DNA from: an uncultured Treponema sp. | GTDB lineage: Bacteria; Spirochaetota; Spirochaetia; Treponematales; Treponemataceae | Direction of reading: 5' to 3' | Assembly (NCBI GenBank): GCA_964429905.1 | Contig: CAYSDV010000009.1 | Span: forward strand, 16,378-80,377 | DNA: 64,000 nt | Part shown: positions 1-64,000 of the stretch, piece by piece | Layout of the letters: every line of letters starts with the position of its first letter | How positions within the stretch are numbered: the first letter of the stretch is position 1 | Program-made: the position numbers and the translations under genes | Notes under the pieces: generated by a model | Seen by the model: the letters and a program-made list of their open reading frames with translations, nothing else | Databases searched by the model: none | What the model was told of the DNA's origin: nothing

Positions 1-1628
1 GGAATTTTATCAGAAAGAACGACATTCGCCTTGAAAAGCTGTTTTTCGCGCAGAATATTAAGGGCCGTTCCGCAATATTCATCGTCAACAATTATAAAAA
101 AACGTTTGCGGCCAAGAAAAGTTTCGATTGCCGGCCTCCACTTTTCGTCAGCAAAAGATTCCACAAGCTCCGCAAAAAAACGCACTTGGCTTTGAATTCC
201 TCGCTTTTCAAATTCCGCTTTTATAATTTTCTTGGATTCTTCAGCATCCTCTGGAAAAGTCACAATGTTTGACTCAAGCTCTTTTATCTTTTTTTCTGTC
301 TTTGCGAGCCCGGTTTTAAGCTCGCCGAAGCGGTCTTCTTTCCGTCCGATGTCTTTTATTAAAAGTTCTTCTTGATTTTTCGCCTTTTCGCCATAAGACA
401 AGAAAGCCTGGCGTTTTTCGCTGGAATTAAAATCGCTTTCAGCAAGGTTTTCAAGAATTGTTTTTTTCTTTTCGTCTACAAAAATAAAATCTTTAAGCGC
501 AAAGACAATCGATTTTAAGGCAAGCTGAACTTGCTTTAGCTTTGCCAGCGACTTTTCATATTCAGTGATTTTTTGAGAGCAACGCGATTTTTCATCTTCA
601 AGTTTCTCAAGGCTAGACTTTGCATTTTCATTTTTGCTTTCCGCCTCGGAAAGAAGTTTTCTCGCCTTTTCAAGATTTTCAGATGCTTCCGACCTTTTTT
701 CCGCAAGCAAGTCTTTTTCAAGCTCAAGATTTTTGGCTTCGATTTTTTTGCTGTCAATTTCAATCTTGTTTTTATTTATGAACTGATATTCAAAAATCAT
801 TGAGCGGAGATTTTTTGATTTTAGCTGCTTTTCGTATTCGCGTGTTGTTTTTTCAATCTGCTCAAGGACATTTTTTCTAGCCTTGATATTCTCAAACATT
901 TCCCGCGCGTCTTCATAAAGTTTTTTCTGCTCGCGCAAAAGTTCAAGCGAATGAACCGGAATGTCCGCCAAAACTGAGTCCTGCAAAAACTTGTCAACAT
1001 TCCGCTCAGGATCAAACGCCGTCATCTTTAAGAGTTTTTCCCGGAATTTTTTGGCATCTCCGCGGATTCCAAGAGCCCGCTTTACTTGCTCAACCGCCTT
1101 GTCGCGTCCTAAAAAATCCGCCGCTTTTACAGGAACGCCTTTTATGCTCAGATTGTTTCTTGCCGTTGTGATAAAACGTTTTTCCTTAAGCGCATTTTTA
1201 TCGTAAAAATTTATATCCTCAAGCCTGCGGTCGTCAAAAATCATCCATTTGCTTTCCGCCGCGTCCTGCGGATTTTTTGATTCCATGCAGACAGCGACAA
1301 CGAAATACTTTTTTGCGCCTGGATCAAAAAATTCCATGGCGATGTAGCTTGTGACCGCATCTTTTCTTAAATATCTGTCCGCGCCGTTCGTTTTTCTGTC
1401 GCCGTGAATGTAAGCTGTAACGTTGCGGTCTTTGTCATCTGCGGCTTTGTTGAACTGCCTGTTCGCCGTCAAAAGATAAAGCATCGCATCAAGAATTGTG
1501 GTTTTTCCAGTTCCGTTTACGCCGGTAAAAAGCGTGGAAGAGCCGAGCTCTATTGTTTCATTTTGAAAGCAAGACCAGTTTATCAAAAGAAGACGCTTGG
1601 CAGTTTTGCGGTTTAAGATTTCTGTCAT
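1..1628 (-). CDS. jetC: SMC-like ATPase, N-terminal ~542 aa only (continues past left edge); JetC/MksB-like
   Basis: Absent from the ORF track because the window edge truncates it. Hand translation of the minus strand from ATG 1628 stays open to nt 1. It reads MTEILNRKTAKRLLLINWSCFQNETIELGSSTLFTGVNGTGKTTILDAMLYLL (Walker A), then ~350 aa of K/E-rich coiled coil, then hinge-like WRPAIETFLGRKRFFIIVDDEY. ATGA stop/start overlap with 1625..2368. Confidence 0.6.
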   Translation of the reverse strand, partial: MTEILNRKTAKRLLLINWSCFQNETIELGSSTLFTGVNGTGKTTILDAMLYLLTANRQFNKAADDKDRNVTAYIHGDRKTNGADRYLRKDAVTSYIAMEFFDPGAKKYFVVAVCMESKNPQDAAESKWMIFDDRRLEDINFYDKNALKEKRFITTARNNLSIKGVPVKAADFLGRDKAVEQVKRALGIRGDAKKFREKLLKMTAFDPERNVDKFLQDSVLADIPVHSLELLREQKKLYEDAREMFENIKARKNVLEQIEKTTREYEKQLKSKNLRSMIFEYQFINKNKIEIDSKKIEAKNLELEKDLLAEKRSEASENLEKARKLLSEAESKNENAKSSLEKLEDEKSRCSQKITEYEKSLAKLKQVQLALKSIVFALKDFIFVDEKKKTILENLAESDFNSSEKRQAFLSYGEKAKNQEELLIKDIGRKEDRFGELKTGLAKTEKKIKELESNIVTFPEDAEESKKIIKAEFEKRGIQSQVRFFAELVESFADEKWRPAIETFLGRKRFFIIVDDEYCGTALNILREKQLFKANVVLSDKI

Positions 1629-2368
1629 TCGTTGTCTCCAGTCATTTCGTCAAAGTCAATGTCAAAAGAATCAATTTCTGAGTCTGGTTCAATATTTTCG
1701 TCTTCTTCAAATTCATCAGATTCAGAATTTTCCTCCAAATCCTGATTCTTAAATCTTTTTTCTGTATTTCTTACAAACTCAGCGAATTCTTTTTCATCCA
1801 GCGCAAACTGAAGCGAAGGAAACAGAACAACGCAAAAATCATTTGAGCCAATTTCGCCTTTTAGCACAATCAGATTGAATTTTGCAAAAAGACCTAAGAT
1901 TTCGCTCCAGCGTCCTTTTTCAAGATTTTCCTTAAAATCAAATTTATCAAGCTCAATGTTTATTTCCGCAAGAGTCACGGAAATTTGCTTTGCCAGCGAG
2001 CCGCTTCTGATTTTTTCAGAATACAGCGACCAAAGGCAGCACAAAATAATTGTCTCGGTTTTCTTAAAAAGATATTTGTTCACTGAGATTTTCGCGCTTT
2101 CGCCACTTCCTGTGTAATTTTGCAGCATAACAACGCCCGCGTCTTTGGAAACCAAAATGTCAAATCCCATGAAAGAAAAATATTTTTCCAAGAAGTCTGA
2201 GTATTTTGATGCGAAAAAATACATTCTGCGGCTGTCCTCGTCTTTGTCGCGGACAATAAATGTTTTCTTTAAGAGCGTTCTGCAAACCCGCTGGAACAAA
2301 AGTTTTTCCTGCGCCGTGAATGTGGAAGACCAATATTCATCCGCCGTCATTTTCTTTTCGCCTCCCAT
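1625..2368 (-). CDS. jetB: JetB/MksE-like small subunit with acidic C-terminal tail
   Basis: 247 aa, lying between a ~450-aa ORF and the SMC-like ORF. It overlaps the upstream gene by 22 nt and the downstream gene by ATGA, matching jetA-jetB-jetC order and sizes. C-terminus is DLEENSESDEFEEDENIEPDSEIDSFDIDFDE. The call rests on synteny and size, not a verified motif. Confidence 0.45.
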   Translation of the reverse strand: MGGEKKMTADEYWSSTFTAQEKLLFQRVCRTLLKKTFIVRDKDEDSRRMYFFASKYSDFLEKYFSFMGFDILVSKDAGVVMLQNYTGSGESAKISVNKYLFKKTETIILCCLWSLYSEKIRSGSLAKQISVTLAEINIELDKFDFKENLEKGRWSEILGLFAKFNLIVLKGEIGSNDFCVVLFPSLQFALDEKEFAEFVRNTEKRFKNQDLEENSESDEFEEDENIEPDSEIDSFDIDFDEMTGDNE

Positions 2369-3696
2369 TTCCGCATTTTAAAATCATCGTTTTGAACATA
2401 CTCATCATAAGAGCTGATTTTCCAGCCGTTTTCCTTTGCATAGGAAAGCGCCGCGAGAGTTGAAAGCACATTGTCCTTGTTTTCCAGAGATTCGACCGAG
2501 CTTTTAGGAAAGGAAGCAAAATAATCTTTCATTTTGTCTTTGGAAAAAGGATTGTCCGCCTCTTTTTGCAGCAAAGCGACCTGCCTTTCCCTTGCCTCGT
2601 CGCTTAGTTCATAATATTCGTTTTCTGTGTTCTGACTGAGCGAAACTGTTTTTCTTGGAACATACAGCGAGCTTGTGTCGATGAATTCATTTTTCTGCAC
2701 TCGGAATAAATTCTTAAAATCATCATCGTTTATATCATCATTTTGAACCAGAATCCGGATTGCCTTTTCAACGCAGCCTTTTAAGTCGAAGCCTTTGTTG
2801 CGCAGCATTCTTTCGCGCGCAATCGCAATTCTTATGTACGTGTTGATTTTTTGCTTTATGTCTTCCATTATTTTGTTGTAGTCGTCATGCAAAAAAGTTT
2901 TGGTTGAATCTATCATTTCTGAAATTTTCTCTTCCGCTTCTTCGCCTGTGATTTTTTCTTCGCTCATAAGATTTGCGGAAAGTTTTTCAAAGGATTCGCT
3001 TCTTAAACGTTCCAGCTCCTGCGTGATAAAATTTCTGTAAAGATGAATGTTCTGCTGTTTTACAAGCCTTGAATACTCGCGGATAAAATCTCCGTCACAA
3101 TATTTGATGATGTTTTCCGTAAGGCTTGCAAGACTTCCTTCGTGCAACATTGTCTCAATAATTTTTTTGATTGACGTTGAAAGTTTTTTAAGAGAAGAAG
3201 AAAGCACTTTTGCATCTTCAAAAACTGGCCGCAAAAGCAAACTGTACGGCTCGTTTTTCTGCTCGTTCGTCTGATATTTCAAGCGGTTGTAAATATTTAA
3301 AATGTAGTTTGAATATTCCGGACGGCTTGGTTTTGAAAGCTTTTCCAAAAATTCCGCGAGGGCAATTCCGTTGTCTGTCATCACAATGAATTTCTCAAAA
3401 GTTGTGTCGTCAGTTTCTTCCTCAAGATAGCCGGACGCAACAAATTTTCTGATTACAAAATTGGCCTGGTCGTTTCCGGCGGACAAATCTTCCGTGCCGT
3501 CTTCTTTTAGCTCAATGTGGTTCTGCAAAAGATAAAGAGCCAAAGAATCCCGGATATCAGCCCTTGGAAGCCGGTAAGAAACCGCGCTGCTGTACTGCCC
3601 GTAAACTGCGCCGAGGCAGCCTGCATAAGCCCTGTGGTTTGATGAGCTTGCAAGGCAGTTGAAAAATCCATCCGGAATAGAATCAAAAACATTCAT
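2347..3696 (-). CDS. jetA: JetA/MksF-like (kleisin-like) subunit
   Basis: 449 aa and first gene of the three-gene unit. It is largely helical and charged with no enzymatic motif. Assigned by position upstream of the jetB-like and SMC-like genes. Confidence 0.45.
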   Translation of the reverse strand: MNVFDSIPDGFFNCLASSSNHRAYAGCLGAVYGQYSSAVSYRLPRADIRDSLALYLLQNHIELKEDGTEDLSAGNDQANFVIRKFVASGYLEEETDDTTFEKFIVMTDNGIALAEFLEKLSKPSRPEYSNYILNIYNRLKYQTNEQKNEPYSLLLRPVFEDAKVLSSSLKKLSTSIKKIIETMLHEGSLASLTENIIKYCDGDFIREYSRLVKQQNIHLYRNFITQELERLRSESFEKLSANLMSEEKITGEEAEEKISEMIDSTKTFLHDDYNKIMEDIKQKINTYIRIAIARERMLRNKGFDLKGCVEKAIRILVQNDDINDDDFKNLFRVQKNEFIDTSSLYVPRKTVSLSQNTENEYYELSDEARERQVALLQKEADNPFSKDKMKDYFASFPKSSVESLENKDNVLSTLAALSYAKENGWKISSYDEYVQNDDFKMRKWEAKRK

Positions 3697-3829
3697 ATTC
3701 GACTAATTATACTACGACTTATATTTTTTAGATAGGTTTATTTTATTGATTTCAAAAGGAAATGCCATTTTGCCGCCTAAAATATGACGGTCAACTAAAT
3801 CTGTTGAGTCTGGCGGAATAAATCTTCCC

Positions 3830-4810
3830 TTAAAACAAATCCAACATTGAATCCAGATAAACCGCCTCGCGCACTTCAAGCTGATGTTCGGGCTTTGTCA
3901 TGTAATACAAAAGAAATTCCAGCACAACTGCGCTCCCAAGTCCGCGCCCTTCAATCTTAAAGTTAGAAAATCCCATCGGAAAATATGTTTCCAGAATATC
4001 ATGAACGCCAATAAACGCGCGGTTCTTCATCGCAAGCGAAAAGCGGTAGCCGCCAGCCGCATCAGGAGATGAACATTTATGTTCGGGAACTTCTTCACCA
4101 AGATTTTTGCGGCTTACATTTTCATAGCAATTTTTCCGGTTCTTGCAGCCAAAATCACAGCATTCGTTGCAAAGAAATTCGGTTTTATCTTTTTGTGATT
4201 GAGTCAGTGCGGAAAGGCGATTAAATTCTTTGTTCAGCCGAAAGTCCGGCACAACAAACTTAAAGTCCGCCCGGTTCAGTTCCGCTTTAAAGTCATCAAA
4301 ATCCGTTAGAACTTTTGTAGTTGAAGAAACAAGATACAAACTCGGATAATTCGCCTTAAGATATTCCGCAAGCAAATCAGAGTGGACGATTACGCCGTTT
4401 TGAACAGAGGTTTCGATGCTTCGACAATGCTCAGCAACCACAGGCTCAACCTCCACTTTAGCTACAGACCTTGCCGGAACTTCCTTTTCAAACATTTTGC
4501 AAAGCTCATTGCATTTTCTGTCCGACAAATGCTCCTTTCTCAAAAGCGAATTGCTGAACGTGAGCCGACAAGAGATTCCGTACTCACTCATCAGCGTAAG
4601 AACATCGTCCGCACGGGCTTCGCCAAAGCCAGCTCTTCCGCCGCCCCAGAGACAATCCGCCGGAGCTCCGTAAACCGAGCCAATGTCGCACCAGCCGTAA
4701 AACCAATCACGGTGCGTGCGCCAAAGCGGAAGAAAAACCTTGTACAACTCGTAAAACTCAAAGAGACCGGGAAGATGATAATGTGCGACAGGAGTGGATT
4801 TTTTTTGCAT
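3830..4810 (-). CDS. hypothetical Cys-rich protein, possibly peptidase-U32-like at the C-terminus
   Basis: 326 aa. Cys cluster CNECCDFGCKNRKNC. C-terminal FKIEGRGLGS resembles the KIEGR motif I associate with U32-family proteins. Weak, from memory only. Confidence 0.3.
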   Translation of the reverse strand: MQKKSTPVAHYHLPGLFEFYELYKVFLPLWRTHRDWFYGWCDIGSVYGAPADCLWGGGRAGFGEARADDVLTLMSEYGISCRLTFSNSLLRKEHLSDRKCNELCKMFEKEVPARSVAKVEVEPVVAEHCRSIETSVQNGVIVHSDLLAEYLKANYPSLYLVSSTTKVLTDFDDFKAELNRADFKFVVPDFRLNKEFNRLSALTQSQKDKTEFLCNECCDFGCKNRKNCYENVSRKNLGEEVPEHKCSSPDAAGGYRFSLAMKNRAFIGVHDILETYFPMGFSNFKIEGRGLGSAVVLEFLLYYMTKPEHQLEVREAVYLDSMLDLF

Positions 4811-4823
4811 ATAAGTTTTATTC

Positions 4824-5030
4824 TCACAAGTATTTATCTAACAGCTCTTTGATTTGCTGTTCTTCGCCAGCACCTTTGGTACTTAATCTTAAAAGTGGCA
4901 ATCCAAGCATTTCAAAAATTGCATTTTTCTTTTGGTCGCGGACAGATTGCTTCGTTCCTTTTTTGTGATAATTATAGCCGTATTTGTCGGTTACGAAAAT
5001 AATGTCGTGAAAATTGTCGATATTATTCAT
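4824..5030 (-). CDS. DUF2726-like (endonuclease-fold) C-terminal fragment, probably a remnant
   Basis: 68 aa. SVRDQKKNAIFEMLGLPLLRLSTKG matches the RD...L..G(I/L)PL(L/I)R tail typical of DUF2726/DUF559-type domains. Too short to be a complete domain. Confidence 0.3.
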   Translation of the reverse strand: MNNIDNFHDIIFVTDKYGYNYHKKGTKQSVRDQKKNAIFEMLGLPLLRLSTKGAGEEQQIKELLDKYL

Positions 5031-5036
5031 AATTAT

Positions 5037-5792
5037 TTACTCATCACTAAAAAAAGAATGTATATCCTTAGCATTTTCAGTAAAACTTAATTCATCAATA
5101 ACAACCTTATCTTTCTTCCAAGAAAAACGATGTCTACAAATTTTATCTAAACTAGTAATAAGTTCTTCAACAATTTTGCATATATTTTCCGCCTCTTTTT
5201 TCATTACTTTTAAAACATCGCCAACTTTTTCATCTGTAGAAGTTGGTGCATAATTTAATATACCTTGTTTTAATTTTTCTTGTTTTGTTTTCAATATTGA
5301 GATTTGAAGAAATGACATACAAGCGGTTAGATATTTTTCAAAGTAAAATATTTCAGATTGCTGAAAATTTTTAAGATGATTTGCAAACACATTAGTTTTA
5401 AAAGGTTTATATTCAAAAAATTTGATTGCATTTATAAAACCATTCATTGCCGGAACATTTGCAGAATATACGTTCTCAGCAACAGCCATTTTTGGATTAA
5501 AAAAAAGCATTTCTGTGTACTTAATCTGTTTTATGAGTTGACAATATAATTCCCGTAAATTTCCGTATAACGCATTTTCAATATTTTTTTTGTTTAACAT
5601 GTATTTAATTATTTCGTCAAATAAAACAACAAAAGAACTACCAGATATACCTGATAAGATTGCTAACAGAAATTCTTTTGTTATAAAAGCATAAGCCCAC
5701 CATTGTTCAAAAATACTGACTATATAAGTCAGAAAAATAAAAACTATTGATACACAAACAAATATAACTATGTTTATTTTGTTTTCTTTCAT
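5037..5792 (-). CDS. membrane-anchored hypothetical protein (N-terminal TM helices plus soluble helical domain)
   Basis: 251 aa. Hydrophobic segments are IVIFVCVSIVFIFLTYIVSIF and LLAILSGISGSSFVVLF. Sits 80 nt downstream of res on the same strand. No recognisable motif. Confidence 0.4.
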   Translation of the reverse strand: MKENKINIVIFVCVSIVFIFLTYIVSIFEQWWAYAFITKEFLLAILSGISGSSFVVLFDEIIKYMLNKKNIENALYGNLRELYCQLIKQIKYTEMLFFNPKMAVAENVYSANVPAMNGFINAIKFFEYKPFKTNVFANHLKNFQQSEIFYFEKYLTACMSFLQISILKTKQEKLKQGILNYAPTSTDEKVGDVLKVMKKEAENICKIVEELITSLDKICRHRFSWKKDKVVIDELSFTENAKDIHSFFSDE

Positions 5793-5871
5793 ATTCGTTA
5801 GTTTCCTTGATATTCATCTGATAAAATATTTGAAAGATTTTTTATAGCAAGTTAGTTGTTTATAATCATCG

Positions 5872-8800
5872 TTACTTTATTCCGATTCTATCCTTTAAGC
5901 TTTCATAATTTGAAACTTGCTCATAGCGAACATTCTGCGTTGAAACGACATTGAACAGTTTTTTTGCGCACTCAATCTTGCTTTGCTCAATTTTCTTAAG
6001 CTGCATATCATCAAGAGTTCCCTTAGTTTCCGCAATAAAGAAAATGTGCTTTACCTTGTCTTTGTCAAAAGCAATCGCCCAGTCAGGAGCATAGTCGCCA
6101 ACAGGAGTTGGAATCTGAAACGAGTGCGGAAGGCGGGCATAAACCACAACTTCGTCCGCACTGTCAAGAGCGGATGCAAATTTCCATTCAACATTGCTGT
6201 CTGTAAAGACCAAGTCCTGAATGCATCTTTTTGCAATGAACGGTTCTTTGTCTGGAAGTTTTGACGCAGTAAAAATGCTTGAATCATAAGTTCCAGAAAG
6301 CTCATGATATTCAATATGCTCAACAATCTTTGTGGCTTTTTGGGCATTTATGATGTTTACAACATCGCGTATAAACTTTTCAGGATTAAAGCTGAACTGC
6401 TCCGTTTCTTTTACAGTAAGCCCGCTCAAAATCGTAGCAACAGTTTTTCGTGTAAGTTTACACCCTTTTGCAATTTCGCCAACTAAATCATATTTTGCAC
6501 TGCTCGAAACCGCCCTACTGATGTTTTTTGTCTCCGACTTGGCTCCTTCAAATGAAATTCCGATTCTAAGTTGTGCTTCGTCAATCTTGGACTTCTGGCT
6601 TCCTGTTTCAAGCGTGTAGCGCATTGGTGCAATGTGAAGATCTTTTTTTATCGCGTCAATGGAATTTTTTATTAATTCCTCGCTTGAAAAATGGCAAGTA
6701 TACGAATATTTGTGGTTGATTTTGTGCCAAAGCTCCTGGAACAGCTCCTTGTCAAAGTTTTTGTTGAGCGGATTTCCTTCTTTCCACTTTGGCTTTTGCG
6801 CGTTGTCCACCATTCCGTCAAGGGCGGAAGGATTGTAGACCGCCTGAATGAGCTTTTGTATTTGTGAAAACAGCTCCGTCTTTGCGTCAAGATTTTTCTG
6901 GAATTCTTCAGGAAATGTCTGAATCAGATTGTCTCCAAAGGTTTGAACATTTCCCTGCTCCACTGCGTTTTTGTAAACATCGGTGAGTTTGTCATCATCA
7001 TCAACATAGTCATTTTTAGAAAGATACTTGTTGATGATTTTCGCCTGTCTCTCGTCAATTTCAAACGTTTTTCCCAAGACAGTGATTGTCTTTCCTTCAA
7101 AATACGCCGCATCCGCAATCTTTGGTCTGGAATCACTAAGTTCAGCAGTAATGTCCCTCTGAAGTCCGTCAACAAAATCCGCGTAACTTTCGCTTGCCAC
7201 AACAGTAAGCGTGTTTACGTCCTGCACATTGTCGCCTAGGACATCCTTGTCTTGCCTTGCTCCCAGTTCGTTTACGCATAGCCTCATTCCGCGCCCAACT
7301 TCCTGCCTGCGGCTTACATTGTTGTCTGAATGTTTGAGTGTACAAATCTGGAACACATTTGGATTATCCCATCCTTCGCGAAGAGCCGAATGTGAAAAGA
7401 TAAAGCGAATTGGCATGTCAAAATCTAAAAGCAAGTCTTTGCGCTTTAAAATCAAGTCGTAGGTAGAAATGTCCGCTTCGCTTTCGCCATTTGAATCAAC
7501 CGCTCTGCCTTTTTTATCAATGCTAAAATATCCTTCGTGGACTTTTTCAATCTGGCTCAATGTAGGAAGAAGCCTTTTCTGATAGTAGCCGTCAGGATTT
7601 ATGTCAGCAAAATCGTTCATCACAGACTTGTATTCTTCCTCGAACATTTTTCCGTATTCGCCAAGAGCCTCGTTTCCGTCATCGTCGTAGGCGCGGTATT
7701 TTGAAACTTCGTCAATAAAGAAAAGCGAAAGAACTTTTATTTTTAATCCTTGCTCAAAAAATTCTTGTTCCTTTTCAAAGTGGCTTCGGATTGTCTCCCG
7801 TATTTGCACGCGGCGAATGTCTTTTTCCGCGACATTGCCCGTCATCTCGCCCATAAAAAGCGTGTTCGGGTCAGAGTTTGAGCATACAGCCTTGTTGAAC
7901 CTAACCGCGTTCTCTCTAGGAAGAATTTCTGCAACATAGATTCCTTTGTACTCAGCAAGTCCATTGCTTGCTTCTTCAAGTTTGTCGCCTACTCCAAGAG
8001 TCACATAAACACGTTTTATTCCGCTGTTCTGTTTTTTTTCAATTTCCAGTTTTACAAGAGGAGCAGAATGTGGCGAAAGGATGATTGATTCAGCATAGAT
8101 ATACGTGTTAGTTCCAGAGATGTTTTCAAGGCGGAATCCTTTTACTTCAATTTTCTTTACAAGCTTTTTGTTGTATGCGTCCACAGCGTCAAGGCGATAA
8201 ACAAGATTGTGATGAATTTTATGAGTTGCGGAATAGTTCATTATAAAAAGCGGATTGAACTGCTTTAGTGCGTTTTGCGTTGCTTCTCCGCCCATTTTCT
8301 GCGGCTCGTCAAGAATCAAAATGGGGCGGTTCGCACTAATTACATCAATCGGACGGCGGCTTTGAAACTCATCACGCTTTGTGTAGATAATGCGGGCAGC
8401 CTCATTTCCCTTTCTTCCCGCGACATTTTTATCTTTGTTCAAAGAAGTGTTGAATGCCTGCATATTTATAATCATCACGTTTATGTCGGAACTGCTTGAA
8501 TACTGGTCTATCAAGTTAAGATTCTTGCTGTTGTAGATAAAAAACCGGAGCTTTTTGCCGTACTTCTGCATAAAATGCTCCTGCGTGTACTCAAGGCTTT
8601 TGAAAATTCCCTCGCGGATTGCGACGCTTGGAACAATCACAATGAACTTGCTCCAGCCGTAGACTTTATTCAGCTCGTACATTGTCTTTGTGTAGACATA
8701 AGTTTTTCCAGTTCCGGTTTCCATTTCAATATCAAAGCTTGGAACACCCGAACTCCGTTCTATTTTCTGCGAGCGGATTATAAAGTTTGCGTCCTGCACT

Positions 8801-9012
8801 TTGTGGATATTGCCAAGAAGCTCCCTGTCACTTAAAGCCAAGTCCGCGTTTTTGTAGCCGTAATCATCATCAAAATCAAGGCTGGAATTGTCTGTGTTGC
8901 CTCTGTCGCGCAAATACTGGATTTTGCCTGCAAACTGCTGGCCTTCAAAACATTTTACAATGGAATCCACCGCGTCCGTCTGATACTGTTGTATTTTAAA
9001 TGTAAATTTCAT
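5872..9012 (-). CDS. res: type III restriction endonuclease Res subunit (SF2 helicase plus C-terminal PD-(D/E)xK)
   Basis: 1046 aa. Motif I is METGTGKTYVYT, motif II is ILILDEPQKM, and FSHSALREGWDNPNVFQI is the late helicase motif. C-terminal PDWAIAF...FFIAETKG is the nuclease motif. Confidence 0.85.
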   Translation of the reverse strand: MKFTFKIQQYQTDAVDSIVKCFEGQQFAGKIQYLRDRGNTDNSSLDFDDDYGYKNADLALSDRELLGNIHKVQDANFIIRSQKIERSSGVPSFDIEMETGTGKTYVYTKTMYELNKVYGWSKFIVIVPSVAIREGIFKSLEYTQEHFMQKYGKKLRFFIYNSKNLNLIDQYSSSSDINVMIINMQAFNTSLNKDKNVAGRKGNEAARIIYTKRDEFQSRRPIDVISANRPILILDEPQKMGGEATQNALKQFNPLFIMNYSATHKIHHNLVYRLDAVDAYNKKLVKKIEVKGFRLENISGTNTYIYAESIILSPHSAPLVKLEIEKKQNSGIKRVYVTLGVGDKLEEASNGLAEYKGIYVAEILPRENAVRFNKAVCSNSDPNTLFMGEMTGNVAEKDIRRVQIRETIRSHFEKEQEFFEQGLKIKVLSLFFIDEVSKYRAYDDDGNEALGEYGKMFEEEYKSVMNDFADINPDGYYQKRLLPTLSQIEKVHEGYFSIDKKGRAVDSNGESEADISTYDLILKRKDLLLDFDMPIRFIFSHSALREGWDNPNVFQICTLKHSDNNVSRRQEVGRGMRLCVNELGARQDKDVLGDNVQDVNTLTVVASESYADFVDGLQRDITAELSDSRPKIADAAYFEGKTITVLGKTFEIDERQAKIINKYLSKNDYVDDDDKLTDVYKNAVEQGNVQTFGDNLIQTFPEEFQKNLDAKTELFSQIQKLIQAVYNPSALDGMVDNAQKPKWKEGNPLNKNFDKELFQELWHKINHKYSYTCHFSSEELIKNSIDAIKKDLHIAPMRYTLETGSQKSKIDEAQLRIGISFEGAKSETKNISRAVSSSAKYDLVGEIAKGCKLTRKTVATILSGLTVKETEQFSFNPEKFIRDVVNIINAQKATKIVEHIEYHELSGTYDSSIFTASKLPDKEPFIAKRCIQDLVFTDSNVEWKFASALDSADEVVVYARLPHSFQIPTPVGDYAPDWAIAFDKDKVKHIFFIAETKGTLDDMQLKKIEQSKIECAKKLFNVVSTQNVRYEQVSNYESLKDRIGIK

Positions 9013-9025
9013 TTGTTTGCTCCGT

Positions 9026-10450
9026 CTATGACTTATTTATAATTTCCCAGTGGCCGCTAAAACCACTTCCAACAAATTGAATTTTATCTTTCATTTTTTC
9101 AATATGTCTTGCAACTGTTTTTGAACTAACTTTTGCTTTCATAGCGATTTCATCTCTTGTAACTTTATTGTTGTTTTTTATTTCATTTAAAATAAATAGA
9201 TCCAAATCTTGAGGGACAGTTTGGAGGACATCTTGAGGGACAGTTTGAAGGACATCTTGAGAGACAGTTTTTCTGGAGATACGCTCAAACGTTATAGAAC
9301 AGTCAAGCTCATTTTCTTGAAATTTTGGAATATTGATTTTTGCATCTTTACATTCTTGATTCATCCGTCTAAAACCACTTCCCCATTCTTCCATCAATTT
9401 CATAAACCTAAAGACTTTTGCAATAACAGGATTTCTAGAAACAGATTTTCCGTTCAATGCACTTTCAAGAGAAAGTCCAGCCACGAGACGTCCTGGAGAC
9501 ACTATTTCAACTCTGTCATCATAAATTGCAATCTGAGTTGGCTCTTCTATCATGTAGCTTCTGTGAACAACCGCATTTACAATTGCTTCGCGGAGAGCAT
9601 TCACAGGGATTTCAAAATCATCAATTCCTTGCATTCCCACAAATTTTATTCCGACTTTCAGATTCCTAAGAATAAAATTGAGAGCCTGCTCAACTTGCTC
9701 AAAAATTGCACCTGAACAGTCTAGCTTGTCTAAGAAAATTGACTTATCAGTTCCTTTAAAACAGGCACAGCGAATTCCACAGCGGGAAAAATCATAAAAG
9801 TTTGACGATGTTAAAATTGCATAGGCATTTGTTGGAACTAATTCGCCGTTTATGTTTTTTAAAACACCAAGACTTTCAAGTGTTCTTTCTGTTACTGTTA
9901 TATTGTGGATTCCGGCGCTTTCAATACGTTTCTGAATTTGCAGGCAAAGATTCAAAGTACTCTGTGAATTAAAATGGGCTTTATCATTCATAAGATTTAC
10001 AGATTTTTGCGAATCAAATGAACTTCTTATTCCATTTAATTCAAGTTCTCTAAGTGAATAAAAATCTGCAGGTCTGCTTGTTGCTCCAATTCTAATAAAA
10101 GTTCCATTTTCTTTTCCCTTTGATTTTAAAAAACAAGGTGTGTGATTTGTTGGAAAAATCTCAAGAACAATTACAGTTTTTTCCTCTATAGTTTGAACGT
10201 TTATGCTCGGCGAAATCAATGGTTCAATACTGTCACTGATACTGTTTATTATAGAATCCTGAAGTTTATAAATATCACCATCAATTCCTACAACTTCTAA
10301 AGTTTTATCATCAATTCCAAAAATGATTGTTCCACCTGAAGTGTTTGAAAACGCAGAAACAGTTTTTAAAAAATTTTCCTTTCGTTCCGGAATAGTACGT
10401 TTAAACTCAATATTTACAGATTCTCCTTTTTTGATTTCTTCGATATTCAT
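9026..10450 (-). CDS. AlbA_2 (Schlafen-type) DNA-binding domain protein with HATPase_c_4-like core and C-terminal wHTH
   Basis: 474 aa. N-terminus is GESVNIEFKRTIPE...LKTVSAFSNTSGGTIIFGIDDKT. C-terminus VTRDEIAMKAKVSSKTVARHIEKM is HTH-like. Confidence 0.7.
   Translation of the reverse strand: MNIEEIKKGESVNIEFKRTIPERKENFLKTVSAFSNTSGGTIIFGIDDKTLEVVGIDGDIYKLQDSIINSISDSIEPLISPSINVQTIEEKTVIVLEIFPTNHTPCFLKSKGKENGTFIRIGATSRPADFYSLRELELNGIRSSFDSQKSVNLMNDKAHFNSQSTLNLCLQIQKRIESAGIHNITVTERTLESLGVLKNINGELVPTNAYAILTSSNFYDFSRCGIRCACFKGTDKSIFLDKLDCSGAIFEQVEQALNFILRNLKVGIKFVGMQGIDDFEIPVNALREAIVNAVVHRSYMIEEPTQIAIYDDRVEIVSPGRLVAGLSLESALNGKSVSRNPVIAKVFRFMKLMEEWGSGFRRMNQECKDAKINIPKFQENELDCSITFERISRKTVSQDVLQTVPQDVLQTVPQDLDLFILNEIKNNNKVTRDEIAMKAKVSSKTVARHIEKMKDKIQFVGSGFSGHWEIINKS
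9207..9270 (-). repeat. in-frame 24-nt tandem repeat, about 2.7 copies, inside the AlbA_2 gene
   Basis: The + strand reads tcttgagggacagtttggaggaca / tcttgagggacagtttgaaggaca / tcttgagagacagttt. This encodes QDVLQTVPQDVLQTVPQD. Confidence 0.9.
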
Positions 10451-10576
10451 TCAGCCTTATCTCCTATAATTTTTCTTTACAAAATCTTCCTTTGCCTGTC
10501 CGTCGAATACGTTGCGATTTTGCACGAAATCTCATTGCTTTTGCCGTACCTCTACAACTTATTTGTGCTAGTATTT

Positions 10577-11773
10577 TCAATACAAGAATCCCAAAAGCCA
10601 GATTGGAATTCTTCGCTCTGTTCCATATTCAATGTTGTCTGCAAGAATATATGAATCAGGAACATCTTTTATCTGCCTGCGTTTTTTGTTTTTTCCGCCA
10701 ACTTCAAATGTGTATTTTTGGTTTACGAAAAAATCACCTTGTTCAGAAAACAAAACTTCGTGACTATGCGAAAGCTGATTGAATGCAAAAGTTTCACGGA
10801 CATTTCCAACATCGGTCTGAATATCATCAAACATATACATGAGATTTGTGTTTTCAAGAAAAATCTTGTCCGGCTTTTCAAGCGTTCCAAGTCCTCGGCT
10901 CTGCTTAAAAACTTGATAAATCAATTTTGATTCTTCCAGATATTCAAAATACTGCAATAAAGTCTGACGAGAAATTTGAATTGAAGAAGCAATCTCTGTT
11001 ACATTCGGAATGAACGGCGCAGATTTTCCAATTACAGCAAGCAGTTTTTTGATTTTTACGATATATGCGACATCTAGTTTTCTAAGCTGCGGAAGTTCAA
11101 TTTCAAGAATAAGGTTCACAGTTTCGTTCAATCGGATGTAGTAATCATCAATTCCTTCAAGGAAATACGGATAATAGCCGTGCTTGAGATAATCTGAAAA
11201 ATATTCAAAAGGCTTGATTTTGGAAACAATTTGAGATGAAAGATTTTCATTGTTCTGCAAGATTTCTTCAAGCGAAAGAATAGGAAAGTCGGTTTTTGCA
11301 TTAAGATTCAGATATTCTCTAAAAGAAAGCCCTTGCAAATTGTACACTAGAGAACGACGGCTCAAATCAGAACGTGCGTTCAAAATTTCAAGAAGAGAAG
11401 AGCCTGTAAAAACCAGGTGCAGCTCAGGATAATCATCATAAATGTTTTTGATTGCACGCGACCAGTCCGGGTACTTATGAACTTCATCAAGAAAAAGATG
11501 TGTTCCGCCTCTTTTTACAAAGCCGTCCACAAAATCAAGAAGCGAATTGTCAGAAAAATAAAGATTGTCAAGGCTCACATAAAGCACTTTGTCCAACGAG
11601 TCAGCAAAAGTCTTTTTTATGTGCTGAAGAATAAGCGTTGTTTTTCCCGTGCCCCTGGAACCGCGAATGCAAATAAGACGAGCGTTCCAGTTGACTTGAC
11701 TTTCCAAGCTGCGAACAAAAGTCATTTCCGTAGAGGCGATTTTTTTTCTGAATATCTCTATAAGTCTTTCCAT
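10577..11773 (-). CDS. AAA family ATPase (AAA_14 plus DUF4143-type)
   Basis: 398 aa. Walker A is GSRGTGKTTLILQ and Walker B is HLFLDEVHKYPDW. Length and C-terminal layout are typical of DUF4143 ATPases. Confidence 0.7.
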   Translation of the reverse strand: MERLIEIFRKKIASTEMTFVRSLESQVNWNARLICIRGSRGTGKTTLILQHIKKTFADSLDKVLYVSLDNLYFSDNSLLDFVDGFVKRGGTHLFLDEVHKYPDWSRAIKNIYDDYPELHLVFTGSSLLEILNARSDLSRRSLVYNLQGLSFREYLNLNAKTDFPILSLEEILQNNENLSSQIVSKIKPFEYFSDYLKHGYYPYFLEGIDDYYIRLNETVNLILEIELPQLRKLDVAYIVKIKKLLAVIGKSAPFIPNVTEIASSIQISRQTLLQYFEYLEESKLIYQVFKQSRGLGTLEKPDKIFLENTNLMYMFDDIQTDVGNVRETFAFNQLSHSHEVLFSEQGDFFVNQKYTFEVGGKNKKRRQIKDVPDSYILADNIEYGTERRIPIWLLGFLY

Positions 11774-11802
11774 ATATTATACTATATTCCAATAGTGCGA
11801 AA

Positions 11803-11854
11803 TTGTTAAGTCTAGTTAACGATTTTTAGTAAATTTTGTTAAGTAGAGTTAACG
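11803..11854. promoter_or_regulatory. two 19-nt direct repeats, TTGTTAAGTCTAGTTAACG and TTGTTAAGTAGAGTTAACG, upstream of the AAA ATPase gene
   Basis: Copies at 11803-11821 and 11836-11854, 33 nt start to start, 30-80 nt upstream of the ATG at 11773. Each ends in or contains GTTAAC. Confidence 0.3.
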
Positions 11855-11917
11855 TTTTACAAAGAGCATCTATTGCATGTATCTGATATTTTTGTATTTT
11901 AAATGTGAATTCTATGT

Positions 11918-12946
11918 TTAGTTTTTCTCCAACTTTGCAGTTTCTTCTGCAAATAAATCAAAGTCACTTTTGAAAAGTTTATCTTGAATTACACGATATA
12001 TTTCAAATTCAGATTCTGCCTTATCTTTGGCTATTTCTGTCGAGATTTTACCTGCATTTTTAAGAATATCCCTGTCATCCGCCAGAAGAAATTTGTCAAT
12101 TCTTCCAGCCCAGTCTTCCATAGTCATAGGAATCTTACGCTTGGCACGATTTTCAGCTATATCCAGAAAGGCACTTACAATATGCTCAAGGTCATCTATT
12201 TCTTCTTTTGAAAGATAATTCTTTGCAACCGCTACATCGCTTTTAATGATTTTTCCATTTGGTGCATTTTTCCAAGTTGTCAGCCCCATGTTCTGTTTTG
12301 TATGGTCTGCTCGGTCATATACGATTTCTGCCGCTGTCTGATGGCTAACGGCAAAATGAAGCTTGTTCTGAACTTTTGCAAAAAACTCTTTAGTTATAGG
12401 AGCATCTTTATCATAATCCATTGATGTAGAATAAATGTCTGTGATTTTCTGATAAAAACGCCTTTCGCTAAGACGAATTTCCCTGATTTCTTCAAGAAGC
12501 TCTTCAAAATAATCTTCTCCCAAGAAAGTGCCGTTTTCCATTCTCTTTTTGTCTAAGACATAACCCTTTATTGCATACTGTTGCAAAATCTGAGTTGCCC
12601 AACGGCGGAATTGAGTTGCCCTTATAGAATTAACTCTATATCCAACAGAAATAATTGCCTCAAGATTGTAGTGAAGAATATCTCTTGAAACTTCTCTGCC
12701 ACCTTCTTTTTGAACTACTCGAAATTTTCGAGTAGTTGAATCTTCTGTAATTTCTTTAGTTTTGAATAAATCTTTCAAATGATAAGTAATGGTATTTGAT
12801 TCAACAGAGAAAAGTTGGGCCATCATTTTTTGAGTAAGCCACAAAGTATTGTCTTCGTAGCGCACTTCGACACTATCTTCCTTTGCCTGTGTTTTAAATA
12901 TTAAAAATTCCGCCGCACTAGAACGGATAGAAAGTTCTTTTTCCAT
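11918..12946 (-). CDS. rhuM: RhuM family virulence/defence-associated protein
   Basis: 342 aa. N-terminus VEVRYEDNTLWLTQKMMAQLFSVESNTITYHLKDLFKTKEI and central ISVGYRVNSIRATQFRRWATQIL are characteristic of RhuM-family proteins. Confidence 0.75.
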   Translation of the reverse strand: MEKELSIRSSAAEFLIFKTQAKEDSVEVRYEDNTLWLTQKMMAQLFSVESNTITYHLKDLFKTKEITEDSTTRKFRVVQKEGGREVSRDILHYNLEAIISVGYRVNSIRATQFRRWATQILQQYAIKGYVLDKKRMENGTFLGEDYFEELLEEIREIRLSERRFYQKITDIYSTSMDYDKDAPITKEFFAKVQNKLHFAVSHQTAAEIVYDRADHTKQNMGLTTWKNAPNGKIIKSDVAVAKNYLSKEEIDDLEHIVSAFLDIAENRAKRKIPMTMEDWAGRIDKFLLADDRDILKNAGKISTEIAKDKAESEFEIYRVIQDKLFKSDFDLFAEETAKLEKN

Positions 12947-12949
12947 ATT

Positions 12950-14934
12950 TTACAGCACCTTCCTTACCGTGTCCGGCGAATACGTGGCGAAAATCTGCTC
13001 AAAATTGGTGATAAGGCTGTCGCCGTTCAGTGAATTTGACGGGTCACGCATTACAAAATAATACGGCTTTTCTTTTGCAATCTGCGTTACCGTTTCTTCG
13101 CTTATGTCCGTGTCAAAGCAAGCCATAAGATTGTTGCCTTCCACGCAGAAAACTTTATTGCCGCCAAGATTTTTTGTTTCAATTTTGCTTGAAAGCATAA
13201 TTCCCAGGTCGAGCATCACTTGGAAAAGGAGGTCTTCGCCTGTGCGGTCAGTCTTGATGTTGTCTTTGAAAAAATCTTTTGTATCGATATTATCTGGACT
13301 GTAGTAAACATCTTCCATGTTGGAAGTATCAATTTTGAGAACGCGAAAGCCAATGTCTAAGCTATCAGGCAATGTTGTTGTCCCCCCCCCGTCATTTGTT
13401 TAGCAGTGTTTACAATCTTCTGTCCAGCACGACGGATACGCTCTTTGCCAATTTCGCAGATATTCTTATAACCCGCCTTATACGCTTCGCTCTTTTCATC
13501 AGTTTCTTCGGGCAACTGCACCATTATAAATTTACGATTTCCACCATCTTCGGCATTTAACTGCATAACAGCGTGAGCTGTGGTAGCAGAGCCACTAAAA
13601 AAATCTAATATAATATCATCTTCATTGGTCACAAAATCAATAATTCTAGCTATAATTTTGTGAGGTTTTGGATTTTCAAACACCTTACTGCCATCAAACA
13701 AATCCGATAATAATTTTGTTTCCGCTCTATTATCTTCGTATATCATACTTTTAAGCTGTTCTTTTGCCGTTGAAAGACGTTTCTTTATATGAGGCTGTGT
13801 TGTATGGTCAATTCCCCAATGCACTTCTCCTTGCTCTACCCATTTTTGGAATGTTTTTTCGGGCCAACGCCATCCGTTTGCTGGTTTTGGACAAGGCTGA
13901 TTTGTTTCACAATGCAATATATCAAACATATACCCACCTGGATGAGGGTTCGATGAATTGGAAGATGCACTATACACACCTTTTTCATCCACACAATTAT
14001 AATGAGAAACTTGGTTTAGCTTTGCTTTATTGGCACTTATCCATTCTCTTAATTTTGATTGAATAATAGAAATATCGCTTTCGTTTGCCTTGATTTTTTC
14101 ATATTGACTTTGAATACTTTCCGCCGCCTCGCTTATTCTATACCAAGGTTGCAAAGACATTTTATTTTTGGCATAACAAACCATATATTCGTGTTCTTCA
14201 TTTATTTGTGTAGGATTATTATCAGTTGCAGTTTGAAGCACAATCGTTCCCAAATAGTTTGACTTTGAGAAAATTTCATTACATATAGTTTCCAAAGTTT
14301 CTAATTCATGTCCATCAATAGAAATAAATATAACTCCGTCATCTGACAACAAATCCTTTGCCAATTTCAATCTCGGATAAATCATATTGAGCCAATCAGT
14401 ATGGAAACGACCGTTGCTTTCGGTGTTGCGAGTATAGCTGTCTACAAGCTGGTTTCCTTCTTCGTCAAAGTTTCCGCTCTTCTCTGAAAACTCGGAACTG
14501 GAAACTGAAAACTCGTCATTGTATACAAAATCATTCCCCGTATTATACGGCGGGTCTATGTAAATCATCTTGATTTTCCCAAGATAAGTCTCCTGTAAGA
14601 GCTTCAGCACTTCCAAGTTATCGCCCTCGATATAGAGGTTTTCTGTGGTATCGAAGTCTACGCTTTCCTCACGGCAAGGACGAAGCGTTTTGGAAATGGG
14701 AGCGTTCGCCAGCAGGACAGACTTCTTCTTGTCCGGCCAGGTGAACTGATACCGTTCCTCTTTGCCGTCCACGACCTTGACGGAAATCTCCTGCATCAGC
14801 ACATCCTTGTCAATGGCACGAACTACCTCGCCATTCTCGTCAATGGTCTCGGTCACGGCATTGGGGAACAGTGCGGCGAGTTTCTTATAGTTTTCATCTG
14901 CATTATTTTGTGTGTGCATTTTTAAGTGTGTCAT
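12950..14934 (-). pseudogene. mod: type III DNA methyltransferase Mod, interrupted by a frameshift in a G9 tract (ORFs 13357..14934 plus 12950..13372)
   Basis: The upstream ORF has IYIDPPYNTGNDF (motif IV) and ILDFFSGSATTAHAV (motif I). The downstream ORF starts LPDSLDIGFRVLKIDTSN, a typical Mod C-terminus. Adding one G to the tract gives ...AKQMTGGGTTTLPDSLDIGFRV..., an uninterrupted ~661-aa protein. Confidence 0.85.
13382..13390 (-). repeat. homopolymeric G9 tract (C9 on + strand) at the mod frameshift
   Basis: Sequence 13381-13391 reads t ccccccccc g. Confidence 0.95.
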
Positions 14935-14959
14935 TTATTGTTCTCCTATGGATTTTCTA

Positions 14960-15640
14960 CTAATTCTTTAATAATTGTGTATCTATAAATATATGATGTA
15001 TAAAATCAGAAAGTTTATTATCTCTTTCCAACTTTAAGCTTTTATAAACTTCTGTAATAGCTTTTTCCCAGTCTTCTTTTGTTTCAATTTTATCTGTTAC
15101 AGTCTTATCATTCAAAAAATAAATAAATAAAAGATGGGCATCTATTTTATTTAATTCCCTAAGATAATAAAGATGAGCAATTCTGTTTGCATACTGATAG
15201 TAGTTTTCTTTGAACCAACTGATGTCTGATTTTACATTCAGAAATTCTTTTGTTGCTGCAAGACTTTTTTCAATCAAATCTAGAGAGTTTTGTGATGCTT
15301 TTGTGGAATCAATCATTTGTTCACTTATATGTGCTTTAGCTTCCATAATAAAAACAGTATCTTTATCTTTGGCTAAGCCATCCCAGTTTGCGCCACCATT
15401 AGGCCAGAATTCTTTTAGTGGTTTTGTAATTGTTGATTCTATTCCCAATCTATTAATAAAATCCTGGTCAGCATATTCTGCATAGCAATCATCTTCGCGA
15501 GGAGAAAGCCATTCAAGATTAATAGGTTTATTAAAAATCTTCGATAATTCCTGATTTAAAATATCTTGATTTTTATTTGCGAGTAATTGCAAGTCTTTTT
15601 GGCTTCCATGTGTATCATCTGTAAAAGTTTTTCTTGCCAT
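14960..15640 (-). CDS. hypothetical protein, possible PD-(D/E)xK nuclease fold
   Basis: 226 aa. NWDGLAKDKDTVFIMEAKAH fits D-x(n)-E-x-K. Sits between the short AlbA_2 gene (4-nt gap) and mod. Confidence 0.3.
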   Translation of the reverse strand: MARKTFTDDTHGSQKDLQLLANKNQDILNQELSKIFNKPINLEWLSPREDDCYAEYADQDFINRLGIESTITKPLKEFWPNGGANWDGLAKDKDTVFIMEAKAHISEQMIDSTKASQNSLDLIEKSLAATKEFLNVKSDISWFKENYYQYANRIAHLYYLRELNKIDAHLLFIYFLNDKTVTDKIETKEDWEKAITEVYKSLKLERDNKLSDFIHHIFIDTQLLKN

Positions 15641-15643
15641 TTT

Positions 15644-16573
15644 CTATTTCTCCGTATTTATTTTCCAATAACCTGTTTTCTTAGAGCCTTCACGCTTTAT
15701 AAGCAACAGTTCTTCGGAAAGCCTTTTTGCAGCCCTTTCAACAGTTGCGTGTGAAAACCCTGTTGTTCCAATAATTTCTTTTGAGGAAATCTGTCCTTTT
15801 TCTTTTATTATCGAAAGAATTTTCTGTTCTTTATCCGAAAGATTTAATCCCTCATTTAATCCCTCATTTGTTTTCTTTTTCAAAGAATTCTTTTTTGCAT
15901 ACGACTTTCGCTTTACTGTAACTGCAAAAAATGCAGATGTAGATTTATACATAGGTTCTTCTATGTCGTTTTCCGCACATATTTCCCGTATTCGTTTTAG
16001 TCCAGTTCCCCAATGCTCCACAAGTCGCATTTTTAAGAAAGCGTCTGCTAGAACCTCATTTCTTACGCTGGAACGACCATCAAGAATATCTTGAATCGTA
16101 AGCCCGCCAATCAAACCGCCCGGACTGACAATCTCATCAAAGGTTTTGTTCATTCCCAAAAGACTCAGTTCCTGTATTTTGTATCGTTCTGCCGCCCGAG
16201 TAGTTGCATCAACTCTGATATAAACGCCTTCGAGACCTTCTGATTTTATGCAATACGGAGTATTCTGACCTTTTGCAATGTTTATTATTATGACAGTCTT
16301 ATCTTCAATTCTTTCAAATGAAATTTGAGGAATTATCTGCGGACTTATATTGTCGGATATTGAATTTGAAATCTTATCTTTTATCTTAAACACTTCATCG
16401 TCATTTACATCAATAATATCAAAAGTTTTATCATCAATGCCAATAATTATATTTCCACCGTTTCCGTTTGCAAACGCGACGATTGTCTTCAAGACTTTTT
16501 TCTCTTTATCTGGAAACTCCCGTTTAAATTCAAGAGAGTCACTTTCGCCTTTTTTAATATCTTCTATTTTCAT
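15644..16573 (-). CDS. short AlbA_2-domain protein with C-terminal wHTH (lacks the central region of the 474-aa paralog)
   Basis: 309 aa. N-terminus is GESDSLEFKREFPD...LKTIVAFANGNGGNIIIGIDDKT. C-terminus is ISSKEIIGTTGFSHATVERAAKRL. Confidence 0.65.
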   Translation of the reverse strand: MKIEDIKKGESDSLEFKREFPDKEKKVLKTIVAFANGNGGNIIIGIDDKTFDIIDVNDDEVFKIKDKISNSISDNISPQIIPQISFERIEDKTVIIINIAKGQNTPYCIKSEGLEGVYIRVDATTRAAERYKIQELSLLGMNKTFDEIVSPGGLIGGLTIQDILDGRSSVRNEVLADAFLKMRLVEHWGTGLKRIREICAENDIEEPMYKSTSAFFAVTVKRKSYAKKNSLKKKTNEGLNEGLNLSDKEQKILSIIKEKGQISSKEIIGTTGFSHATVERAAKRLSEELLLIKREGSKKTGYWKINTEK

Positions 16574-17178
16574 AGAGATTTCAACTCCTCTTCAAATTTT
16601 CTTTTCCGATTCACAAGCTCAAACTTCTTTTTTGGCTGGACTTCCTTGCGTGCAAGTTTTTCTAATCTGTCTATTTCTTTTTGCAGCTTTTCTTTCTTTT
16701 CCTTAATCTCAATATTTTCTTCAAGACTAAGGCTATTATTCCATTCGCCGCCTGCGATTTTTTTTATTATGTTTTCCCGGACTTTATCAAAATCAAGTCC
16801 ATTAAGTGCAAGAACTGCGTCCTGCCGTTTTTTCCATTCAGAAACAAAAAGTTTTTCATAGAAAACTGCCAGCTGAACCTCTTCTTCAAACTGCAAGGCA
16901 AAAACTAGATTCTGCGGAATGAGCTTTGCAATTTTTTCAATGTTCTTAGGCTCGTAGTTTTTTGTTTTTAGCATGACGCTTAGAACATAAAAGCCTTTCA
17001 CTTTCTTTCCTTCAAGAATTGACGGAATTGTTCTTGTGCTTACTTCATTTACAATATCAATTCGGCTTATGTCCGAATCAAACTTACTCTGCTGTGCGTT
17101 TGTAAACTGAAATTTTCTGTAAATCTGAACTTTTGGCAAAGGCTTATAAATATCTGTTGCTTGAGGTAAATTAAGCAT
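16570..17178 (-). CDS. DUF4391-like protein
   Basis: 202 aa. It overlaps the SNF2 gene by 8 nt and the next gene by 4 nt. The N-terminal pattern LPKVQIYRKF...ISRIDIVNEVSTRTI...YVLSVMLKTKNYEPKNIEKIAKLIPQNLVF, and the position between helicase and methylase, match what I recall for DUF4391. Confidence 0.5.
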   Translation of the reverse strand: MLNLPQATDIYKPLPKVQIYRKFQFTNAQQSKFDSDISRIDIVNEVSTRTIPSILEGKKVKGFYVLSVMLKTKNYEPKNIEKIAKLIPQNLVFALQFEEEVQLAVFYEKLFVSEWKKRQDAVLALNGLDFDKVRENIIKKIAGGEWNNSLSLEENIEIKEKKEKLQKEIDRLEKLARKEVQPKKKFELVNRKRKFEEELKSL

Positions 17179-20100
17179 TAAGTGCTCCTTTTGTTTCGCA
17201 TGTCTCAGCCACAGTTTTTTTTACAACAAGAAAACAAATCAATTCAAAATCATCAAGGCCTTTAATCTGAGTGTGTTTAAAATCTACTGTATCTCCGGTA
17301 AGGAATGAATCAATATTGCTCTCATCTTTTACTTTTATTATGGAAGAAATGGAATCACATAAAAGGCGGCTATAAACTTTCATATTTTTTCCGTCTTTTG
17401 TTTCCGAATTGAACTGATGGTAAACTTCCGGAACAGGCTCGCTTTTTCCTCTGCACATCAGACGCATTTTGTCTAGCAGTTTCTTAGGATTAAGATGGTT
17501 GCAGACAATACCTCCGTCTTCACCAATATAAACCATATAAAATGGATGCAACCTGTTCTGGCTGTCTATGTTCACACTGTTGTTTCTGTTTTTTAAAACA
17601 TAAATAACACCAGGCGGACATTCCTGTGCCGATTGTGCCACTGCATGAAGTCCAAAAGGTGTATTGTCCAAATCACCATGTTTTTTTACATATTCAAGTA
17701 AATCCAGACGGAACTCGTTAAGACCTAAGTCCATAATATTAATTCCGCCGTTCATTTCTTCAATATCGATAACCTCATCTTTTAGTTTTTGAAGCTGTTC
17801 TTTTCTGTAATCCAAATCTTTCTGCTCATCTTCAAGGATATTGTCGTCGGCAGTTGCCGCCATATCAACAATTTTCATTCTTGTTTCTACACGGCTTTTA
17901 AGATTGATATACTCATCAAGAGTTAAATCCGGCCAAAAGTTTACAAGCTGAATTTGTTTGTTTTTGCTACCGATACGGTCAATACGTCCAAAACGTTGAA
18001 TAATTCGGACTGGATTCCAGTGTATATCATAGTTAATAAGATAGTCGCAGTCTTGCAAGTTCTGTCCTTCACTGATGCAGTCTGTAGCAATAAGCAAGTC
18101 AATGCTCCGCTTGTCATCAGGAAAAATGACATTCTTATCTTTTGAAAGCGGAGAAAAATAAGTAAGAACAGCATTTAAATCACAATGGAAGTTTTCAAGT
18201 GTGGTTTTTCCTTCTGTCGTGCCGCTAATCATTGCCGAATCAAGACTATAATTTTCTTTGATAAATCCGCTTAGATTGTTGTAAAGATAATCCGCTGTGT
18301 CTGCAAATGCTGTAAAGACAATAATTTTTTTGTTTCCTTCGTTTATTGGATTTTCAATTTTCTTGCATATTATCTCAATGAGTTTCTGAAGTTTTGAATC
18401 TTTTTCCGGTGTGATGTCAGAAATAAGACTTTCAAGTCCAAAAAGAACTGCTTCATCATATTTCAAATCCTTAAGCCAGGAAACATAATCCATGTCATTC
18501 AAATCAATTTTTACTTTTTTTCCAATCGAAAAAATATCGCTTGAGTTCTGGTCGTCTAAATCGTAATCATCATCCATTGAAATATCTGTAAGATTGATAT
18601 TCATATCATTTTTGTTTTTCTCAAACTCTTCAATGATTTTGATTGTCTGCATAATATATTTCTTTACTCTCTGAACTGTAAGACGGAATGAATAGACTGA
18701 ACTTTCAAGTCGCTTTAAAAGGTTTATTGCCATAAGACGACGAATTCCGCTTTCACGTCCCATCTGGTCAAAACCGCCCGCCCCCGACTCATTGTCTGTA
18801 TCGAGGTTATATTTTTCACGTTTGCTTGAGTGTATAAAATGAGAAGGTACATAAATAGAAAGTTTTAGTTTGTTTAGCTCTTCAAAAATCAGATTGAATG
18901 TAGCTTCATTATCATCTTTTGTGAGCGGTGTTTGGATTGAAATAGGATGTAGCCTTTCCGGAAAAGTTCCAATGTCCTTAGTATCATAATATTTTTGAAT
19001 ATGCTTGCGACTTCTTGCAATTGTAACGCTGTCAAGAACTTCAAAAAAGTCAAAGCTCAGCATGCTTAAAAGATTTTCAGTAGTACGTTCCTCCGCTTCA
19101 AATCGACTCCATTTATTAAATGAAACCTGTGCCTGGCGGAATATGTCTTCAATAGAACTTTTAGTATTTAAGTTTCTGTCAAGATTTTCAGCGACTCCTT
19201 CATAGGCAAGTGCAAGCTGATTTCTTAAATCAATAAAGCGGTTGTTCACAGGAGTTGCACTGAGCATTAAAACTTTTGTCTTAACTCCCGTTTTAACAAC
19301 TTTTTCCATAAGCTGCATATAGCGGTTTTCTTTTGTATTTGAATGGGTTCCTATGCCGTTGCGGAAATTATGAGATTCATCAATTACAACAAGGTCATAG
19401 TTTCCCCAATTTATATATGAAAGGTCGTTTCCGTTCGACTGACCATGCGTTCTATTCAAGTCGGTGTGGAACAGAACATCATAACGAAGCCTGTCGTCTG
19501 CAATCGGATTATTTTTATAATTTCCTTTGTAAATATTCCAGTTATTCGCAAGTTTCTTAGGACAAAGCACTAGAACACGGCTATTGCGACTTTCAAAATA
19601 TTTAACTACAGAAAGCGCGGTAAACGTTTTTCCAAGACCAACGCTGTCAGCAAGAATGCAGCCGTTGTATTTTTCAAGTTTGTTGATTATCGCAAGGCAG
19701 GCATCTTTCTGAAAGTTATAAAGCTTATTCCATATTGCGCTCTGCTTAAATCCTGTTGCTTCCTTTGGCAGTACATCTTCGCTAATATCATCAAGGAATT
19801 CTCTAAAAATATTATAAAGAGTTACAAAATAAATAAATTCCGGTGGATTTTCTGTATAAGCAGAAGCTATACTTTCGATAACCTGATTAGTTACATCCTT
19901 CATCATATCAGCATCATCCCAAAACTGCTCAAACGTCTGCAAAAAGCCTATGCTCATAGGAGCTTTCATTTTTGTAATTGCAAAAGCGGCATTATTTCCC
20001 TTTTCAACGCCAAGCTCTACTGCTGTAAACTCTTTTACAGGATTGTAATTTGTTTCATCAACATTTATAAATGAAGGCATATTCTGCTGCGTGGAGTTAG

Positions 20101-20461
20101 ACTTAAAAACAGCCTTTTTCTTAATCCATTCGGCACACTCTTTTGCGACAGCTTTCTGATTCAACTCATTGCGAAGTTTTACTTCAAATTCAGTGCCGTA
20201 AAGGCTTCTTTCCCGATTTAGACGAGGTATATAAAACTCACGCTTTTCTTTTTTTGCTTTATCTACAACAAATGTCGGAGAGGTAAATATAAAACGAAGC
20301 TCATCAATATTCTTTAATTCATTTTTCAATTCCTGATATGCATAAATAGAAAAACAGGCCGCAGCAATAGAAACTTTGCTGCCAGGCTTTATTTCTTCCT
20401 TTATACTTTGGCTCAAAGTTTTATGCACATTATCAATAAATTCAGGCGATGACATATCCAT
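17171..20461 (-). CDS. SNF2-family helicase with an N-terminal PLD-like (HKD-less) region
   Basis: 1096 aa. Motifs are [15 protein letters not shown] (I), [12 protein letters not shown] (II), [14 protein letters not shown] (III) and [37 protein letters not shown] (V-VI). Confidence 0.8.
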   Translation of the reverse strand: [1096 protein letters not shown]

Positions 20462-20593
20462 TTTTTAAAACTCCGTTTTTCCATTCGTGAAGAACACAAC
20501 ACTCCCATTATATCACGAATTCGCCCTTTTTTTGAGATTAACCACTATAATTTAACAAAGTAATTCTACGCCTGAATATCTTGCAACCGATTT

Positions 20594-20782
20594 TTATTCA
20601 ACACCTTTCCCCGAACATTCCCCATCGCAGCAATCTTTTTGTTTCTTTGCGCAACAGGAAGATGAAGAACAAGATTTGCAGCAACTGTCTTTGTGTTTTA
20701 CTTTAAGAACTATCGCAAAGATAATTAATGCTGCAACAATAAGTCCTACAATCAAATCTGCAATTTTTATTCCAAAAATCAT
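20594..20782 (-). CDS. FeoB-associated Cys-rich membrane mini-protein
   Basis: I take the internal start MIFGIKIADLIVGLIVAALIIFAIVLKV..CCKSCSSSSCCAKKQKDCCDGEC. Its ATG overlaps the feoB stop (ATGA). The longer track ORF 20594..20872 would overlap feoB. Confidence 0.7.
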   Translation of the reverse strand: MIFGIKIADLIVGLIVAALIIFAIVLKVKHKDSCCKSCSSSSCCAKKQKDCCDGECSGKGVE

Positions 20783-23121
20783 ATTGCTCCAAAAAGTAAC
20801 ATTATCAATTTGATGATATAGCAAACAATCCAGGCAAACACGCATTGGAATACAACTATTCCGAATGCCCACTTTAAGCCGAGTTCATTTTTTACGGCGG
20901 CAACAGCTGCAACGCAAGGTGTGTAAATCAAAGAATATACAAGCATTATAATTACGGTAGAAGTTGTAAAGAATGCTTCAATTCCGGTTGTACCAAACAA
21001 AAGTTCCATTGTTGCAACTACGCTTTCTTTTGCCATAAATCCACTGATAAGTGAAGTGCAAATTCTCCAGTCACCAAGTCCGATTGGCTTAAAAAGCGGA
21101 ACAAAAATGCCAGAAACTTTTGCCATAATGGAATCGCTTGAATCTTGAACAAGATTAAAATGAATGTCAAAGCGCTGCAAAAACCAGACAACAACTGTTG
21201 CAATAAGAATTATAGAAAATGCCCTTACAATAAAATCTTTTGATTTTTCCCACAAAAGTTGCAGAACATTTCTGGCACTTGGAAGTCTGTAATTAGGAAG
21301 TTCCATTACAAACGGAACAGCTTCTCCTTTGAATAATGTCCGTCTGTAAATAAGAGCAACAAGAATCGCATTCAAAATTCCAAACAAATAAAGGCAAGTC
21401 ATTACAAGTCCTCCTTTGCCAGGAAAAAATGCACTCGTAAAAAAAGCATAAATTGGAAGTTTTGCGGTGCAACTCATAAATGGCGTAAGAAGAATTGTCA
21501 TTTTTCTATCCCGCTCACTTGGCAAAGTTCTTGTAGACATAATCGCAGGAACTGAACAACCAAAGCCAATCAACATCGGAACAATACTTCTTCCGGAAAG
21601 TCCGATTTTTCTGAGCAACTTATCCATAACAAACGCAACACGCGCAATGTAACCGGAATCTTCAAGCAATGACAAGAACAAAAACAATATTACAATTATC
21701 GGTAAGAAACTCAAAACGCTTCCGACGCCGGAAAATATTCCGTCGATAATCAAACTGTGCAATGTTTGATTGACATCAAGTTGCGTCAACGCTCCGTCCG
21801 TTATATTAGTTAAGTAAGTGATTCCTTTATCAAGCAAATCTTGAAAAAACGCTCCAATCACATTGAACGTTAAGTAAAAAATCAAAAGCATTATACTGAT
21901 GAATGTTGGAATTGCCGTGAATTTTCCTGTAAAAATTTTATCAAGTTTTTCACTTCTGATTCGTTCTTTGCTTTCTTTTGGTTTTGAAACACACTGTGCA
22001 CACATTTTTGAAATAAATGAAAAACGCATTTCGGCAATCGCTGCGCTGCGGTCAAGTCCACATTCATTTTCCATTTGCAAAACAATGTGCTCAATGGCTT
22101 CTTTTTCGTTTTCATCAAGTCCAAGTTTTTGAATGATGAGCGAATCGCCCTCGATAATTTTTGAAGCCGCAAATATTCCGGGAATATCAACTTTTTTAGC
22201 ATGATCTTCAATCAGATGATATATAGAATGGCGTGCCCGGTGAACTGCGCCGTTGTTGTCGTTCGGATCGCACAAATCTTTCTGAAATGGTTTTTCCTGA
22301 TAATGAGCGATGTGAATTGCATGCTTTATCAATTCTTCAATTCCTTGATTTTTGCTTGCAGAAATTGGAACAACCGGAACGCCAAGAAAGTTTTCCATTG
22401 CGTTGATGTCAATCGAACCGCCATTTCCTGTAACTTCGTCCATCATATTCAAAGCGATTACAATCGGAACTTCCATTTCCAGCAGCTGCATTGTAAGATA
22501 CAAATTCCGCTCGATATTTGAAGCATCAACAATATTGATTATCGCATTCGGTTTTTCATCAAGAACAAAATTCCTTGAAATAAGTTCTTCACTTGAATAC
22601 GGCGACATTGAATAAATTCCAGGTAAATCAGTTACCCGCGTGTTTGGATGCCCGATTATAGCTCCATCTTTTCGGTCAACTGTAACTCCCGGAAAATTGC
22701 CGACATGTTGATTGGAGCCGGTAAGCCTGTTGAAAAGAGTTGTCTTTCCGCAGTTTTGGTTGCCAACAAGCGCATAAGTTAAAATTGTATCATTCGGTAA
22801 AGGATGTTCGTGTTTGCCATCATGAAAAATTCCGTCTTCGCCATATCCAGGATGAAAAACTTTTTCAGATTTAGGTTTTTCAACTTTTGTAAGTTCAGGG
22901 ATTTTTTCAATTTCAATTTTAGCAGCGTCGTCTTTTCGTAATGTCAATTCATATCCGTGAATATTGAATTCCAAAGGGTCGCCCATTGGTGCCGTTTTTA
23001 CAAATTGAAGTTCGGCTTTAGGAAGAATTCCCATATCAAGAAAATGCTGACGCAACGCACCACTTCCGCCAACCTTTTTTATTTTTGCACATTCACCAAC
23101 AGACAATTCATTAAGTTTCAA
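20779..23121 (-). CDS. feoB: ferrous iron transporter, FeoA-FeoB fusion
   Basis: 780 aa. The N-terminal FeoA-like SH3 region is LSVGECAKIKKVGGSGALRQHFLDMGI. G1 motif is ALVGNQNCGKTTLFNRLTG. The C-terminus is polytopic membrane domain. Confidence 0.9.
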   Translation of the reverse strand: MKLNELSVGECAKIKKVGGSGALRQHFLDMGILPKAELQFVKTAPMGDPLEFNIHGYELTLRKDDAAKIEIEKIPELTKVEKPKSEKVFHPGYGEDGIFHDGKHEHPLPNDTILTYALVGNQNCGKTTLFNRLTGSNQHVGNFPGVTVDRKDGAIIGHPNTRVTDLPGIYSMSPYSSEELISRNFVLDEKPNAIINIVDASNIERNLYLTMQLLEMEVPIVIALNMMDEVTGNGGSIDINAMENFLGVPVVPISASKNQGIEELIKHAIHIAHYQEKPFQKDLCDPNDNNGAVHRARHSIYHLIEDHAKKVDIPGIFAASKIIEGDSLIIQKLGLDENEKEAIEHIVLQMENECGLDRSAAIAEMRFSFISKMCAQCVSKPKESKERIRSEKLDKIFTGKFTAIPTFISIMLLIFYLTFNVIGAFFQDLLDKGITYLTNITDGALTQLDVNQTLHSLIIDGIFSGVGSVLSFLPIIVILFLFLSLLEDSGYIARVAFVMDKLLRKIGLSGRSIVPMLIGFGCSVPAIMSTRTLPSERDRKMTILLTPFMSCTAKLPIYAFFTSAFFPGKGGLVMTCLYLFGILNAILVALIYRRTLFKGEAVPFVMELPNYRLPSARNVLQLLWEKSKDFIVRAFSIILIATVVVWFLQRFDIHFNLVQDSSDSIMAKVSGIFVPLFKPIGLGDWRICTSLISGFMAKESVVATMELLFGTTGIEAFFTTSTVIIMLVYSLIYTPCVAAVAAVKNELGLKWAFGIVVFQCVFAWIVCYIIKLIMLLFGAI

Positions 23122-23361
23122 TTTTAGCTCCTATTTAATCTTTAAAGTTGAAGTCAATTTTATCAAACTATATTTAGTCAAAACACAAACATTTGCAGTT
23201 TTTCATTTCTGTTTTGATTTAATATTTTCATAGAGATTTCTTTAATTTACATATTAACTGATTTTTAAAAGAAAAGATGTAAAAAAGCAAGACAGTTTGC
23301 AATGAAATGAGGATACAAAAAAAGGAGATTAAATTTGCCTTACTTTACTTTTTTTTTACAA

Positions 23362-23940
23362 TTATCTTCTGCCAAAATAGCGACAAACTTTTTTATTATA
23401 TTGAAGATATTCAGCTCCAAACGCTTCTTTCAAAAATTCTTCTTCCACATTTACAATCTGCAAATGAAAAAGCAATACTGCAAAAACTGTCGCAACAAAC
23501 AAATACCAATTGAAATATGTAAATAAAATTCCAATATATATAAGGTCAAATCCCAAAAATGCGGGATTTCGACTGACAGAATATATGCCTGTCGTAACAA
23601 GATTTGTTTTTTCTTCCCTTTGCACACCTGCTCGCCAGTTGTCTTTCATCTGCAATACGGATGCAATAAATACAAAAACACCTGTTGCAGTTATCAAAAT
23701 CCCGACTATCCGCAATGATATATGAATATTTCCTTCATAAAAAAATATGCTGCCAAGTTGAATTATCGGAATTATGTACGTTGTTATTTTCAACGCGATT
23801 TCTATAAATTTAACAAAGCCTTTCTTTCCTTTTCCAAGCTGATCTGTTTGTATTCCCTTTTTCCGCTGACTTATCATTTTTGCAAAGTAGCAAATATAAA
23901 ACGCCGCCATCAATAAAAGTGTAAATAATTTTATTAGCAT
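23362..23940 (-). CDS. isoprenylcysteine carboxyl methyltransferase (ICMT/PEMT)-family membrane protein
   Basis: 192 aa, multi-TM. LVTTGIYSVSRNPAFLGFDLIYIG is the family signature region. Confidence 0.65.
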   Translation of the reverse strand: MLIKLFTLLLMAAFYICYFAKMISQRKKGIQTDQLGKGKKGFVKFIEIALKITTYIIPIIQLGSIFFYEGNIHISLRIVGILITATGVFVFIASVLQMKDNWRAGVQREEKTNLVTTGIYSVSRNPAFLGFDLIYIGILFTYFNWYLFVATVFAVLLFHLQIVNVEEEFLKEAFGAEYLQYNKKVCRYFGRR

Positions 23941-24196
23941 TATAAGATTCCTTTTAGATTGTTCATAAATAAACTTGTTTGTTATAAAAAATTATATAAC
24001 GTGACTGACATTTATATAATATTAAAATATCATGTTATCGAAAAATCTTAGTATATTTTTATAAAATAAAATCACCCGTTTAAAGATGATTTGAAATTTT
24101 GTATTAATCCGTCTTCAGAGTTCAGCGGCTCAGACAGCTTTGGAAAACGGTGTGGCAACTCTCGTAAAACAGTAAAAGTAGTCTAAAAACAATAAA

Positions 24197-24228
24197 GCCG
24201 TCCAAAACTGGGCGGCTGTTTTATTTTT
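24197..24228. terminator. bidirectional rho-independent terminator
   Basis: GCCGTCC-aaaact-GGGCGGC (7 bp with one G-U pair), followed by TGTTTTATTTTT on the + strand and by T-rich sequence on the minus strand. Confidence 0.5.
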
Positions 24229-24311
24229 ACTCACTTATTGACATTCCGTCATCATTGGAAATGGATTTATAAATAGGCTTTTTGGATTATTTTTCTTTAG
24301 CACTTTGAGTT

Positions 24312-24461
24312 TTATATGTGTCTAACAAAGTTTACTTCCGTTTGCACTGCTATAGCTTTTATTTTTTTATAGTTCCTTAGCTGATTGAGAGCCTCACCTT
24401 CAAAATACCTGAGTTTATTTATCTCATTCATTCTTTGAGTAATTTCGTGATAATCGGTCAT
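24312..24461 (-). CDS. small hypothetical ORF (49 aa), not in the ORF track
   Basis: Hand translation gives MTDYHEITQRMNEINKLRYFEGEALNQLRNYKKIKAIAVQTEVNFVRHI. SD-like GGTGAAGGTG lies directly upstream and the terminator above lies downstream. Confidence 0.25.
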   Translation of the reverse strand: MTDYHEITQRMNEINKLRYFEGEALNQLRNYKKIKAIAVQTEVNFVRHI

Positions 24462-24563
24462 ACACCTTCACCTTTTTGTTGTTAATAAATTTATTGAACA
24501 AATAAAAAACCAAAACATCAATCTTAGTCGAAATTGAAAACTATATAGGATATAGAAATATAA

Positions 24564-24593
24564 TTGACAAAAATACCTACAAATATATACAAT
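24564..24593 (+). promoter_or_regulatory. sigma-70-type promoter candidate for the 24622 operon
   Basis: TTGACA (24564-24569), an 18-nt spacer, then TACAAT (24588-24593). Confidence 0.4.
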
Positions 24594-24621
24594 AAAGAGA
24601 AAAGTAGGCAAGGAGGTACTT

Positions 24622-24936
24622 ATGAAAATTTATTCTTCATTGCTCAAAGGATTTCTTTCTGATGAACTTGAAAGAACGAACAGAATGCTTTTAAGATATT
24701 CAGAACAATTAAAATCTTATCCAAAAGGCTCTGTATATATAAAAAAATCTGGAAAGCAAAAATATATATATCGAGTACACAGAGAAGATAATCGAGTTAT
24801 CTCCGAATGTCTTGGCAATATTAACGATGTCAATTCTGATGAAATCTTTATGCAAGCAGAAAGTCGAAAAAATATAGAAAACATCATAGCTGATTTACTC
24901 GTTGAGAAGAAAGACTTGGAGAAAATATTAAGATGA
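24622..24936 (+). CDS. hypothetical protein, upstream partner of the nucleotidyltransferase-fold protein
   Basis: 104 aa. Strong SD (AAGGAGG) and a 4-nt ATGA overlap with the next gene. Confidence 0.4.
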   Translation: MKIYSSLLKGFLSDELERTNRMLLRYSEQLKSYPKGSVYIKKSGKQKYIYRVHREDNRVISECLGNINDVNSDEIFMQAESRKNIENIIADLLVEKKDLEKILR

Positions 24937-25604
24937 CAAATGAACAGGAAGTAGACTTTTGGAAAACCATAGAAAGTCTTGACCGGTTAGAATTATTACC
25001 GAACTTAGTAGTTATTGGAAGTTGGGCGGAATATCTATATCAAGATTATTTTAACACTGAATATATTGCCAATATTCACACAAGAGATTTAGATTTTTTA
25101 TATCCAAATATTCACAAACCGACAAGAAAAATAAATCTAATTCTAGAAATGGAAAAACTGGGATTTGTACATGATAATGTCAGGGATGGAGTTTCTACTT
25201 TCTATAAAAAAGATTCTCTTGAAGTTGAATTTCTTACAAGAATTTTGGGTGCAGGAGACCATATTTCCACTTACATTGAACCTATCGGCATAAAAGCAGA
25301 TGGAATTCGAGATCTAAATATATTTGCTGGAAATACACTTGCAATTTCAACACATGGGTTTACAGTTTTTGTTCCTGAACCTGCCTGTTATGCAATTCAA
25401 AAAATACTAATAAATCCAACAAGACTTCCAGAATACAAACAAGGACCAGATATAGAAAAAGTTCGCAGATTATTACCACACATTGCACAAGATTATAATC
25501 AAATAAAAAGATTCTCCGAAATTTACAGCAAACTTACAAAAAAACAGATTGCAATATTTAAAAAGTTTGCGAAGGAAATAACTTGCAAATATGTCAAAAC
25601 ATAA
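24933..25604 (+). CDS. nucleotidyltransferase-fold protein (AbiEii/GSU2403-like, tentative)
   Basis: 223 aa. VVIGSWAEYLY...TRDLDFLY fits the G-S...D-x-D motif of minimal nucleotidyltransferases. Confidence 0.4.
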   Translation: MTNEQEVDFWKTIESLDRLELLPNLVVIGSWAEYLYQDYFNTEYIANIHTRDLDFLYPNIHKPTRKINLILEMEKLGFVHDNVRDGVSTFYKKDSLEVEFLTRILGAGDHISTYIEPIGIKADGIRDLNIFAGNTLAISTHGFTVFVPEPACYAIQKILINPTRLPEYKQGPDIEKVRRLLPHIAQDYNQIKRFSEIYSKLTKKQIAIFKKFAKEITCKYVKT

Positions 25605-25720
25605 TATCTTTAGGCAATAAACTTAATGGACTTAATAAAACATCAGAGAGAACAAACAATCTTCCTCCTCATCCTGATGACCATCCTTCACCATCCGATT
25701 AGCCTATTTTACACAAAACT

Positions 25721-25939
25721 CTAAAAGTTTATACAAAAACGATTGATATGCATTGCATAAATTGTATTTTCTACTTTTTTGTTCAAACAAAGATTTCCGC
25801 TTTCTGCAAATTTTTCATAATCATAAAATATGATTTCAAAATTTCCATTTTTTGTGGCTGCATCAAATTCTTTTTGAAAACAAATGTCAACTTGCTTTAT
25901 AGAAAACATTTCACATGGAAAAAGAATCGCATCTATCAT
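25721..25939 (-). pseudogene. probable truncated N-terminal fragment of an ATP-grasp-like protein
   Basis: 72 aa, MIDAILFPCEMFSIKQVDICFQKEFDAATKNGNFEIIFYDYEKF... It resembles N-termini of ~250-aa ATP-grasp proteins as I recall them and ends abruptly. Low certainty. Confidence 0.25.
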
Positions 25940-25944
25940 TTCTT

Positions 25945-25952
25945 CCCCCCCC
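25945..25952 (-). repeat. G8 homopolymer (C8 on + strand) 5 nt upstream of the 25939 start codon
   Basis: The minus strand reads GGTAGGGGGGGGAAGAAATG. Confidence 0.9.
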
Positions 25953-25962
25953 TACCATCTTG

Positions 25963-26523
25963 TTATCCCAAAATAACATCCGCAATCGGAGACAACGCAT
26001 TAAAATCAACAAAGTTCACTACAGAATTATAAGTTTCAATCATTGCTCTTGTTTCAGCATCTTTTTCCGCTTCCGGCAGATTTTTTGCCTTGTGATACAA
26101 AAGCCCCATCATCGTTTTGTGCGCAATTTTCAATTTTGAATAATCGATTCCGCCCCTTAAATGAAAAATCTCCGCCTTTTCAAAAATTTCGTCCGAAAGC
26201 TGCCTTTTCATTCCTTTTTTTATATTACAAATATTTTCCGCATCCAAAGGATCTGCAAGCCCGACCGTCGCAATAATTATTTTTTTGCTTTTCCACCAGC
26301 CGCAACCTCCAACGGCTTCCAGCCTTTTAAAAGTTTTTGCCATTCCCAAAACTCCGCCGGCATACAGCGCACCCACATACACAATTGTCTCGCATTCCGC
26401 AATTTCCCGGGGATTTTTCACATCTTCAAAATCAACCGCTTTTATTAAAGTTCTTTTTGACAATTCTTCCGCATACATTTTTGCAGTTCCATAACAAGAA
26501 CCATAAATTATAATTTTATTCAT
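25963..26523 (-). CDS. flavodoxin-domain protein (HemG-like long form)
   Basis: 186 aa. N-terminus is MNKIIIYGSCYGTAKMYAEELSKR. Confidence 0.6.
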   Translation of the reverse strand: MNKIIIYGSCYGTAKMYAEELSKRTLIKAVDFEDVKNPREIAECETIVYVGALYAGGVLGMAKTFKRLEAVGGCGWWKSKKIIIATVGLADPLDAENICNIKKGMKRQLSDEIFEKAEIFHLRGGIDYSKLKIAHKTMMGLLYHKAKNLPEAEKDAETRAMIETYNSVVNFVDFNALSPIADVILG

Positions 26524-26561
26524 AAAATATCACCGCAGATTTTTCAAATAATATTTTTTAT

Positions 26562-26676
26562 GGCAGTCCCCGCCTTCGGCGGGTCGGGCTTTCCGGTGTT
26601 CCGGCATCCGCCTGCATTACTCGCTTCGCTCGCAACGCGCCTTCGGCGCGCACCTACAATCCCTACTGCAGAACGC
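26562..26676 (+). repeat. GC-rich structured intergenic element, copy A (ncRNA or REP-like)
   Basis: About 115 nt. It contains CCCGCC-TTCG-GGCGGG and GCGCGCC-TTCG-GCGCGC hairpins. It is homologous to 48552-48664 in the same orientation. Confidence 0.6.
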
Positions 26677-26718
26677 TAACAAAAAACTTTCCACCCAAAA
26701 AACGCCCAACCGCTCTTT

Positions 26719-27255
26719 TTATGAATGCTCCTTTACATATTGCAAAAATTCAGGCGTCTTCGACCAATATTTTATGCCCCAATTTTCAAAATTCCATTCT
26801 TCCATATAATCATTACATTCAAAATCCACATAATAGATTTCATCATTACAAACCACAAAATTTGTAGGAAAATAATCAATATTCAGCTTTGCGGAATATA
26901 ACGCTTTGCACATTCTCTGCAACTGTTCAATATAAACAGGCTTCATTTTATCATTCAAAACAAATTCAAAAATTGTATCGCCATCAATAAATTCTTTTAA
27001 AATACGTTCGTTTTCTTCATCAATTTCCAACATTGCAGGCATTTTTATTCCAACCGCTTTCAAACGCTCGTAATCTCTTTTTTCTGCTTCCAATTTGTTT
27101 CCGAACTGATAATAATCGCAAGGCTCATGGTGTATCTGCTTTAACACATAGCGTTTTGCGCCGTCTTCCGCTAAATAAGAATATCCGCCCTTCCCTTTTC
27201 CCAACTGTTTTACGATTTTATAATTCTTCCCGTTCACAGACAATTCTTTTTCCAC
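26719..27255 (-). CDS. small protein-kinase-like protein
   Basis: 178 aa. Glycine loop LGKGKGGYSY followed by RYVLKQI (candidate catalytic Lys). Confidence 0.45.
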   Translation of the reverse strand: MEKELSVNGKNYKIVKQLGKGKGGYSYLAEDGAKRYVLKQIHHEPCDYYQFGNKLEAEKRDYERLKAVGIKMPAMLEIDEENERILKEFIDGDTIFEFVLNDKMKPVYIEQLQRMCKALYSAKLNIDYFPTNFVVCNDEIYYVDFECNDYMEEWNFENWGIKYWSKTPEFLQYVKEHS

Positions 27256-27310
27256 AACAACTTCTCCATAAATTTAAAAATAAAATCTTATGCGGCCAAA
27301 ACTTAAATTA

Positions 27311-27883
27311 TTAATCCGCAAAAATCCACACATTCAAAATCATATTTTCATTTTTCGAATTCTCCGGCTCACTGCGATTCTGCTGAATTTCGCCAACCTT
27401 CAGAACGCCGCCAGACAAATCAACTTGCGCAGAATACAGAACATTACTTTTCCAATACAAAGTTCCTTCAACTTTTATAAAATATTTTCCGTCCGCAACT
27501 TTATTTCCGCTCGAATCCGTTAAATCCCAAATAAATTTCTGACTTCCGTTCTTTAAAGTCGCGGCGCTTACAGCATCAATTTCTTTATCAGAAAGCGAAT
27601 CCGGATTTACAGCAGCAACCCAATGAACAAGAGCGTTTTCGCGCTTTCTGTAACCGCGCTTTTTTGCAGTAAAATCCGAAACATAAACAGTTTTTACAAC
27701 TTTTCCGCTTTCATCTTCAACCCAAACCGCAGTTTGATTTGTCGCAAGAGAAAAAGCCTTTTTATAATCAAAACTTATTTCCACAACCGAAGAAACACTT
27801 CCTTCTTTTTCAGCAAAAACATTTCCACTAAAAAAAATTCCTGAAATCAAAGCAAAAACCGGCAAAATAATCTTTTTTTTCAT
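27311..27883 (-). CDS. secreted DUF2271-like protein
   Basis: 190 aa. Signal peptide is MKKKIILPVFALISGIFFSGNVFA. Also has AVWVEDESGKVVKTVYV...DAVSAATL...GKYFIKVEG. Confidence 0.5.
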   Translation of the reverse strand: MKKKIILPVFALISGIFFSGNVFAEKEGSVSSVVEISFDYKKAFSLATNQTAVWVEDESGKVVKTVYVSDFTAKKRGYRKRENALVHWVAAVNPDSLSDKEIDAVSAATLKNGSQKFIWDLTDSSGNKVADGKYFIKVEGTLYWKSNVLYSAQVDLSGGVLKVGEIQQNRSEPENSKNENMILNVWIFAD

Positions 27884-27948
27884 AAAAACTCCTATCTTGA
27901 ATTCATTATAAATGAACTACTAAGTTTTAACAAAAAAAATTCTATTTT

Positions 27949-28620
27949 TTATTTTTTCCTGTAAAGCATACAAGGTCTTCCGCCGGTGCAATAATTTATA
28001 TCTTCGGTTAATTGTTTTTGCTTTACAAGATAGTTCAGATAATGGCGGACTGTAACTATCGAAATTCCAAGTTTTTCCGCAATCATATCTCCGCTTTGCC
28101 ACCCGGAATTTTCATCAAAATAAGTCAAAATCAATTTTAAAGTTTTTTCCTGTATTCCTTTAGGATAACTTTTTTCTTTTGTTTTTGTCGTATTTGAAAT
28201 TATGCTGTCTATGGAACTTTGGTCTAAAACTGTCTTTTGTTTTAGAGTTTCCACCTTTGTAGAAAATTTTTCCAATGCAATCTGAAAACGTTCATACGCA
28301 AACGGTTTTATAAGATAATCAATTACGCCAAGATGCATTGTTTCTTCCAAAGTTTGCGCATCATTTGCCGCAGTAACCATAATAACTTCGGAATTTATTT
28401 TTTTTCTTCGTATTAATTTCAATGTTTCAAGACCGTCCATATTCGGCATATAAACATCCATCACAATCAAATCGACTTTGTTATTTTCAAGGAAATTCAA
28501 CGCTTCCTCGCCGTTTTTGCACGAACTTACAACAGAAAAATTTTTATTTTTGCAAACATATTGTTCATTTATCATTGCGACCATCGGGTCATCTTCTATA
28601 ATTAAAACTTTATAATCCAT
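27949..28620 (-). CDS. response regulator (CitB/DcuR-type REC plus HTH)
   Basis: 223 aa. Has MDYKVLIIEDDPMV, DLIVMDVYMPNMDG and a C-terminal HTH. Confidence 0.8.
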   Translation of the reverse strand: MDYKVLIIEDDPMVAMINEQYVCKNKNFSVVSSCKNGEEALNFLENNKVDLIVMDVYMPNMDGLETLKLIRRKKINSEVIMVTAANDAQTLEETMHLGVIDYLIKPFAYERFQIALEKFSTKVETLKQKTVLDQSSIDSIISNTTKTKEKSYPKGIQEKTLKLILTYFDENSGWQSGDMIAEKLGISIVTVRHYLNYLVKQKQLTEDINYCTGGRPCMLYRKK

Positions 28621-28635
28621 TAAATCCCCGCAAAA

Positions 28636-29901
28636 TTAACGCTTTTCCAAAGTTACCATAAAACAAGAACCGTTTCCAACTTGCGATTCCACAGAAATTG
28701 TTCCTCCAAGACTTTCTATCAACTGCTTAGTATGATAAAGTCCCACTCCGCGGCCAGTTCCTTTTGTGGAAAATCCATTCTCAAAAATTCTTGATTTCAG
28801 TTCATCAGAAATTCCAGGTCCCGTATCTTTTACAGTGATTAAAAGTTTTCCCGTTGTTGTAAAAACTCCAAAAGTCAATTCGCGCACTCTGTCAAAAGAA
28901 GATGAATTCATTGCATCCAAAGCGTTATCAATTAAATTTCCTGTGATTGTAACTAACGCTTCGGAAGGAACTTCGATATCTTTGGAATTAAAACAAATAT
29001 CATCCTGCAAAATAAATTTTACATTACATTCCGACGCGCGTGCGATTTTTCCAATCAGCAAAGCCGCAAAAGAAGGATTTTCTATGCAATTCATAACTTT
29101 GCTGACTGTTTCCCGCTGAATAATAGAAATATTTTCAATGTAAGAAATTGCTTTTTCATATTCACCAATTTCTACCAAACCAAGAATTACGTGCAATTTA
29201 TTTGTAAAATCATGATTATTTGCCCGCATAGAATCCACCAAAAATTTTGTTCCTTCAAAATCTTCTGTAAATTCCATAAACTCCGATTTTATTCTTTTAA
29301 AAAAATATGCGCATATTAAAAGTTCAATAATTATTGCAACAAAAATAACAATCACGAACATCCAAACAGTTTTTATTGTTACGGACTCAATTGAAGTTCT
29401 AAGCCTGATTGTCATAATAAATCCTGAATAAGAGCCGTTTTCATCATAAATTGCAGAATAGGTTCTTCTTTGCGGCCCAGACGGACCAATATCTGTTTCT
29501 GTATAAAATCCTTGCGGATGATTTTCAAAATTTGGAATTGTTCCATCATATTCTTTATTTATCAAAAAATGATTCGTATGATAAATTCGGTTATTGTTTT
29601 TATCTACAATAGAAATAACATCAACGTCCGGAAGATCTTTTACAACAGAATCCATATATTTTCGCAAATCTTCCTTGGAAAAATTCTTTGTAAAATCGTA
29701 AAGCCGCGTTATAAGTTCCGATGTATCCTGAAGATTTTGATTAAAAAGTTTGTCGTTTGATTTTATGTTTATGAACGCTCCGCCAGCAGTCAAAAAAATT
29801 GTTACCGCAATAATTAAAATCAATTGTTTTTTTTGAATTTCTTTTCGCAAAAAATGTAATTTTCCGTGATTTGTCTTAGCAGATTTTGAATTAATTTCCA
29901 T
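28636..29901 (-). CDS. sensor histidine kinase (CitA/DcuS-type, SpoOB-like H-box)
   Basis: 421 aa with two TM segments. H-box is RANNHDFTNKLHVILGLVEIGEY. ATPase motifs are NLIDNALDAM and GFSTKGTGRGVGL. Confidence 0.8.
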   Translation of the reverse strand: MEINSKSAKTNHGKLHFLRKEIQKKQLILIIAVTIFLTAGGAFINIKSNDKLFNQNLQDTSELITRLYDFTKNFSKEDLRKYMDSVVKDLPDVDVISIVDKNNNRIYHTNHFLINKEYDGTIPNFENHPQGFYTETDIGPSGPQRRTYSAIYDENGSYSGFIMTIRLRTSIESVTIKTVWMFVIVIFVAIIIELLICAYFFKRIKSEFMEFTEDFEGTKFLVDSMRANNHDFTNKLHVILGLVEIGEYEKAISYIENISIIQRETVSKVMNCIENPSFAALLIGKIARASECNVKFILQDDICFNSKDIEVPSEALVTITGNLIDNALDAMNSSSFDRVRELTFGVFTTTGKLLITVKDTGPGISDELKSRIFENGFSTKGTGRGVGLYHTKQLIESLGGTISVESQVGNGSCFMVTLEKR

Positions 29902-30065
29902 TGAATAAATATATCACATAAAAAAGATAATATACCTTTTGAAAGTAAAAAAAGTTTTTGCACAGAAATTCATTTTTTAATCTTTCAAAAAATTGTTTTA
30001 ATTTTTTTTTGTACTAGGATATAACCACAAAATAAAAAAATGATTCACTTGGAGGAATCTTAAAA

Positions 30066-31031
30066 ATGGAATTTGCACATCTTTTTGAAGCATTAATGTT
30101 GGTTTGTTTTGGTTTTTCTTGGCCTTTAAATGTAATTAAAGCATATAAAGCAAGAACAGCAAAGGGAACAAGTCTTGGTTTTATCATTTTGATTATAACA
30201 GGATATCTTGCCGGAATTACAGCAAAAATTATCAATCAGCAATTCAATTATGTTCTTGCGGTATATTTTATCAATCTTGCAATTGTTATGTGCAATATTT
30301 TTATTTATATAAGAAACAAAGCGTTAGACAGAAAAGCTAAAAACGGAAATATTCTTAAAATAGACAGTCTTAAAATTGAAAATATTGAGGAGAACGCTAT
30401 GAGTTTGAATTATTCCAATTCTTTGGACGAAATCATTAACAAAACAAATGACAACATTGAAAAAACAAATTCTGTTATTCTTATGGGCGGAGAATTCGAC
30501 AAAAAGATTCCAGTTAATGAACTTGCAAAAACGTTCGATTTCAATTTTGACATTTACAACAAAAGCAATGCAGAACTCTGCGCCGCAAATTCAGCAAAAT
30601 ACTTTAAAGAAAATATTGCACCGCTTTATCCGGAAGGAATTTTAATTCACTTAGGAAAAAATGATTTAAAATCTTTCACAGAAGATAACACCGGATTTGA
30701 CAACGATTATCTTAATCTTATCAACGAAATCAAGCAAAACAACAAAAATTGCAGAATTGCATTGATTTCTGTAAACAACCCTAACAAAGACAAAAATATT
30801 GCTGCGATGAATGCTCACATAAAAGCAATTGCAGAAAGCGCAAAAGCAACATTTGTAAACCTGGAAAGCGTAAAACTTTGGAATCCAAACGCAACAAAAG
30901 CTGCTACAGAATTCGCTTATTCAATGGGCTTAAGAATCAGAAAACCATTAAAAGACGTTGCAGATATTCTTTACAGCTATGCATTCAAAGAATTTGCAGA
31001 AGAAGATGCAAACATCACTTTAGTCGGCTAA
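30066..31031 (+). CDS. membrane protein: PQ-loop/SemiSWEET-like 3-TM N-terminus fused to a degenerate SGNH-like domain
   Basis: 321 aa. N-terminus is FGFSWPLNVIKAYKARTAKGTS. The C-terminal domain has LIHLGKNDL (SGNH block III-like) but VILMGGEFD in place of GDS. Confidence 0.35.
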   Translation: MEFAHLFEALMLVCFGFSWPLNVIKAYKARTAKGTSLGFIILIITGYLAGITAKIINQQFNYVLAVYFINLAIVMCNIFIYIRNKALDRKAKNGNILKIDSLKIENIEENAMSLNYSNSLDEIINKTNDNIEKTNSVILMGGEFDKKIPVNELAKTFDFNFDIYNKSNAELCAANSAKYFKENIAPLYPEGILIHLGKNDLKSFTEDNTGFDNDYLNLINEIKQNNKNCRIALISVNNPNKDKNIAAMNAHIKAIAESAKATFVNLESVKLWNPNATKAATEFAYSMGLRIRKPLKDVADILYSYAFKEFAEEDANITLVG

Positions 31032-31057
31032 TTTCTTAGATTATTTTCATAGAAAAA

Positions 31058-31093
31058 GGTTCTGCGTTATTAAAAACCAGAACCTTTTTTTTT
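31058..31093 (+). terminator. rho-independent terminator
   Basis: GGTTCTG-13 nt-CAGAACC followed by T9. Confidence 0.7.
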
Positions 31094-31216
31094 CGCAATC
31101 ATCCCACAAAATTCCCAAAAAAGATTTTTTCGTATTGTTTGCTATAAGAAAAATTTTACTTAATTATAAATAATTTTACTTTAATATTTAAATTTATTTA
31201 TGCGGATTTTAAATAA

Positions 31217-33169
31217 GTGATGTACAATATTAGTATGAATTCATTATTTTGGAATCCCTTGTATGAGATAACTGCATTAACAATGATAATTCTCTTCATT
31301 ACTTTCTATAATATGCAGAGAACTTTACCTACAAGAAAAAATTTGCAGTTCGCAAGAATTTTGACAATCGAATTGGTTTGTATTATTTTCAATTTACTTT
31401 CAACTTATGCCACAACTTACCCAAAAATCTATCCTGCCTGGGTTTTACATTTTACAAATCAAGTATATTTTATCTGTTTAAGTTCCATATATTACGCTTT
31501 CTATGCGTATTGCCGCTATTTAGCAGAAGAAAGCAAAAATTCATACAGAAAAAACTGGTGGATTTTTAAAATTCCTTTATATCTGATAATCACGTTATTA
31601 TTAATAAACCCTTTAACAGGCTGGATTTTTTACATTTCAGAAGCCGGCTATTCAAGAGGAATTTTATATAAATCAGTTTTAGTTCCTTACCAATTGTTTT
31701 ATTTACTTCTGGGACTTTTATTTGTTCTAAAAAGCAGAAAGAATATTTTATTAAAAGAAAAAAACTGCATATATTGCTTTTGCTTTATTATTTTTATCGG
31801 AACAATTTTCCAAGGCTACATTTTCCCGTATTGGTTGCTTATCAATAATTTTTTAACAATCGGATTTGCAATTTTATTCTTATCCACACAAAACCCAGAA
31901 TACGTTACAGATTCAAAAACAAAACTTTTCAGTGCGGATGCATTTATAAAATATTCCGAAGAATTAATTCACAGAAAAAAGCAGTTTAATTACATTGCTT
32001 TTACATTTTCAAATTTTAAAACTGCAATTTCTGTTTACGGACAAGATAACATTGACGAATTGCTTTTGCACATCGGTTCAACTGTTCTGAAAAAATTCAG
32101 GAAAAACCCATCTTTCTATATTCATAACGGAAAATTTGTAATTGCGCTAAATTCAAAAGATTCGGAAAAACAACTTCAAAACAAACTCAAAAAAACATTT
32201 GAAGAACCTTTTAAAATCGGCAACATAACATTGAATAATATGAAACTTCGTTCGGTAAGCCTGAACTTTAACAAGAACATTTCTTCAGGAAACGAACTTT
32301 TATCAATTTTGGAAACCGCTTTAGATTATGTAACAAACAACGACTCTTCTACAATGGAACAAATCGATGACGATTTGATTTCCAAAACAAAAGAAAATCA
32401 AAAAATAAAACGGGCTCTGCACAAAGCAATTGAACAGAATTCCCTGGTAGTTTACTATCAGCCGATTTTTGACAGCCAGGCAAATAAAGTTTCCTCCGCA
32501 GAAGCATTAGTCCGCATATTCGATCCGGAAATTGGATTGATTCAACCGAACTATTTTATTTCGCTTGCAGAAGAAGACGAAACAATCTTAAATCTTGGAA
32601 TGCAGGTTCTCAGAAAAGTTTGCGAATTCATAAAAACGCACGATATGGAAGCCTTGGGATTAAGTTATATAGAAGTAAATCTTTCTCCAATTCAATGTAT
32701 GCATAAAAATTTGGCAGATGATATTATCAACATCACAAAAGAATATGACGTTGATTTGTCTTATTTGAATTTTGAAATCACAGAAAGTTCAATGGTTAAT
32801 ATTGAAGAAGTAAAAAAGATGATGACAAAATTAATTGATGCCGGAGCAAGTTTTTCTTTGGACGATTATGGAACCGGATTTTCCAATCTAATCAATGTTC
32901 TAAAACTGCCTTTAAAGATCATCAAAATAGACAAATCCATCGTCAACGGATATTTTATAAGCAAGCAGGGAATTCTCCCAAAAATTGTAAGTATGTTCCA
33001 TGACGAAGGATTTGACGTTCTTGCAGAAGGTGTGGAAACAGAACCTCAAAAAGAAGGCATAAACAGTATGAACTGCCGCTACATTCAAGGTTTTTATTAT
33101 TCCAAACCGCTTCCGCAGGAAAAATTCATTGAATATCTTCAGGAAAACAACACTGCAAATCCTGAATAA
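31217..33169 (+). CDS. membrane-bound c-di-GMP phosphodiesterase (polytopic N-terminus, degenerate GGDEF, EAL)
   Basis: 650 aa. EAL motifs are YYQPIF, EALVR, EITES, DDYGTGFSN, KIDKS, EGVET and QGFYYSKP. The GGDEF position reads HNGKF. Confidence 0.85.
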   Translation: MMYNISMNSLFWNPLYEITALTMIILFITFYNMQRTLPTRKNLQFARILTIELVCIIFNLLSTYATTYPKIYPAWVLHFTNQVYFICLSSIYYAFYAYCRYLAEESKNSYRKNWWIFKIPLYLIITLLLINPLTGWIFYISEAGYSRGILYKSVLVPYQLFYLLLGLLFVLKSRKNILLKEKNCIYCFCFIIFIGTIFQGYIFPYWLLINNFLTIGFAILFLSTQNPEYVTDSKTKLFSADAFIKYSEELIHRKKQFNYIAFTFSNFKTAISVYGQDNIDELLLHIGSTVLKKFRKNPSFYIHNGKFVIALNSKDSEKQLQNKLKKTFEEPFKIGNITLNNMKLRSVSLNFNKNISSGNELLSILETALDYVTNNDSSTMEQIDDDLISKTKENQKIKRALHKAIEQNSLVVYYQPIFDSQANKVSSAEALVRIFDPEIGLIQPNYFISLAEEDETILNLGMQVLRKVCEFIKTHDMEALGLSYIEVNLSPIQCMHKNLADDIINITKEYDVDLSYLNFEITESSMVNIEEVKKMMTKLIDAGASFSLDDYGTGFSNLINVLKLPLKIIKIDKSIVNGYFISKQGILPKIVSMFHDEGFDVLAEGVETEPQKEGINSMNCRYIQGFYYSKPLPQEKFIEYLQENNTANPE

Positions 33170-33207
33170 ACTGCGGATTAGCGTTTTACAAAGTCACTTA
33201 AATTAAT

Positions 33208-33828
33208 TTACTTTTTAATCAAAGTGTCTATCCAAGAGCGGATTTCGCTTTCACCAGCATACGTTCCAAAACGCTTTCCGCTAAGCCAGTTTCCGTTATT
33301 ACTTCCTGCAACTTCGCAAAGAACCTTGTCGCTACTTCCAAGACCGGAACTCATTGAAGTTGCAAACGGAATTACAGTTTTGCCAGAAAAATCATTTTGC
33401 GTTACAAAACCGTTTACAGGCCAAGCCGCCATTCCCCACCAAATCGGATAACCGATAAAAACCGTATCGTATCTGCTTAAATCAATTACAGAATTTGGCG
33501 CAACTTTTGAATCAACTTTTTTCATATCAGATGCGGTTGCCTGCCCGTTTCCTTTTGAACCGAAAATCGCATCGTGTTCCTTTACAACCCTGCTGTTTCT
33601 GTCCGTCCAATTCAAATCTGCACGCGAATACGGCTTTGAACTTTCTATTTTAAGTAAATCCGCATTTAAATAAGAAGCGATTTTTTCCGCAACCGCTTTT
33701 GTAGTTCCAGTATCAGAATAATAAGCAACAAGAATTTTAGATTTTTCATTTGAACTTGAAGAACCATCAGCACAAACCGCTCCCGAAAGAATCAATGATG
33801 TAGTCAAAGCCATTAATAATTTTTTCAT
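33208..33828 (-). CDS. exported/lipoprotein flavodoxin
   Basis: I prefer the start MKKLLMALTTSLILSGAVCADG, with AGGAG 9 nt upstream. KILVAYYSDTGTTKAVAEKIA is a flavodoxin FMN loop. Confidence 0.7.
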   Translation of the reverse strand: MKKLLMALTTSLILSGAVCADGSSSSNEKSKILVAYYSDTGTTKAVAEKIASYLNADLLKIESSKPYSRADLNWTDRNSRVVKEHDAIFGSKGNGQATASDMKKVDSKVAPNSVIDLSRYDTVFIGYPIWWGMAAWPVNGFVTQNDFSGKTVIPFATSMSSGLGSSDKVLCEVAGSNNGNWLSGKRFGTYAGESEIRSWIDTLIKK

Positions 33829-33958
33829 AACATTCGCTCCTGTAAAACAATTTCCCTTCACAATTTATAATTGAAATATAAAACTTGAAAAAAAGAATGT
33901 ACAATACAACTTTTTTATGTTCAGTATAAATTGTGATTATAGTGAAAGTTCGATTTTA

Positions 33959-35113
33959 TTACGAAATTATTTGCTTAAATAAATACACATACAATGGTTC
34001 TGTCCGAACTTTAATTTTTGCAGTTGCTGTCATTCCTGGAACCAGGCTAATTACTTTCTTGTTCCGTTTGTCAATAAAATCAATATTATCTAAAGTTCCT
34101 GTTATTAAAAAATACGGCTGTCCATCAACTCCAAGCATGGAATCTTTTGAAATATTCAAAACGCGGCCTGTAATACTGGAAAAATTTGATGAAGGATATT
34201 TTTGAAAAGAAAGAGTAAATTCATCACCGGCATGCATTTCTGCAATATCCTGAACATTAACATTGATATAAACATTAAGTTTTCCATTAGCTTCAGGAAT
34301 AATTCTTGCAATTTTTGACTCCGAAACTATCGATTCTCCAATGTTTATTATTTGAAGTTCCTCAATATATCCATCACAGGTTGATTTTAAAACAGTTTGA
34401 TTCATCTGAAGCTGTAATTTTGCAATATTTGACTCAATTTCAGAAATAACAGACTTATTATATTCTAATTCCTCTGAATATTTAACCCGATTATCTGAAA
34501 AGAAATTCTCAAATTCAATTTTTGCACTATTAAATTTATTTTCAGCTTCCTTTAGCTCGATTTTACTTACGGTCTGCGGAAATAATTTTGTCGCTGCCTC
34601 ATATTGAAATTTACAAGATTCCATTTCAAGCTTTAATTTTTTTATTTGATTTGCAAGCGAATATATATATAATTCATTCGAATTTTGATTTTCACTCTCA
34701 TAGTTTTTCATAAAATGAAGTATAGTTTTGTCTTTTTGAACATATTCCTGATATTCTTTCAATCTTTTAAATTGCATTTCAAGTTCCTGCTTAATATAAG
34801 CATTATCAAGAACATACAACGTTTGACCGGCTATAACTTTTTGTCCGTTTTTAAATAATTTTTCTTTTATTGTTCCAGAGGTGATTGGTGTAATATAAAC
34901 CAAATCCTTAGATGGTCTGATTTGTGCATCTGATTTTATAATTACATCATAAGGTGCTATTATTATATAGATAATTATTAGTAAAATTATTCCTAAAATT
35001 ACAAATACAGATTTTTTCACAATGTCAGGAACCGAAAGTTCATAATAAGCCCGTGAGTATTTTAATTCTTTTCCTTCAAGAAAATGTATATCTTCCATCC
35101 TTATAAATTCCAA
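33959..35113 (-). CDS. HlyD-family bacteriocin secretion adaptor
   Basis: 384 aa with an N-terminal TM, lipoyl-like TSGTIKEKLFKNGQKVIAGQTLYVLD and a long coiled coil. It overlaps the ABC gene by 13 nt. Confidence 0.8.
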   Translation of the reverse strand: MEFIRMEDIHFLEGKELKYSRAYYELSVPDIVKKSVFVILGIILLIIIYIIIAPYDVIIKSDAQIRPSKDLVYITPITSGTIKEKLFKNGQKVIAGQTLYVLDNAYIKQELEMQFKRLKEYQEYVQKDKTILHFMKNYESENQNSNELYIYSLANQIKKLKLEMESCKFQYEAATKLFPQTVSKIELKEAENKFNSAKIEFENFFSDNRVKYSEELEYNKSVISEIESNIAKLQLQMNQTVLKSTCDGYIEELQIINIGESIVSESKIARIIPEANGKLNVYINVNVQDIAEMHAGDEFTLSFQKYPSSNFSSITGRVLNISKDSMLGVDGQPYFLITGTLDNIDFIDKRNKKVISLVPGMTATAKIKVRTEPLYVYLFKQIIS

Positions 35114-37230
35114 AGTTCGTAGTATTTACCTTTTAAAGCTAAAAGTTCTTTATGATTTCCACTTTCAACAATATTACCTTTATCCATAACAAAAATTATG
35201 TCTGAATTTTTTACTGTTGTAAGACGATGTGCAATCGTAATTGTTATAATCTCTTTTCCAAGCTCATCAACAACTTTTTGAAAACCTCTTTCGCTTACAG
35301 TATCTAAAGCACTAGTTGCCTCATCAAGCAAGAGTATATCTGGCTTGGATAAAAGGGCTCTTGCCAATGCAATTCTTTGCCTTTCACCGCCAGACAGGCT
35401 TGCTCCTCTTTCTGAAATTTTTGCATAATATTTATCCGGCATATCTTCTATAAAATTATCAGCCTGAGCCAACCTACATGCATACTGAACATCTTCCAGC
35501 GAATAACCAGAACGCCCCATGACAATATTTTCAAAAACCGTACCGCTGAATAAATACACTTCCTGCGGTACATAACCAATTCTGCTTCGTAAATAACCTG
35601 TATCTATATCTCTAATATCTTGATTTCCAATGAAAACACCGCCTTCATTCGCATCATAAAAATGTAAAAAAAGTTTCATTAGTGTTGATTTTCCGCAGCC
35701 GGATGCCCCGACAAAAGCTATTTTTCTGTTATCGCCAGTAGAAAAAGAAAGATCTGTAAAAACATTTCTTCTTGAGCCATACCTGAAACTTACATTTCTT
35801 AACTCAATAGGTAGAGAAATTTTTGAATTGTTTAATCCATTTTTAGATTTTAATTTTTCTTCTTCCAAGCCATAGATTTCACCAATTCTTTCCGCCGCAA
35901 CAATTGCTTCCTGTATCTGTGGCTGAAGTTCTATAAAACGTGCAAGCGGACCTGTAAAATATCCTGCAAGAGTATTAAAACTTATTAATTCACCTAAACT
36001 TAAGGTGTCTTTTAATATTAAATAGCCACCAATCCAATAAATTAAATTTGTACCAACCCCAGAAATTATACTTGTAATCAACTCCTTTACATTTCCATAA
36101 TTCCAGGCTTTTTGACCCAAATCAATATAACTTACAAGACGTCGCTCATACTCTTCTGTTGAATAACCTTGTGCATTTATGCTTTTTATCACAGGAATTC
36201 CCCCAAGCATTTCCACAAGATATGAGTTTAACTCCGCACTCTGTTCCATTTGCTCGCGATAATTCTTTACAAAAAACTTGCTGGAAGCCCAAACAACCAA
36301 GGAAGAAAGCGGAACTGTAATTATCAAAATCAAGAATAATTTGTAGCTGGTTACTCCTAAGTAAATTCCAGTAAAAACCATCATCAGCAAATCAAGCAAA
36401 GTTCCAAGTGCAATATTAGAAAGAGTTGTCCGGATCTTATCGCTATCATTAAAACGGCTTAAAATTTCTCCTGTCCTGCGGGTTTCAAAAAAGTTTAATG
36501 GTAAATATAAAACATGCTTTATGTACGAAATTGAAAGTGAAATATTTGTTTTCATTGTAAAAACACGCAAAAACTGAGACCGGCAGACTGTTAAAATCGC
36601 AGAGAAAACAGTCAGACACACAAGCGCAAAACTTAATACATGAAGGGAAGTATGAGCTTTTGAACCAATTATATCATCGACAAAAAATTTAAAATAAAGA
36701 CCGCTTAAAATACCAAACAATGAAAGAACCAAGGAAATAAGCACCATAAATGCCAATAGTCTTATATGCGCAGTAATTAATGGAACAAATTTTAATAATG
36801 CATGACCAGATTTTTGAATAACAAAATCTGGAGTTGGAGAAACAAGAATTAAATAACCTGACCAAATTTTTAAGAAATTTTCTTTTTCATAAGAAATTTT
36901 TCCAAGTGCCGGATCATAAATCCAAACGCGCTTTTCGTTTATTTTTGCAATAACAACAAAGTGATTGTTTCCATTCTGATACTGTAAATGCGCAACAAGA
37001 GGAACTGGAAACTTTTTAGAAAAAATCTGTTCATTCCCTTTTACGGCTTTTGCATCCAGATTAAGTTTTTTGGCAGCCTCAAGCATTCCTTTTAAAGATG
37101 TGCCTTCCCTGTCCGTTCCGGCAACTTCACGGATTTTCGTTATGGAAAGATGACTACCAAAGTGGCTTGCCAGCATTGCAAGACACGCCGCACCGCAATC
37201 TGTTTCATCGAATTGTTTTATGAGTTTCAT
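35101..37230 (-). CDS. peptidase C39 domain-containing ABC exporter (double-glycine leader cleavage and export)
   Basis: 709 aa. C39 catalytic Cys lies in QFDETDCGAACLAML. Walker A is GASGCGKST, the signature is LSGGERQR and Walker B is ILLLDEATS. Confidence 0.9.
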   Translation of the reverse strand: MKLIKQFDETDCGAACLAMLASHFGSHLSITKIREVAGTDREGTSLKGMLEAAKKLNLDAKAVKGNEQIFSKKFPVPLVAHLQYQNGNNHFVVIAKINEKRVWIYDPALGKISYEKENFLKIWSGYLILVSPTPDFVIQKSGHALLKFVPLITAHIRLLAFMVLISLVLSLFGILSGLYFKFFVDDIIGSKAHTSLHVLSFALVCLTVFSAILTVCRSQFLRVFTMKTNISLSISYIKHVLYLPLNFFETRRTGEILSRFNDSDKIRTTLSNIALGTLLDLLMMVFTGIYLGVTSYKLFLILIITVPLSSLVVWASSKFFVKNYREQMEQSAELNSYLVEMLGGIPVIKSINAQGYSTEEYERRLVSYIDLGQKAWNYGNVKELITSIISGVGTNLIYWIGGYLILKDTLSLGELISFNTLAGYFTGPLARFIELQPQIQEAIVAAERIGEIYGLEEEKLKSKNGLNNSKISLPIELRNVSFRYGSRRNVFTDLSFSTGDNRKIAFVGASGCGKSTLMKLFLHFYDANEGGVFIGNQDIRDIDTGYLRSRIGYVPQEVYLFSGTVFENIVMGRSGYSLEDVQYACRLAQADNFIEDMPDKYYAKISERGASLSGGERQRIALARALLSKPDILLLDEATSALDTVSERGFQKVVDELGKEIITITIAHRLTTVKNSDIIFVMDKGNIVESGNHKELLALKGKYYELWNL

Positions 37231-37252
37231 ACTTTTTTATTTAAAGAAATAA

Positions 37253-37287
37253 TTTTCCGGAGAATAAAAAAATTATTCGCCGGAAAA
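37253..37287 (-). terminator. stem-loop between precursor 1 and the exporter gene (partial terminator/attenuator candidate)
   Basis: TTTTCCGGAGAATAA / TTATTCGCCGGAAAA pairs at 14 of 15 positions with a 5-nt loop. T-rich sequence follows on the minus strand. Confidence 0.45.
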
Positions 37288-37297
37288 TGTTTTTTAA

Positions 37298-37540
37298 TTA
37301 TGACGAACTACTAGATGAACTAGAACCTGAGCCTGAACTTGAATTAGATCCTGAAGAACCACCTGAATTATTATCGCCACTTTTAGAACCACCAAAGATT
37401 GAGAAACTGCAACTAAAGCAAATACTTAAAGTGCAATCACCTCCATTAATATCCGCTAATTCATTTTCGGATAATCCATCGACAAGACCAAAACTTGCAT
37501 ATAAGTTATGATCTTCTACCGTTTTTAATAATCCAAACAC
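37298..37540 (-). CDS. double-glycine precursor peptide 1 (GTG start): Cys-rich core with a long Gly/Ser tail
   Basis: Leader MFGLLKTVEDHNLYASFGLVDGLSENELADINGG. Core DCTLSICFSCSFSIFGGSKSGDNNSGGSSGSNSSSGSGSSSSSSSS. It lies immediately upstream of the C39-ABC exporter. Confidence 0.75.
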   Translation of the reverse strand: MFGLLKTVEDHNLYASFGLVDGLSENELADINGGDCTLSICFSCSFSIFGGSKSGDNNSGGSSGSNSSSGSGSSSSSSSS

Positions 37541-37629
37541 TATTTTTTCCTTTCTTGTAATTGCGCAACTACATTTTTAATATTTTTAATTCCATACGGA
37601 ACTAATTTAAAGCTGATCAGGCTTCAAAA

Positions 37630-39135
37630 TTACAATTCATTAATATTTTTCAATTTTTCAAAAAGTTCTTCATCTCTTGTAATACTTACCAAAGATTTTA
37701 AAATATCGTCATTCGTTGACCAATAATCGGGAAAAAAACCTATCCCCTCAGCTACAGGCGAGTCTTTCATCTTAAATTGAGCCAATCTTATCGAAATTCC
37801 TGAATTTCGTAATTGATAAAAGAAAATGTTTCCATAATTAAAACACCCATATGTATTTTCACCAACTAAAATTAGTTGATTTGATTTTTCAAATAATTCT
37901 TTTGCATACGCTATAACTAGTTCAGATGAAGACGCTGTCCCTTTATCAGTAACAATAATTAAGTTTCCATTAAACTTTGATTTTATTTTTTTTCTTCTAT
38001 TTTTTTCTTTGGATAGAAATTCAATTCTTTTGTTTTTTTTATATAACTTCCTTAATTCTTCATATAATTTAATATTTTCATCATTTTCCGAATAAGTCGT
38101 TTTTTCTATTTTTTGAATAGCCTGATAAATTGCTGGAGACATTAAAAATACATTATCAAAAGAATCAAAATTTTTAATTCTAGTATCAGAAACTAAAGCA
38201 TTTAAAAATTTTGAAGGATGAGAACTATGGCCCCCTCCATTTCCTCTCAAATCAAGTATTAAATTTTGTTTATCTCTAAATTTTTTTCCTGCATTTTCAA
38301 AATCTAAAAAATATTTATCTAATTTATTTTTATAGCTAGTAAACTCCTTTGGTAAATCCATAAAAGTTCTTATACCTATATACGCAGTTGTTTTTGTTTC
38401 AATTTCTTTGTACTTTACTAAATCTTCTAAGTTCTGTTGCACTGCTACAGAATTTCTATATGTACAATTCACTTCATATTTTTTCATATCTAAATAAAAA
38501 GAGATATTTACTTCTTTAAATGAACTATCTGAAAATTTTCCAACTCTGTAAATGTTTTTTCCTTCTGAAGGATATTTAAATAAAAATTCCTTTTGAATTT
38601 TCACTGGTGCATTTATACGAAAATCAGGATTCTTTGTTTTATAAACAAAGAAATTATTATTTTTTTCTAACAAATATAAATCAGAAAAAAATACACATTG
38701 ACTTTTTACAAAATTTTTACTGAAATCTAATATATCTATAAAAAAGTGAGTATCGTTTATATATTTCGCTAAATAATTATAATAATATTCAGATATTTCT
38801 GATGTGGAAATACTTTCCCTATTTTTAAACTTATTTTCACAGTCCTTTAAAAATTTATCAGAATTAAATCCATTCAGGGACATATCATTAAACCCTGCAT
38901 AGGCAGATTCTAATAAATAAATTAAATTTCTGCAATCTTCTAAAAAATCTTCATGAGATACTTCAAACTTAAAAAATCCCTGAAAATTATATTGATCACA
39001 TAAAATATCTTTATAATCAACATTTTTTTCTGAAATTAACTTTACTTCCGCCATACAATTACCACCAATGATAATAAAAAAAAGAAGGATATTAGAAATA
39101 TCAGTAAACAAAATCTTTCTTAAGATATTTTTCAT
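37630..39135 (-). CDS. secreted S41-family (tail-specific/C-terminal processing type) peptidase
   Basis: 501 aa with a hydrophobic N-terminus. Has LILDLRGNGGGHS and IIVTDKGTASSSELVIAYAK (Ser nucleophile region). Confidence 0.65.
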   Translation of the reverse strand: MKNILRKILFTDISNILLFFIIIGGNCMAEVKLISEKNVDYKDILCDQYNFQGFFKFEVSHEDFLEDCRNLIYLLESAYAGFNDMSLNGFNSDKFLKDCENKFKNRESISTSEISEYYYNYLAKYINDTHFFIDILDFSKNFVKSQCVFFSDLYLLEKNNNFFVYKTKNPDFRINAPVKIQKEFLFKYPSEGKNIYRVGKFSDSSFKEVNISFYLDMKKYEVNCTYRNSVAVQQNLEDLVKYKEIETKTTAYIGIRTFMDLPKEFTSYKNKLDKYFLDFENAGKKFRDKQNLILDLRGNGGGHSSHPSKFLNALVSDTRIKNFDSFDNVFLMSPAIYQAIQKIEKTTYSENDENIKLYEELRKLYKKNKRIEFLSKEKNRRKKIKSKFNGNLIIVTDKGTASSSELVIAYAKELFEKSNQLILVGENTYGCFNYGNIFFYQLRNSGISIRLAQFKMKDSPVAEGIGFFPDYWSTNDDILKSLVSITRDEELFEKLKNINEL

Positions 39136-40408
39136 AATGCAACTCCAAGAAATTATTCATATTTGATTTAAAAACAGGACATTGACCATTCCCATTTTGC
39201 TTTAAATTTGGACATCCCCCCTGACAATTATATAATAGAGTGCAGTTCTTACATTTATTATCAAAAATTGCCATAGATTTAATCATGTAATCTGATTCAA
39301 TTTTTAAATTTGAAAACGACTTATCCGTTAGAGAAAGAACAGCTTTTTCTACATTACCTACATCGTCCCAGCATTTGTACATATAACCTATTGGATCAAT
39401 AACATAATTATTTAATACTTGGGCACCACAATAAAAGCAACCTTTGTTTTGTAAGTACTCATTGTGAGATGTTATTCCATACTTTTTATTCAATAATTTT
39501 ATATATTCTTTTTCATCTTCAGATTTTACTTTTATTTCTGTTTTGTCTAAACAAGAATTATAATTATCAACTATTGCATAATACACATTGAAAAAATTTC
39601 CATACTTCTTATAAAGCATATTCTTAATCTTTGGATAATCGTTTTCGTTCGTTTTATCAATATTCACACGTATACTAACATTAGGCCAGTAACCGTTGAA
39701 ATTGCAATATGTATACAACATTTCAAGATTATCCATAATTCTTCCAAAGGAATCAGGATTAGAAACATGAGGTCTTCGTCTATTATGAGTTTCTTTATCC
39801 CCATCAAGAGTAATCTGAATATTTTTTAGCCAGATAAAATCAAAATATTTAACAACTTCTTCCGTCAGTAAGTATCCGTTTGTGACTATACTTTGACTAA
39901 CATCAAATCCCGCTTCATAGGTTTCATGATTAAAATGTTTAATAAAATCTAAACACAAGAGAGGCTCACCACCATACCAATCTATTTTCAAATGTTTCAC
40001 CTTTCTTTCTTTTGCAAAATCAATAATTTTTTGTGTCAAAGACAAATCCATCATTTTTGTATTTCGAAATTTTTTCTCAAAACAATACGAACATCTAAAA
40101 TTGCAATTCATTGTTGGAGCAATTATCAAATTCATGTAATCATTTTGAGAATGCATTTTTGCCCATCTAAGCAAATATAATCTATCGAATTCATCATCTG
40201 TATATTTGGAAAGAACACCTGTCTTTTGAAACTTCGCAAGAACATCACAAGGAATATTCAATTCCTTTCCATTTTTGTAATCATCTATTGATTTCTTTAA
40301 TTCATCAGAAAGTTTAAAAAAACTGTTTGAAAGCCCTGCATATAAAAGCCAGCCGTATTTTTCACTTTTAAATAAATAGTTTCTTTTTGACCAATATAAC
40401 TTATCCAT
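39101..40408 (-). CDS. radical SAM/SPASM-domain peptide maturase
   Basis: 435 aa. APTMNCNFRCSYCFE is the CX3CX2C motif. C-terminal SPASM cysteines are CFYCGAQ...YKCWDD...CKNCTLLYNCQGGCPN. Confidence 0.85.
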   Translation of the reverse strand: MDKLYWSKRNYLFKSEKYGWLLYAGLSNSFFKLSDELKKSIDDYKNGKELNIPCDVLAKFQKTGVLSKYTDDEFDRLYLLRWAKMHSQNDYMNLIIAPTMNCNFRCSYCFEKKFRNTKMMDLSLTQKIIDFAKERKVKHLKIDWYGGEPLLCLDFIKHFNHETYEAGFDVSQSIVTNGYLLTEEVVKYFDFIWLKNIQITLDGDKETHNRRRPHVSNPDSFGRIMDNLEMLYTYCNFNGYWPNVSIRVNIDKTNENDYPKIKNMLYKKYGNFFNVYYAIVDNYNSCLDKTEIKVKSEDEKEYIKLLNKKYGITSHNEYLQNKGCFYCGAQVLNNYVIDPIGYMYKCWDDVGNVEKAVLSLTDKSFSNLKIESDYMIKSMAIFDNKCKNCTLLYNCQGGCPNLKQNGNGQCPVFKSNMNNFLELHYEKYLKKDFVY

Positions 40409-41885
40409 TTTTTGTTCCGTTTTTTATATTAAAAATTTCAAAAATATTTTCCTTATTAGCCGCAACTATCAATCCACAATCTGATTTGTAATAATCAATT
40501 CCTGAATATATAGGCTTTCCAACAATTATTTTTTCATAATTTTTTTCTAAATCTATTTTTTCATTAATTTTATCTAGTTTTACAGGAATTTCTGATAAAG
40601 ATATATTTTTTAGCGTTCCTTTAAAATACGGCCATCTTTCATTCTTTTTCTTAAAAGATTCATCTGCCAATGGACATAAATTTAAAATTTCCCTTTTCAT
40701 TTCCTGATATTTTTTTGAAATAAATCTATTTGCTTTTAATTCTGAAATAATTTTTTCATAAACTGCGTATCTAATACATGGATAGATAAGGTTATCAATA
40801 AAATGGAACAGAAATGACATACCTATGTATTCTCGCATTGCCATATTGCTAGAGAGAGTTGTTCTGCTTTCTCCAATATTGCAATATTCAAACCATTCTT
40901 TTGTGTGTAAAAATGGAAAACGAGCTCTGTCAAAGGATGTAATGTCAAAATCTCTGTAATAAAATTTTCCTGTCGGCAAATATGATTCATCTAATTCAAG
41001 CATCATGTTTTGGCAATGATTTTCCAAAACAATGCCGTGTTCAGTAAATAATTTTAGAAGAATGTTTTTTATTGGACAAAAAATATATGCCTCTATAAAT
41101 TTCAAATAACTTAGTTCAGAAGCTTTCCATGCTTTGTAAATGTAACTTTGCTTTAATAAAACCGGGCTTGAAAATGATGCAACAGAACAAACCTTATTGC
41201 AAGCATTGCTATAAAACTCTTCAGGTATTTTTCTTATCACATTTGCCAGGGTTTTAATTCTTCTGTCACCAATCAATACTCTAAATCGATTAGAAAGGAA
41301 CAATGCTCTGTCAGCCGTTATTCCAAATGCAGCAATATCTTCAAAAAAATTCAAATTATCTATATTATCTACACATTTGCAAACAATTTGACTTGAGCCA
41401 TATTGTCCTAAAGCACTGCTCCAGTCTATGTGTCGAGCACCATTTGCAACATTGTCAAAAAGGGTGACTTTCGCAATAAATTTTACATTCGTTTTTAAGT
41501 TAGTAACAAGTAATGAGCGATATGAGGAAGTTGGTGTAGCGATATAAATACTGTCGTTTTCATCTATAAATTCATATTTTCCATTAATCCAAGATTTAAA
41601 AAAATCTGCAGTTTCGGGATGAACAAAAAAAGGATAATATATTTCTTCATTCTTTGATAAAAACAGGTTTTCATCAAAGAATTTCTTTTCTTCTTCCCTA
41701 TAAAGGATAAAATCATTATCAGTTGGAACTAAAAAATAAGGAAGCGCAAATATTTTTTGATTTTCAGGAAGAAAGTCAGGCTTTAAATTCATTTTAAATG
41801 AATTTTCACGCTCTGTACCTTTATATAAATCATAATTATTTAATGTTTGTTCTGCAAATATGAAATCTTGTAATATGCAACTCAT
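40401..41885 (-). CDS. IucA/IucC-like (NIS-synthetase-like) protein, function unknown
   Basis: I prefer the start MSCILQDF (M21 of the track ORF 40401..41945), which matches the start of paralog 47859..48458. Motifs are YPFFVHPETADFF, ATPTSSYRSLLV and LENHCQNMMLELDE..GKFYYRDFD. It overlaps the rSAM gene by 8 nt. Confidence 0.45.
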   Translation of the reverse strand: MSCILQDFIFAEQTLNNYDLYKGTERENSFKMNLKPDFLPENQKIFALPYFLVPTDNDFILYREEEKKFFDENLFLSKNEEIYYPFFVHPETADFFKSWINGKYEFIDENDSIYIATPTSSYRSLLVTNLKTNVKFIAKVTLFDNVANGARHIDWSSALGQYGSSQIVCKCVDNIDNLNFFEDIAAFGITADRALFLSNRFRVLIGDRRIKTLANVIRKIPEEFYSNACNKVCSVASFSSPVLLKQSYIYKAWKASELSYLKFIEAYIFCPIKNILLKLFTEHGIVLENHCQNMMLELDESYLPTGKFYYRDFDITSFDRARFPFLHTKEWFEYCNIGESRTTLSSNMAMREYIGMSFLFHFIDNLIYPCIRYAVYEKIISELKANRFISKKYQEMKREILNLCPLADESFKKKNERWPYFKGTLKNISLSEIPVKLDKINEKIDLEKNYEKIIVGKPIYSGIDYYKSDCGLIVAANKENIFEIFNIKNGTKNG

Positions 41886-41905
41886 AAACTCACCAATATT
41901 TGAAT
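41668..41905. repeat. ~240-bp near-identical direct repeat, copy 1 (partner 48241-48479)
   Basis: Aligned by eye with one mismatch and one 1-nt indel. It covers the 5' end and upstream leader of the IucA/IucC-like gene. Confidence 0.85.
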
Positions 41906-41908
41906 ATA

Positions 41909-42190
41909 TCATATAAAATGTATATATGCAAGCAAGCATATGCAAGCAAGCATTGCAAAATTATTTGGAAACTTTAGCGAAAAAATCTGTTCGTTACCTT
42001 TTGCGGCTTTTGCGTTCAGATTTAGATTCTTTGCCGCTTCAAGCATTCCTTTTAAAGATGTTCCTTGCCTGTCTGTACCAGCTGCTTCCCGAATTTTTAT
42101 AATTGAAAGATGACTGCCAAAGTGTGTTGCTATCATTGCAAGACAAGCGGCTCCGCAATCTGTTTCATCGAATTGTTTTATGAATTTCAT
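41909..42190 (-). pseudogene. truncated C39-ABC exporter (N-terminal ~75 aa only)
   Basis: MKFIKQFDETDCGAACLAMIATHFGSHLSIIKIREAAGTDRQGTSLKGMLEAAKNLNLNAKAAKGNEQIFSLKFP parallels residues 1-75 of 35101..37230, then diverges. The junction carries a duplicated TGCAAGCAAGCAT. Confidence 0.8.
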
Positions 42191-43035
42191 TTAATTATTT
42201 GTTTAATTTTAAAATTACAGTTTGCCATATGAAAATTTGTATCTTTTAAATCGATTCCTTCCATCAATTTAATATGATTTGATGTTATTCCTATTATTCC
42301 TGCTTGAGGGTCTACTGCTACCCACCCATTATTATTATCATAAAATTCAGCCCAGGCATGAAAAGAAACCTGTTGCGAAGAATAATATAGACCTGTCACA
42401 AATTTACATGGAATTCCTCTCAATCTCATTAATGCAATAAACAAATTTGTATATTCGCCACAAGTTCCTTTTTTATTTTCTAATACCCAAGAAGCAGATT
42501 TTCCATAATTTAAACCCGAACCTATTTCTTCTGCAAGTTTACGATCGTATTTTATAACAGCAACAAGGAAATTTAATATTGCTTTTGCACTCTGAAATTC
42601 TGATAATGTTGAAAACTGTAATTTATTATATATAAACTTTATATTTTCTGCATTATAGTCTATTAAATCAGAACTTTGTAAATATTTTTTTTCTTTATCA
42701 GAAAAACTATTTTTTACATATGTACTACCTTCATTATCAGTGTTACAACTCCTTGAATTATATTTATTCATTGTTCCATGTGTTTTTAATTTTATAATTG
42801 ATTTATTCTTTTTGCTTTTTATATCTATTACTGTTTGTGGATATGAATTCAAAACTAAATAATCAAATTGATTAATTTCCAATTTATAATACTTTTCTTT
42901 ATTTAAATCTGACAGAGATTGTGCATAAACAACTAAAGTCGATGAAAACAACAAAAAAATCAAAATTTTGTAAAATTTCTTTTTAATAAACAAATATTTG
43001 CTCCTTTTTCTGAATTTTTTCATAAGTTTTTTCAA
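42187..43035 (-). CDS. secreted transglutaminase-like (Cys-His-Asp) protein
   Basis: 282 aa with a signal-like N-terminus. Has KKGTCGEYTNLFIALMRLRGIP...FHAWAEFYDNNNGWVAVDP. Confidence 0.65.
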   Translation of the reverse strand: MKKLMKKFRKRSKYLFIKKKFYKILIFLLFSSTLVVYAQSLSDLNKEKYYKLEINQFDYLVLNSYPQTVIDIKSKKNKSIIKLKTHGTMNKYNSRSCNTDNEGSTYVKNSFSDKEKKYLQSSDLIDYNAENIKFIYNKLQFSTLSEFQSAKAILNFLVAVIKYDRKLAEEIGSGLNYGKSASWVLENKKGTCGEYTNLFIALMRLRGIPCKFVTGLYYSSQQVSFHAWAEFYDNNNGWVAVDPQAGIIGITSNHIKLMEGIDLKDTNFHMANCNFKIKQIIK

Positions 43036-44296
43036 GATATTCTTTTATATTTTCTTTTATAATAGGACATTTTCGTTTATTTTCAATTGCTTCATAAGGA
43101 CAGCCACCTTGACAACTAAACATCAAAAAGCAATTTTTACATTTTTCATTAAAAATAACTTGCTGATTAATAATAAAATCAGCTTCTCTTTTTAAATTAA
43201 CTTTTTTACCATCCGCCAAGGAATAAATAGCTTTATCTTTATAACCAATATCATTGTAACATTTATACATATACCCATCAGAATCTATTACATAATGATC
43301 AATAAATTGAGCCTGACAATATCCAACACCACACTGTTTTGGATAAAAATTCTCAGAATGTAGATTATATTTTGAATTAAGTAATTGATAAAATTCTTGT
43401 TCATCTTTCCTATTAAAAGAATCCTCAGCCTGACTAAGACATGAATTATAATTTTTCACAATCCCATAATATACGTAGAAAAAATCACCATACCTTTCTT
43501 CAAAATAGTTTTTGATAAAAGGATAATCTTCCTCATTTGTTTTATCAACATTTACACGAATTGATACGAATATATCATAATTTTTTGTTTTACAAAAATT
43601 ATATAAAAGATCAATATTATCCAAAATATGAGAAAATGAATCTGGATCAGAAACATGTGGTCGCCGTTTATTATGAATTTCTTTTCGCCCATCCAATGTT
43701 ATCTGAAGTCCTTTGAGTCCAATCTTTTGAAAAAACTCTAATACTTCTTCTGTTATTAAATAGCCATTTGTAATCATAACTTGTTTTAACTCAATTTTAT
43801 TTTCTTCAGCTAAAGAATTAAAATACTTTATATGCTCCAATGCTAATAATGGTTCTCCACCATACCATTCAACTCTAATCTTATTTTTGTAATTAGATTT
43901 TGCAAACTTTATAAGCTTTTCTAAAACTGTTTTTTCCATAACACGCTTATTAAACGCATTCTTTTCGTAACAATAAGAACATCGAAAATTACAATTCAAT
44001 GTCGGTGCAATAGTAAAATTTATAGTATCCTGATTTTTTTGAACTTTTAACCAATTCAATTTATATAGCTCATCAAATTCTTCATCGGTATAATTTGATA
44101 ATATTCCAGCCTTGTAAAATGATTCTATTACATCTTGCGGCAAATCACAAATGCCTATTAAATACTCATCAATTTGATTCTTCATTTTTTCGGATAAAGA
44201 AAAAAAACTATTTGAAAGCCCTGAATAAAGCAACCATCCATATTTTTCGGATTTAAATATAAAATTCCGCTTTGACCAATATAATTTTTTTTTCAT
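42983..44296 (-). CDS. radical SAM/SPASM-domain peptide maturase (paralog 2)
   Basis: 437 aa. Has APTLNCNFRCSYCYE and C-terminal CQAQ...YKCYND...CKNCFLMFSCQGGCPY. Confidence 0.85.
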   Translation of the reverse strand: MKKKLYWSKRNFIFKSEKYGWLLYSGLSNSFFSLSEKMKNQIDEYLIGICDLPQDVIESFYKAGILSNYTDEEFDELYKLNWLKVQKNQDTINFTIAPTLNCNFRCSYCYEKNAFNKRVMEKTVLEKLIKFAKSNYKNKIRVEWYGGEPLLALEHIKYFNSLAEENKIELKQVMITNGYLITEEVLEFFQKIGLKGLQITLDGRKEIHNKRRPHVSDPDSFSHILDNIDLLYNFCKTKNYDIFVSIRVNVDKTNEEDYPFIKNYFEERYGDFFYVYYGIVKNYNSCLSQAEDSFNRKDEQEFYQLLNSKYNLHSENFYPKQCGVGYCQAQFIDHYVIDSDGYMYKCYNDIGYKDKAIYSLADGKKVNLKREADFIINQQVIFNEKCKNCFLMFSCQGGCPYEAIENKRKCPIIKENIKEYLEKTYEKIQKKEQIFVY

Positions 44297-44298
44297 TT

Positions 44299-45747
44299 TT
44301 ATTCCTTTTGTATTATTTGAACTAAAATATCATTTTGAAAACATAAAACATCATCTTGTTGTGTTTTATAATAATCAAAATTTATGTTATTATCTTTTTT
44401 CCAAACTTGAATCTTTTTAGAATAATTTTCCATAATAAAATTATTAATTTTTTGTAATTCAACAGGTATTTCTGTTTTATGTATTTTTGAAAACATTTCT
44501 TTTCCAAAACAATAATATTTCTCATCGTAAAATTGTACATCCGACATTAATTCTTTAATTTTACTTCTAATTTTGCCTCCCATCTTCTCATATATTTCAT
44601 TCATTTCATTTTTTGTAATTATGTTATTTTTCTCTGCAGAGATTAAACATGGTCGAATCAAATTATCTAAAAAATGATTAAACAAATTAATGCCAATATC
44701 TTCCCTTGCACTTGTATTAGCATAAAGAGTTGTTCTATCTGGTCTATTTTTTATATAACTATTCCACAGGTTAGGAAAAATAAATGGAAATCGGGCTCTA
44801 TCTAACGCAATTAAATCAAAATCTCTATAAAAAAACTTCCCCGTAGGGATATTTTTTTCATTTATTTCCAATAATGTATTTTGACAATGAAATTCTAAAG
44901 AAACCCCTGTCTTTACAAGCAAGTCAATAATTATCTGAAAAAGAGGATTAAATACATTATTTTCAAAAAAAATCTGAAATATTTCTCCACTGTTTTTATA
45001 ACCAATAGATAATAAAGAATCTTTATCTACAAGACTCATATACGATGCAAAACTTAAACATTTACTTTCACTATTAAAAAAATCATTCGGTATCAATCGA
45101 ATGACATTTCCAAGTGTTGAAATATATCGACTCCCAAATTTTATCTTAAATCTATTTGAAAGAATCATAGGAAATTCACCACTTATTCCAAAGGCTCCAA
45201 TATCCTTAAACACTTCTAGATTTAAATTTGATAAAACATCCGTCACAATTTTTGATTGTTCATATTGACCAGAAGCCGATTTCCAATCTATATGACGAGA
45301 ACCATTTGCGATGTTATCAAAAATAGAACATTTTACCATAAAGTATTTATCTGTATTTTCATTACGAACAATAAGCGAACGGTACGAAGAACTCGGTGTT
45401 GCAATATATTCACTATTTTCAGAACCAATAAATTTATATTTATTATTTATCCAAGACAAAAACATCTTTTCCGTAGCTGGATGTATAAAAAATGGATAAC
45501 ATTTTTGATTTTTAAAATTATGTTTTAAGTTCTCTTCAAAAAAATCAGAGTAATCTTTTTCGAATATAAACTTATCTTGCTCAATAGGTATTATAAAATA
45601 TGGTAATTTAAAAGATTCTTGATTTTCAGGCTTGTATTCATCTGCAATATTTATATAAAAAAAATCTTTCCATTCTTTTGACTCATAAAGATTATAATTA
45701 TTTAACCTTTGTTCACATTCTACAAATAAACTTAACTTTTTATTCAT
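44299..45747 (-). CDS. IucA/IucC-like (NIS-synthetase-like) protein, paralog 2
   Basis: 482 aa. Motifs are YPFFIHPATEKMF, ATPSSSYRSLIV and LEFHCQNTLLEINE..GKFFYRDFD. It ends 2 nt before the rSAM start. Confidence 0.45.
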   Translation of the reverse strand: MNKKLSLFVECEQRLNNYNLYESKEWKDFFYINIADEYKPENQESFKLPYFIIPIEQDKFIFEKDYSDFFEENLKHNFKNQKCYPFFIHPATEKMFLSWINNKYKFIGSENSEYIATPSSSYRSLIVRNENTDKYFMVKCSIFDNIANGSRHIDWKSASGQYEQSKIVTDVLSNLNLEVFKDIGAFGISGEFPMILSNRFKIKFGSRYISTLGNVIRLIPNDFFNSESKCLSFASYMSLVDKDSLLSIGYKNSGEIFQIFFENNVFNPLFQIIIDLLVKTGVSLEFHCQNTLLEINEKNIPTGKFFYRDFDLIALDRARFPFIFPNLWNSYIKNRPDRTTLYANTSAREDIGINLFNHFLDNLIRPCLISAEKNNIITKNEMNEIYEKMGGKIRSKIKELMSDVQFYDEKYYCFGKEMFSKIHKTEIPVELQKINNFIMENYSKKIQVWKKDNNINFDYYKTQQDDVLCFQNDILVQIIQKE

Positions 45748-45760
45748 TCAATTTCCTTAA

Positions 45761-45785
45761 GTGCTCAAAGAAATTCTTTGAGCAC
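45761..45785 (-). terminator. perfect 10-bp stem-loop between precursor 2 and the modification genes (attenuator or processing-site candidate)
   Basis: GTGCTCAAAG-aaatt-CTTTGAGCAC, 11 nt after the precursor stop. Confidence 0.45.
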
Positions 45786-45796
45786 TTTTTTCATTA

Positions 45797-45958
45797 TCAG
45801 CCTCCTGCAGTTGCAAAACAATAACAACCACCACCAGGAACACCACCGGTATAACAAGAACCACCAGATATGTCATTAAGTTCTGAATTTGAATTAACTT
45901 CTTCTAGTCCAAAAACATTCAAACTTCCAGCCTTTAATAAAAACACTTCTGAATCCAT
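45797..45958 (-). CDS. double-glycine precursor peptide 2 (53 aa, not in the ORF track)
   Basis: Hand translation gives MDSEVFLLKAGSLNVFGLEEVNSNSELNDISGG / SCYTGGVPGGGCYCFATAGG. SD is AAGGAGG, 7 nt upstream of the ATG. The leader is similar to that of precursor 1. Confidence 0.7.
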   Translation of the reverse strand: MDSEVFLLKAGSLNVFGLEEVNSNSELNDISGGSCYTGGVPGGGCYCFATAGG

Positions 45959-45984
45959 AAAAATGTCCTCCTTATATATTAAGA

Positions 45985-46016
45985 ACTTTTTTCAAATCCA
46001 AAAATTTGAAAAAAGT
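45985..46016. promoter_or_regulatory. 13-bp perfect inverted repeat in the precursor-2 leader (operator or 5'-UTR hairpin)
   Basis: ACTTTTTTCAAAT-ccaaaa-ATTTGAAAAAAGT. Confidence 0.45.
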
Positions 46017-46028
46017 ATTTTTAAGATT

Positions 46029-46058
46029 ATTCTACTATATATATATATATATATTGTC
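46029..46058 (-). promoter_or_regulatory. sigma-70-type promoter for precursor 2 with a (TA)8 spacer
   Basis: The minus strand reads TTGACA-ATATATATATATATATAG-TAGAAT (18-nt spacer). The TA run is at 46036-46052. Confidence 0.5.
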
Positions 46059-46092
46059 AATAAGTTTTTAATAAAAAAATAAAAAAAATAAA

Positions 46093-46131
46093 TCAATAAA
46101 AATTTCCATCAAATTGTTTTATCAGTTTCAT
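46093..46131 (-). pseudogene. 12-codon remnant of a C39-ABC exporter start
   Basis: MKLIKQFDGNFY* can be compared with MKLIKQFDETDCG of 35101..37230. Confidence 0.6.
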
Positions 46132-46139
46132 AATTATTC

Positions 46140-46259
46140 CTAAAGCAGCCGCTCACCAATTTTGGCTAGCTTTTCTTTCATGGCTTCGTCGTTTGTTACA
46201 AGAAAAATTGTTTCATTCAAGTCTTCGCCGGTTGACACTGTTCTTAATGCGTTAGGCAT
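46140..46259 (-). CDS. precursor-like small ORF 3 (39 aa, no GG site; probably degenerate)
   Basis: MPNALRTVSTGEDLNETIFLVTNDEAMKEKLAKIGERLL. It occupies the same position as precursor 1, after an S41 gene and before an exporter start. The upstream intergenic is conserved (TTTAATTCCATACGGAA.TAA.T.AAAGCTGATCAGGCTT). The N-terminus resembles MFGLLKTVEDHN. Confidence 0.3.
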   Translation of the reverse strand: MPNALRTVSTGEDLNETIFLVTNDEAMKEKLAKIGERLL

Positions 46260-46344
46260 TTTTAAGTTCCTTTTTGTTTTTGCGCAAAAACCGTTAATAT
46301 TTTAATTCCATACGGAATTAACTCAAAGCTGATCAGGCTTTTTA

Positions 46345-47856
46345 TTACAATTTATTAATATCCTTCAATTTTTCAGAAAGTTCTTTATCTCCAGTAATAT
46401 TAACAAGCGCCTTTAAAATATCTTCGCTTGTTGTCCAATAATCTGGCATTATGCCAAAACCTTCGTTGTTTTTCTCTAAATTATATGAAAACGTCCCCAT
46501 GTGTAATGCAATACCTGAATTCGGAAGTTGATAGCAGAAAATGTTTCCATAAGCCGTACATCCCATGGTATTTTCCCCTAAAACAATTAACTGTTCTGAG
46601 TGTGAAAATATTTTTTTTGCATAAAATACAGTTGATTCCGCAGATGAAGCCTTATTTTTACCTGTTAGAATTATTAATTTCCCTTCATATTTTGCTGATT
46701 GTATCTTAAGTTTGTTTTTTTTGTTATTCTTGACAACAATTTTTTTATATTCATTTTTTAAAAGTTTTTTATCTAAATCAAATTTTTCTAACAAATTACT
46801 GTTATCAGTCAGACAGTAATTTTTAAACCAAGTTTCAGCCTGAATGATAGCAGGAGATACATAGTCTATTCTGTTTTCTTCATTTAAAATTGTTTTTTTT
46901 AATTTATTCACATTATTCTTTGTTGTATTATCAGAACAATTTTTTTCTGCGTAAAAAAGATTGGATAAAAATCTAAATGTATAATAATCATTCCCACCGC
47001 CATTTGTACGCAAATCTAAAATGACACATTTTTTCTTGCCATATCTTGCAGAAACAGAACTAAGTTTTTTGTAATTTTCATCCACAATTTTTCTTAATGG
47101 ATTTGATTTTTCTAAATCAATTAAAGTTGGAACAAAAATATAAACCGAATTTCTTGTTTCAATTTCTTTATAAAGACCCAATTTATTACAAGATAAATGA
47201 ACTGTATCAATATTACACAATATTTTTCGTTGCATTCCAGAATATGAAACATTCACCCACATTTCATTTTTATTTAAACTTGCCATAGAACCAATTCTAT
47301 AAACATTTTCTCCTTCCGAAGGATATAAAAACAGATTTTCTTTTTCGATTTCAAGATTTTCACCAATACTAAAACTTTTATTATCAGATTTTTCTACAAC
47401 ATAACTATCATTATTTTTTTTAACATAAACATTTGAATACAAAACCCTGTACTTTATTATCAGCTGTTTTGCAAAATCCTTACTTTCAATACAAAAATGA
47501 GAATCCTGAATATATGGGGCTAAAAAATCATATATAAACTGGCTTAAATCAGATACGTTTATATTTTCTTTACCTATGTACAAATTCTTAAATTTTTCAA
47601 TTATCAGGTCTATTTCTAAACCACATTGTACAGCGTCATCATAGCCAGCATAAGCCGATTTCAAAAGATAAATCATCATATCTAGATCTTCTATAGCTTG
47701 ATTAAAAAAAATTTCTTCTTTAAACCATTTTTGGTAACCAAAAAAGTCACAGCGTACATCACGATACTTACACGGTTCTGATAAGATTACTTTAAAATTT
47801 GCCATACAAACTCCACATGCAATCAAAAAAACAAAAATTAACAATAGTTTTTTCAT
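46345..47856 (-). CDS. secreted S41-family peptidase (paralog 2)
   Basis: 503 aa. Signal is MKKLLLIFVFLIACGVCMA. Has VILDLRTNGGGND and ILTGKNKASSAESTVFYAK. Confidence 0.65.
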   Translation of the reverse strand: MKKLLLIFVFLIACGVCMANFKVILSEPCKYRDVRCDFFGYQKWFKEEIFFNQAIEDLDMMIYLLKSAYAGYDDAVQCGLEIDLIIEKFKNLYIGKENINVSDLSQFIYDFLAPYIQDSHFCIESKDFAKQLIIKYRVLYSNVYVKKNNDSYVVEKSDNKSFSIGENLEIEKENLFLYPSEGENVYRIGSMASLNKNEMWVNVSYSGMQRKILCNIDTVHLSCNKLGLYKEIETRNSVYIFVPTLIDLEKSNPLRKIVDENYKKLSSVSARYGKKKCVILDLRTNGGGNDYYTFRFLSNLFYAEKNCSDNTTKNNVNKLKKTILNEENRIDYVSPAIIQAETWFKNYCLTDNSNLLEKFDLDKKLLKNEYKKIVVKNNKKNKLKIQSAKYEGKLIILTGKNKASSAESTVFYAKKIFSHSEQLIVLGENTMGCTAYGNIFCYQLPNSGIALHMGTFSYNLEKNNEGFGIMPDYWTTSEDILKALVNITGDKELSEKLKDINKL

Positions 47857-47858
47857 AT

Positions 47859-48458
47859 CTAGTAAATAAAATCCTTCTTTAATGATTTTTCATAATGCCG
47901 TTCCAAAAATTGACTTATATCATTTTTAAAGACATGACATATTCGTTTATTTTCAAGAGAATGCTTTGGGCATCCTCCTTGACAACCAATAAACATAAAA
48001 CAATTTTTACAAACTTTATCAAACATTGACTGAGATTTTATAATATAATCAGACTCTGCAAGGACATTATTGATTTTTTTATCATTTAAATTATAAACGG
48101 CTTTATTCTTGATTCCGATGTCTTCCCAGCATTTATACAAAAATCCTTCTGCATCAACAACATAATTATTCAGTATCTGAACTCCACAAAAGCAGTTTCC
48201 AAACCATTGTGAATAAAAAACTTTATCCTCAATTCTATTTTTTTCATCAAAGAATTTCTTTTCTTCTTCCTTATAAAGGATAAAATCATTATCAGTTGGA
48301 ACTAAAAAATAAGGAAGCGCAAATATTTTTTGATTTTCAGGAAGAAAGTCAGGCTTTAAATTCATTTTAAATGAATTTTCACGCTCTGTACCTTTATATA
48401 AATCATAATTATTTAATGTTTGTTCTGCAAATATGAAATCTTGTAATATGCAACTCAT
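47859..48458 (-). pseudogene. chimeric ORF: N-terminus of an IucA/IucC-like gene fused to the SPASM C-terminus of a radical SAM gene (deletion scar)
   Basis: Residues 1-72 are about identical to residues 21-92 of track ORF 40401..41945. The rest (FGNCFCGVQILNNYVVDAEGFLYKCWEDIG...CKNCFMFIGCQGGCPKH...) aligns with the last ~125 aa of the rSAM/SPASM proteins. Confidence 0.8.
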
Positions 48459-48479
48459 AAACTCACCAATATTTTGAAT
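48241..48479. repeat. ~240-bp near-identical direct repeat, copy 2 (partner 41668-41905)
   Basis: See copy 1. Confidence 0.85.
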
Positions 48480-48551
48480 ATATCATATTAAATATGATGT
48501 TACCACTAAAAACTTTTCCATCAATAAAATAATTTTTTGAATTCTTTTTTG

Positions 48552-48664
48552 GGCAGCCCCGCCTTCGGCGGTCCGGGCTTTTCATTGTTCCGGCTCACGC
48601 CTCCATTCCTTCGCTTCGCTCGGAACGCGCAAAGCGCGCAATTACAATCCCTGCTGCAATCCGC
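48552..48664 (+). repeat. GC-rich structured intergenic element, copy B
   Basis: GGCAGCCCCGCCTTCGGCGG...GCGCGCAAAGCGCGC...ACAATCCCTGCTGCA. It is colinear with copy A and the hairpins are preserved. Confidence 0.6.
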
Positions 48665-48710
48665 TTTTTTTAAGTTTCAAATTTCTAAATTTCACGTTAT
48701 ATTATAATCT

Positions 48711-51545
48711 ATGGAACAAAATCTTATCAAAAAAACTCTTCTAGAAAACATTCACAACCAGAATGCTTTTTTTATTTTTCCCACACAAACCGCCGCTGAT
48801 CTTTGGGCAGACAAAATTGTTTGCGAAAGCAGCGTAAAAGCCGTTGCAATGGAACGCTTTTCAACCTGGGACAAATTCAAAGGCTCTTCAATCCGCGGGC
48901 AGCAACAAAAAAAACGTTCCGTTCCTGCGGCAATGCGCTCCATATTTGTTTCCGAACTTATCGCGCAAAATGCAAAAGAACCGTTTTTAAAAAATCTTAT
49001 TGTTCCTGAATACGCTAACTCCGCCGAAAATTTTGCAAACTGGCTTCAAACTCTTCTTCCGCCGCTTTTTACTTGGAAAAAACACTTTGAAAGCGCAAAT
49101 CTTGTTCCCGACGAAGAAGACAAAGATTTGCTTGCACTTTACGAACGCTACAATAATTTTCTTGAAGAACACAACTATTTCGATCCGGCTTGGGAAACTC
49201 CGCCGTTCAAACCGGACGGAAACCACTATTTTGTCTTTTTCCCGGAAATTCTTTCCGACTATTTTGAATACGAATCTATCCTGGAATTTTCCCCGGAAAG
49301 CATTACAACAATTCACGTTCCTAAAGAAATTGCTCCAGAAAATCAGCAAAAAGTTCATCTTTTGCCGAATTCGCGCACAGAGATTCGTTCCGTTTGCCTT
49401 TTCCTGCGCAATCTTTACGAAAATAAACAAATCAGCTGGGATCAAATTGCCGTAAGCGTTCCTGACGTGCAAACATATCTTCCATATATTGAGCGCGATT
49501 TTAAAATCTACCAAATTCCTTTTGTAAGCCGCAATTCCGCTCCGCTTGATTCAACTGGCGCAGGCAATTTTTTCAAACAGATTTTAAATTGCAAACAACA
49601 GAATTTCAGCTTTGAATCAATCAAAAATCTTCTATTAAATAACAATCTTCCGTGGAAAAAAGAAATTCCGGCTTTCAGCCTTATAGAATTCGGAAAAGAA
49701 AACAACTGCGTTTGCAGTTTTGAATATAACAGCGAAAAAATTGACATTTGGGAAAAATCTTTTTCTCATCCTAAAAAAAATCCTGATGAACAGGCCCGCC
49801 GTTTTTATTCAATTTTAAAACAAGACATAAATCAACTTGCAAATTCAAAAACGTTCACAGAAATCCGTACAAATTATTTTATTTTCCGCGAACATTTTTT
49901 TGATATGTCCGTCTGCACAGAAAAAACAAACAATATTTTAAGCCGCTGCATTACAGAACTTGGTGAACTTATAAAACTGGAAGAAGACGAAACAAACAAT
50001 ATCCGCCTTGAAAATCCATTCGCTTTTTACACAAATTATCTTTCCGGAATAAATTATCTTGCGCAGACAAACAAGCGCGGCGTTCAAATTCTTCCATACA
50101 AATTGTCGTCGTGCGCACCTTTTAAAGCGCAAGTTGTTGTAGATTCAAGCCAGAACGGTCTTTCCGTAATCTACAAGCAGTTTTCATTTTTGCGCGATGA
50201 TAAAAGAAAACTTTTAATGGAAGGAAAAGAAGATCCGAATGTTTCTGAACTTTTTGTAAAACTTTACGGAATGAATTCTACAGAACAGCCGGTTTTCTTT
50301 ACTTGCGCAGAAAAAACTTTTTCCGGCTATGCGCAAAGTTCCAGTTATCTCACAGAAATAAAATTTTCAAACAATAAAACTAAAGAAAAAGACGAAGAAC
50401 TGGTAAATCTTTTGCAAAACGACTTTTTTCTTGATGAAAAAAAATATTTTTTGGACTTTACTAGTAATTTTCCAAAAAACATATATTCAACCCAAAAAAA
50501 TGGCGAAGAATTCTGGGAAAAAAGTCAAAAAACTTCAGAACAGGATATTTCAAAATCAATTGAAATTGAAAAAAATAAGATTTTTGCAGGAAATCTCTTT
50601 TCAGAAAGCAAAGAAATTCAAATTTCAAGCACAACTTTAAGAAATTTCTTTGCATGTCCACGACTTTGGGCAATTGAAAAAGTCGGAAACCTTACTGAAC
50701 AAATAAATGTTGCAAAAGTTGCCGACCACAGAACGCTGGGCAATCTTTACCATAAAATTTTTGAACTTTTCTGCAAAGAACTGAAAAAACAAAACCTTCC
50801 TCTCCAAACAGAAGTTTTGCCACAAGGCGAATCCTTGCCGGAAAATTACAAAAAAATTCTTTTTGAAAACATAAAACTTGCTCTTCAATCGGAAAAAAAC
50901 AGTTATCTTACAAAGGAACTTTTAAAAACAACAGAAACTGCAATCACAAAAACTGTAACAAACGCAATTCTGACTTTTTCAAAAATATTTAAAGGTTGCA
51001 ATATTTTCAGTTCAGAAGAATCTTATGAATTCAAAGATAAAGACAAGAACTGCATTTACAACGGAAGAATTGACTGCCTTCTTTTAGATCCTTCTTCAAC
51101 AGAACTCTTTCTTGTTGATTTTAAAAGTTTTGACAGCGCAATTCCAGACAATTTTATTTACGCCGATGAATTTGCAGAAGGTGAATATCCTGATTTTCAG
51201 ATGCCGATGTATCTTTATCTTCTTGCAAATCAGGAAAAACCGCAAATTGTAGAAAACTGTTGTTTTTTTAATGTAACAAAAGCGGAAGTTACTCAAGTTT
51301 TTGGCACAGAACTTGCCGAACGGGTCGCCGCCGCTTTTAATAAAAAAGTTCAAAAAAATATTCTTACATTGCAGGATTTTGAACCGACGCAACAAAAATT
51401 CAAGGAAGCGGCAGAAAATTTTATTCATCGTATAGAAAATGCAGATTTTTCCGTTTCCCAGGAACTGCAAAATTTTCAAGTTTGCAACAAATGCCGCTGC
51501 AAGGCTATCTGCAGAAGAACATTTACTGTCAGCCGCCAAAATTAA
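48711..51545 (+). CDS. addB: AddB-like helicase-nuclease subunit (inactive helicase plus PD-(D/E)xK with Fe-S cysteines)
   Basis: 944 aa, immediately upstream of the UvrD-type subunit. C-terminal GRIDCLLLDPSSTELFLVDFKS and Cys set ACPRLW...CNKCRCKAIC. Confidence 0.75.
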   Translation: MEQNLIKKTLLENIHNQNAFFIFPTQTAADLWADKIVCESSVKAVAMERFSTWDKFKGSSIRGQQQKKRSVPAAMRSIFVSELIAQNAKEPFLKNLIVPEYANSAENFANWLQTLLPPLFTWKKHFESANLVPDEEDKDLLALYERYNNFLEEHNYFDPAWETPPFKPDGNHYFVFFPEILSDYFEYESILEFSPESITTIHVPKEIAPENQQKVHLLPNSRTEIRSVCLFLRNLYENKQISWDQIAVSVPDVQTYLPYIERDFKIYQIPFVSRNSAPLDSTGAGNFFKQILNCKQQNFSFESIKNLLLNNNLPWKKEIPAFSLIEFGKENNCVCSFEYNSEKIDIWEKSFSHPKKNPDEQARRFYSILKQDINQLANSKTFTEIRTNYFIFREHFFDMSVCTEKTNNILSRCITELGELIKLEEDETNNIRLENPFAFYTNYLSGINYLAQTNKRGVQILPYKLSSCAPFKAQVVVDSSQNGLSVIYKQFSFLRDDKRKLLMEGKEDPNVSELFVKLYGMNSTEQPVFFTCAEKTFSGYAQSSSYLTEIKFSNNKTKEKDEELVNLLQNDFFLDEKKYFLDFTSNFPKNIYSTQKNGEEFWEKSQKTSEQDISKSIEIEKNKIFAGNLFSESKEIQISSTTLRNFFACPRLWAIEKVGNLTEQINVAKVADHRTLGNLYHKIFELFCKELKKQNLPLQTEVLPQGESLPENYKKILFENIKLALQSEKNSYLTKELLKTTETAITKTVTNAILTFSKIFKGCNIFSSEESYEFKDKDKNCIYNGRIDCLLLDPSSTELFLVDFKSFDSAIPDNFIYADEFAEGEYPDFQMPMYLYLLANQEKPQIVENCCFFNVTKAEVTQVFGTELAERVAAAFNKKVQKNILTLQDFEPTQQKFKEAAENFIHRIENADFSVSQELQNFQVCNKCRCKAICRRTFTVSRQN

Positions 51546-51554
51546 GAGGATTTT

Positions 51555-54500
51555 ATGGAAAACAAAGAAAAACCATCATTTGACGAATATCAGAAAAGAG
51601 CAATAAATATCCTTCAGAATGCCGTTGTAAGCGCAGGCGCAGGTTCCGGCAAAACAACCGTTCTTTCAGAAAGATTTTTGCAGTTGGTTCAAAAAGAACA
51701 TTACAAAGTCGAAGAAATTCTTACGCTGACCTTTACAAAAAAAGCAACAGTAGAAATGTCTTCGCGGATATATCAGGTTTTAAGGGAAAAAGCGCCGGAA
51801 CAAGCCGCTGATTTTTACAAAGCAAACATAAAAACATTGGACAGTTACTGTAATTCAGTTGCGAAAATGGGCGCTCATTTTTATGGAATTGCGCCGGATT
51901 TTACGCAGGATGATTCAATAATTTCGCAAATACAGCAAATGGCTTTGCCTTTTGTTTTAAAAAACCGGAACAACGAAGCAATCAAGTTACTAGTAAAAGC
52001 CAACAATTTTGAAGAAAAAGTTCAGGAAATCTTTGTAAATCCAATAATAAAAAATTCAACTGTAGCCGAACCTCTGGATTTTGACGCTTCAATTGAAAAA
52101 CAAATAAAAGTTATTCTTGACGCATGGAAATCGCTAGGTAAAAAAGCAAATGATGCAATATTTCAGTTTGAACGCGCTTTTTCAGATTTCAGCGGAAACT
52201 GCGAAACAAAATATATCAAAGAAATCAAAGCCTTTTTTGAAGCAAACGGACTTCCGGATTTTCTGGAACTTACGGAAGAAGACATCAAAAATTCAAATGA
52301 ACAAAAATTCACCGCATATTTGAACTATGTTTTTTTGATTGGAAATATAAAACAGATAGGCGCGCCAAAAGGTTCAGAGGAATTAAAGGAAATTCAAAAA
52401 ACAATCCGGGAATACAGCGAAAAACTCAATTCAATAATCGACTATATTCCCAGCTACAAAATTATGAACGAACTCCTGCCTCTCTTAAAAGAATTTCAGG
52501 AAACAGCAAATAATTTAAAGCGAAGTTCCGGACATCTTACATTCAAAGATATTTCAAACCTTGCCGTATGCACATTGCGCGATCATCCGGAAATCCGCCA
52601 AATTGAAAAAAACAGATACAAAGCGATAATGATAGATGAATTCCAGGACAACAACAGCGAACAGCGGGACATGCTTTTTATGCTCGCGGAAAAACCGGAA
52701 CGCATGCAAAAAGGAGTTCCACCTGTTGAAGAGCTCTGCACAGAAAAACTGTTTTTTGTCGGCGATGAAAAGCAAAGCATCTACCGTTTCCGCGGCGCGG
52801 ATGTTTCGGTTTTCCGCTCTCTTTCAGATGATTTTAAAGAGGGAAACCTTAGCATGACAACAAATTACCGCTCAGATTTAGCATTGATCGGCGCATTCAA
52901 TACAATTTTTGGAGGCTTCCCCTACCCTGCCGAAAAAAATCCGCAGGACAAAAAAACGTTTGTTCCGCCGTGCGTTTTCTTTACAGAGCAAAAAAACTGT
53001 TCCGACGTTCCGCTTTACGAAGCCGTTTATCATAAAGTTTCAATGCCGCAAAAAAAACTGGAAGATGCAAAAAAACTTAGCACAGCGCAAATTTTCGCGC
53101 CAAAAGTTCACTTTGCTCTTTACGATGTAAATGATAACAAAGAATACAAAAACAACAACAATTTCTTTACAGAAGAAGAAGCAGAAGCGGAATGGACAGC
53201 GCAAAAAATTTTTGAACTTATTGAAAAAGGTCAAAATCCGAGCGAAATCGCAATCCTTTTCCGTAACTACAATCTTCAGCCACTTTACGAACGGACACTT
53301 CTAAAATATGGAATTCCATACAACACAGAAGTTGTAAAAGGCTTCTTTAACGATGGGCCCGCAAACGACATAATCGCATTTTTACGGCTTTGTGCATATC
53401 CGGAAGACACTCAGCCTTATGCGCAAATTTTGCGCTCCCCACTTGCCAATCTGCAAATTCAAGAAATAAATGCTATTCTTTCTGCCGGACAAAAACCGTT
53501 TGAAGGCGATTTTTCCGCCATTCTTGATTCAAAAAGTCTTGAACGCTACGAACATTTAAAATCAGCATTTATAAAACTAAAAGAAACCGCGAACACAAAA
53601 AGCATAGCGGAAATTGTTTCTGAAATCTGGTATGAATTCGGCTACCGATACGAAACCATGTGGAATTCTTCAGTTTCAATGTATGCAAAAATGTACGACC
53701 TTATTTTCGAACTTGCCTGCCGCGCAGAACAGCAGAATTTAAGTCTTGGCGCTTTCGTGGACAGCGTTGAAAACTACAAAGACGAAAATGAAAAACTGGA
53801 AGATATAGATATTCCTCTTGAACAAGCGGCCGGCGTTCATCTTCTTACAATTCACAAAAGCAAAGGCCTTGAATACGAAGTGATTTTTATTTGCGGTTCG
53901 CACAAAAAAGGAAAATCAGACTCGAATTCAGAAGCAGTTTATTCAAGCAAGGATTTTGGAATTTCCATTAATAATCCGGAATCTGCCGCACAAAACTATT
54001 TTTACAATATGGTTGCGGAAGAAAACAAAAAAATGCAGAATGCAGAATTGCGGCGCCTTACTTACGTTGCATTAACGCGCGCAAAAAAAGAAATTTATAT
54101 TACAAACGGAAAATATTCGCAGTCAAAAGATTCTTCCGGATTTCTTCCAGGCGCAGAAAAAAATCCGCGTTCCATTTTTGAAATTCTTGAACCTGTTTTT
54201 GATTACTATATGCAGGACGAAAATAAAAGCGCAAGCCCTTTTACAACAGAAGAAATAAACGTTTTTCCGCGCAATGCAGCAACTTCAGAAAAAAACATAA
54301 AAAACAATGCGGAATCAAAACTTCAACTGCTGAACTTACTAGAAAATTCCAAAAACATACTAGCAAACTCCAAAATAATCAGCGAAGAAGAGCCTGCGCA
54401 AAAATACATTTCTCCTAGCAAACTCCATACTTCCGATGAAGAAACTGAAACAAACAAGCAGAATATTCAAATAGAAACAAATGCGCCTTTTCAGGAAATA

Positions 54501-55049
54501 AACAGACTCGTGGAAGAAAACAAAGATTTCGGATTCAACAATTTCGGAACAATTGCGCACGCATATCTGGAAGCCGCTGTAAAAAATACAGAACCGGATT
54601 ATTCTTCAAAAGAAATTATAGGACTTCATGGAAACAACGAAAAACTGAAAATAATTGAAGATATCTGCGTTAAAATGCAAAAAGAATTCATTGAATCCAC
54701 TCTTGGAAAGCAGGCGCTGAATTCCGGATGGAAAAAAACTGAATTTGAATTCCGCGGAAAAATCGGAACAAAAATAATCAAAGGAATAATTGACCTTGTA
54801 TTTAAAAATGCAGACGGAACATACACAATAATAGATTACAAAACAAACCAGACAATTCAGCCGGAAATTTATAAATGGCAGCTGAGCTGTTACAAACAAA
54901 TCATAAAAGATATGCTTGGAATAGATGATTCGGAAAAAATAAAAACATATCTTTATTATTTGCGATTCGGTAAAGCAGTTGAAATTTTGACGGAAAATTC
55001 TTTATCAACTTTAAGCAATTTTATTGACAATCCGTCAATAAGCCAGTAA
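51555..55049 (+). CDS. addA: AddA-like UvrD-family helicase with C-terminal nuclease
   Basis: 1164 aa. Has AGAGSGKTTVLSERF, IMIDEFQDNN, VGDEKQSIYRFRGA, TIHKSKGLEY and a C-terminal GIIDLVFKNADGTYTIIDYKTN. Confidence 0.85.
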   Translation: MENKEKPSFDEYQKRAINILQNAVVSAGAGSGKTTVLSERFLQLVQKEHYKVEEILTLTFTKKATVEMSSRIYQVLREKAPEQAADFYKANIKTLDSYCNSVAKMGAHFYGIAPDFTQDDSIISQIQQMALPFVLKNRNNEAIKLLVKANNFEEKVQEIFVNPIIKNSTVAEPLDFDASIEKQIKVILDAWKSLGKKANDAIFQFERAFSDFSGNCETKYIKEIKAFFEANGLPDFLELTEEDIKNSNEQKFTAYLNYVFLIGNIKQIGAPKGSEELKEIQKTIREYSEKLNSIIDYIPSYKIMNELLPLLKEFQETANNLKRSSGHLTFKDISNLAVCTLRDHPEIRQIEKNRYKAIMIDEFQDNNSEQRDMLFMLAEKPERMQKGVPPVEELCTEKLFFVGDEKQSIYRFRGADVSVFRSLSDDFKEGNLSMTTNYRSDLALIGAFNTIFGGFPYPAEKNPQDKKTFVPPCVFFTEQKNCSDVPLYEAVYHKVSMPQKKLEDAKKLSTAQIFAPKVHFALYDVNDNKEYKNNNNFFTEEEAEAEWTAQKIFELIEKGQNPSEIAILFRNYNLQPLYERTLLKYGIPYNTEVVKGFFNDGPANDIIAFLRLCAYPEDTQPYAQILRSPLANLQIQEINAILSAGQKPFEGDFSAILDSKSLERYEHLKSAFIKLKETANTKSIAEIVSEIWYEFGYRYETMWNSSVSMYAKMYDLIFELACRAEQQNLSLGAFVDSVENYKDENEKLEDIDIPLEQAAGVHLLTIHKSKGLEYEVIFICGSHKKGKSDSNSEAVYSSKDFGISINNPESAAQNYFYNMVAEENKKMQNAELRRLTYVALTRAKKEIYITNGKYSQSKDSSGFLPGAEKNPRSIFEILEPVFDYYMQDENKSASPFTTEEINVFPRNAATSEKNIKNNAESKLQLLNLLENSKNILANSKIISEEEPAQKYISPSKLHTSDEETETNKQNIQIETNAPFQEINRLVEENKDFGFNNFGTIAHAYLEAAVKNTEPDYSSKEIIGLHGNNEKLKIIEDICVKMQKEFIESTLGKQALNSGWKKTEFEFRGKIGTKIIKGIIDLVFKNADGTYTIIDYKTNQTIQPEIYKWQLSCYKQIIKDMLGIDDSEKIKTYLYYLRFGKAVEILTENSLSTLSNFIDNPSISQ

Positions 55050-55109
55050 TATATAACCAGCTTGTAAATAAGCTGATAAACTCTCTCCGATGACCGTTAA
55101 ATCGGTCGG

Positions 55110-55154
55110 GCGCAGATTCTGGAACGTTGTATTCGGAATCTGCGCTTTTTTTTT
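55110..55154 (+). terminator. rho-independent terminator after addA
   Basis: GCGCAGATTC-16 nt-GAATCTGCGC followed by T9. Confidence 0.8.
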
Positions 55155-55289
55155 GTAAAAATCACCTGCCAATATGCTATAAAAAAGCGGATATCGGATT
55201 TTTGCGATTTTCAAAAAAACGGGGGTATTTTTTTAAGAACGACAAATAATTCAACTTAATTATTAAAAATGCCGTTTTTTGAAAAAATC

Positions 55290-55445
55290 ATATTAGATAT
55301 ATTAGATATGTTATTTTTTATATTACATTTATAATAAATTAAATAATCTTTTTTATTATCTTTTATATTACTTTTAATCTAATTTTTTATATTATACTTC
55401 TAATTTTTTATATTATATTTATTAGTATTTTATCTAATACTATTG
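55290..55445. repeat. AT-rich repeat field upstream of parA (candidate centromere/operator)
   Basis: Tandem ATATTAGAT x2 at 55290-55307. At least four copies of TTTTATATTA(C/T). Inverted repeat TAGTATT-ttatct-AATACTA. Confidence 0.4.
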
Positions 55446-55521
55446 CTTAGTTTTATTATTTATGTTAGAATTCTAATAATTAAACAAAAAGTTTTTTCGT
55501 AAAACTTTAAGGAGGCACAAA

Positions 55522-56277
55522 ATTAAAGTTATAACATTGGCACTTGCAAAGGGTGGAGTAGGCAAGTCGAGCATTTCGCTAAGCCTTGCGGCAGAACTTG
55601 CAAAAAACTATAAAACTGTGCTCATAGACGGCGACGTTCAGGGAAACAGCTCCTCAACATTGGTTTCAGAAACAAAATTTGAACTTGCTGATATTTTAAA
55701 CGGAAAATGCTACGTAGAAGATGCTGTTGTAAAAACAGAAATCCCGAACCTTTTCGTAATCCCTACAGTCGCAACGGAAAACAATCTTAGAATCTACAAA
55801 TCGGAAAAAGCCAGCGGAGAGCCGGAAATATTCATGGACATTACAGAGGAACTTGAAAAACTCGGATTTGAATATGCAATCATAGACACATCGCCGGCAT
55901 TCGATTCTTTTGAAGGAAACATTTTCCTTGCAACAGACGAAGTAGTTCCGGTAATGCTTCTTGATCCTTATTCATTCGACGGACTTACAATGTTCAAGAA
56001 AAATCTGGAGGACTTCCGGGCAAAACATAAAAGACAGCTTTCGGACACAAAAGCCGTCATCAAAAGAATTGTTCTTAACAATTACGACTCCAGACTTGCG
56101 CTTTCAAGAAACATACTTGAAGTTATGCAGAAGCAGAAAGAATACAAAACATATCTTATTCCTACCGAACAGAATTTCAAGCGCTCAGTAAACCAGAAAA
56201 CTCCTGTTCAGTATCTTTCCGGAACAAAGACTCAAGTTCTGAATGCGCTGAAAGAACTTTCCAAGGATGTTGAATAA
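55522..56277 (+). CDS. parA: ParA-family partition ATPase (probable ATT start)
   Basis: Deviant Walker A KGGVGKSS. The track ORF starts at TTG 55537 (MALAKGG). Extending to ATT 55522, 6 nt after GGAGG, gives (M)KVITLALAKGGVGKSS, the canonical ParA N-terminus. Confidence 0.8.
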   Translation: MKVITLALAKGGVGKSSISLSLAAELAKNYKTVLIDGDVQGNSSSTLVSETKFELADILNGKCYVEDAVVKTEIPNLFVIPTVATENNLRIYKSEKASGEPEIFMDITEELEKLGFEYAIIDTSPAFDSFEGNIFLATDEVVPVMLLDPYSFDGLTMFKKNLEDFRAKHKRQLSDTKAVIKRIVLNNYDSRLALSRNILEVMQKQKEYKTYLIPTEQNFKRSVNQKTPVQYLSGTKTQVLNALKELSKDVE

Positions 56278-56645
56278 TGGCTATAATGAAAAAACCTTCA
56301 AACGACCTTCCGAAAGAGTTTGTTTCGCAGGCGTTGGAAACTTTGAGTTCAGATTCCTCTGCAACCGAAAAAACAAAAATCGCTGCGGAAAACGTAAAGC
56401 CGCGCCCGCTTTTTGCCCAGCAGACGGCGGTTCAAACTTCAGATAAGAAAACCCCTTCCGGAAAATACAGCGATGTAATAAATTTAAAACTTCCGAAAGG
56501 TGAACGGAACCGCCTTAAAGGACTTTGCGCCCAGTTCGGCATTTCAATGAATCAGTTCATTCTTTATTCGATTTATGAACTTGAAGAGCGGATTATGGAC
56601 GGAAAGTGCACGGTTTCGCAAATGGGCGTAAGAAACGTAGAGTAG
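56277..56645 (+). CDS. small partition/centromere-binding protein with C-terminal ribbon-helix-helix (ParG-like)
   Basis: 122 aa with an ATAATGG overlap on the parA stop. C-terminus LKLPKGERNRLKGLCAQFGISMNQFILYSIYELEE has an RHH pattern. Confidence 0.5.
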   Translation: MAIMKKPSNDLPKEFVSQALETLSSDSSATEKTKIAAENVKPRPLFAQQTAVQTSDKKTPSGKYSDVINLKLPKGERNRLKGLCAQFGISMNQFILYSIYELEERIMDGKCTVSQMGVRNVE

Positions 56646-56663
56646 GGAAGTATGAAGAAAAGT

Positions 56664-57022
56664 GGAATTTGCTAGTAAGTAAAAATTCCACTTTTCTTCT
56701 ATTATATTGGACATTCCTAGTAACTTAGCGGAGTTTGCTAGGAATATGTTGGAAAAAGCAAGTTATTTAATGGATTTTGCTAGGTATTAAAAAAAATCGG
56801 TGGATAACTTTTATGGAAACACCTAGTAATAAACTAAATTAAAAAACAAGTTTTTTTGGAGTTTTCAAGTAAGCAGATGGCATTTCCTAGAAACAAATTG
56901 GACTTTTCTAGACAGAAAAAGGAAAAAACTAGGAACTTATGGAATCTGCTAGTAAACAATTGGCAAAACCTAGTTTTGAAAAATGGAAACTCCTAGTAAG
57001 CAATATGGAATCCGCTAGTAAG
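56664..57022 (+). repeat. iteron array: about 14 direct copies of TGGAnnnnnCTAGTAAG-like 17-mers at ~21-bp phasing
   Basis: Examples are TGGAATTTGCTAGTAAG (56664), TGGACATTCCTAGTAAC (56709), TGGAATCTGCTAGTAAA (56940), TGGAAACTCCTAGTAAG (56984) and TGGAATCCGCTAGTAAG (57006). Start-to-start spacings are mostly 20-23 or 43-45 nt. An 8/9 DnaA box, TTATCCACC, lies on the minus strand at 56799-56807. Confidence 0.85.
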
Positions 57023-57039
57023 ATAAACTTGTAAACTCT

Positions 57040-57190
57040 TGCAATGCAAAAAAATACACGAACCCAATATTAAATATAAATTTAAATATTAAGTTAAAAT
57101 AAATTTAATATTACGAAAATATAAATAATATTACCAAAATTCAAGAATCAAAACATTCAAAAAAAATTCAGAAAGTAACTAAAATTTACT
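57040..57190. other. AT-rich region (candidate DNA unwinding element) between the iterons and rep
   Basis: Almost pure A/T. It holds two 14-mers, AATATTACGAAAAT (57107) and AATATTACCAAAAT (57127), 20 nt apart. A half-iteron CACCTAGTAAG at 57195-57205 abuts the rep start. Confidence 0.5.
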
Positions 57191-57206
57191 TGCGCACCTA
57201 GTAAGT

Positions 57207-58322
57207 TTGCTTTATATTCAAAGTATGGGGAAAAAAGAAACGGGTGGAATTTTGAATTTTAAAAATTCCTCGCTGGAAACAACAGATTTGGTTCTTTCCG
57301 GCAATGAATCATCAAAGCCTTCGTATTTGATTCAAAAAAATGCGATGAGCAAAGCTTATTATAAAATTTCTGCAATGGGCAAAAAGCTTATTTCTATGGC
57401 TATGGCCGTAAACAATATGCAGAAAACAGTTCTTGGCGACAACAATTATTACGAAGCCAAATTTTCATTCAATGACTTTTTCAAGTCTATGGGAATTTCT
57501 ATTGGCGGCACAAGTATTGAACGAATTGTTGAATGTGCGGACGAATGTGTGCATTTTGTAATAAATTTTCATACGGACGATCTTCAGAACTTTATACCTT
57601 TGTTTTCGCTTATTCAAATTGACAAAACAAATAAAATTCTGCGTTTTGTATTCAATCCGATTATAAACAATTTTTTGGAACAGCAGGTTGGACATCATAA
57701 AATAAATTTTCTTGAATACGGAAAATTGCGTTCAACTTATGCAATGCGCTATTACGATATTTTTGAACAATACAAAGGATTTGCCGGAAAAAACGGAAAT
57801 CCTAAAAACACATGGACTTGTTCTTTGTCTTTTGACGAAATAAAAAATCTTTTTCAGCTGGATGACATCTATCAGAACCGTCCTGATAATTTTAAAAAAT
57901 TTGTAATAACAGAACCGATAAAAGAACTTAACGAAAAAATAACTTCAATGAAAGTTATAAATCAGGAATGGTTAAAAACTGGAAAAAAGCATACAGGAGT
58001 TCGTTTTTCTATAATAAAAACAGAAGCCGGCGTAAGCGATTATGACAGAGTTTCGCCTTATCTTAATATGATAGAGGAGCAGTCTGACAGAACTCTTATT
58101 TGTCAGAACGCAGATTTATATCTTTCGTTTTTGCAGAAAGAAAATTGCGTTATAAGAGTAGATTTGGAAACAGCTAGTGAGTCAACAGATGAAAATGAGC
58201 TTTCCAAATTAAAACTGCTTTGCTCTATGGCTTTGAATGATTTGAAAACTCAGAAAAAGCAAAAGAAATCACTAGCGAATGCCAGCAGCAGAAAAATTCT
58301 TCAGGAAGAGCTTGCGCTTTAA
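57207..58322 (+). CDS. repB: Rep_3/RepB-family plasmid replication initiator
   Basis: 371 aa. The track start is TTG 57207 and the first ATG is at 57225 (MGKKETGG). YLIQKNAMSKAYYKISAMGKKLISMAMAV is the typical Rep_3 N-terminal pattern. Iterons flank the gene on both sides. Confidence 0.7.
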   Translation: MLYIQSMGKKETGGILNFKNSSLETTDLVLSGNESSKPSYLIQKNAMSKAYYKISAMGKKLISMAMAVNNMQKTVLGDNNYYEAKFSFNDFFKSMGISIGGTSIERIVECADECVHFVINFHTDDLQNFIPLFSLIQIDKTNKILRFVFNPIINNFLEQQVGHHKINFLEYGKLRSTYAMRYYDIFEQYKGFAGKNGNPKNTWTCSLSFDEIKNLFQLDDIYQNRPDNFKKFVITEPIKELNEKITSMKVINQEWLKTGKKHTGVRFSIIKTEAGVSDYDRVSPYLNMIEEQSDRTLICQNADLYLSFLQKENCVIRVDLETASESTDENELSKLKLLCSMALNDLKTQKKQKKSLANASSRKILQEELAL

Positions 58323-58384
58323 TTTTGACTTTTTTTACAAAAATTGCAGAAATGCCGTTCAGAACGAATTCTGTAGCGTTTAGA

Positions 58385-58408
58385 GGGAACTTTTTAGTTC
58401 CCTTTTTT
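58385..58408 (+). terminator. rho-independent terminator after rep
   Basis: GGGAACT-tttt-AGTTCCC followed by T6. Confidence 0.7.
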
Positions 58409-58439
58409 ATTTTAAAAAAAGATATTTTATTGAAAACAA

Positions 58440-58675
58440 CTTACTAGCAATTTCCATAAAATCGAAATCCGCTGATTTTTGTAAAATGGAATGTTCAAGT
58501 AAGTTACTGGCATTAACTAGTTATATAATGGAGTTTTCTAGTATTTTAGTATAAAAAAGTATACATCTTGTTAAGAATAAATTTTGTTTTAATTCGTTAA
58601 TAAGTTGTTTAAATTTTTTGACAGTTTAAATTTTACTAAATTTGAATTTAGATGAATTTGGACTTTGCTAGTAAG
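58440..58675. repeat. second iteron cluster downstream of rep (one inverted plus four direct copies)
   Basis: Inverted copy is CTTACTAGCAATTTCCA (58440). Direct copies are TGGAATGTTCAAGTAAG (58487), TGGCATTAACTAGTTAT (58508), TGGAGTTTTCTAGTATT (58529) and TGGACTTTGCTAGTAAG (58659). Confidence 0.8.
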
Positions 58676-58697
58676 TTAAAAACTGATATATTTTATT

Positions 58698-58760
58698 CTG
58701 CGCAGTTTATGATTCCTCAAAACTCCTGCGCGTAAAAAATTAAAATCCTTAAGGAGGCGT
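58698..58760 (+). promoter_or_regulatory. candidate preQ1-type riboswitch or translational leader upstream of yhhQ
   Basis: GCGCAG-20 nt loop-CTGCGC, then an A-rich tail GUAAAAAAUUAAAAUCC running into the SD AAGGAGG. Loop GAUUCCUC can pair with tail AAUC and with the SD GAGG. Confidence 0.3.
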
Positions 58761-58763
58761 GGA

Positions 58764-59528
58764 ATGAAAAAATTTCACAGTTTTATTAAAGAAGAATTTG
58801 CGGATTTGAAAATTCTTCTTAGAAATATTCCTTCCCTAACAGTAGCGTTTTTTTTCCTTTCGGTTGTTTGCGCAAATCTTATGGCAAACAAAGAACTTTT
58901 CCATGTTAAATACATTGCGCTTGACTGCGGCTTTGTTTTCAGCTGGATTATGTTTTTGTGCATGGATGTAATCTGCAAGCGTCTTGGCGCAAAAGCCAGC
59001 ATAAAAGTTTCTTCCGTTGCGCTTTTAGTAAATCTTGCTCTTTGTGGAATTTTTGCTTTGCTTTCAAAAAGTTCCGGAATGTGGGGCGAATTTTATTCTA
59101 CAGGCAACATCCAGGTGAACGAAGCGCTTAACGCAACTTTTGGCGGTTCCTGGTATGTTGTGCTTGGTTCTTCGCTTGCTTTTATGGTTTCTTCTATTAT
59201 AAATGCGTTTTTGAATTCTTTTATCGGGAAAATTATTTTACGCCATTCGAAAAGTGACGGATTTTTTGTTTTTGCGGCGCGTTCGTATATTTCCACAATA
59301 ATCGGTCAGTTTGCGGATAATTTTATTTTTGCAACAATTGTTTCGAAAATCTTTTTTGGCTGGTCATGGACGCAGGTTTTTGTCTGCTCTTTGATTGGTG
59401 CGTTTTTTGAACTTTTAGCGGAAGTGATTTTCAGCGGTCTTGGTTATAGAATCGTAAAGAATTGGGAAAACGAAAATGTAGGGCAGGAATATATTGAATA
59501 CAGAAAAAGAAGGAAAGCTGAAAAATGA
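58764..59528 (+). CDS. yhhQ: queuosine-precursor transporter (VUT/YhhQ, DUF165)
   Basis: 254 aa, polytopic. LDCGFVFSWIMFLCMDVICKRLGAKAS and QFADNFIFATI are typical of YhhQ. Confidence 0.7.
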   Translation: MKKFHSFIKEEFADLKILLRNIPSLTVAFFFLSVVCANLMANKELFHVKYIALDCGFVFSWIMFLCMDVICKRLGAKASIKVSSVALLVNLALCGIFALLSKSSGMWGEFYSTGNIQVNEALNATFGGSWYVVLGSSLAFMVSSIINAFLNSFIGKIILRHSKSDGFFVFAARSYISTIIGQFADNFIFATIVSKIFFGWSWTQVFVCSLIGAFFELLAEVIFSGLGYRIVKNWENENVGQEYIEYRKRRKAEK

Positions 59529-60238
59529 ATGTTCTTATAACGGGAAGCTCAAAAGGAATTGGAAGAGCGGCGGCAATAAAATTTTTAAGGAAAGGGCATA
59601 AAGTTTTTGGAATTGATTTGCTGGAAGATTCAATCAATTGTGGAAAATCCGGTTTTTGTGAAAATGGTTCCGGCGATATTGCAGAAAGTGGAAATTATGT
59701 GCATTTTGTTGCGGATATTTGCAAAAAAGAAACTTTGCCGGACATCGCAGATATTGAAATTTTAGTGAACAATGCCGGAATTCAAAGTGGAACAGAAAAT
59801 GATGTAAAAGTTAATCTTTTGGGAACTATGAATGTTACGGAAAAATATGCTTTTCAGAAATCCATAAAATCTGTGCTTTTTAACAGTTCCGTTTCTGCGT
59901 TGACCGGAAATGAATTTTCTTTTTACGTTGCATCTAAGGCGGGTGTGAACGGATATATGAAGAATTGCGCGATAAAACTTGCAAATGAATTTAAAGCCAC
60001 TTGCAATTCTTTGTGTTTTGGCGGAGTTTTGACGGAACTTAACGCTCCTGTTACGGAAAACCCAAAACTTTGGGAAAAAATAATGGATGTAACGCCTTTG
60101 AAAAGATGGATGACCAGCGAAGAAGCCGCTGACTGGTGTTATTTTATGACGGTTACAAATAAATTTTGTACCGGTCAGGCGATTGAAATTTCCGGCGGCG
60201 AGCGGAACTGCGCGGATTTATTTGTTTGGACGGAATAA
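59525..60238 (+). CDS. SDR-family oxidoreductase
   Basis: 237 aa. Has VLITGSSKGIGRA, NNAGI and YVASKAG (YxxxK). Confidence 0.8.
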   Translation: MNVLITGSSKGIGRAAAIKFLRKGHKVFGIDLLEDSINCGKSGFCENGSGDIAESGNYVHFVADICKKETLPDIADIEILVNNAGIQSGTENDVKVNLLGTMNVTEKYAFQKSIKSVLFNSSVSALTGNEFSFYVASKAGVNGYMKNCAIKLANEFKATCNSLCFGGVLTELNAPVTENPKLWEKIMDVTPLKRWMTSEEAADWCYFMTVTNKFCTGQAIEISGGERNCADLFVWTE

Positions 60239-60243
60239 AAAAA

Positions 60244-60289
60244 TAGGAGCAGTTCTATAGTCAATCTATAAAAACTGCTCCTATTTTTT
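60244..60289. terminator. bidirectional terminator between convergent genes
   Basis: TAGGAGCAGTT-18 nt-AACTGCTCCTA, flanked by A-run and T-run. Confidence 0.7.
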
Positions 60290-60304
60290 ATGCTTTTTCA
60301 AGAT

Positions 60305-60490
60305 TTACTTGATTGAAAGTCCGTGCATTTTAGCTGACTCTCTTAGCCATTTTAATGTTGATTCGTATTCGCCTTCGCGAATTTTTGCGCTTTCGTAACT
60401 TGCCTTTAGTTTGTCTGCCAAAGTCTGATATTCATGGTCATTTACCATTTTTTCAAAATCTGGTTGATTTAATCCGAATTTTTCATGCAT
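60305..60490 (-). CDS. small hypothetical protein
   Basis: 61 aa. Good SD (GGAGGCGCAACTATG). Helical and charged. Confidence 0.45.
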   Translation of the reverse strand: MHEKFGLNQPDFEKMVNDHEYQTLADKLKASYESAKIREGEYESTLKWLRESAKMHGLSIK

Positions 60491-60747
60491 AGTTGCGCCT
60501 CCAGCTTGATGTATTTTTGAATGTTATTAAAACATTCTTCTTTAAATATAATAATTCAGATTTTAAAAAAATCCAGTAAAAAATTAATTAAAAGCAAATA
60601 AATCTGTAAAAATGGAAAAATGTGTAATTTTTACCCATTTTTAATGTATATTTTTTACTCATAGGTAAAAGTTACACATTTATAAAAAGTTTTGCGGAAA
60701 AAAGTTTTAGATTTGAATAAATTCTTTTGCTGTTTTTTTTGGGGCGT

Positions 60748-60784
60748 TACGGGGGCAGAAAGCAAATTCTCTTTTGCCCCCGTA
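60748..60784. promoter_or_regulatory. perfect 10-bp inverted repeat TACGGGGGCA-N17-TGCCCCCGTA, about 100 bp upstream of the sigma-54 promoter (UAS candidate)
   Basis: Read directly. It is followed by two more GC-rich hairpins (CGCA-acgaag-TGCG and GGGAAA-gact-TTTCCC) in an otherwise AT-rich region. Confidence 0.35.
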
Positions 60785-60858
60785 GAAAGGGTAGGACGCA
60801 ACGAAGTGCGGCCGTAGGGAAAGACTTTTCCCTTCAAAATATTAAAAATAAAAAAAGT

Positions 60859-60874
60859 TGGCACGGTTCTTGCA
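60859..60874 (+). promoter_or_regulatory. sigma-54 (-24/-12) promoter upstream of hsp20
   Basis: TTGGCACGGTTCTTGCAT matches YTGGCACGrNNNTTGCW at every specified position. It lies about 75 nt upstream of the ATG. Confidence 0.6.
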
Positions 60875-60948
60875 TAATTATATTGTGAAAGCAAAAAACT
60901 TTCAGATTGAATTGAAATTAAAATTAAAATGCTGTAGGAGGCACGATT

Positions 60949-61410
60949 ATGATGAACGGACTTTCACTTTTGGATTCACTTTTTGACGGATTGAATGATG
61001 GTTATTGCGGAAATTATCGCGCTGGTTTTGTTCCGAATGTTGATGTGAAGGAAAATAAAAATTCTTATACTTTGGAAATGGATTTGCCGGGCAGAACCGA
61101 AAATGATGTTGATATCCGGCTTGAACGCAATACTTTGACAATTTCTTCTAAAAAAGAGGAAAAAGATGCGGAAAAAACTGAAGAGACAAAATCAGAAAAG
61201 AGCGGAACGGCTGAAAATTCTGAAAAAGTTGAAGAACCGAAATGGCTTTTGCGCGAAAGGGTTGTTTCTGAATTCAGCAGAAGTTTTGCTTTGCCGGAAG
61301 ATGCAGACAGCGAAAATATTTCTGCTTTGTTCAAAAATGGTGTTTTGACTGTCTGCATTCCTAGAAAAAAGGCGGAAACTCCTAAACGCATTGCGATAAA
61401 AGCGGCGTAA
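60949..61410 (+). CDS. Hsp20/alpha-crystallin small heat-shock protein
   Basis: 153 aa. Has FVPNVDVKENKNSYTLEMDLPG and FSRSFALPEDADSENISALFKNGVLTVCIPRK. Confidence 0.85.
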   Translation: MMNGLSLLDSLFDGLNDGYCGNYRAGFVPNVDVKENKNSYTLEMDLPGRTENDVDIRLERNTLTISSKKEEKDAEKTEETKSEKSGTAENSEKVEEPKWLLRERVVSEFSRSFALPEDADSENISALFKNGVLTVCIPRKKAETPKRIAIKAA

Positions 61411-61507
61411 ATTGGAAAATAATTTCTGAATGATTTGAATTTGATTCGGCATTCTTGTTGTTTTGAAATTATTTGAAAAATCTTGATATAAAAATCTTGA
61501 ATGGAAA

Positions 61508-61542
61508 ATCCTTGCAGGTTGTTTTTCTTGCAGGGATTTTTT
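61508..61542 (+). terminator. rho-independent terminator after hsp20
   Basis: ATCCTTGCAGG-8 nt-CTTGCAGGGAT (11 bp with two G-U pairs), followed by T-run. Confidence 0.55.
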
Positions 61543-61586
61543 ATTATATTCTATATAATACATTTTTATTACGGGAAATTTTATTT

Positions 61587-61835
61587 ATGGAAAAATTCAG
61601 TTATAAACCTGTTGGTGTTTGCGCCAGACAAATCGATTTTTCGCTTGAAGACGGAAAATTGCACGATGTTCAGTTTTTTGGCGGTTGTGCCGGAAACACT
61701 AAGGCGGTTGCAAAACTTTTGGAAGGAATGGATGCAGAACGCGCTGTTCAAATTTTGAAAGGAAATTTATGCGGAGCGAAGGGAACTTCTTGCGCAGATC
61801 AGCTTGCTATTGCAGTTGAACAAAGAATAAAGTAA
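61587..61835 (+). CDS. TSCPD-domain protein (TIGR03905-like)
   Basis: I prefer the internal start MEKFSYKPVGVCARQIDFSLEDGKLHDVQFFGGCAGN...GTSCADQLA (82 aa). The upstream part of the track ORF overlaps the hsp20 terminator. Confidence 0.6.
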   Translation: MEKFSYKPVGVCARQIDFSLEDGKLHDVQFFGGCAGNTKAVAKLLEGMDAERAVQILKGNLCGAKGTSCADQLAIAVEQRIK

Positions 61836-61844
61836 ATTTGTTTT

Positions 61845-62504
61845 ATGGATTTTGAATTTATTCGCAAAGCAATTCCTTTTTATGTGGACGCATCTTGGCT
61901 TACGTTGCGTCTTTCTGTTATTGGAATTTTACTTTCCGTGGTTGTAGGACTTGTTTGCGCTTTGATAAAATATTACAAAATTCCGGTTTTGCGGCAGATT
62001 ACAAGCGTTTACATTGAAATTTCGCGGAATACGCCGCTTTTGATTCAACTTTTCTTTTTGTATTTTGCTTTTCCGCGGATGGGAGTAAAGCTTTCTTCGG
62101 TTCAATGCGCGGTTATCGGGCTTACGTTTTTGGGCGGTTCTTATATGGAAGAAACGTTCCGCTCGGCTTTGGAAAGCGTTTCTAAAATCCAGATTGAAAG
62201 CGCGGAATGTATTGGTCTTACAAAAAGGCAAGTTACACAATACGTGATTTTGCCGCAGGCTGTTAGCGTTTCGATTCCGGGCTTTTGCGCGAACATTATG
62301 TTTTTAATCAAGGAAACTTCGGTTTTTAGCGCGGTTGCTCTTGCCGATTTAATGTATATTGCAAAGGATTTAATCGGTTTGTACTACAAGACGGATGAGG
62401 CATTGACTTTGCTGTGCATTTTTTATTTGATTCTGCTTCTTCCGATTTCTATAATCGCTTCGCTTGCGGAAAGGAGGCTGCGCTATGCACAGTTCGGCAA
62501 TTGA
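61845..62504 (+). CDS. amino-acid ABC transporter permease
   Basis: 219 aa, polytopic. The EAA-like loop ESAECIGLTKRQVTQYVILPQA is typical of His/Glu/Gln/Arg-family permeases. Confidence 0.8.
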   Translation: MDFEFIRKAIPFYVDASWLTLRLSVIGILLSVVVGLVCALIKYYKIPVLRQITSVYIEISRNTPLLIQLFFLYFAFPRMGVKLSSVQCAVIGLTFLGGSYMEETFRSALESVSKIQIESAECIGLTKRQVTQYVILPQAVSVSIPGFCANIMFLIKETSVFSAVALADLMYIAKDLIGLYYKTDEALTLLCIFYLILLLPISIIASLAERRLRYAQFGN

Positions 62505-63183
62505 GGCGATTAAAGCGGCATTCGGCGTTCTTGGAATGGGAACTAACTTTTTGCGTCTTTTAGGCGGCTTGTGGACAACCGTTTGGATTGCTCTTATTTC
62601 CGTTGCGTTTTCTATTGTTTTGGGCTTTTTGTTCGGAATGCTGATGACCGTAAAGAGCAAGCCGGTTCGCGCGGTTTGCAAAATCTATCTTGAGTTTATG
62701 CGGATTATGCCGCAGTTGGTGCTTTTGTTCGTGGCTTATTACGGTCTTACGCGCGCATTGGGAATTTCGCTTTCCGGCGAGGCGGCTTCGATTCTTGTTT
62801 TTACGCTTTGGGGAACTGCCGAAATGGGCGATTTGGTGCGAAGTGCATTGGAAAGTGTTCCGCAGCATCAGTATGAGAGCGGAAAAGCAATCGGCCTTAC
62901 GGACAGGCAGGTTTTTATGTATATTGTAATTCCGCAGACTTTGCGTTCCCTTATTCCTTTGAGTATGAATTTGATTACAAGAATGATAAAAACTACTTCG
63001 CTTGTGGTTTTTGTGGGCGTAATTGAAGTTGTAAAAATCGGTCAGCAGATTATTGAAGCGAACAGGCTTACTGTTCCGACTGCGAGCATTGCGGTTTACT
63101 TTGTGATTTTTATGATGTACTTTTTTGTTTGCTGGATTTTGTCGCTTGCGGCAAGGCAAATAGAAAAGCGGCAGAAAAATTAG
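62485..63183 (+). CDS. amino-acid ABC transporter permease (second subunit)
   Basis: I prefer the start MHSSAIEAIK after AGGAGG. Has ESGKAIGLTDRQVFMYIVIPQT. Confidence 0.8.
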   Translation: MHSSAIEAIKAAFGVLGMGTNFLRLLGGLWTTVWIALISVAFSIVLGFLFGMLMTVKSKPVRAVCKIYLEFMRIMPQLVLLFVAYYGLTRALGISLSGEAASILVFTLWGTAEMGDLVRSALESVPQHQYESGKAIGLTDRQVFMYIVIPQTLRSLIPLSMNLITRMIKTTSLVVFVGVIEVVKIGQQIIEANRLTVPTASIAVYFVIFMMYFFVCWILSLAARQIEKRQKN

Positions 63184-63272
63184 AAAAGAAAAAATATCTA
63201 AAAAGGTGCGTCTTTTTTTACAGATTCATTTTTCTGTGCTATATTAGTGATGTAGATTTAACGGAGGATTTT

Positions 63273-63485
63273 ATGGAAGCGGTTGCAATAAAAGAAAGAA
63301 CGAAAGAGCTGATTGATAGTCTTGACGACAATAAAGCGCAGCTTGTTTTTAACTATGCGCAGACATTGGAAAAAAATCAAAAATTGTCTGGTCCGGAACT
63401 TGCCGCGCGGTTTAGAAAATATTGGGGCAAAGTAGATTTGGACATTGACCTTGACGCATTGAGAGGCAGAAATGATCCTCGTTGA
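63273..63485 (+). CDS. VapB-type antitoxin candidate
   Basis: 70 aa from MEAVAIKERTKELIDSL, with SD ACGGAGGA. It overlaps the PIN gene by 14 nt. The upstream part of the track ORF overlaps the permease gene. Confidence 0.5.
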   Translation: MEAVAIKERTKELIDSLDDNKAQLVFNYAQTLEKNQKLSGPELAARFRKYWGKVDLDIDLDALRGRNDPR

Positions 63486-63858
63486 TATATCTGTTTGGAT
63501 TGACAGTTTTCATGGCGGGAAATGCAAGCAAATTATGAATGAGCTTTTGGCTCGTGGCGAGCTTTACGTGAACGATGTGATTCTTGCTGAGCTTATGCCT
63601 TCAATCTTGCACCGCGGCGAAACGGAACTTGAATACTTGATGACTACTCTTCCAAAACTTTCGCTTTGGACTGACTGGAGCGGCATAGTTCGTATGCAGA
63701 CAGAAAACTTGAAGCACGGAATAAACAAAGTCGGGCTTCCGGATTTGCTGATTGCACAAAACGCCATCCAGAACCATGTAAAACTTTTTTCAATAGACAG
63801 GCATTTTTCTCTTATGAGCACGCATTTGGGTTTTGAACTTCTGGACGGAGATTTCTAG
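63472..63858 (+). CDS. vapC: PIN-domain toxin VapC
   Basis: 128 aa. Has MILVDISVWID (first acidic residue), ...LAEL..., and ...IDRHF near the C-terminus. Confidence 0.7.
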   Translation: MILVDISVWIDSFHGGKCKQIMNELLARGELYVNDVILAELMPSILHRGETELEYLMTTLPKLSLWTDWSGIVRMQTENLKHGINKVGLPDLLIAQNAIQNHVKLFSIDRHFSLMSTHLGFELLDGDF

Positions 63859-64000
63859 TTTTCTTTATTGTAATTGTAATGTTTGAAGTTTTGTTCAATT
63901 TGTATAATAAAAAAATGCGAATGAAAATGACCGGCAAGAAAAATGATGTGGTTTTATTGAAAATCTAAAAAATATTCTGTTTTGAAAATATCTTAAAATC

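Follow-up and report, generated by a model that had tools for sequence, protein, structure and literature searches.

A length-variable poly-G tract at the domain linker of a Treponema Type III mod gene, a probable ON/OFF switch of full-length Mod

In an uncultured Treponema, a Type III mod gene is broken by a run of nine guanines (G9), and copies of the gene that are otherwise nearly identical carry this run as G9, G10 or G12. The run is probably a real hypermutable contingency tract within mod, through which slippage switches full-length Mod ON and OFF. The break falls at an interdomain linker, where G9 splits Mod into a whole NTD-MTase-TRD core and an unfused CTD ORF. All coordinates refer to the 64-kb stretch of DNA that was analysed as a whole, hereafter the window, and those of the features are collected in Table 1.

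Results

The G9 tract interrupts mod

The mod reading frame starts at position 14934 and, with nine guanines in the tract, terminates after 525 aa at a stop codon at 13357, the product ending in AKQMTGGGQQHCLIA. The core reads AKQMTGGG and in the G9 frame goes on with QQHCLIA before the stop, while the frame 3' of the tract is open as far as 12950. The run itself lies between the flanks GCTAAACAAATGAC and ACAACAACATTGCC and corresponds to codons 516-518 of 661. When the tract was resized in silico, G7, G10 and G13 gave proteins of 660, 661 and 662 aa, respectively, whereas G8, G9, G11 and G12 all led to products of 522-526 aa. The junction restored by G10 reads AKQMTGGGTTTLPDSLDIGFRVLKIDTSN. 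A previous, sequence-only reading of this DNA had placed the break in the Mod frame within the G9 at 13382-13390 and had proposed that G10 or G7 restores a protein of about 661 aa. Both proposals hold, and the junction quoted there is exact.

The same reading had considered a 9-nt G run conspicuous in DNA this rich in A and T, and the counts agree. GC content near the tract is ~38%. The 64-kb window contains five G7-or-longer windows compared to 0.62 expected, and none of 100 shuffles reached five. The sole other G/C run of at least seven in the window is a C8 at 25945-25952. With nine guanines, the mod tract has the length at which a mononucleotide tract makes a mod gene count as potentially phase-variable (at least nine; Atack et al. 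2018, PMC5909438).

Table 1. Features of the Type III mod locus in the window. Coordinates are given on the plus strand of the window.
Feature	Coordinates	Strand	Remarks
poly-G tract, G9	13382..13390	-	plus strand reads C9; in frame, it codes for the Gly stretch in the MTase-CTD linker
mod core ORF, 525 aa	13357..14934	-	NTD, MTase motifs, TRD and 7-aa out-of-frame tail; PF01555
downstream ORF, 140 aa, TTG start	12950..13372	-	Mod CTD, residues 522-661 of the G10 protein
351-bp segment	13507..13857 (about)	-	117 codons including AdoMet motif I; deleted in frame in contigs L009 and L012
res, Type III restriction subunit, 1046 aa, intact	5872..9012	-	ResIII and RE_endonuc; NF012027 covers 1-1041; PADLOC REase_III E 3.3e-281
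AlbA_2/HATPase_c_4/HTH protein (second)	9026..10450	-	between mod and res
AAA_14/DUF4143 ATPase	10577..11773	-	between mod and res
RhuM family protein	11918..12946	-	between mod and res; span 9026..12946 has PADLOC PDC-S05 and PDC-S01
unlabelled 226-aa protein	14960..15640	-	between DUF4391 and mod
AlbA_2/HATPase_c_4/HTH protein	15644..16573	-	between DUF4391 and mod
DUF4391 protein	16570..17178	-	helicase companion; tblastn: 13/80 related loci
SNF2-family helicase	17171..20461	-	companion gene 5' of mod

Mod is related to EcoP15I, and the tract lies between its core and its CTD

Judged by its sequence, the gene appears to be a genuine Type III mod that encodes a beta-class N6-adenine methyltransferase of the EcoP15I type. 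The G10 protein matches Pfam N6_N4_Mtase (PF01555) over residues 121-474, PADLOC MTase_III over residues 2-659 (E 2e-219) and the Mod protein of EcoP15I (4zcf, E 1.7e-96). Motif IV (DPPY, residues 127-130) is located N-terminal to motif I (FSGS, residues 446-449, within DFFSGSATT), and the TRD forms an insert between the two.

With 43 homologues as input, AF2 gave a model of the G10 protein with a pLDDT of 78.7. As a whole the model aligns to EcoP15I ModA in Foldseek with a TMq of 0.71 over 671 columns. The last helix of the MTase domain spans residues 492-514. It is followed by a coil at 517-521 with pLDDT <50, to which most of the tract's Gly codons belong, and by a confident alpha/beta domain at 530-660. 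When the 140-aa ORF was modelled alone, the significant PDB matches were EcoP15I Mod chains only (111-112 columns, rmsd 3.6-4.2 A). Many residues of this CTD are invariant in the 43 homologues. The G run is absent from the linker site in the 43-homologue alignment, and homologues at 76% identity read AEENPEAQFDGG at this position.

According to the structural description of EcoP15I Mod (PMC4490356), the protein consists of an NTD (residues 14-60), an MTase domain (62-262 and 390-516), a TRD (263-384) and a CTD (539-644). In our model the tract falls in a linker that is predicted to be disordered and that joins the NTD-MTase-TRD core to the CTD. Because the tract follows the complete MTase domain, the G9 product keeps the NTD, the catalytic motifs and the TRD and loses the CTD alone.

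The mod gene is part of an intact defence locus

All genes around mod are encoded on the minus strand, in the order helicase, DUF4391, AlbA_2, 226-aa protein, mod, RhuM, AAA_14, AlbA_2 and res. Both res and all neighbouring genes are intact. The partner Res is thus encoded in the same locus, three genes apart from mod and not adjacent to it. In 80 related loci from GTDB genomes, Res comes after Mod in 66, directly so in many of them, and an SNF2 helicase gene is found upstream of mod in 46. Because of these frequencies we regard a helicase-(DUF4391)-Mod-Res arrangement, which is widespread, as the core of the locus, and the extra genes as inserts. A Wadjet JetA/JetB pair is located just past res, and hence the locus is a defence island. 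A promoter and terminator scan of 8800-20800 yielded no excess over shuffled sequences (41 versus 35.3 and 8 versus 7.3).

The best matches of two housekeeping-type proteins encoded in the window stem from uncultured Treponema MAGs, with 89% and 71% identity. For the latter, the next matches are ~50% identical and belong to rumen, horse and deer Treponema MAGs.

Tract length varies among nearly identical copies

Tract lengths in other samples were taken from assembly consensus sequences. DNA was fetched for each form of Mod, for contigs with the 140-aa ORF and for contigs with the downstream RhuM gene, and all related copies were reached via a protein-identity index. Exact-flank DNA scans for the tract region gave no match in GTDB species representatives, and an exact-flank scan with a variable gap, which admits any tract length, gave no match in JGI metagenome contigs. 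A census via the 140-aa ORF is biased to OFF states, whereas the RhuM route is independent of the state of the tract.

An identical Mod (100% aa) occurs as proteins of 525, 520, 526 and 661 aa within one 90% protein cluster. The 525-aa form is that of the window and the 520-aa form results from a shorter start call. Besides the window, 13 samples contained the tract. The consensus was G9 in 10 of these 13, drawn from about five projects (ERZ27271034, ERZ27271053, SRR22923238, SRR6824171, SRR6824204, SRR6824205, SRR17244095, SRR17244094, SRR17244090 and SRR34938333). Two samples had G10 and hence full-length Mod (ERZ27271029 and SRR6824175), the second of which was revealed by the RhuM route, and one had G12 (ERZ27271040). 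Both G10 copies contain a perfect 661-aa ORF without any other lesion, and the 140-codon CTD frame is open in all copies. Outside the tract, the copies show 8 mismatches in a total of 75.6 kb aligned.

Eight A/T runs of 8-9 nt in the same contigs served as a homopolymer control. In 19 observations none of them varied. Both G/C runs, in contrast, were variable in these contigs: the run at 25945-25952 is G8 in the window and in SRR6824180, but G10 in SRR6824175 and SRR6824177. Since G9, G10 and G12 differ on a near-identical background while the A/T runs are fixed, slipped-strand hypermutability of the tract is well supported. The earlier expectation of a slippage-variable tract is thereby supported, two of the copies being full-length. 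A small residual chance of Illumina errors at G-runs attaches to the three non-G9 calls.

A tract-free sister allele shares the CTD

In other samples, the same island is occupied by a mod allele of 757 aa. In ERZ27271040 this allele is found alongside the G12 copy, as a bubble contig whose flanks are identical. Compared to the window, the flanks of the 757-aa allele are ~98% identical, while the 5' part of mod and the sequence just upstream reach ~89%. The TRD is not alignable and the linker is without similarity. Identity of 98% resumes 33 nt past the start of the tract and extends through the CTD and beyond, which puts the allele boundary at the linker and makes the CTD part of a constant Res-side module. 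No G/C run of at least six is present in the 757-aa allele. Together, the 661-aa and 757-aa forms display a pattern used to describe phasevarions, namely several mod alleles that differ in the TRD but keep the same 5' and 3' ends. Few differences separate the CTDs of the two alleles, and close to the recombination junction these form a mosaic.

Three of the 80 distant loci contain G/C runs of at least nine in mod. In one Bacteroides MAG a G9 is found near codon 35 and in a second a C9 near codon 36, both in frame. A Mucispirillum MAG carries a G11 at about codon 464, where the frame is broken. Among these sequences, homopolymer tracts recur in the Mod family, but the position at the linker is specific to the allele of the window.

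A deletion removes motif I in two samples

Contigs from SRR17244094 and SRR17244090, both of which are also G9, lack a 351-bp segment of mod (Table 1). The ends of the deletion lie in GTTGGCCCGAA / GTTGCCCGAA microhomology. Because motif I is removed, at least one sublineage is losing the methyltransferase. The deletion agrees with relaxed selection on a gene that is OFF most of the time. It is also partial evidence for the alternative that mod is a pseudogene. The sequence-only reading had named a tract fixed at G9 in all relatives, together with further degradation of mod, as the outcome that would speak against a switch. Degradation is indeed seen in these two samples, but the tract is not fixed, as G10 and G12 exist.

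Discussion

A switch of full-length Mod and its expected consequences

The variation described above is best accommodated by a contingency tract in mod. Slipped-strand mispairing at replication would alter the length of the tract. With G10 (or G7 or G13) a full Mod of ~661 aa would be made, and with G9 or G12 a protein of 525 or 526 aa comprising the NTD, the complete MTase domain and the TRD, the CTD being left as an unfused 140-codon ORF. Any in-frame tract length should be tolerated because the Gly run falls in a disordered linker, and a tolerated Gly run in a linker is typical of contingency tracts that are maintained.

In EcoP15I, the CTD of ModA contacts Res extensively, whereas the CTD of ModB is solvent-exposed (PMC4490356). 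By homology, the CTD of one Mod protomer would dock Res in the Treponema system, and the G9 state would most likely uncouple or weaken the assembly of Mod with Res and so turn restriction off. By this analogy, a loss of restriction in the G9 state is plausible. In EcoP15I, the MTase domain of ModA is in contact with Res as well (PMC4490356), so that without the CTD the coupling might be weakened and no more. The sequence-only reading had likewise predicted silent restriction in the OFF state, on the grounds that Res needs Mod for target recognition. The outcome it predicted seems plausible, but the route would be a different one, namely uncoupling of Res, as the TRD is kept.

The fate of methylation is a separate matter. 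Judging from EcoP15I, methylation in the G9 state is about as likely to persist as to be lost. The NTD and MTase domains mediate the dimerisation of EcoP15I Mod2, a stand-alone methyltransferase (PMC4490356), and this structural description predicts that the Treponema core could still dimerise and methylate. The 525-aa core, with its foreign 7-aa tail, might on the other hand be unstable. Experiments on C-terminally truncated Mod were not found in the EcoP15I papers and the Type III review consulted, and the activity of the core by itself therefore rests on the structure description in PMC4490356. By analogy, the likelier phenotype would be variable restriction, affecting the barriers to phage and DNA uptake, and not a variable methylome. 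We infer, rather than observe, the rate and reversibility of switching as well as the loss of restriction and the fate of methylation in the G9 state.

A further step would be to see the tract as a switch that uncouples domains. Here the G9 state would provide an active methyltransferase core that keeps the genome methylated, with the CTD absent or separate, and G10 would fuse core and CTD and render restriction active. We hold this to be possible, if on the unlikely side. With G10, restriction would then start when the genome is already protected. With G9, which is the common state, the CTD would either be absent or be made from the TTG at 13372 with the G-run as Shine-Dalgarno element. The run is located 9 nt 5' of this TTG, and the stop codon of the core overlaps the CTD ORF. 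Against an assumed generic anti-SD, the run as an SD-like element scores -10.6 kcal/mol, whereas 43 ORF starts of the window have a median of -5.2. Since a strong SD-like G-run precedes the TTG, independent translation of the CTD can be envisaged from the sequence, although it is speculative. If domain uncoupling were true, defence could be switched on and off without the danger of self-restriction that the re-activation of an R-M system brings, and an allele boundary in the linker would let new MTase-TRD cassettes join a constant CTD-Res module.

Alternative explanations

The main rival to a switch is a drifting pseudogene. A frameshift at the G-run would have inactivated mod, which is now being lost, and the tract lengths would be neutral slippage noise without a switching function. 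Such decay could account for the G9 consensus in 10 of 13 samples, as the tract may drift in a broken gene, as well as for the additional 351-bp deletion of motif I in two samples. It could also draw on the intact, tract-free allele that circulates at the same locus. We nevertheless consider decay unlikely. Two independent G10 copies give a perfect 661-aa ORF, the CTD frame of 140 codons is uninterrupted throughout the copies, and res and the neighbouring genes are intact. Here the lack of other lesions has to be taken as weak evidence, because all copies are nearly identical. The tract is moreover situated in a linker where Gly insertions would be harmless, as expected for a maintained contingency tract, and the OFF state predominates in accepted phase-variable mod genes too.

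A classical phasevarion, in which G9 abolishes Mod activity and the methylome and a regulon switch ON and OFF, appears to us quite unlikely. It was the interpretation favoured by the sequence-only reading, which equated OFF with a loss of Mod. In its favour are a Type III mod with an SSR of the published length, the two alleles that, like those of modA and modH, share conserved ends but differ in the TRD, and a truncated protein whose foreign 7-aa tail could make it unstable. However, the tract is found at codons 516-518 of 661, after the MTase domain, and the catalytic motifs, the TRD and the NTD are all encoded 5' of it. In EcoP15I, Mod2, which is held together by its NTD and MTase domains, acts as a stand-alone methyltransferase, and the CTD of one protomer is idle. 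According to the Type III review, the REase of phase-variable systems may be rendered non-functional by mutations in res, but res is intact here.

Programmed recoding, with G9 functional and fixed and with -1 frameshifting or transcriptional slippage setting the ratio of short to full-length Mod, is highly improbable. The predominance of G9 across projects would suit it, tRNA-Gly can re-pair in the -1 frame on a G-run, a -1 shift gives the same product as G10, and the Mod2Res1 complex uses a single CTD. Yet a stimulatory RNA structure was not found in the 112 nt 3' of the run, and since this RNA folds no better than shuffles (z = -0.06; 91 of 200 reach the same stability), programmed -1 frameshifting is without support. 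Genomic G10 and G12 variants exist, and homologues lack the run at the linker site. An in-frame tract that was miscalled as G9 in sequencing or assembly, the homopolymer error raised as the alternative in the sequence-only reading, is scarcely credible: homopolymers are error-prone, but the 10 further samples with G9 represent about five projects and two pipelines (ENA MEGAHIT-type and Logan), the same two pipelines also report G10 and G12, and A/T runs of 8-9 nt never vary.

Comparison with known systems

Of 3805 REBASE mod genes, 662 reach the SSR criterion for potential phase variation, which for mononucleotide tracts is a length of at least nine (PMC5909438), and Treponema is not named in the main text of this 2018 survey. 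The closest parallel to a switching Treponema mod is modH of Helicobacter pylori. As described in two papers (PMC3230613 and PMC5909438), modH has an intragenic mononucleotide G tract in a Type III mod, in-frame and out-of-frame lengths among strains with OFF being common, and alleles with conserved ends and different TRDs. In H. pylori strains the majority of modH tract lengths are OFF (PMC3230613), and because of this the predominance of G9 in the Treponema mod is not unusual. The Treponema system appears to differ from modH in that the tract follows the whole MTase domain and the OFF product keeps the core. It differs further in its uncultured Treponema host and in an intact res that is separated from mod by three inserted genes.

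Like the Mod of EcoP15I (Mod2Res1), the Type III enzyme with a solved structure, the Treponema Mod consists of four domains: an NTD, an MTase domain in which motif IV precedes motif I, a TRD as an insert, and a CTD. Identity is ~30%. In EcoP15I there is no repeat tract, mod lies next to res, and SNF2 and DUF4391 companions are absent. In all these respects the Treponema locus is different.

Within the genus, poly-G tracts of T. pallidum vary in vivo between 7 and 11 G and mostly comprise nine (PMC7864442). The tracts of tprE/G/J, tprL and tp0126 thus resemble the mod tract in genus and in run length (~7-11 nt, mostly 9; PMC7864442), and by this analogy poly-G hypermutability seems credible for the genus Treponema. 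However, the T. pallidum tracts lie within promoters and influence how genes for outer-membrane proteins are transcribed, whereas the tract described here is intragenic and affects the reading frame of an R-M gene.

The SNF2-DUF4391-Mod-Res loci of gut and environmental bacteria have the same gene order, and their proteins are 40-63% identical. A literature search on DUF4391 returned two unrelated papers and none that characterises this arrangement. In these loci, runs in mod are found at codons ~35-36 or ~464, whereas the Treponema run is located at the CTD linker. The locus therefore belongs to a well-known kind, while the position of its tract is unusual and potentially instructive.

ON and OFF variants of mod from an uncultured gut- or rumen-type Treponema are directly visible in public metagenomes. 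For the annotation of MAGs, this case shows that such split genes are biological variants and not assembly errors. It also cautions that an interrupted mod should not be equated automatically with lost methylation. If the core is active alone, the Treponema mod would be a tidy natural case of a defence that is toggled while self-protection is kept.

A second mod allele and a deletion derivative

The mod gene of the window is not the only form in this population. An alternative allele of 757 or 752 aa was found at the same locus (contigs L097, L098, L099, L104 and L106-L109, compared with window positions 12950-14934). Its target-recognition domain (TRD) differs from that of the window. Where the window has the G-run, this allele encodes about 110 aa of low-complexity linker; it lacks a homopolymer. 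The boundary of the allele swap lies in the linker between the methyltransferase domain and the C-terminal domain (CTD). L097 differs as well in the gene that precedes the 226-aa ORF, which encodes 476 aa, without a Pfam match, instead of the 309-aa AlbA_2 protein of the window.

A further variant was present in L009 and L012, contigs from two samples of one project, both of which carry G9. Here, mod has a 351-bp in-frame deletion, equivalent to window positions ~13507-13857, which ends in the microhomologies GTTGGCCCGAA and GTTGCCCGAA and removes AdoMet motif I.

When one sample contains several alleles or tract variants, mod assembles into short bubble contigs with identical 85-bp flanks (L001, L002 and L099, 2116-2404 bp). 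Numerous Logan contigs break off within the TRD region. As a practical warning, metagenome assemblies systematically break up the mod locus.

A second variable G-run

The run at 25945-25952 is situated 11 nt past the stop codon of a flavodoxin-like ORF (26523-25963) and 5 nt ahead of the ATG (25939) of a 72-aa ORF without a family match. Its length varies among contigs (L100-L102 and the window), being G8 in the window and in SRR6824180, whereas SRR6824175 and SRR6824177 have G10. The G10 form brings an upstream ATG into frame, by which the 72-aa ORF lengthens to 79 aa (MVGGGEEMIDAIL...). The run may represent another contingency tract, one that affects the initiation of translation.

Genomic surroundings of mod and res

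Features accompanying mod and res in the window
Feature	Position	Strand	Remark
DUF4194 JetB-like protein (Wadjet)	1625-2368	minus	
JetA (Wadjet)	2347-3696	minus	PF18982
RhuM family protein, AAA_14/DUF4143 ATPase and AlbA_2/HATPase_c_4/HTH protein	9026-12946		insert between mod and res
AlbA_2 paralogue	15644-16573		upstream of mod; shorter than the copy in the insert
G8 run	25945-25952	minus	sole other long G-run of the window

The Wadjet genes (1625-3696) are located a short distance past res and form a defence island with the restriction-modification system. The intervening stretch holds two ORFs (3830-4810 and 5037-5792), neither of which had a Pfam match. Within the insert, the AAA_14/DUF4143 ATPase matches the PADLOC candidate PDC-S01. 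RhuM starts 4 nt downstream of the mod stop codon, a spacing at which translation of the CTD frame and of RhuM may be coupled.

Elsewhere, 10 kb of the window (~38000-48000) have a GC content of 26-28%, compared with 33-40% in the remainder, and hold a series of minus-strand ORFs. This stretch may be a horizontally acquired or a surface-glycan locus.

Homopolymer runs in distant Mod relatives

Among distant related loci, the Mod family gene of a Mucispirillum MAG (L091) contains G11 at position 7294, about codon 464, where the reading frame is broken. Two Bacteroides MAGs (L021, position 6105; L022, position 6107) carry one G9 and one C9 near codon 35 of mod, both in frame. These separate long runs suggest that homopolymer tracts were gained independently within this Mod family.

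Follow-up and report, generated by a model that had tools for sequence, protein, structure and literature searches.

A siderophore synthetase-like ligase paired with putatively leader-binding radical SAM-type proteins in a predicted peptide modification system of Treponema

The locus reported here encodes two very divergent homologues of the NIS synthetases (IucA/IucC) among genes for double-glycine peptides, their maturation and their export. What defines the class is the pairing of the NIS-like ligase with an RRE-bearing partner, and radical chemistry is optional in it. In the reading that we prefer, to which we give a probability of about 0.6, the locus is a RiPP or bacteriocin-type system of the Treponema lineage in which the leader guides an ATP-dependent ligation at a carboxylate, probably that of the C-terminus; the ligation chemistry is a prediction.

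Organization of the locus

The window, that is, the whole stretch of 64,000 nucleotides that was analysed, contains the locus between positions 33959 and 48458. The source organism of the cluster is a gut/rumen spirochete, Treponema. All ORFs named in the earlier note were present at their coordinates on the minus strand, and the proposed three-module layout was borne out, the genes forming three recombined modules:

33959-35113, minus strand: HlyD-type membrane-fusion (accessory export) protein, 384 aa; HlyD_3, 36.6 bits
35101-37230, minus strand: C39-peptidase/ABC exporter, 709 aa; Peptidase_C39 142.6, ABC_membrane 149, ABC_tran 108 bits
37298-37540, minus strand: precursor 1, 80 aa, GTG start; from translation, with a weak Bacteriocin_IIc leader match
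37541-37629, minus strand: conserved intergenic segment between the S41 and precursor 1 genes; second copy at 46250-46340
37630-39135, minus strand: S41-like protein, 501 aa; Peptidase_S41, 55.7 bits
39101-40408, minus strand: rSAM/SPASM maturase 1 (rSAM1), 435 aa; Radical_SAM 50.5 bits, SPASM TIGR04085 47.8 bits (cutoff 27)
40401-41885, minus strand: NIS-synthetase-like ligase 1 (iuc1), 494 aa; PF06276, 30.8 bits (cutoff 25.2)
41909-42190, minus strand: truncated exporter gene, 93-aa C39 N-terminal fragment; Peptidase_C39 75.6 bits, profile positions 3-72 of 133
42187-43035, minus strand: transglutaminase-core protein with a hydrophobic segment at its N-terminus, 282 aa; Transglut_core, 84.9 bits
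42983-44296, minus strand: rSAM/SPASM maturase 2 (rSAM2), 437 aa; Radical_SAM 61.3 bits, SPASM TIGR04085 46.6 bits (cutoff 27)
44299-45747, minus strand: NIS-synthetase-like ligase 2 (iuc2), 482 aa; PF04183, 26.0 bits (cutoff 25), residues 36-235
45797-45958, minus strand: precursor 2, 53 aa; from translation, with the leader motif of precursor 1
46100-46340, minus strand: module-3 debris; from three-frame translation
46345-47856, minus strand: second S41-like lipoprotein, 503 aa, intact; Peptidase_S41 43.1 bits and alignment
47859-48458, minus strand: deletion fusion, 199 aa; the start of an iuc1 copy (~72 aa) runs on in frame into an rSAM SPASM C-terminus

Recombination between paralogous clusters joined the three modules; one of them is complete today, another nearly so, and the third survives as debris. 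The truncated exporter gene is a recombination scar, with 84% DNA identity to the intact exporter gene at its 5' end (37006-37230). The description of module 3 as decayed holds for the fusion ORF and the remnants, but not for its S41 gene, which is an intact ORF. The iuc1 part of the fusion ORF belongs to a 234-nt repeat (48241-48474, 100% identical to 41668-41901), while the ORF aligns to the rSAMs in their C-terminal third only; it had no match in Pfam and is a non-functional remnant. Comparison with the S41 C-termini and precursor N-termini of three related loci (L005, L008 and L009) identified in the debris a 12-codon remnant of the exporter N-terminus (MKLIKQFDGNFY*) and an ORF fusing a precursor start to an S41 C-terminus (MPNALRTV...DLNETIFLVTNDEAMKEKL...). 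The two copies of the intergenic segment are 93% identical over a 41-nt core and alignable over ~95 nt. No Rfam family matched the segment at 37541-37629, which is probably the promoter and 5' leader of precursor 1.

NIS-synthetase-like ligases

The 482- and 494-aa proteins had been considered IucA/IucC-like. Although their Pfam matches are marginal, structure confirms the assignment. The AlphaFold (AF2) model of iuc2 (pLDDT 89.4, pTM 0.89) retrieved NIS synthetases as all of its top 50 matches in the PDB (E-values from 1e-13 to 4e-11, TM ~0.55), among them NcdF, IucA, IucC, DfoC, DesD, AsbB, AcsD, AlcC and SbnC, and its identity to solved NIS synthetases was 11-16%. iuc1 and iuc2 are 41% identical and have all invariant motifs in common. 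Residues E285-H287-Q289-N290 and R308-D309-D311 of iuc2, which are invariant, align with the SbnC motif ELHGQN...RDHD. In the family alignment, 54 columns were invariant among 30 members, down to 34% identity, and they include H-C-Q-N and R-D-F-D, both aligned by HMMER to the SbnC and IucC motif, as well as S-S-x-R, K139 and R151. The K and R lie 12 residues apart, presumably the spacing of K293 and R305 in AcsD, and from the AcsD structure and this spacing S-S-x-R, K and R may be the counterparts of the AcsD ATP-phosphate residues. The N-terminal half gave no sequence match to any NIS synthetase in the PDB, and no NCBIfam model matched either protein. The enzyme class of the iuc proteins is established; their substrate and nucleophile we entirely infer.

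The ligases have in common with IucA, IucC, AcsD, DesD, AsbB, AlcC, SbnC and NcdF the fold, the IucA_IucC/FhuF domains and the H-x-Q-N/R-D-x-D motif, so that an acyl-adenylate mechanism with capture by an amine or alcohol is expected. They differ from these enzymes in their length (482-494 aa versus 540-620 aa), in having no NCBIfam equivalog and in their surroundings, a cluster of leader peptide, rSAM and exporter genes with no siderophore genes nearby.

Radical SAM proteins and their motif-less counterparts

The scores for Radical_SAM and TIGR04085 agree with the earlier assignment of two rSAM/SPASM enzymes. Both carry CNFRCSYC, and rSAM1 also GGEPLL; the named families closest to rSAM1 (Clo7bot, TIGR04463 and CefB) all scored far below their own cutoffs. 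Its AF2 model (pLDDT 87) has a beta3-alpha3 arrangement at residues 10-87, which on this modelled structure would be an RRE-type leader-binding domain, and the best PDB match in the fold search was the thioether synthase CteB (5why, E=7e-20). As previously reported, iuc1 shares 8 nt with rSAM1 (40401-40408), and 2 nt (44297-44298) separate iuc2 from rSAM2.

In four related loci (L005, L008, L009 and L025) the partner of the ligase has no CxxxCxxC and no GGEP and keeps an RRE-like N-terminus and the SPASM cysteines, while the ligase retains every invariant residue. Because these partners lost the radical motifs yet keep the RRE domain, the ligase and the RRE carrier are the constant core. The previous view, with the rSAM as an ordinary core and the IucA-like enzyme as an addition, must be reversed, given these four pairings with a motif-less, rSAM-derived protein.

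Distribution of the ligase family

The family comprised 34 clusters among 5.8 billion proteins, with Treponema/Spirochaetaceae as hosts. It had been asked whether the pairing of ligase and rSAM recurs in other genomes, and it is conserved in ~15 independent contigs, including that of cultured T. bryantii, where the ligase is accompanied by an rSAM or rSAM-like protein, an S41-like lipoprotein, GG precursors, a C39-ABC exporter and HlyD. In one of the contigs, the one that carries P0010, a precursor gene and an S41 gene separate the ligase and rSAM genes. The distant relatives P0061, P0195 and P0030 lie outside peptide clusters, and the association is therefore specific to the ligase clade; P0061 has PTPS-like and SDR genes as neighbours, and P0030 a GH77 gene and an esterase-like ORF, the latter identified from its own sequence alone.

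Export and accessory genes

The assignment of a C39-ABC exporter and an HlyD protein was in accordance with the Pfam and TIGR scores. The exporter reached 604.7 bits against TIGR01193, a family of peptide cleavage/export ABC transporters (cutoff 523.85), and is predicted to cleave behind the GG of the leader and to export the peptide. The HlyD protein matched TIGR01843 with E=3e-36, below the cutoff, and its gene comes after that of the exporter in all complete related loci. The S41-like lipoprotein, which the earlier reading listed but did not treat as constant, is a constant member of the system, as conserved as the rSAM, with one or two copies in every related locus. The protein at 37630-39135 has an N-terminal hydrophobic, signal-like segment with a Cys; it is a predicted exported lipoprotein and a candidate immunity or C-terminal trimming factor. 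The S41-like copies keep DLRxNxGG and ASSSE, with the Lys position of G..T.GK occupied by Cys, Ser or Ala in 13/13. Since the canonical catalytic Lys is apparently absent, a trimming role is doubtful. The transglutaminase-core protein is a module-2 accessory not conserved elsewhere; in BLASTP with all nine window proteins as references, no related locus had a match to it.

Precursor peptides

Translation of both precursors corroborated the common leader FGL..(D/E)..S.EL.DI.GG. The leader of precursor 1 reads ...FGLVDGLSENELADINGG, and its core (DCTLSICFSCSFSIFGG) continues through a Gly/Asn/Ser linker into poly-Ser at the C-terminus; orthologues in six loci (L003, L011, L015, L018, L019 and L022) have ATG at the position equivalent to its GTG. 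Precursor 2 has the leader ...FGLEEVNSNSELNDISGG and the core SCYTGGVPGGGCYCFATAGG. The linker and poly-Ser tail, with Ser or Ala as the last residue, were present in 8/22 precursors (precursor 1 included), the short cores of three of the loci with motif-less partners (L005, L009 and L025) have a common C-terminal [TS]GG[QM], and Gly-rich or Ser-rich flexible tails precede most of the C-termini. With respect to the side chains, Cys was absent from 4/22 cores, Asp/Glu from 7/22, Lys from 16/22 and Ser/Thr from 3/22, and one core (IYFGPYAGPFGR) has no Cys, Asp, Glu, Lys, Ser or Thr. No side chain is thus universal to the 22 cores and the C-terminal carboxylate alone is, an argument which presupposes that all precursors of a locus are ligase substrates, that cleavage occurs at the first GG past the leader motif, and that the activated group is a peptide carboxylate and not a small acid.

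Proposed pathway and alternatives

In the pathway that we propose, the N-terminal RRE of the CteB-like rSAM/SPASM enzyme would, judging from its fold, bind the double-glycine leader (FGL..D..SE.EL..I.GG). By homology, the window enzyme would then cross-link the Cys-rich part of the core radically, most likely as Cys thioethers. The NIS-fold ligase, encoded immediately upstream of the rSAM gene and translationally coupled to it, would depend on the same partner for docking of the leader. With ATP it would form the acyl-adenylate of a carboxylate, most probably the C-terminal alpha-carboxylate of the peptide itself, for attachment to an amine or hydroxyl. The C39-ABC/HlyD machinery, identified by family, should cleave behind GG to remove the leader and then export the product, as is known of these families, and the S41-like lipoprotein might act outside the cytoplasm on the C-terminal tail, in producer immunity or, conceivably, trimming.

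To our knowledge, the substrates that characterised NIS synthetases adenylate are in all cases small acids (citrate, alpha-ketoglutarate, succinyl derivatives) and never peptides, and we know the ligase family otherwise only from siderophore (iron-chelator) synthesis. The ligase could accordingly adenylate a small polycarboxylic acid, e.g., citrate, and transfer it to Ser/Thr hydroxyls or Lys amines of the peptide, much as AcsD reportedly esterifies citrate to L-serine. In the case of long precursors the acid would go onto the poly-Ser tail, a class IIb microcin hallmark found in 8/22, giving a carboxylate-rich, possibly iron-binding tag and a spirochete counterpart of the siderophore-microcins made by a different enzyme. 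We consider this unlikely: the Ser-rich tail is absent from 14/22 precursors, three cores of L008 contain neither Ser/Thr nor Lys, it is a C-terminal motif and not a hydroxyl position that the short cores of L005, L009 and L025 conserve, and no locus contains genes for citrate or siderophore biosynthesis or uptake.

That the enzyme makes a free small molecule unrelated to the peptides, e.g., a siderophore-like or polyamine amide, and shares only its location or regulation with an otherwise ordinary bacteriocin cluster of the sactipeptide or ranthipeptide type, appears highly improbable, although this is the sole function shown for the fold and distant relatives (P0061, P0030) lie in small-molecule contexts. 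Wherever a locus is long enough for a judgement, the gene of the clade is inside a peptide cluster; it usually overlaps the rSAM-type gene or lies within a few bases of it, and no other gene for small-molecule biosynthesis or uptake is conserved alongside. Moreover, its catalytic residues are invariant where the partner is dead but keeps the leader-binding domain, a pattern difficult to account for if the ligase did not need that partner. A non-catalytic protein, acting as chaperone or scaffold for the precursor or rSAM or in self-protection, would fit the great divergence (11-16% identity to solved enzymes, ~100 aa shorter) and the existence of a catalytically dead pseudo-rSAM in the system, but is hardly credible when the nucleotide/Mg motif H-x-Q-N...R-D-x-D and ~50 further positions do not vary, as is typical of an active enzyme, and the partner, by contrast, lost its motifs once dispensable.

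Relationship to known systems

As in the sactipeptide and ranthipeptide maturases (CteB, Clo7bot TIGR04334, TIGR04463, CefB, PapB), the window rSAMs have CxxxCxxC, SPASM and an N-terminal RRE, and Cys-rich cores, a GG leader and a C39 exporter are likewise present. In contrast to the named families, the rSAM scores are far below the cutoffs (for Clo7bot, 187-210 vs. 600 bits), the homologues in four related loci have lost the radical-SAM motifs, 4/22 cores have no Cys, and a constant ligase and S41-like lipoprotein are added.

The class IIb (siderophore) microcins MccE492, H47, M and I47 also have a GG-type leader and ABC plus HlyD-type export, and their Ser-rich C-terminus ending in Ser resembles that of precursor 1 and seven relatives. 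In these microcins that C-terminus carries a siderophore through an ATP-dependent C-terminal modification (PMC11634061, PMC6071977), and the analogy lies in a C-terminal tag added ahead of export. The Treponema system differs in having no recognisable homologues of MceC, MceD, MceI or MceJ (all locus genes being otherwise assigned in Pfam), a leader of 33-34 aa and not ≤15, at least three Cys, an rSAM, no adjacent small immunity ORF that we noticed, and a spirochete, not an enterobacterium, as host. Functional analogy extends to MccB (ThiF-like), PEARLs, graspetide ATP-grasp ligases and lasso cyclases, in which the activation of a peptide carboxylate, that of the C-terminus or of a side chain, is guided by a leader or RRE and followed by nucleophile capture (reviews PMC12250964, PMC11962472). 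Their folds are unrelated to that of the ligase, and none is of the IucA/IucC type.

Profile and structure searches placed the 482- and 494-aa proteins in the NIS-synthetase superfamily and in no family tied to a RiPP class. None of the curated families, and no paper in the library searched, connects NIS synthetases with RiPPs, which agrees with the earlier note, where the pairing of an IucA-like enzyme and an rSAM could not be placed in any named RiPP class. A ligase of a siderophore-type family as constant tailoring enzyme is a pairing found in no described class of peptide natural products, and a peptide, its likely substrate, would be unprecedented for the NIS fold.

Organization of the gene cluster

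All the genes that the earlier note had named were found by ORF listing and translation where it had placed them, on the minus strand. They are given below with the results of the profile searches.

Genes of the cluster, with profile scores in brackets
33959-35113, minus strand: HlyD protein (HlyD_3, above its Pfam cutoff)
35101-37230, minus strand: C39-peptidase ABC exporter (TIGR01193, 604.7 bits; cutoff 523.85)
37298-37540, minus strand: precursor 1, 80 aa
37630-39135 and 46345-47856, minus strand: two S41 peptidase domain proteins (profile search)
39101-40408 and 42983-44296, minus strand: two radical-SAM/SPASM proteins, rSAM1 and rSAM2 (SPASM TIGR04085, 47.8 and 46.6 bits; cutoff 27)
40401-41885, minus strand: NIS-synthetase-like ligase iuc1, 494 aa
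41909-42190, minus strand: C39 fragment, 93 aa (profile search; 84% DNA identity with the intact exporter gene at its 5' end)
42187-43035, minus strand: transglutaminase-core protein (profile search)
44299-45747, minus strand: NIS-synthetase-like ligase iuc2, 482 aa
45797-45958, minus strand: precursor 2, 53 aa
47859-48458, minus strand: in-frame fusion ORF, 199 aa (first ~72 residues of an iuc1 copy plus the SPASM C-terminus of an rSAM)

The tight spacing claimed for the ligase and rSAM genes follows from these coordinates, with an 8-nt overlap between iuc1 and rSAM1 and a 2-nt gap between iuc2 and rSAM2. Downstream of the second S41 gene, translation revealed two remnants, namely a precursor start (MPNALRTV) fused to an S41 C-terminus (DLNETIFLVTNDEAMKEKL) and a 12-codon exporter start. 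In addition, a 234-nt direct repeat (41668-41901 and 48241-48474, 100% identity) spans the beginning of iuc1 and the sequence upstream of it, and the paralogous sequence around it is only 71-84% identical. This perfect repeat suggests either recombination or gene conversion in the very recent past or a fault of the assembly. Given the repeat, the fusion ORF, the precursor and exporter remnants and the exporter fragment, the view of the locus as three paralogous clusters, fused and partly degraded through recombination, can be maintained; the decay attributed to module 3 does not extend to its S41 gene, which is intact.

The cluster is bordered by a flavodoxin-like lipoprotein gene (33208-33861) on one side and, from 48711 onwards, by nuclease/helicase genes of the AddB and AddA types on the other. 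Its biosynthetic part (38001-48000) is AT-richer than the flanks (26-28% GC vs. 32-40%), which is consistent with an acquired or fast-evolving island. The product of the gene at 33208-33861, on the minus strand directly downstream of the HlyD gene, belongs to the flavodoxin_4 family and carries a lipoprotein-type signal (…LILSGAVC…); an exported flavodoxin-like protein is unusual. It was considered as the reductant of the rSAM enzymes and rejected on account of this signal sequence and of its absence from the other loci. The adjacent two-component system (27949-29901), which is not conserved with the cluster, was likewise discarded as a cluster member.

An intergenic segment of ~95 nt is conserved 3' of both S41 genes (37541-37629 and 46250-46340), with a 41-nt core that is 93% identical. 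The first copy lies just upstream of precursor 1, and the segment is probably the precursor promoter and 5' leader. No Rfam family corresponds to it, and the Rfam search of the whole window gave no match. In L005, a related locus from another genome, both precursors likewise have duplicated segments upstream of them.

The NIS-synthetase-like ligases

The assignment of the 482- and 494-aa proteins as IucA/IucC-like was upheld, marginally by Pfam scores and clearly by predicted-structure matches (Foldseek, PDB). Each ligase passes one of the two Pfam models (IucA_IucC, PF04183; FhuF-like C-terminal, PF06276), and only just: iuc2 scored 26.0 bits with PF04183 (cutoff 25) and 21.4 bits, below the cutoff, with PF06276, and iuc1 reached 30.8 bits with PF06276 (cutoff 25.2). 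No NCBIfam model matched either the ligases or the precursors. The AlphaFold2 model of iuc2, built from a 30-sequence family alignment, had a mean pLDDT of 89.4 and a pTM of 0.89. When it was compared with the PDB, the top 50 Foldseek matches were all NIS synthetases (NcdF, IucA, IucC, DfoC, DesD, AsbB, AcsD, AlcC, SbnC), with E-values from 1.4e-13 to 3.9e-11, a TM-score of ~0.55 (TMq 0.47-0.57) and 11-16% identity.

The family alignment contains 54 invariant columns, including E285-H287-Q289-N290 and R308-D309-D311. Profile alignment (HMMER) places H287-Q289-N290 and R308-D309-D311 on the SbnC motif ELHGQN...RDHD and on its counterpart in IucC. The residues S120-S121-R123, K139 and R151 are also invariant and may correspond to S279/R281/T282, K293 and R305 of the AcsD-ATP structure, the K-to-R spacing being 12 in both. 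The N-terminal half of the family gave no match in an hmmsearch against PDB sequences. Judged from motifs and model, the two proteins have the NIS-synthetase fold in a divergent and shortened form and are probably active.

Distribution and synteny of the ligase family

In 5.8 billion protein clusters, a word-indexed search retrieved 34 relatives of the ligase, all unnamed or annotated as 'hypothetical protein [Treponema sp.]'. When 1.84 billion representatives were searched exhaustively with a profile, a tight core of ~7 representatives at 50% identity emerged, beyond which the scores fall steeply to heterogeneous, weak IucA-like proteins. Genomic contexts were collected from public assemblies (exact protein look-up), one-genome-per-species contigs and JGI metagenomes, and annotated by BLASTP against the window proteins. 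In the one-genome-per-species contigs a single-sequence pattern scan gave no match, and a profile-based rescan recovered four loci.

The pairing of the ligase with an rSAM-type gene recurs in ~15 distinct loci of Treponema and Spirochaetaceae MAGs, so that its conservation, on which the earlier note had made its proposal depend, holds. All loci of sufficient length for a judgement have the order ligase, rSAM-type gene, S41-like gene(s) with GG-leader precursor(s), C39-ABC and HlyD; on one contig a precursor and an S41 gene stand between ligase and rSAM. A cultured carrier is T. bryantii (GCA_900111035.1). Its contig FOFU01000007.1 (L026) starts within a ligase-like ORF, of which the final 29 codons are present; next come an rSAM with 57% identity to rSAM1, a precursor with the predicted core DINICFRTTCSCNVRTDCTCNVKTNNTGY, S41, C39-ABC and HlyD. 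Directly after HlyD, the same contig (6486-11117) carries genes for a BtrH_N-domain protein and a 1194-aa polyketide-synthase-type protein (KS-KR-PP-binding). One of the ~15 loci, L010 (CAVIQW010000036.1), whose ligase and rSAM are 84 and 96% identical to those of module 1, is binned as Paratractidigestivibacter, an actinobacterium; misbinning is the most likely cause of this label, more so than transfer.

The second-tier relatives P0061 and P0195 lie in non-peptide contexts, without peptide-cluster genes, and a broad RiPP class spanning several phyla was dropped from consideration. The most divergent core ligase, P0030 (34% identity), is also found outside peptide clusters (L007, 2655-4916), adjoining a GH77 4-alpha-glucanotransferase gene and, on its other side, what we presume from the translation to be an esterase with a CBM48-like N-terminal domain. 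This context may reflect an ancestral, non-RiPP role of the family. Distant relatives occur as fusions to a ThsB-type TIR domain (P0081, 1222 aa), a Zeta-toxin kinase (P0099, 1577 aa) and a cytidylyltransferase (P0033, 656 aa), and divergent IucA-like domains may also be used in conflict or defence systems.

The rSAM-type partner

The rSAM1 model (pLDDT 87) comprises a beta3-alpha3 unit (residues 10-87), arranged as in a RiPP recognition element (RRE), followed by the radical-SAM barrel and the SPASM region. Its best PDB match was the thioether synthase CteB (E 7e-20), and then anSME, TigE, SuiB and ChlB. Both window rSAMs contain CNFRCSYC and share CxxxCxxC, SPASM and the N-terminal RRE with the maturases of sactipeptide/ranthipeptide type, whereas the partners in L005, L008a, L009 and L025 do not share this full combination. 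All the named maturase equivalogs (Clo7bot, TIGR04463, CefB, PapB, SCIFF and others) scored below their cutoffs, the best being Clo7bot with 187.2 and 210.1 bits for a cutoff of 600. The rSAM1 sequence family has more than 2,600 matches; identity is at least 49% within these clusters, and there is then an abrupt drop, with 33-39% for the relatives that occur in T. bryantii and Bacteroidales. A C39 exporter, but neither ligase nor S41, lies alongside one of the Bacteroidales genes.

In L005/L006/L014, L008, L009 and L025 the gene adjacent to the ligase encodes an rSAM homologue (25-28% identity, ~405-440 aa) without CxxxCxxC and GGEP, here called pseudo-rSAM. These proteins keep the RRE-like N-terminus (W.K.N...W.LY.G..G.F) and the SPASM cysteines, and the invariant residues of the ligase are all kept in the same loci (alignment including P0012, the ligase of L005). 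L008 has, separately, an additional true rSAM that is RRE-less, and five different precursors. The constant pair is therefore the ligase and an RRE carrier, which argues that the ligase relies on its RRE-bearing partner to engage the leader peptide and that the system is defined by the ligase, not by radical chemistry.

S41-like proteins and comparison with known peptide systems

DLRxNxGG and ASSSE, the motif with the Ser, are retained in all 13 cluster-associated S41-like proteins compared (window and L001-L011). At the G..T.GK position, where C-terminal processing peptidases are expected to have their catalytic Lys, 13 of 13 copies have Cys, Ser or Ala (GENTYGC instead of G..T.GK). This Lys is also missing from the best PDB sequence match, the uncharacterised 4ghn, itself a weak one. 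An N-terminal hydrophobic segment with Cys was read by eye as a lipoprotein signal. The S41-like proteins may be non-canonical proteases or binding proteins, with immunity, by binding or cleaving the C-terminal tail of the peptide, or trimming after export as candidate roles.

One of the defining marks of class IIb microcins is a C-terminus that is rich in serine and has Ser as its last residue, and to which a siderophore is attached before export (PMC11634061; PMC6071977). The four criteria are this Ser-rich end, fewer than two Cys, a signal peptide within the first 15 residues ending in GG or GA, and an adjacent small transmembrane immunity ORF (PMC11634061). Precursor 1 has such a serine-rich C-terminus ending in Ser and seven relatives are similar, whereas the window peptides have three Cys and a 34-aa leader. 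A non-exhaustive inspection of ORFs and translations showed no small immunity ORF between the cluster genes, and no recognisable homologue of MceC-, MceD-, MceI- or MceJ-type enzymes occurs in the locus, where every gene is otherwise assigned by Pfam. By this comparison, the likeness to class IIb microcins is one of function, not of membership. The 'bacteriocin-type signal domain' cluster of T. denticola was rejected as a relative because it concerns larger proteins and, in the text covered, includes no radical-SAM or siderophore-type component (PMC11879956).

Precursor peptides and proposed mechanism

The leader FGL..(D/E)..S.EL.DI.GG, described as common to both window precursors, was confirmed by translation. 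With leaders ending in ..DINGG and ..DISGG, a C39 peptidase-ABC protein and HlyD, the window holds a complete GG-leader export set. Among the 22 precursors of the window and related loci, the loci with a true rSAM have the leader type ...NLY..FGL.D.LSE.EL..I.GG and those with a pseudo-rSAM the type ...LLEVS.E.LD.V.GG. The cores are hypervariable: Cys is absent from 4/22, Asp and Glu from 7/22, Lys from 16/22, and Ser and Thr from 3/22; the core IYFGPYAGPFGR has none of these six residues, while those of the window have three Cys each. If all 22 are substrates, the sole carboxylate that they share is the C-terminal one. The short cores of the pseudo-rSAM loci L005, L009 and L025 (DSTSGNMTGGQ, the same in two divergent loci, SNCGTSGPLTGGQ and ECCGNNGSHSGGM) have a C-terminal [TS]GG[QM] in common, and most other core C-termini come after Gly-rich stretches.

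From gene content, folds, motif conservation and conserved synteny we infer the following chemistry. The leader would dock on the RRE of the rSAM-type partner, which, where active as in both window modules, would put radical cross-links on the Cys-rich core. The ligase would adenylate a carboxylate, at best guess the C-terminal alpha-carboxylate, and link it to an amine or a hydroxyl group. C39-ABC/HlyD would then cleave after GG and export the product, to be handled outside the cytoplasm by the S41-like lipoprotein. We consider a RiPP-type system with the ligase as a functional, peptide-directed member to have a probability of roughly 80%; the C-terminal carboxylate as its specific target is proposed tentatively, and we are doubtful of it.

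The main rival, itself unlikely, is that a small adenylated acid, e.g., citrate, is moved onto Ser, Thr or Lys, especially in poly-Ser tails. A Gly/Asn/Ser linker with a poly-Ser end is present in 8/22 precursors, including precursor 1, which ends in ...GSGSSSSSSSS; precursor 2 and 13 others have no serine-rich end. The synthesis of an unrelated small molecule by the ligase, a reading to which the non-peptide setting of P0030 might be related, is quite improbable. The fold and Pfam domains are those of the NIS-synthetase superfamily, but the siderophore-pathway context is missing in ~15 loci, where no siderophore biosynthesis, receptor or uptake genes were found and all have peptide-cluster genes instead. 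A non-catalytic ligase, despite the divergence of the family, is very improbable with the invariant motifs retained throughout.

Returning to a peptide-directed ligase, it may be further speculated that it marks a new RiPP class, in which a fold so far known solely from siderophore assembly has come to join a further group to the tail at the C-terminus of a ribosomally made peptide. Candidates for this group are amines, among them polyamines, coupled to the alpha-carboxylate, or acids of the citrate type, coupled to the poly-Ser tail. The Ser-tailed products would be spirochete 'Trojan-horse' peptides, analogous to siderophore-microcins by unrelated chemistry, and the rSAM-derived partner chiefly a leader-docking subunit. 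Taken as a whole, this extended proposal is rather unlikely.

Novelty and significance

The earlier note could place the ligase/rSAM pairing in no named RiPP class, and we found neither a matching NCBIfam model nor a linking paper in the literature searched. In the full texts covered, which leave out most subscription journals, no paper ties the NIS-synthetase family to ribosomal peptide modification, and full-text literature on Treponema bacteriocins, S41 proteins in RiPP systems and class IIb microcins yielded no such link to RiPPs either. Nothing is out of the ordinary in the export logic or the rSAM, in contrast to the ligase, its reliance on an RRE carrier and its S41-like companion, and the system is a candidate new RiPP class. 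Since a cultured carrier exists in T. bryantii and the modules are compact (3-6 genes), the hypothesis is directly testable.

Should the ligase act on the peptide, the NIS-synthetase fold would for the first time be seen to take part in the maturation of ribosomal peptides. Genome mining would gain a new class-defining enzyme, and peptide engineers perhaps a new means of ligating peptides at the C-terminus. The loci with a dead rSAM represent a natural experiment in which an enzyme has been reduced to a leader-binding adaptor. Moreover, the system occurs only in Treponema of the gut and rumen, for which peptide secretion and competition have hardly been studied, and the Ser-tailed products suggest iron-linked or uptake-linked delivery outside Enterobacteriaceae.

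Follow-up and report, generated by a model that had tools for sequence, protein, structure and literature searches.

A conserved candidate RiPP precursor gene beside a radical SAM and siderophore-synthetase-like enzyme pair in Treponema

Genes of the locus

The window considered here is the whole 64-kb stretch of DNA analysed, from an uncultured Treponema sp., and the gene under study, pre2, lies within it in a locus built of two enzyme modules and the decayed remains of a third. The genes and remnants of the locus, all on the minus strand, are the following.

46093 to 48458, minus strand: decayed third module, upstream of module 2
47859 to 48458, minus strand: NIS'::rSAM' fusion ORF of the third module
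46345 to 47856, minus strand: S41 peptidase of the third module
46140 to 46259, minus strand: S41 C-terminal remnant of the third module
46093 to 46131, minus strand: ABC start remnant of the third module, MKLIKQFDGNFY*
45797 to 45958, minus strand: pre2, a putative RiPP precursor gene of 53 aa with an ATG start
45860 to 45958, minus strand: pre2 leader (codons 1 to 33)
45800 to 45859, minus strand: pre2 core (codons 34 to 53)
45797 to 45799, minus strand: pre2 stop codon
44299 to 45747, minus strand: NIS2, 482 aa, NIS-synthetase fold (IucA/IucC-like and FhuF-like)
42983 to 44296, minus strand: rSAM2, radical SAM/SPASM peptide maturase, 437 aa
42187 to 43035, minus strand: transglutaminase-core protein with a signal peptide (Transglut_core 84.9 bits; likely true start ATG 43023)
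41909 to 42190, minus strand: 93-aa remnant of module 2's own C39-ABC exporter, residues 1 to 75 being 87% identical to the intact ABC transporter
37298 to 41945, minus strand: module 1
40401 to 41945, minus strand: NIS1 (likely ATG 41885)
39101 to 40408, minus strand: rSAM1
37630 to 39135, minus strand: secreted S41 peptidase of module 1
37298 to 37540, minus strand: precursor 1, 80 aa, with a poly-Ser tail
35101 to 37230, minus strand: intact C39-peptidase ABC exporter (TIGR01193 604.7 bits against a cut-off of 523.85; Peptidase_C39 142.6 bits)
33959 to 35113, minus strand: HlyD-type adaptor

The 53-aa ORF that the preliminary description had translated by hand is present, its translation, MDSEVFLLKAGSLNVFGLEEVNSNSELNDISGGSCYTGGVPGGGCYCFATAGG, is identical to the one given there, and it stands at the head of module 2 as had been claimed, being the first gene of an operon of precursor, NIS-like, rSAM/SPASM and transglutaminase-like genes. 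The start of rSAM2 overlaps the stop of NIS2 by 4 nt, and the NIS-like and rSAM/SPASM genes form a translationally coupled pair with pre2 always immediately upstream. The enzyme pairs of the two modules are paralogous, as proposed, with 43% identity between NIS1 and NIS2 and 53% between rSAM1 and rSAM2, and the architecture of module 1 recurs elsewhere (L010, L012, L013, L015, L016 and L019). Two features of the locus, the decayed third module and the truncation of module 2's exporter, had gone unmentioned in the preliminary description.

Coding status, leader and core of pre2

A profile search of Pfam and NCBIfam assigned pre2 to no family, and NCBIfam holds no family for either precursor 1 or precursor 2. 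The identical protein has been called by public gene callers on at least 18 contigs, with no name and no Pfam domain. The preliminary description had proposed that a real precursor should be conserved next to orthologous enzyme pairs, and the pre2 orthologues (P0001 to P0004) do immediately precede the NIS-like gene in four closely related lineages (L001-6, L023-30, L031-34 and L035), while the precursor of the distant lineage L038/39 is likewise upstream of a NIS-like gene whose product is only 47% identical; the order of precursor, NIS-like and rSAM genes is retained in different genomic neighbourhoods. The overall dN/dS of 0.22 to 0.40 for pre2 indicates purifying selection, with synonymous changes in excess, and in the last nine codons pN is 0 to 0.05 against a pS of 0.16 to 0.63. 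The WWK tail of P0002 is an artefact of gene calling with TGA read as an amino acid, since the DNA there is TGA TGA.

The leader comprises 33 residues, is of the double-glycine type and ends in SELNDISGG (residues 25 to 33), of which ELNDISGG conforms to the consensus for double-glycine leaders, (L)-x3-E-L-x2-(I/V)-x-G-G. Translated in all six frames, the whole window has two matches to the pattern E[LM]xx[ILVM]xGG, which are precursors 1 and 2, compared to a mean of 0.08 in shuffled sequence. The suggested homology between the two leaders is borne out by BLASTP (11 of 20 residues identical, E = 2e-4), and in an alignment of 14 leaders of the family the positions L13, F16, G17, E26, G32 and G33 are invariant, giving the family-specific pattern L-x(2-3)-FG-x8-EL-x4-GG. 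The ELxxIxGG leader end, together with the presence of a TIGR01193-type ABC protein and HlyD in the locus, is shared with class II bacteriocin leaders that are handled by C39 ABC exporters of the ComA/LagD type, but the pre2 leader has the additional family-specific L13, F16 and G17, the cargo in this case is, to judge from the sequences, almost certainly modified, and the host is a diderm spirochaete.

The core, SCYTGGVPGGGCYCFATAGG, has 20 residues and an unmodified monoisotopic mass of 1826.71 Da, the whole precursor having one of 5292.37 Da, and the core contains neither Asp nor Glu. The preliminary count of three Cys and two Tyr is correct, but that of eight Gly is not, a recount giving seven. 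The C-terminus of the core is a nonapeptide, CYCF[A/S]TA[G/N]G, which is near-invariant even at 47% enzyme identity; the Cys pair of CYC is invariant across all five lineages and supplies candidate thioether donors, and the Tyr and Phe within the CYCF motif are also conserved. The first Cys of the core is variable and is absent from the distant L038 core, which leaves two conserved Cys of three. The cores of the two modules differ, as previously described, that of module 1 being Cys/Ser-rich with a poly-Ser tail and that of module 2 being the short CYCF…AGG type. Taken together, pre2 is a genuine conserved gene for a small peptide predicted to be secreted and most likely modified by the neighbouring enzymes.

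The enzyme pair and its predicted chemistry

NIS2 exceeds the Pfam IucA_IucC cut-off only narrowly (26.0 bits against 25), and NIS1 matches the FhuF part alone. The AlphaFold model of NIS2 has a pLDDT of 89.3 and a pTM of 0.89, and its best 50 Foldseek matches in the PDB are all NIS synthetases (E 1e-13 to 1e-11, TM about 0.55). A profile search of the PDB with NIS2 recovered NIS synthetases at marginal E-values of 0.008 to 0.2, and a profile of the NIS N-terminal segment alone found no match there; a CGI121 match obtained in a single-sequence search of the PDB is spurious. In an HMM alignment to AcsD, of which the N-terminal stretch is below significance on its own, residues S279, R281, K293, R305, E442, H444, Q446, N447 and D464 have family-invariant counterparts, and the family-invariant residues of NIS2 that fall on the AcsD site are S121, R123, K139, R151, E285, H287, Q289, N290, R308 and D309. 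In AcsD, S279, R281, K293, R305, H444, Q446, N447 and D464 reportedly bind the nucleotide and Mg.

The predicted fold and these nucleotide-site residues thus liken NIS2 to the NIS siderophore synthetases (IucA, IucC, AcsD, DesD, AsbB and SbnC), but it is about 100 residues shorter, and an rSAM maturase and a leader peptide invariably accompany the NIS-like protein. Because this coupling is constant, the substrate of NIS2 is presumably a peptide. Neither this locus nor any related locus contains a siderophore context in the form of diamine or citrate tailoring, precursor or uptake genes, and what is found beside the NIS-like gene is in every case an rSAM, a precursor, an S41 peptidase or transglutaminase-like protein, and ABC/HlyD. 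The NIS-like family amounts to 34 clusters among 5.8 billion proteins and is essentially confined to Treponema; a more distant relative, P0120, has neither an rSAM nor a precursor adjoining it, which indicates that the RiPP association is specific to the Treponema clade. No description of a system combining a NIS-like protein, an rSAM and a precursor was found in the literature searched, and the cluster family, as delineated by sequence comparison, is a rare and previously undescribed one in Treponema that pairs a radical-SAM enzyme with a siderophore-synthetase-like enzyme. The clusters occur only in Treponema of the gut and rumen, bacteria that are difficult to cultivate.

The second enzyme, rSAM2, matches Radical_SAM (61.3 bits) and Fer4_12 in Pfam and passes the TIGR04085 SPASM cut-off (46.6 bits against 27); its CxxxCxxC motif is formed by C102, C106 and C109, and a further Cys cluster at residues 322 to 410 gives a Cys-rich C-terminus. 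It falls below the cut-off of every named NCBIfam maturase family, including those of Clo7bot TIGR04334 (210.1 against 600), TIGR04463 (171.2 against 525), CefB NF038107 (169.7 against 600) and PapB NF047865 (117.9 against 340), and by these profile scores it is a relative and not a member of those families. The systems to which these best profile matches lead, namely ranthipeptides/SCIFF and sactipeptides (thermocellin CteA/CteB and freyrasin PapA/PapB), Clo7bot, TIGR04463 and CefA/CefB, likewise have a short Cys-rich core after the leader and a radical SAM maturase that is extended at the N-terminus and has a complete SPASM domain, but rSAM2 is far below their cut-offs and pre2 matches no known precursor model. 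We know of no ranthipeptide, sactipeptide, Clo7bot, TIGR04463 or CefA/CefB system that has a NIS-synthetase-like partner.

A pathway consistent with these assignments can be proposed, in which the leader would dock the peptide on the NIS-like/rSAM enzyme pair and the rSAM/SPASM enzyme would link the Cys residues of CYC to nearby carbons, forming thioethers of the sacti- or ranthipeptide type; a candidate cross-link of the thermocellin type is Cys12-x4-Thr17. The NIS-like enzyme, with ATP, might then adenylate a carboxylate that goes on to an amide or ester. Because the core has no Asp or Glu, the only peptide carboxylate available is that of the C-terminal Gly; as an alternative, a small acid could be loaded onto a Ser, Thr or Tyr hydroxyl. 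That the NIS-fold protein is an active leader-dependent peptide modifier of either kind, working in tandem with the rSAM/SPASM enzyme, is put forward tentatively, as somewhat short of an even prospect, and its role could instead be non-catalytic. ATP-dependent activation of a peptide carboxylate has parallels in the lasso cyclase (of the Asn-synthetase type) and in the ATP-grasp ligases of graspetides and microviridins, but the likeness is one of logic only, because the fold of NIS2 is unrelated to theirs and the pre2 core lacks acidic residues. The secreted transglutaminase-like protein, which has a Cys-protease fold, a signal-like N-terminus and a candidate triad read from the sequence (C192/H226/D242), and whose homologues occur in CYCF-type clusters only, could carry out final trimming or confer self-protection outside the cytoplasm.

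The precursor assignment could be correct and the rSAM chemistry nonetheless different, with rSAM2 forming C-C or C-O cross-links at Tyr3, Tyr13, Phe15 or Thr17, or catalysing epimerisation, and the Cys residues passing to disulfides or to another enzyme. Putative cores in the wider NIS-like/rSAM family that are rich in Tyr, Phe or Gly and free of Cys (DSTSGNMTGGQ in L008 and IYFGPYAGPFGR in L007) establish that thioethers cannot be formed throughout the family, the Tyr and Phe of CYCF are themselves conserved, and the lower-scoring SPASM matches of rSAM2 include the cyclophane formers YhhB, GrrM/OscB and AmcB. However, the rSAMs that adjoin the cores without Cys share only some 26% identity with rSAM2 and therefore say little about it, its best-scoring named relatives act on Cys-rich peptides (Clo7bot, TIGR04463, CefB, PapB, CcpM and SCIFF), and the CYC pair is invariant, so a chemistry without thioethers is considered fairly unlikely, and thioether formation is the preferred reading.

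Expression, export and the state of module 2

The signals that surround pre2, again all on the minus strand, are the following.

46029 to 46060, minus strand: promoter-like element (TTGACA 46055 to 46060, (AT)n spacer 46035 to 46054, TAGAAT 46029 to 46034)
45985 to 46016, minus strand: 14-pair hairpin in the 5'-UTR, downstream of the -10 element and ahead of the Shine-Dalgarno site
45967 to 45973, minus strand: Shine-Dalgarno site AAGGAGG, 8 nt before the pre2 ATG
45759 to 45787, minus strand: stem-loop between pre2 and the NIS-like gene (13 pairs, -18.2 kcal/mol, z = -4.8)

The strong ribosome-binding site noted in the preliminary description is confirmed, and (A/G)AGGAGG is retained at orthologous loci. 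Folding of the complete 75-nt UTR gives -14.1 kcal/mol (z = -2.7), and similar inverted repeats can be seen by eye in orthologous UTRs. The downstream stem-loop that had been reported is also real, its pairing being retained through compensatory changes (5 of 13 pairs, in three lineages), and the distant L038 precursor is followed by a hairpin as well. On the coding strand the stem-loop has no U-run after it and is therefore no canonical terminator in the direction of pre2, and the terminator scan flagged it for the opposite strand only; it is probably an attenuator or mRNA-stability element, which would leave the precursor message in excess of the enzyme message. A search of Rfam with 45500 to 46500 brought up nothing beyond hairpin look-alikes below threshold, which were rejected; mir-8186 scored 28.5 bits where the gathering score is 80.

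The promoter requires more qualification. The hexamers TTGACA and TAGAAT, at which transcription is expected to start, are perfect or near-perfect and are kept across five lineages, but they stand 20 nt apart, separated by the (AT)n spacer, so the element is not the consensus promoter it was first taken to be; with the sigma-70 spacer requirement taken as 16 to 18 nt, the length of this spacer is why a sigma-70 scan did not call the element. At other loci the spacer is 10, 12 or 16 nt, and two lengths, 10 and 20 nt, occur at loci that are otherwise nearly identical. The hif promoter of Haemophilus influenzae is phase-variable through a (TA)n dinucleotide repeat in its spacer, and here too an (AT)n tract separates conserved -35 and -10 hexamers, which by analogy suggests that expression may be phase-variable; the lengths here are mostly far from 17 nt, however, and are known from the comparison of loci alone.

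A 20-nt spacer is non-permissive for sigma-70 and pre2 may be silent in this genome; a reading in which module 2 is silent or decaying, its peptide gene intact and either unexpressed or unexported, has further points in its favour. The module's own exporter is cut to 93 aa at the position where stand-alone module 2 loci have a full 709-aa transporter, the locus is a mosaic that includes the decayed third module, and the orthologous rSAM genes of other populations are broken. In one lineage these orthologues carry three independent nonsense mutations, which implies that the system is often lost; a homopolymer frameshift or phase variation as the origin of the split genes is ruled out, the changes being point mutations with no indels. 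On the other hand, the four genes for pre2, NIS2, rSAM2 and the transglutaminase-like protein are all undamaged and share 98-100% identity with the stand-alone clusters, a change in the length of the (AT)n tract could turn the promoter on, and the same locus holds an intact transporter that matches the remnant closely over its first 75 residues and accompanies a precursor with a homologous leader. Silence or decay is on balance judged unlikely.

The locus has no complete machinery for processing and export other than the exporter at 35101 to 37230 and the HlyD adaptor, and because the module's own exporter is a remnant, cleavage and export must use the transporter of module 1. Its C39 domain would cut after Gly33, and a product of roughly 1.8 kDa would be exported with the adaptor.

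The fit of the leader to the general double-glycine consensus and the presence of a C39-ABC/HlyD exporter would also suit an unmodified peptide, a pheromone or class II bacteriocin, that happens to be encoded next to unrelated enzymes. This is very improbable, because the order of precursor, NIS-like and rSAM genes is held down to 47% enzyme identity and across changed neighbourhoods, the FG and L positions of the leader are family-specific and go beyond the export consensus, a 20-aa core rich in Gly and Cys is atypical of unmodified bacteriocins, and no sensor kinase/response regulator pair is present among the locus proteins scanned. An origin of the pre2 frame by chance in AT-rich DNA between genes, as its shortness and its lack of a Pfam or NCBIfam match might suggest, is already refuted by its conserved orthologues, its synonymous excess, the absence of its motif from shuffles and its correctly spaced Shine-Dalgarno site.

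The best explanation of the whole is that pre2 is the structural gene of a RiPP whose product would most likely be a bacteriocin-like competition peptide, a reading that the sequence evidence makes highly probable. The identification of the substrate gene turns an enzyme pair that could not be interpreted into a biosynthetic pathway that can be tested. Should the peptide prove to be a substrate of the NIS-like partner, RiPP chemistry would gain a new enzyme fold and the known reach of the IucA/IucC superfamily would extend past siderophores; the Treponema clusters would then be a new RiPP class, defined by a fold so far known only from siderophore biosynthesis, in which pre2, with its CYCF[A/S]TA[G/N]G core, would be the substrate of one sub-type. 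With their mosaic structure, repeated truncations and nonsense mutations, and with the (AT)n tract, the loci provide a good natural example of the rapid gain, loss and switching of bacteriocin-like cassettes, and the products may be competition factors in gut and rumen communities.

Conservation of the pre2 precursor gene

The preliminary description proposed that module 2 begins with an unannotated precursor gene.

45797-45958, minus strand: pre2, 53 codons, ATG start

Re-translation of the minus strand gave an identical 53-aa peptide, and two of the claimed flanking signals are present: AAGGAGG lies 8 nt 5' of the ATG, and a stem-loop follows the stop codon (45759-45787, 13 pairs; -18.2 kcal/mol, z = -4.8 against shuffles). 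The core, SCYTGGVPGGGCYCFATAGG, has the 3 Cys and 2 Tyr reported, but 7 Gly rather than the 8 counted. The leader is homologous to that of precursor 1 of module 1 (37298-37540), as had been stated (11/20 identities, E = 2e-4). Across the six reading frames of the 64 kb, the export-leader motif E[LM]xx[ILVM]xGG is found at exactly two places, one in each proposed precursor; shuffled sequence yields a mean of 0.08 matches.

At least 18 public contigs have a gene call for exactly the pre2 protein, and variants of 75-91% identity are also present in public data. The precursor reading had been made to depend on conservation of the frame beside orthologous enzyme pairs; in five lineages an orthologue lies directly 5' of the orthologue of NIS2, the NIS-synthetase-fold (IucA/IucC-like) protein of module 2.

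Related loci in public genomes and metagenomes with a pre2 orthologue and a NIS2 orthologue
L001-6: NIS2 identity 99-100%, near-identical
L023-30: NIS2 identity 78%
L031-34: NIS2 identity 80-84%
L035: NIS2 identity 71% over the 51 aa available
L038/39: NIS2 identity 47%, distant

The L023-30 loci occupy another chromosomal neighbourhood than the window, inside a fatty-acid/aryl-polyene-like cluster. With the L038/39 core, YQPGNGPGPCYCFSTANG, included, the extreme C-terminus of this CYCF sub-type thus carries the signature PCYCF[A/S]TA[G/N]G, and the CYC pair supplies its only invariant cysteines. All pre2 variants whose DNA was read terminate in …TAGG and then a stop codon; a 'WWK' tail in one variant was discarded as an artefact of gene calling under a code in which TGA is a sense codon, since the DNA has TGA TGA. 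Pairwise dN/dS is 0.22-0.40 (four lineages), and the final nine codons (CYCF[A/S]TAGG) have pN of 0-0.05 against pS of 0.16-0.63, while the N-terminal half of the core varies freely (e.g. SCYTGGVPGGG vs CSYTSGNGSGP). One variant on an ENA contig (P0004, 43 aa) lacks ten core residues, SCY[TGGVPGGGCY]CFATAGG, with the gap between two CY repeats, and the variable half is therefore dispensable or recombination-prone.

The hairpin after the stop is retained in three lineages with 5/13 pairs altered on both sides, and the L038 precursor also has a hairpin 3' of it. At L023-L030 the simple hairpin is replaced by an insertion of ~110 nt with flanks GTGGGG…CCCCAC, which contains, ~15 nt past the stop, a poly-G tract ranging from G6 to G9 between contigs; these length differences may reflect true hypervariability or assembly errors in a homopolymer. 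The precursor reading is supported with minor corrections: pre2 is a conserved protein-coding gene whose export/recognition leader is specific to the family.

Candidate promoter and architecture of the locus

The hexamers of the claimed consensus promoter, TTGACA (46055-46060) and TAGAAT (46029-46034), are excellent, but the 20-nt (AT)n spacer lies outside 16-18 nt, and the promoter scanner was silent on the element because this spacing falls outside its 16-18 nt window; the spacer in the source genome is non-permissive. Both hexamers are kept in five pre2 lineages (window 46029-46060, minus strand; L001:100, L023:8918, L031:89, L035:1225), and the same pair lies 5' of a module-1-type NIS gene (L019:1332). 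The (AT)n-rich spacer measures 20, 10, 12 or 16 nt depending on the locus, and the window and L001, which encode the same 53-aa precursor, differ by exactly 10 nt in it. Judged from sequence, the element looks like a simple-sequence-repeat (phase-variable) promoter. A further hairpin lies between the -10 element and the Shine-Dalgarno sequence.

45985-46016, minus strand: hairpin in the pre2 5' UTR, 14 pairs

L023 and L031 have different, likewise inverted-repeat-forming sequences at the same place.

As had been described, pre2 is the first gene of a minus-strand operon (NIS2, rSAM2, transglutaminase-core protein, C39 fragment), and the enzyme pairs of the two modules are paralogous, NIS1 and NIS2 being 43% and rSAM1 and rSAM2 53% identical.

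Genes and gene remnants of the locus
47859-48458, minus strand: NIS'::rSAM' deletion fusion ORF, 199 aa
46345-47856, minus strand: S41 peptidase of the wrecked third module, after the fusion ORF
46140-46259, minus strand: 39-aa ORF like an S41 peptidase C-terminus (…DLNETIFLVTNDEAMKEKL…)
46093-46131, minus strand: 12-codon remnant of a C39-ABC gene start, MKLIKQFDGNFY*, after the 39-aa ORF
44299-45747, minus strand: NIS2, IucA/IucC-like, 482 aa
42983-44296, minus strand: rSAM2, radical SAM/SPASM; start overlaps the NIS2 stop by 4 nt
42187-43035, minus strand: transglutaminase-core protein with signal peptide
41909-42190, minus strand: C39 peptidase fragment, 93 aa
40401-41945, minus strand: NIS1 (module 1)
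39101-40408, minus strand: rSAM1 (module 1)
37630-39135, minus strand: secreted S41 peptidase (module 1)
37298-37540, minus strand: precursor 1, poly-Ser tail (module 1)
35101-37230, minus strand: C39-ABC exporter, intact
33959-35113, minus strand: HlyD adaptor

In L001-3, from other metagenomes, module 2 stands alone and has a full 709-aa C39-ABC transporter in place of the 93-aa fragment; recombination with module 1 therefore cost the window copy its exporter, and module 2 must here use the transporter of module 1. Residues 1-75 of the fragment are 87% identical to the intact transporter and the rest is unrelated, and 41909-42190 marks the recombination junction that joins the two modules. 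Upstream of module 2, the frame at 47859-48458 is what is left of a wrecked third NIS/rSAM module: over residues 1-72 it matches NIS1 (residues 21-92) at 98.6% identity, and over residues 63-199 it matches the C-termini of rSAM1 and rSAM2 at 41-49%. Since the same S41-end/ABC-start scars precede the stand-alone module 2 of L001, module 2 was apparently inserted, as a cassette, at an S41-ABC junction. The pre2 locus is a mosaic and possibly phase-variable.

The modifying enzymes and a proposed pathway

Both the CxxxCxxC motif (C102/C106/C109) and a complete set of SPASM cysteines are present in rSAM2, whose best profile matches are Cys-rich-peptide maturases (Clo7bot, TIGR04463, CefB, geopeptide, PapB, CcpM, SCIFF); every score against the named maturase families is far below the family cut-off, which makes rSAM2 a relative of sacti-/ranthipeptide maturases outside any named family. 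Three nonsense mutations have arisen independently among its orthologues in L023, L025, L026, L027 and L029 (e.g. L023:10781-12094): codon 86 has changed from CAA to TAA, codon 109, which encodes the third Cys of CxxxCxxC, from TGT to TGA, and codon 321 from CAG to TAG. These orthologues are otherwise at least 99.5% identical, without indels; the gene is intact in L024, L028 and L030. Natural populations are repeatedly losing the maturase.

NIS2 barely passes Pfam IucA_IucC (26 bits, cut-off 25). A 31-sequence family alignment gave a confident AlphaFold model (pLDDT 89, pTM 0.89), whose 50 best structural matches in the PDB are without exception NIS synthetases (E ~1e-13): IucA, IucC, AcsD, DesD, AlcC, AsbB, SbnC, NcdF and DfoC. 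In an HMM alignment to AcsD, the family-invariant residues S121, R123, K139, R151, E285, H287, Q289, N290, R308 and D309 correspond, in this order, to S279, R281, K293, R305, E442, H444, Q446, N447, R463 and D464, which we take to be ATP/Mg-site residues. Their retention argues that an ATP-dependent, carboxylate-adenylating activity is likely preserved.

pre2 lies in conserved synteny with a NIS-like/rSAM pair whose two genes are translationally coupled, and the predicted cleavage and export machinery within the locus is intact. The pre2 leader would guide modification, and rSAM2 would form thioether-type cross-links from the CYC cysteines, with Cys12-x4-Thr17 as a candidate; thermocellin has a cross-link of similar spacing. 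NIS2 would adenylate a carboxylate, for which the conserved C-terminal Gly would be the obvious peptide candidate, since Asp/Glu are absent from all CYCF-type cores except that of the homologue P0001 (a single leading Asp). Alternatively, NIS2 might load a small acid onto a hydroxyl, as AcsD loads citrate onto a serine hydroxyl. The C39 peptidase would cut after Gly33, and the transglutaminase-like protein, with its signal peptide, would work outside the cytoplasm in trimming or immunity; its gene is found in all these CYCF-type clusters, and no other NIS-like/rSAM cluster examined has one.

Distribution and relatives of the NIS-like family

In a set of 5.8 billion proteins the NIS-like family forms 34 clusters, of which nearly all are nameless, the few named entries reading 'hypothetical protein [Treponema sp.]'. 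Only 4 loci occur in 185,579 species-representative genomes (3 Treponema or Spirochaetaceae MAGs and 1 contig binned as Paratractidigestivibacter), and 12 in the JGI metagenome set. The constant set of the Treponema clade is a NIS-like protein, an rSAM/SPASM enzyme, one or more double-glycine-leader precursors, C39-ABC and HlyD, usually joined by a secreted S41 peptidase. The precursors share the leader motif L-x(2-3)-FG-x8-EL-x4-GG, and their cores are poly-Ser-tailed, short …TGGQ, …GGGP(I/L)xY, tandem short Tyr/Cys/Gly, or CYCF; some lack Cys, and the corresponding rSAMs are only ~26% identical to rSAM2.

L007 (13803-14601, 19629-19838) has four tandem short precursors, with cores LGLGPCYGCPSR, YCVGYGGLPAR, IYFGPYAGPFGR and CCAPYCHAGN, and a second rSAM. 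In L040 (10878-11045, 12744-12905) there are two precursors with GGGP(I/L)xY at the end, and a separate S41 peptidase comes after each; L008 (6217-6309) and L022 (2035-2136) have …TGGQ cores, that of L008 without Cys. Module-1-type precursors (window 37298-37540, minus strand; L010, L012, L013, L015, L016, L019) run from a short alternating hydrophobic/hydroxyl-Cys segment (e.g. LSITITT, TLSICFSCSFSIF) through a long Gly/Asn/Ser spacer to the poly-Ser tail. They always adjoin a secreted peptidase of the S41 C-terminal-processing type, which suggests that the tail is removed outside the cell.

An exhaustive profile search found 752 further, more distant relatives. All 18 of the 18 scanned against Pfam are non-canonical, none scoring like a canonical siderophore enzyme; P0120, the sole distant relative that could be placed, lies outside any RiPP context. 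P0142 combines a divergent IucA/IucC-like domain with a ThsB-type TIR domain, and in P0161 such a domain is fused to a Zeta-toxin/AAA domain.

Taken as a precursor gene alone, pre2 is a routine kind of genome-mining result. A literature search returned no account of a NIS-like enzyme in a RiPP pathway, nor of these clusters, and the system that couples an rSAM/SPASM enzyme with a NIS-synthetase-fold enzyme appears to be undescribed. Given the TIR and Zeta-toxin fusions, a non-siderophore branch of this fold may also extend to conflict systems.
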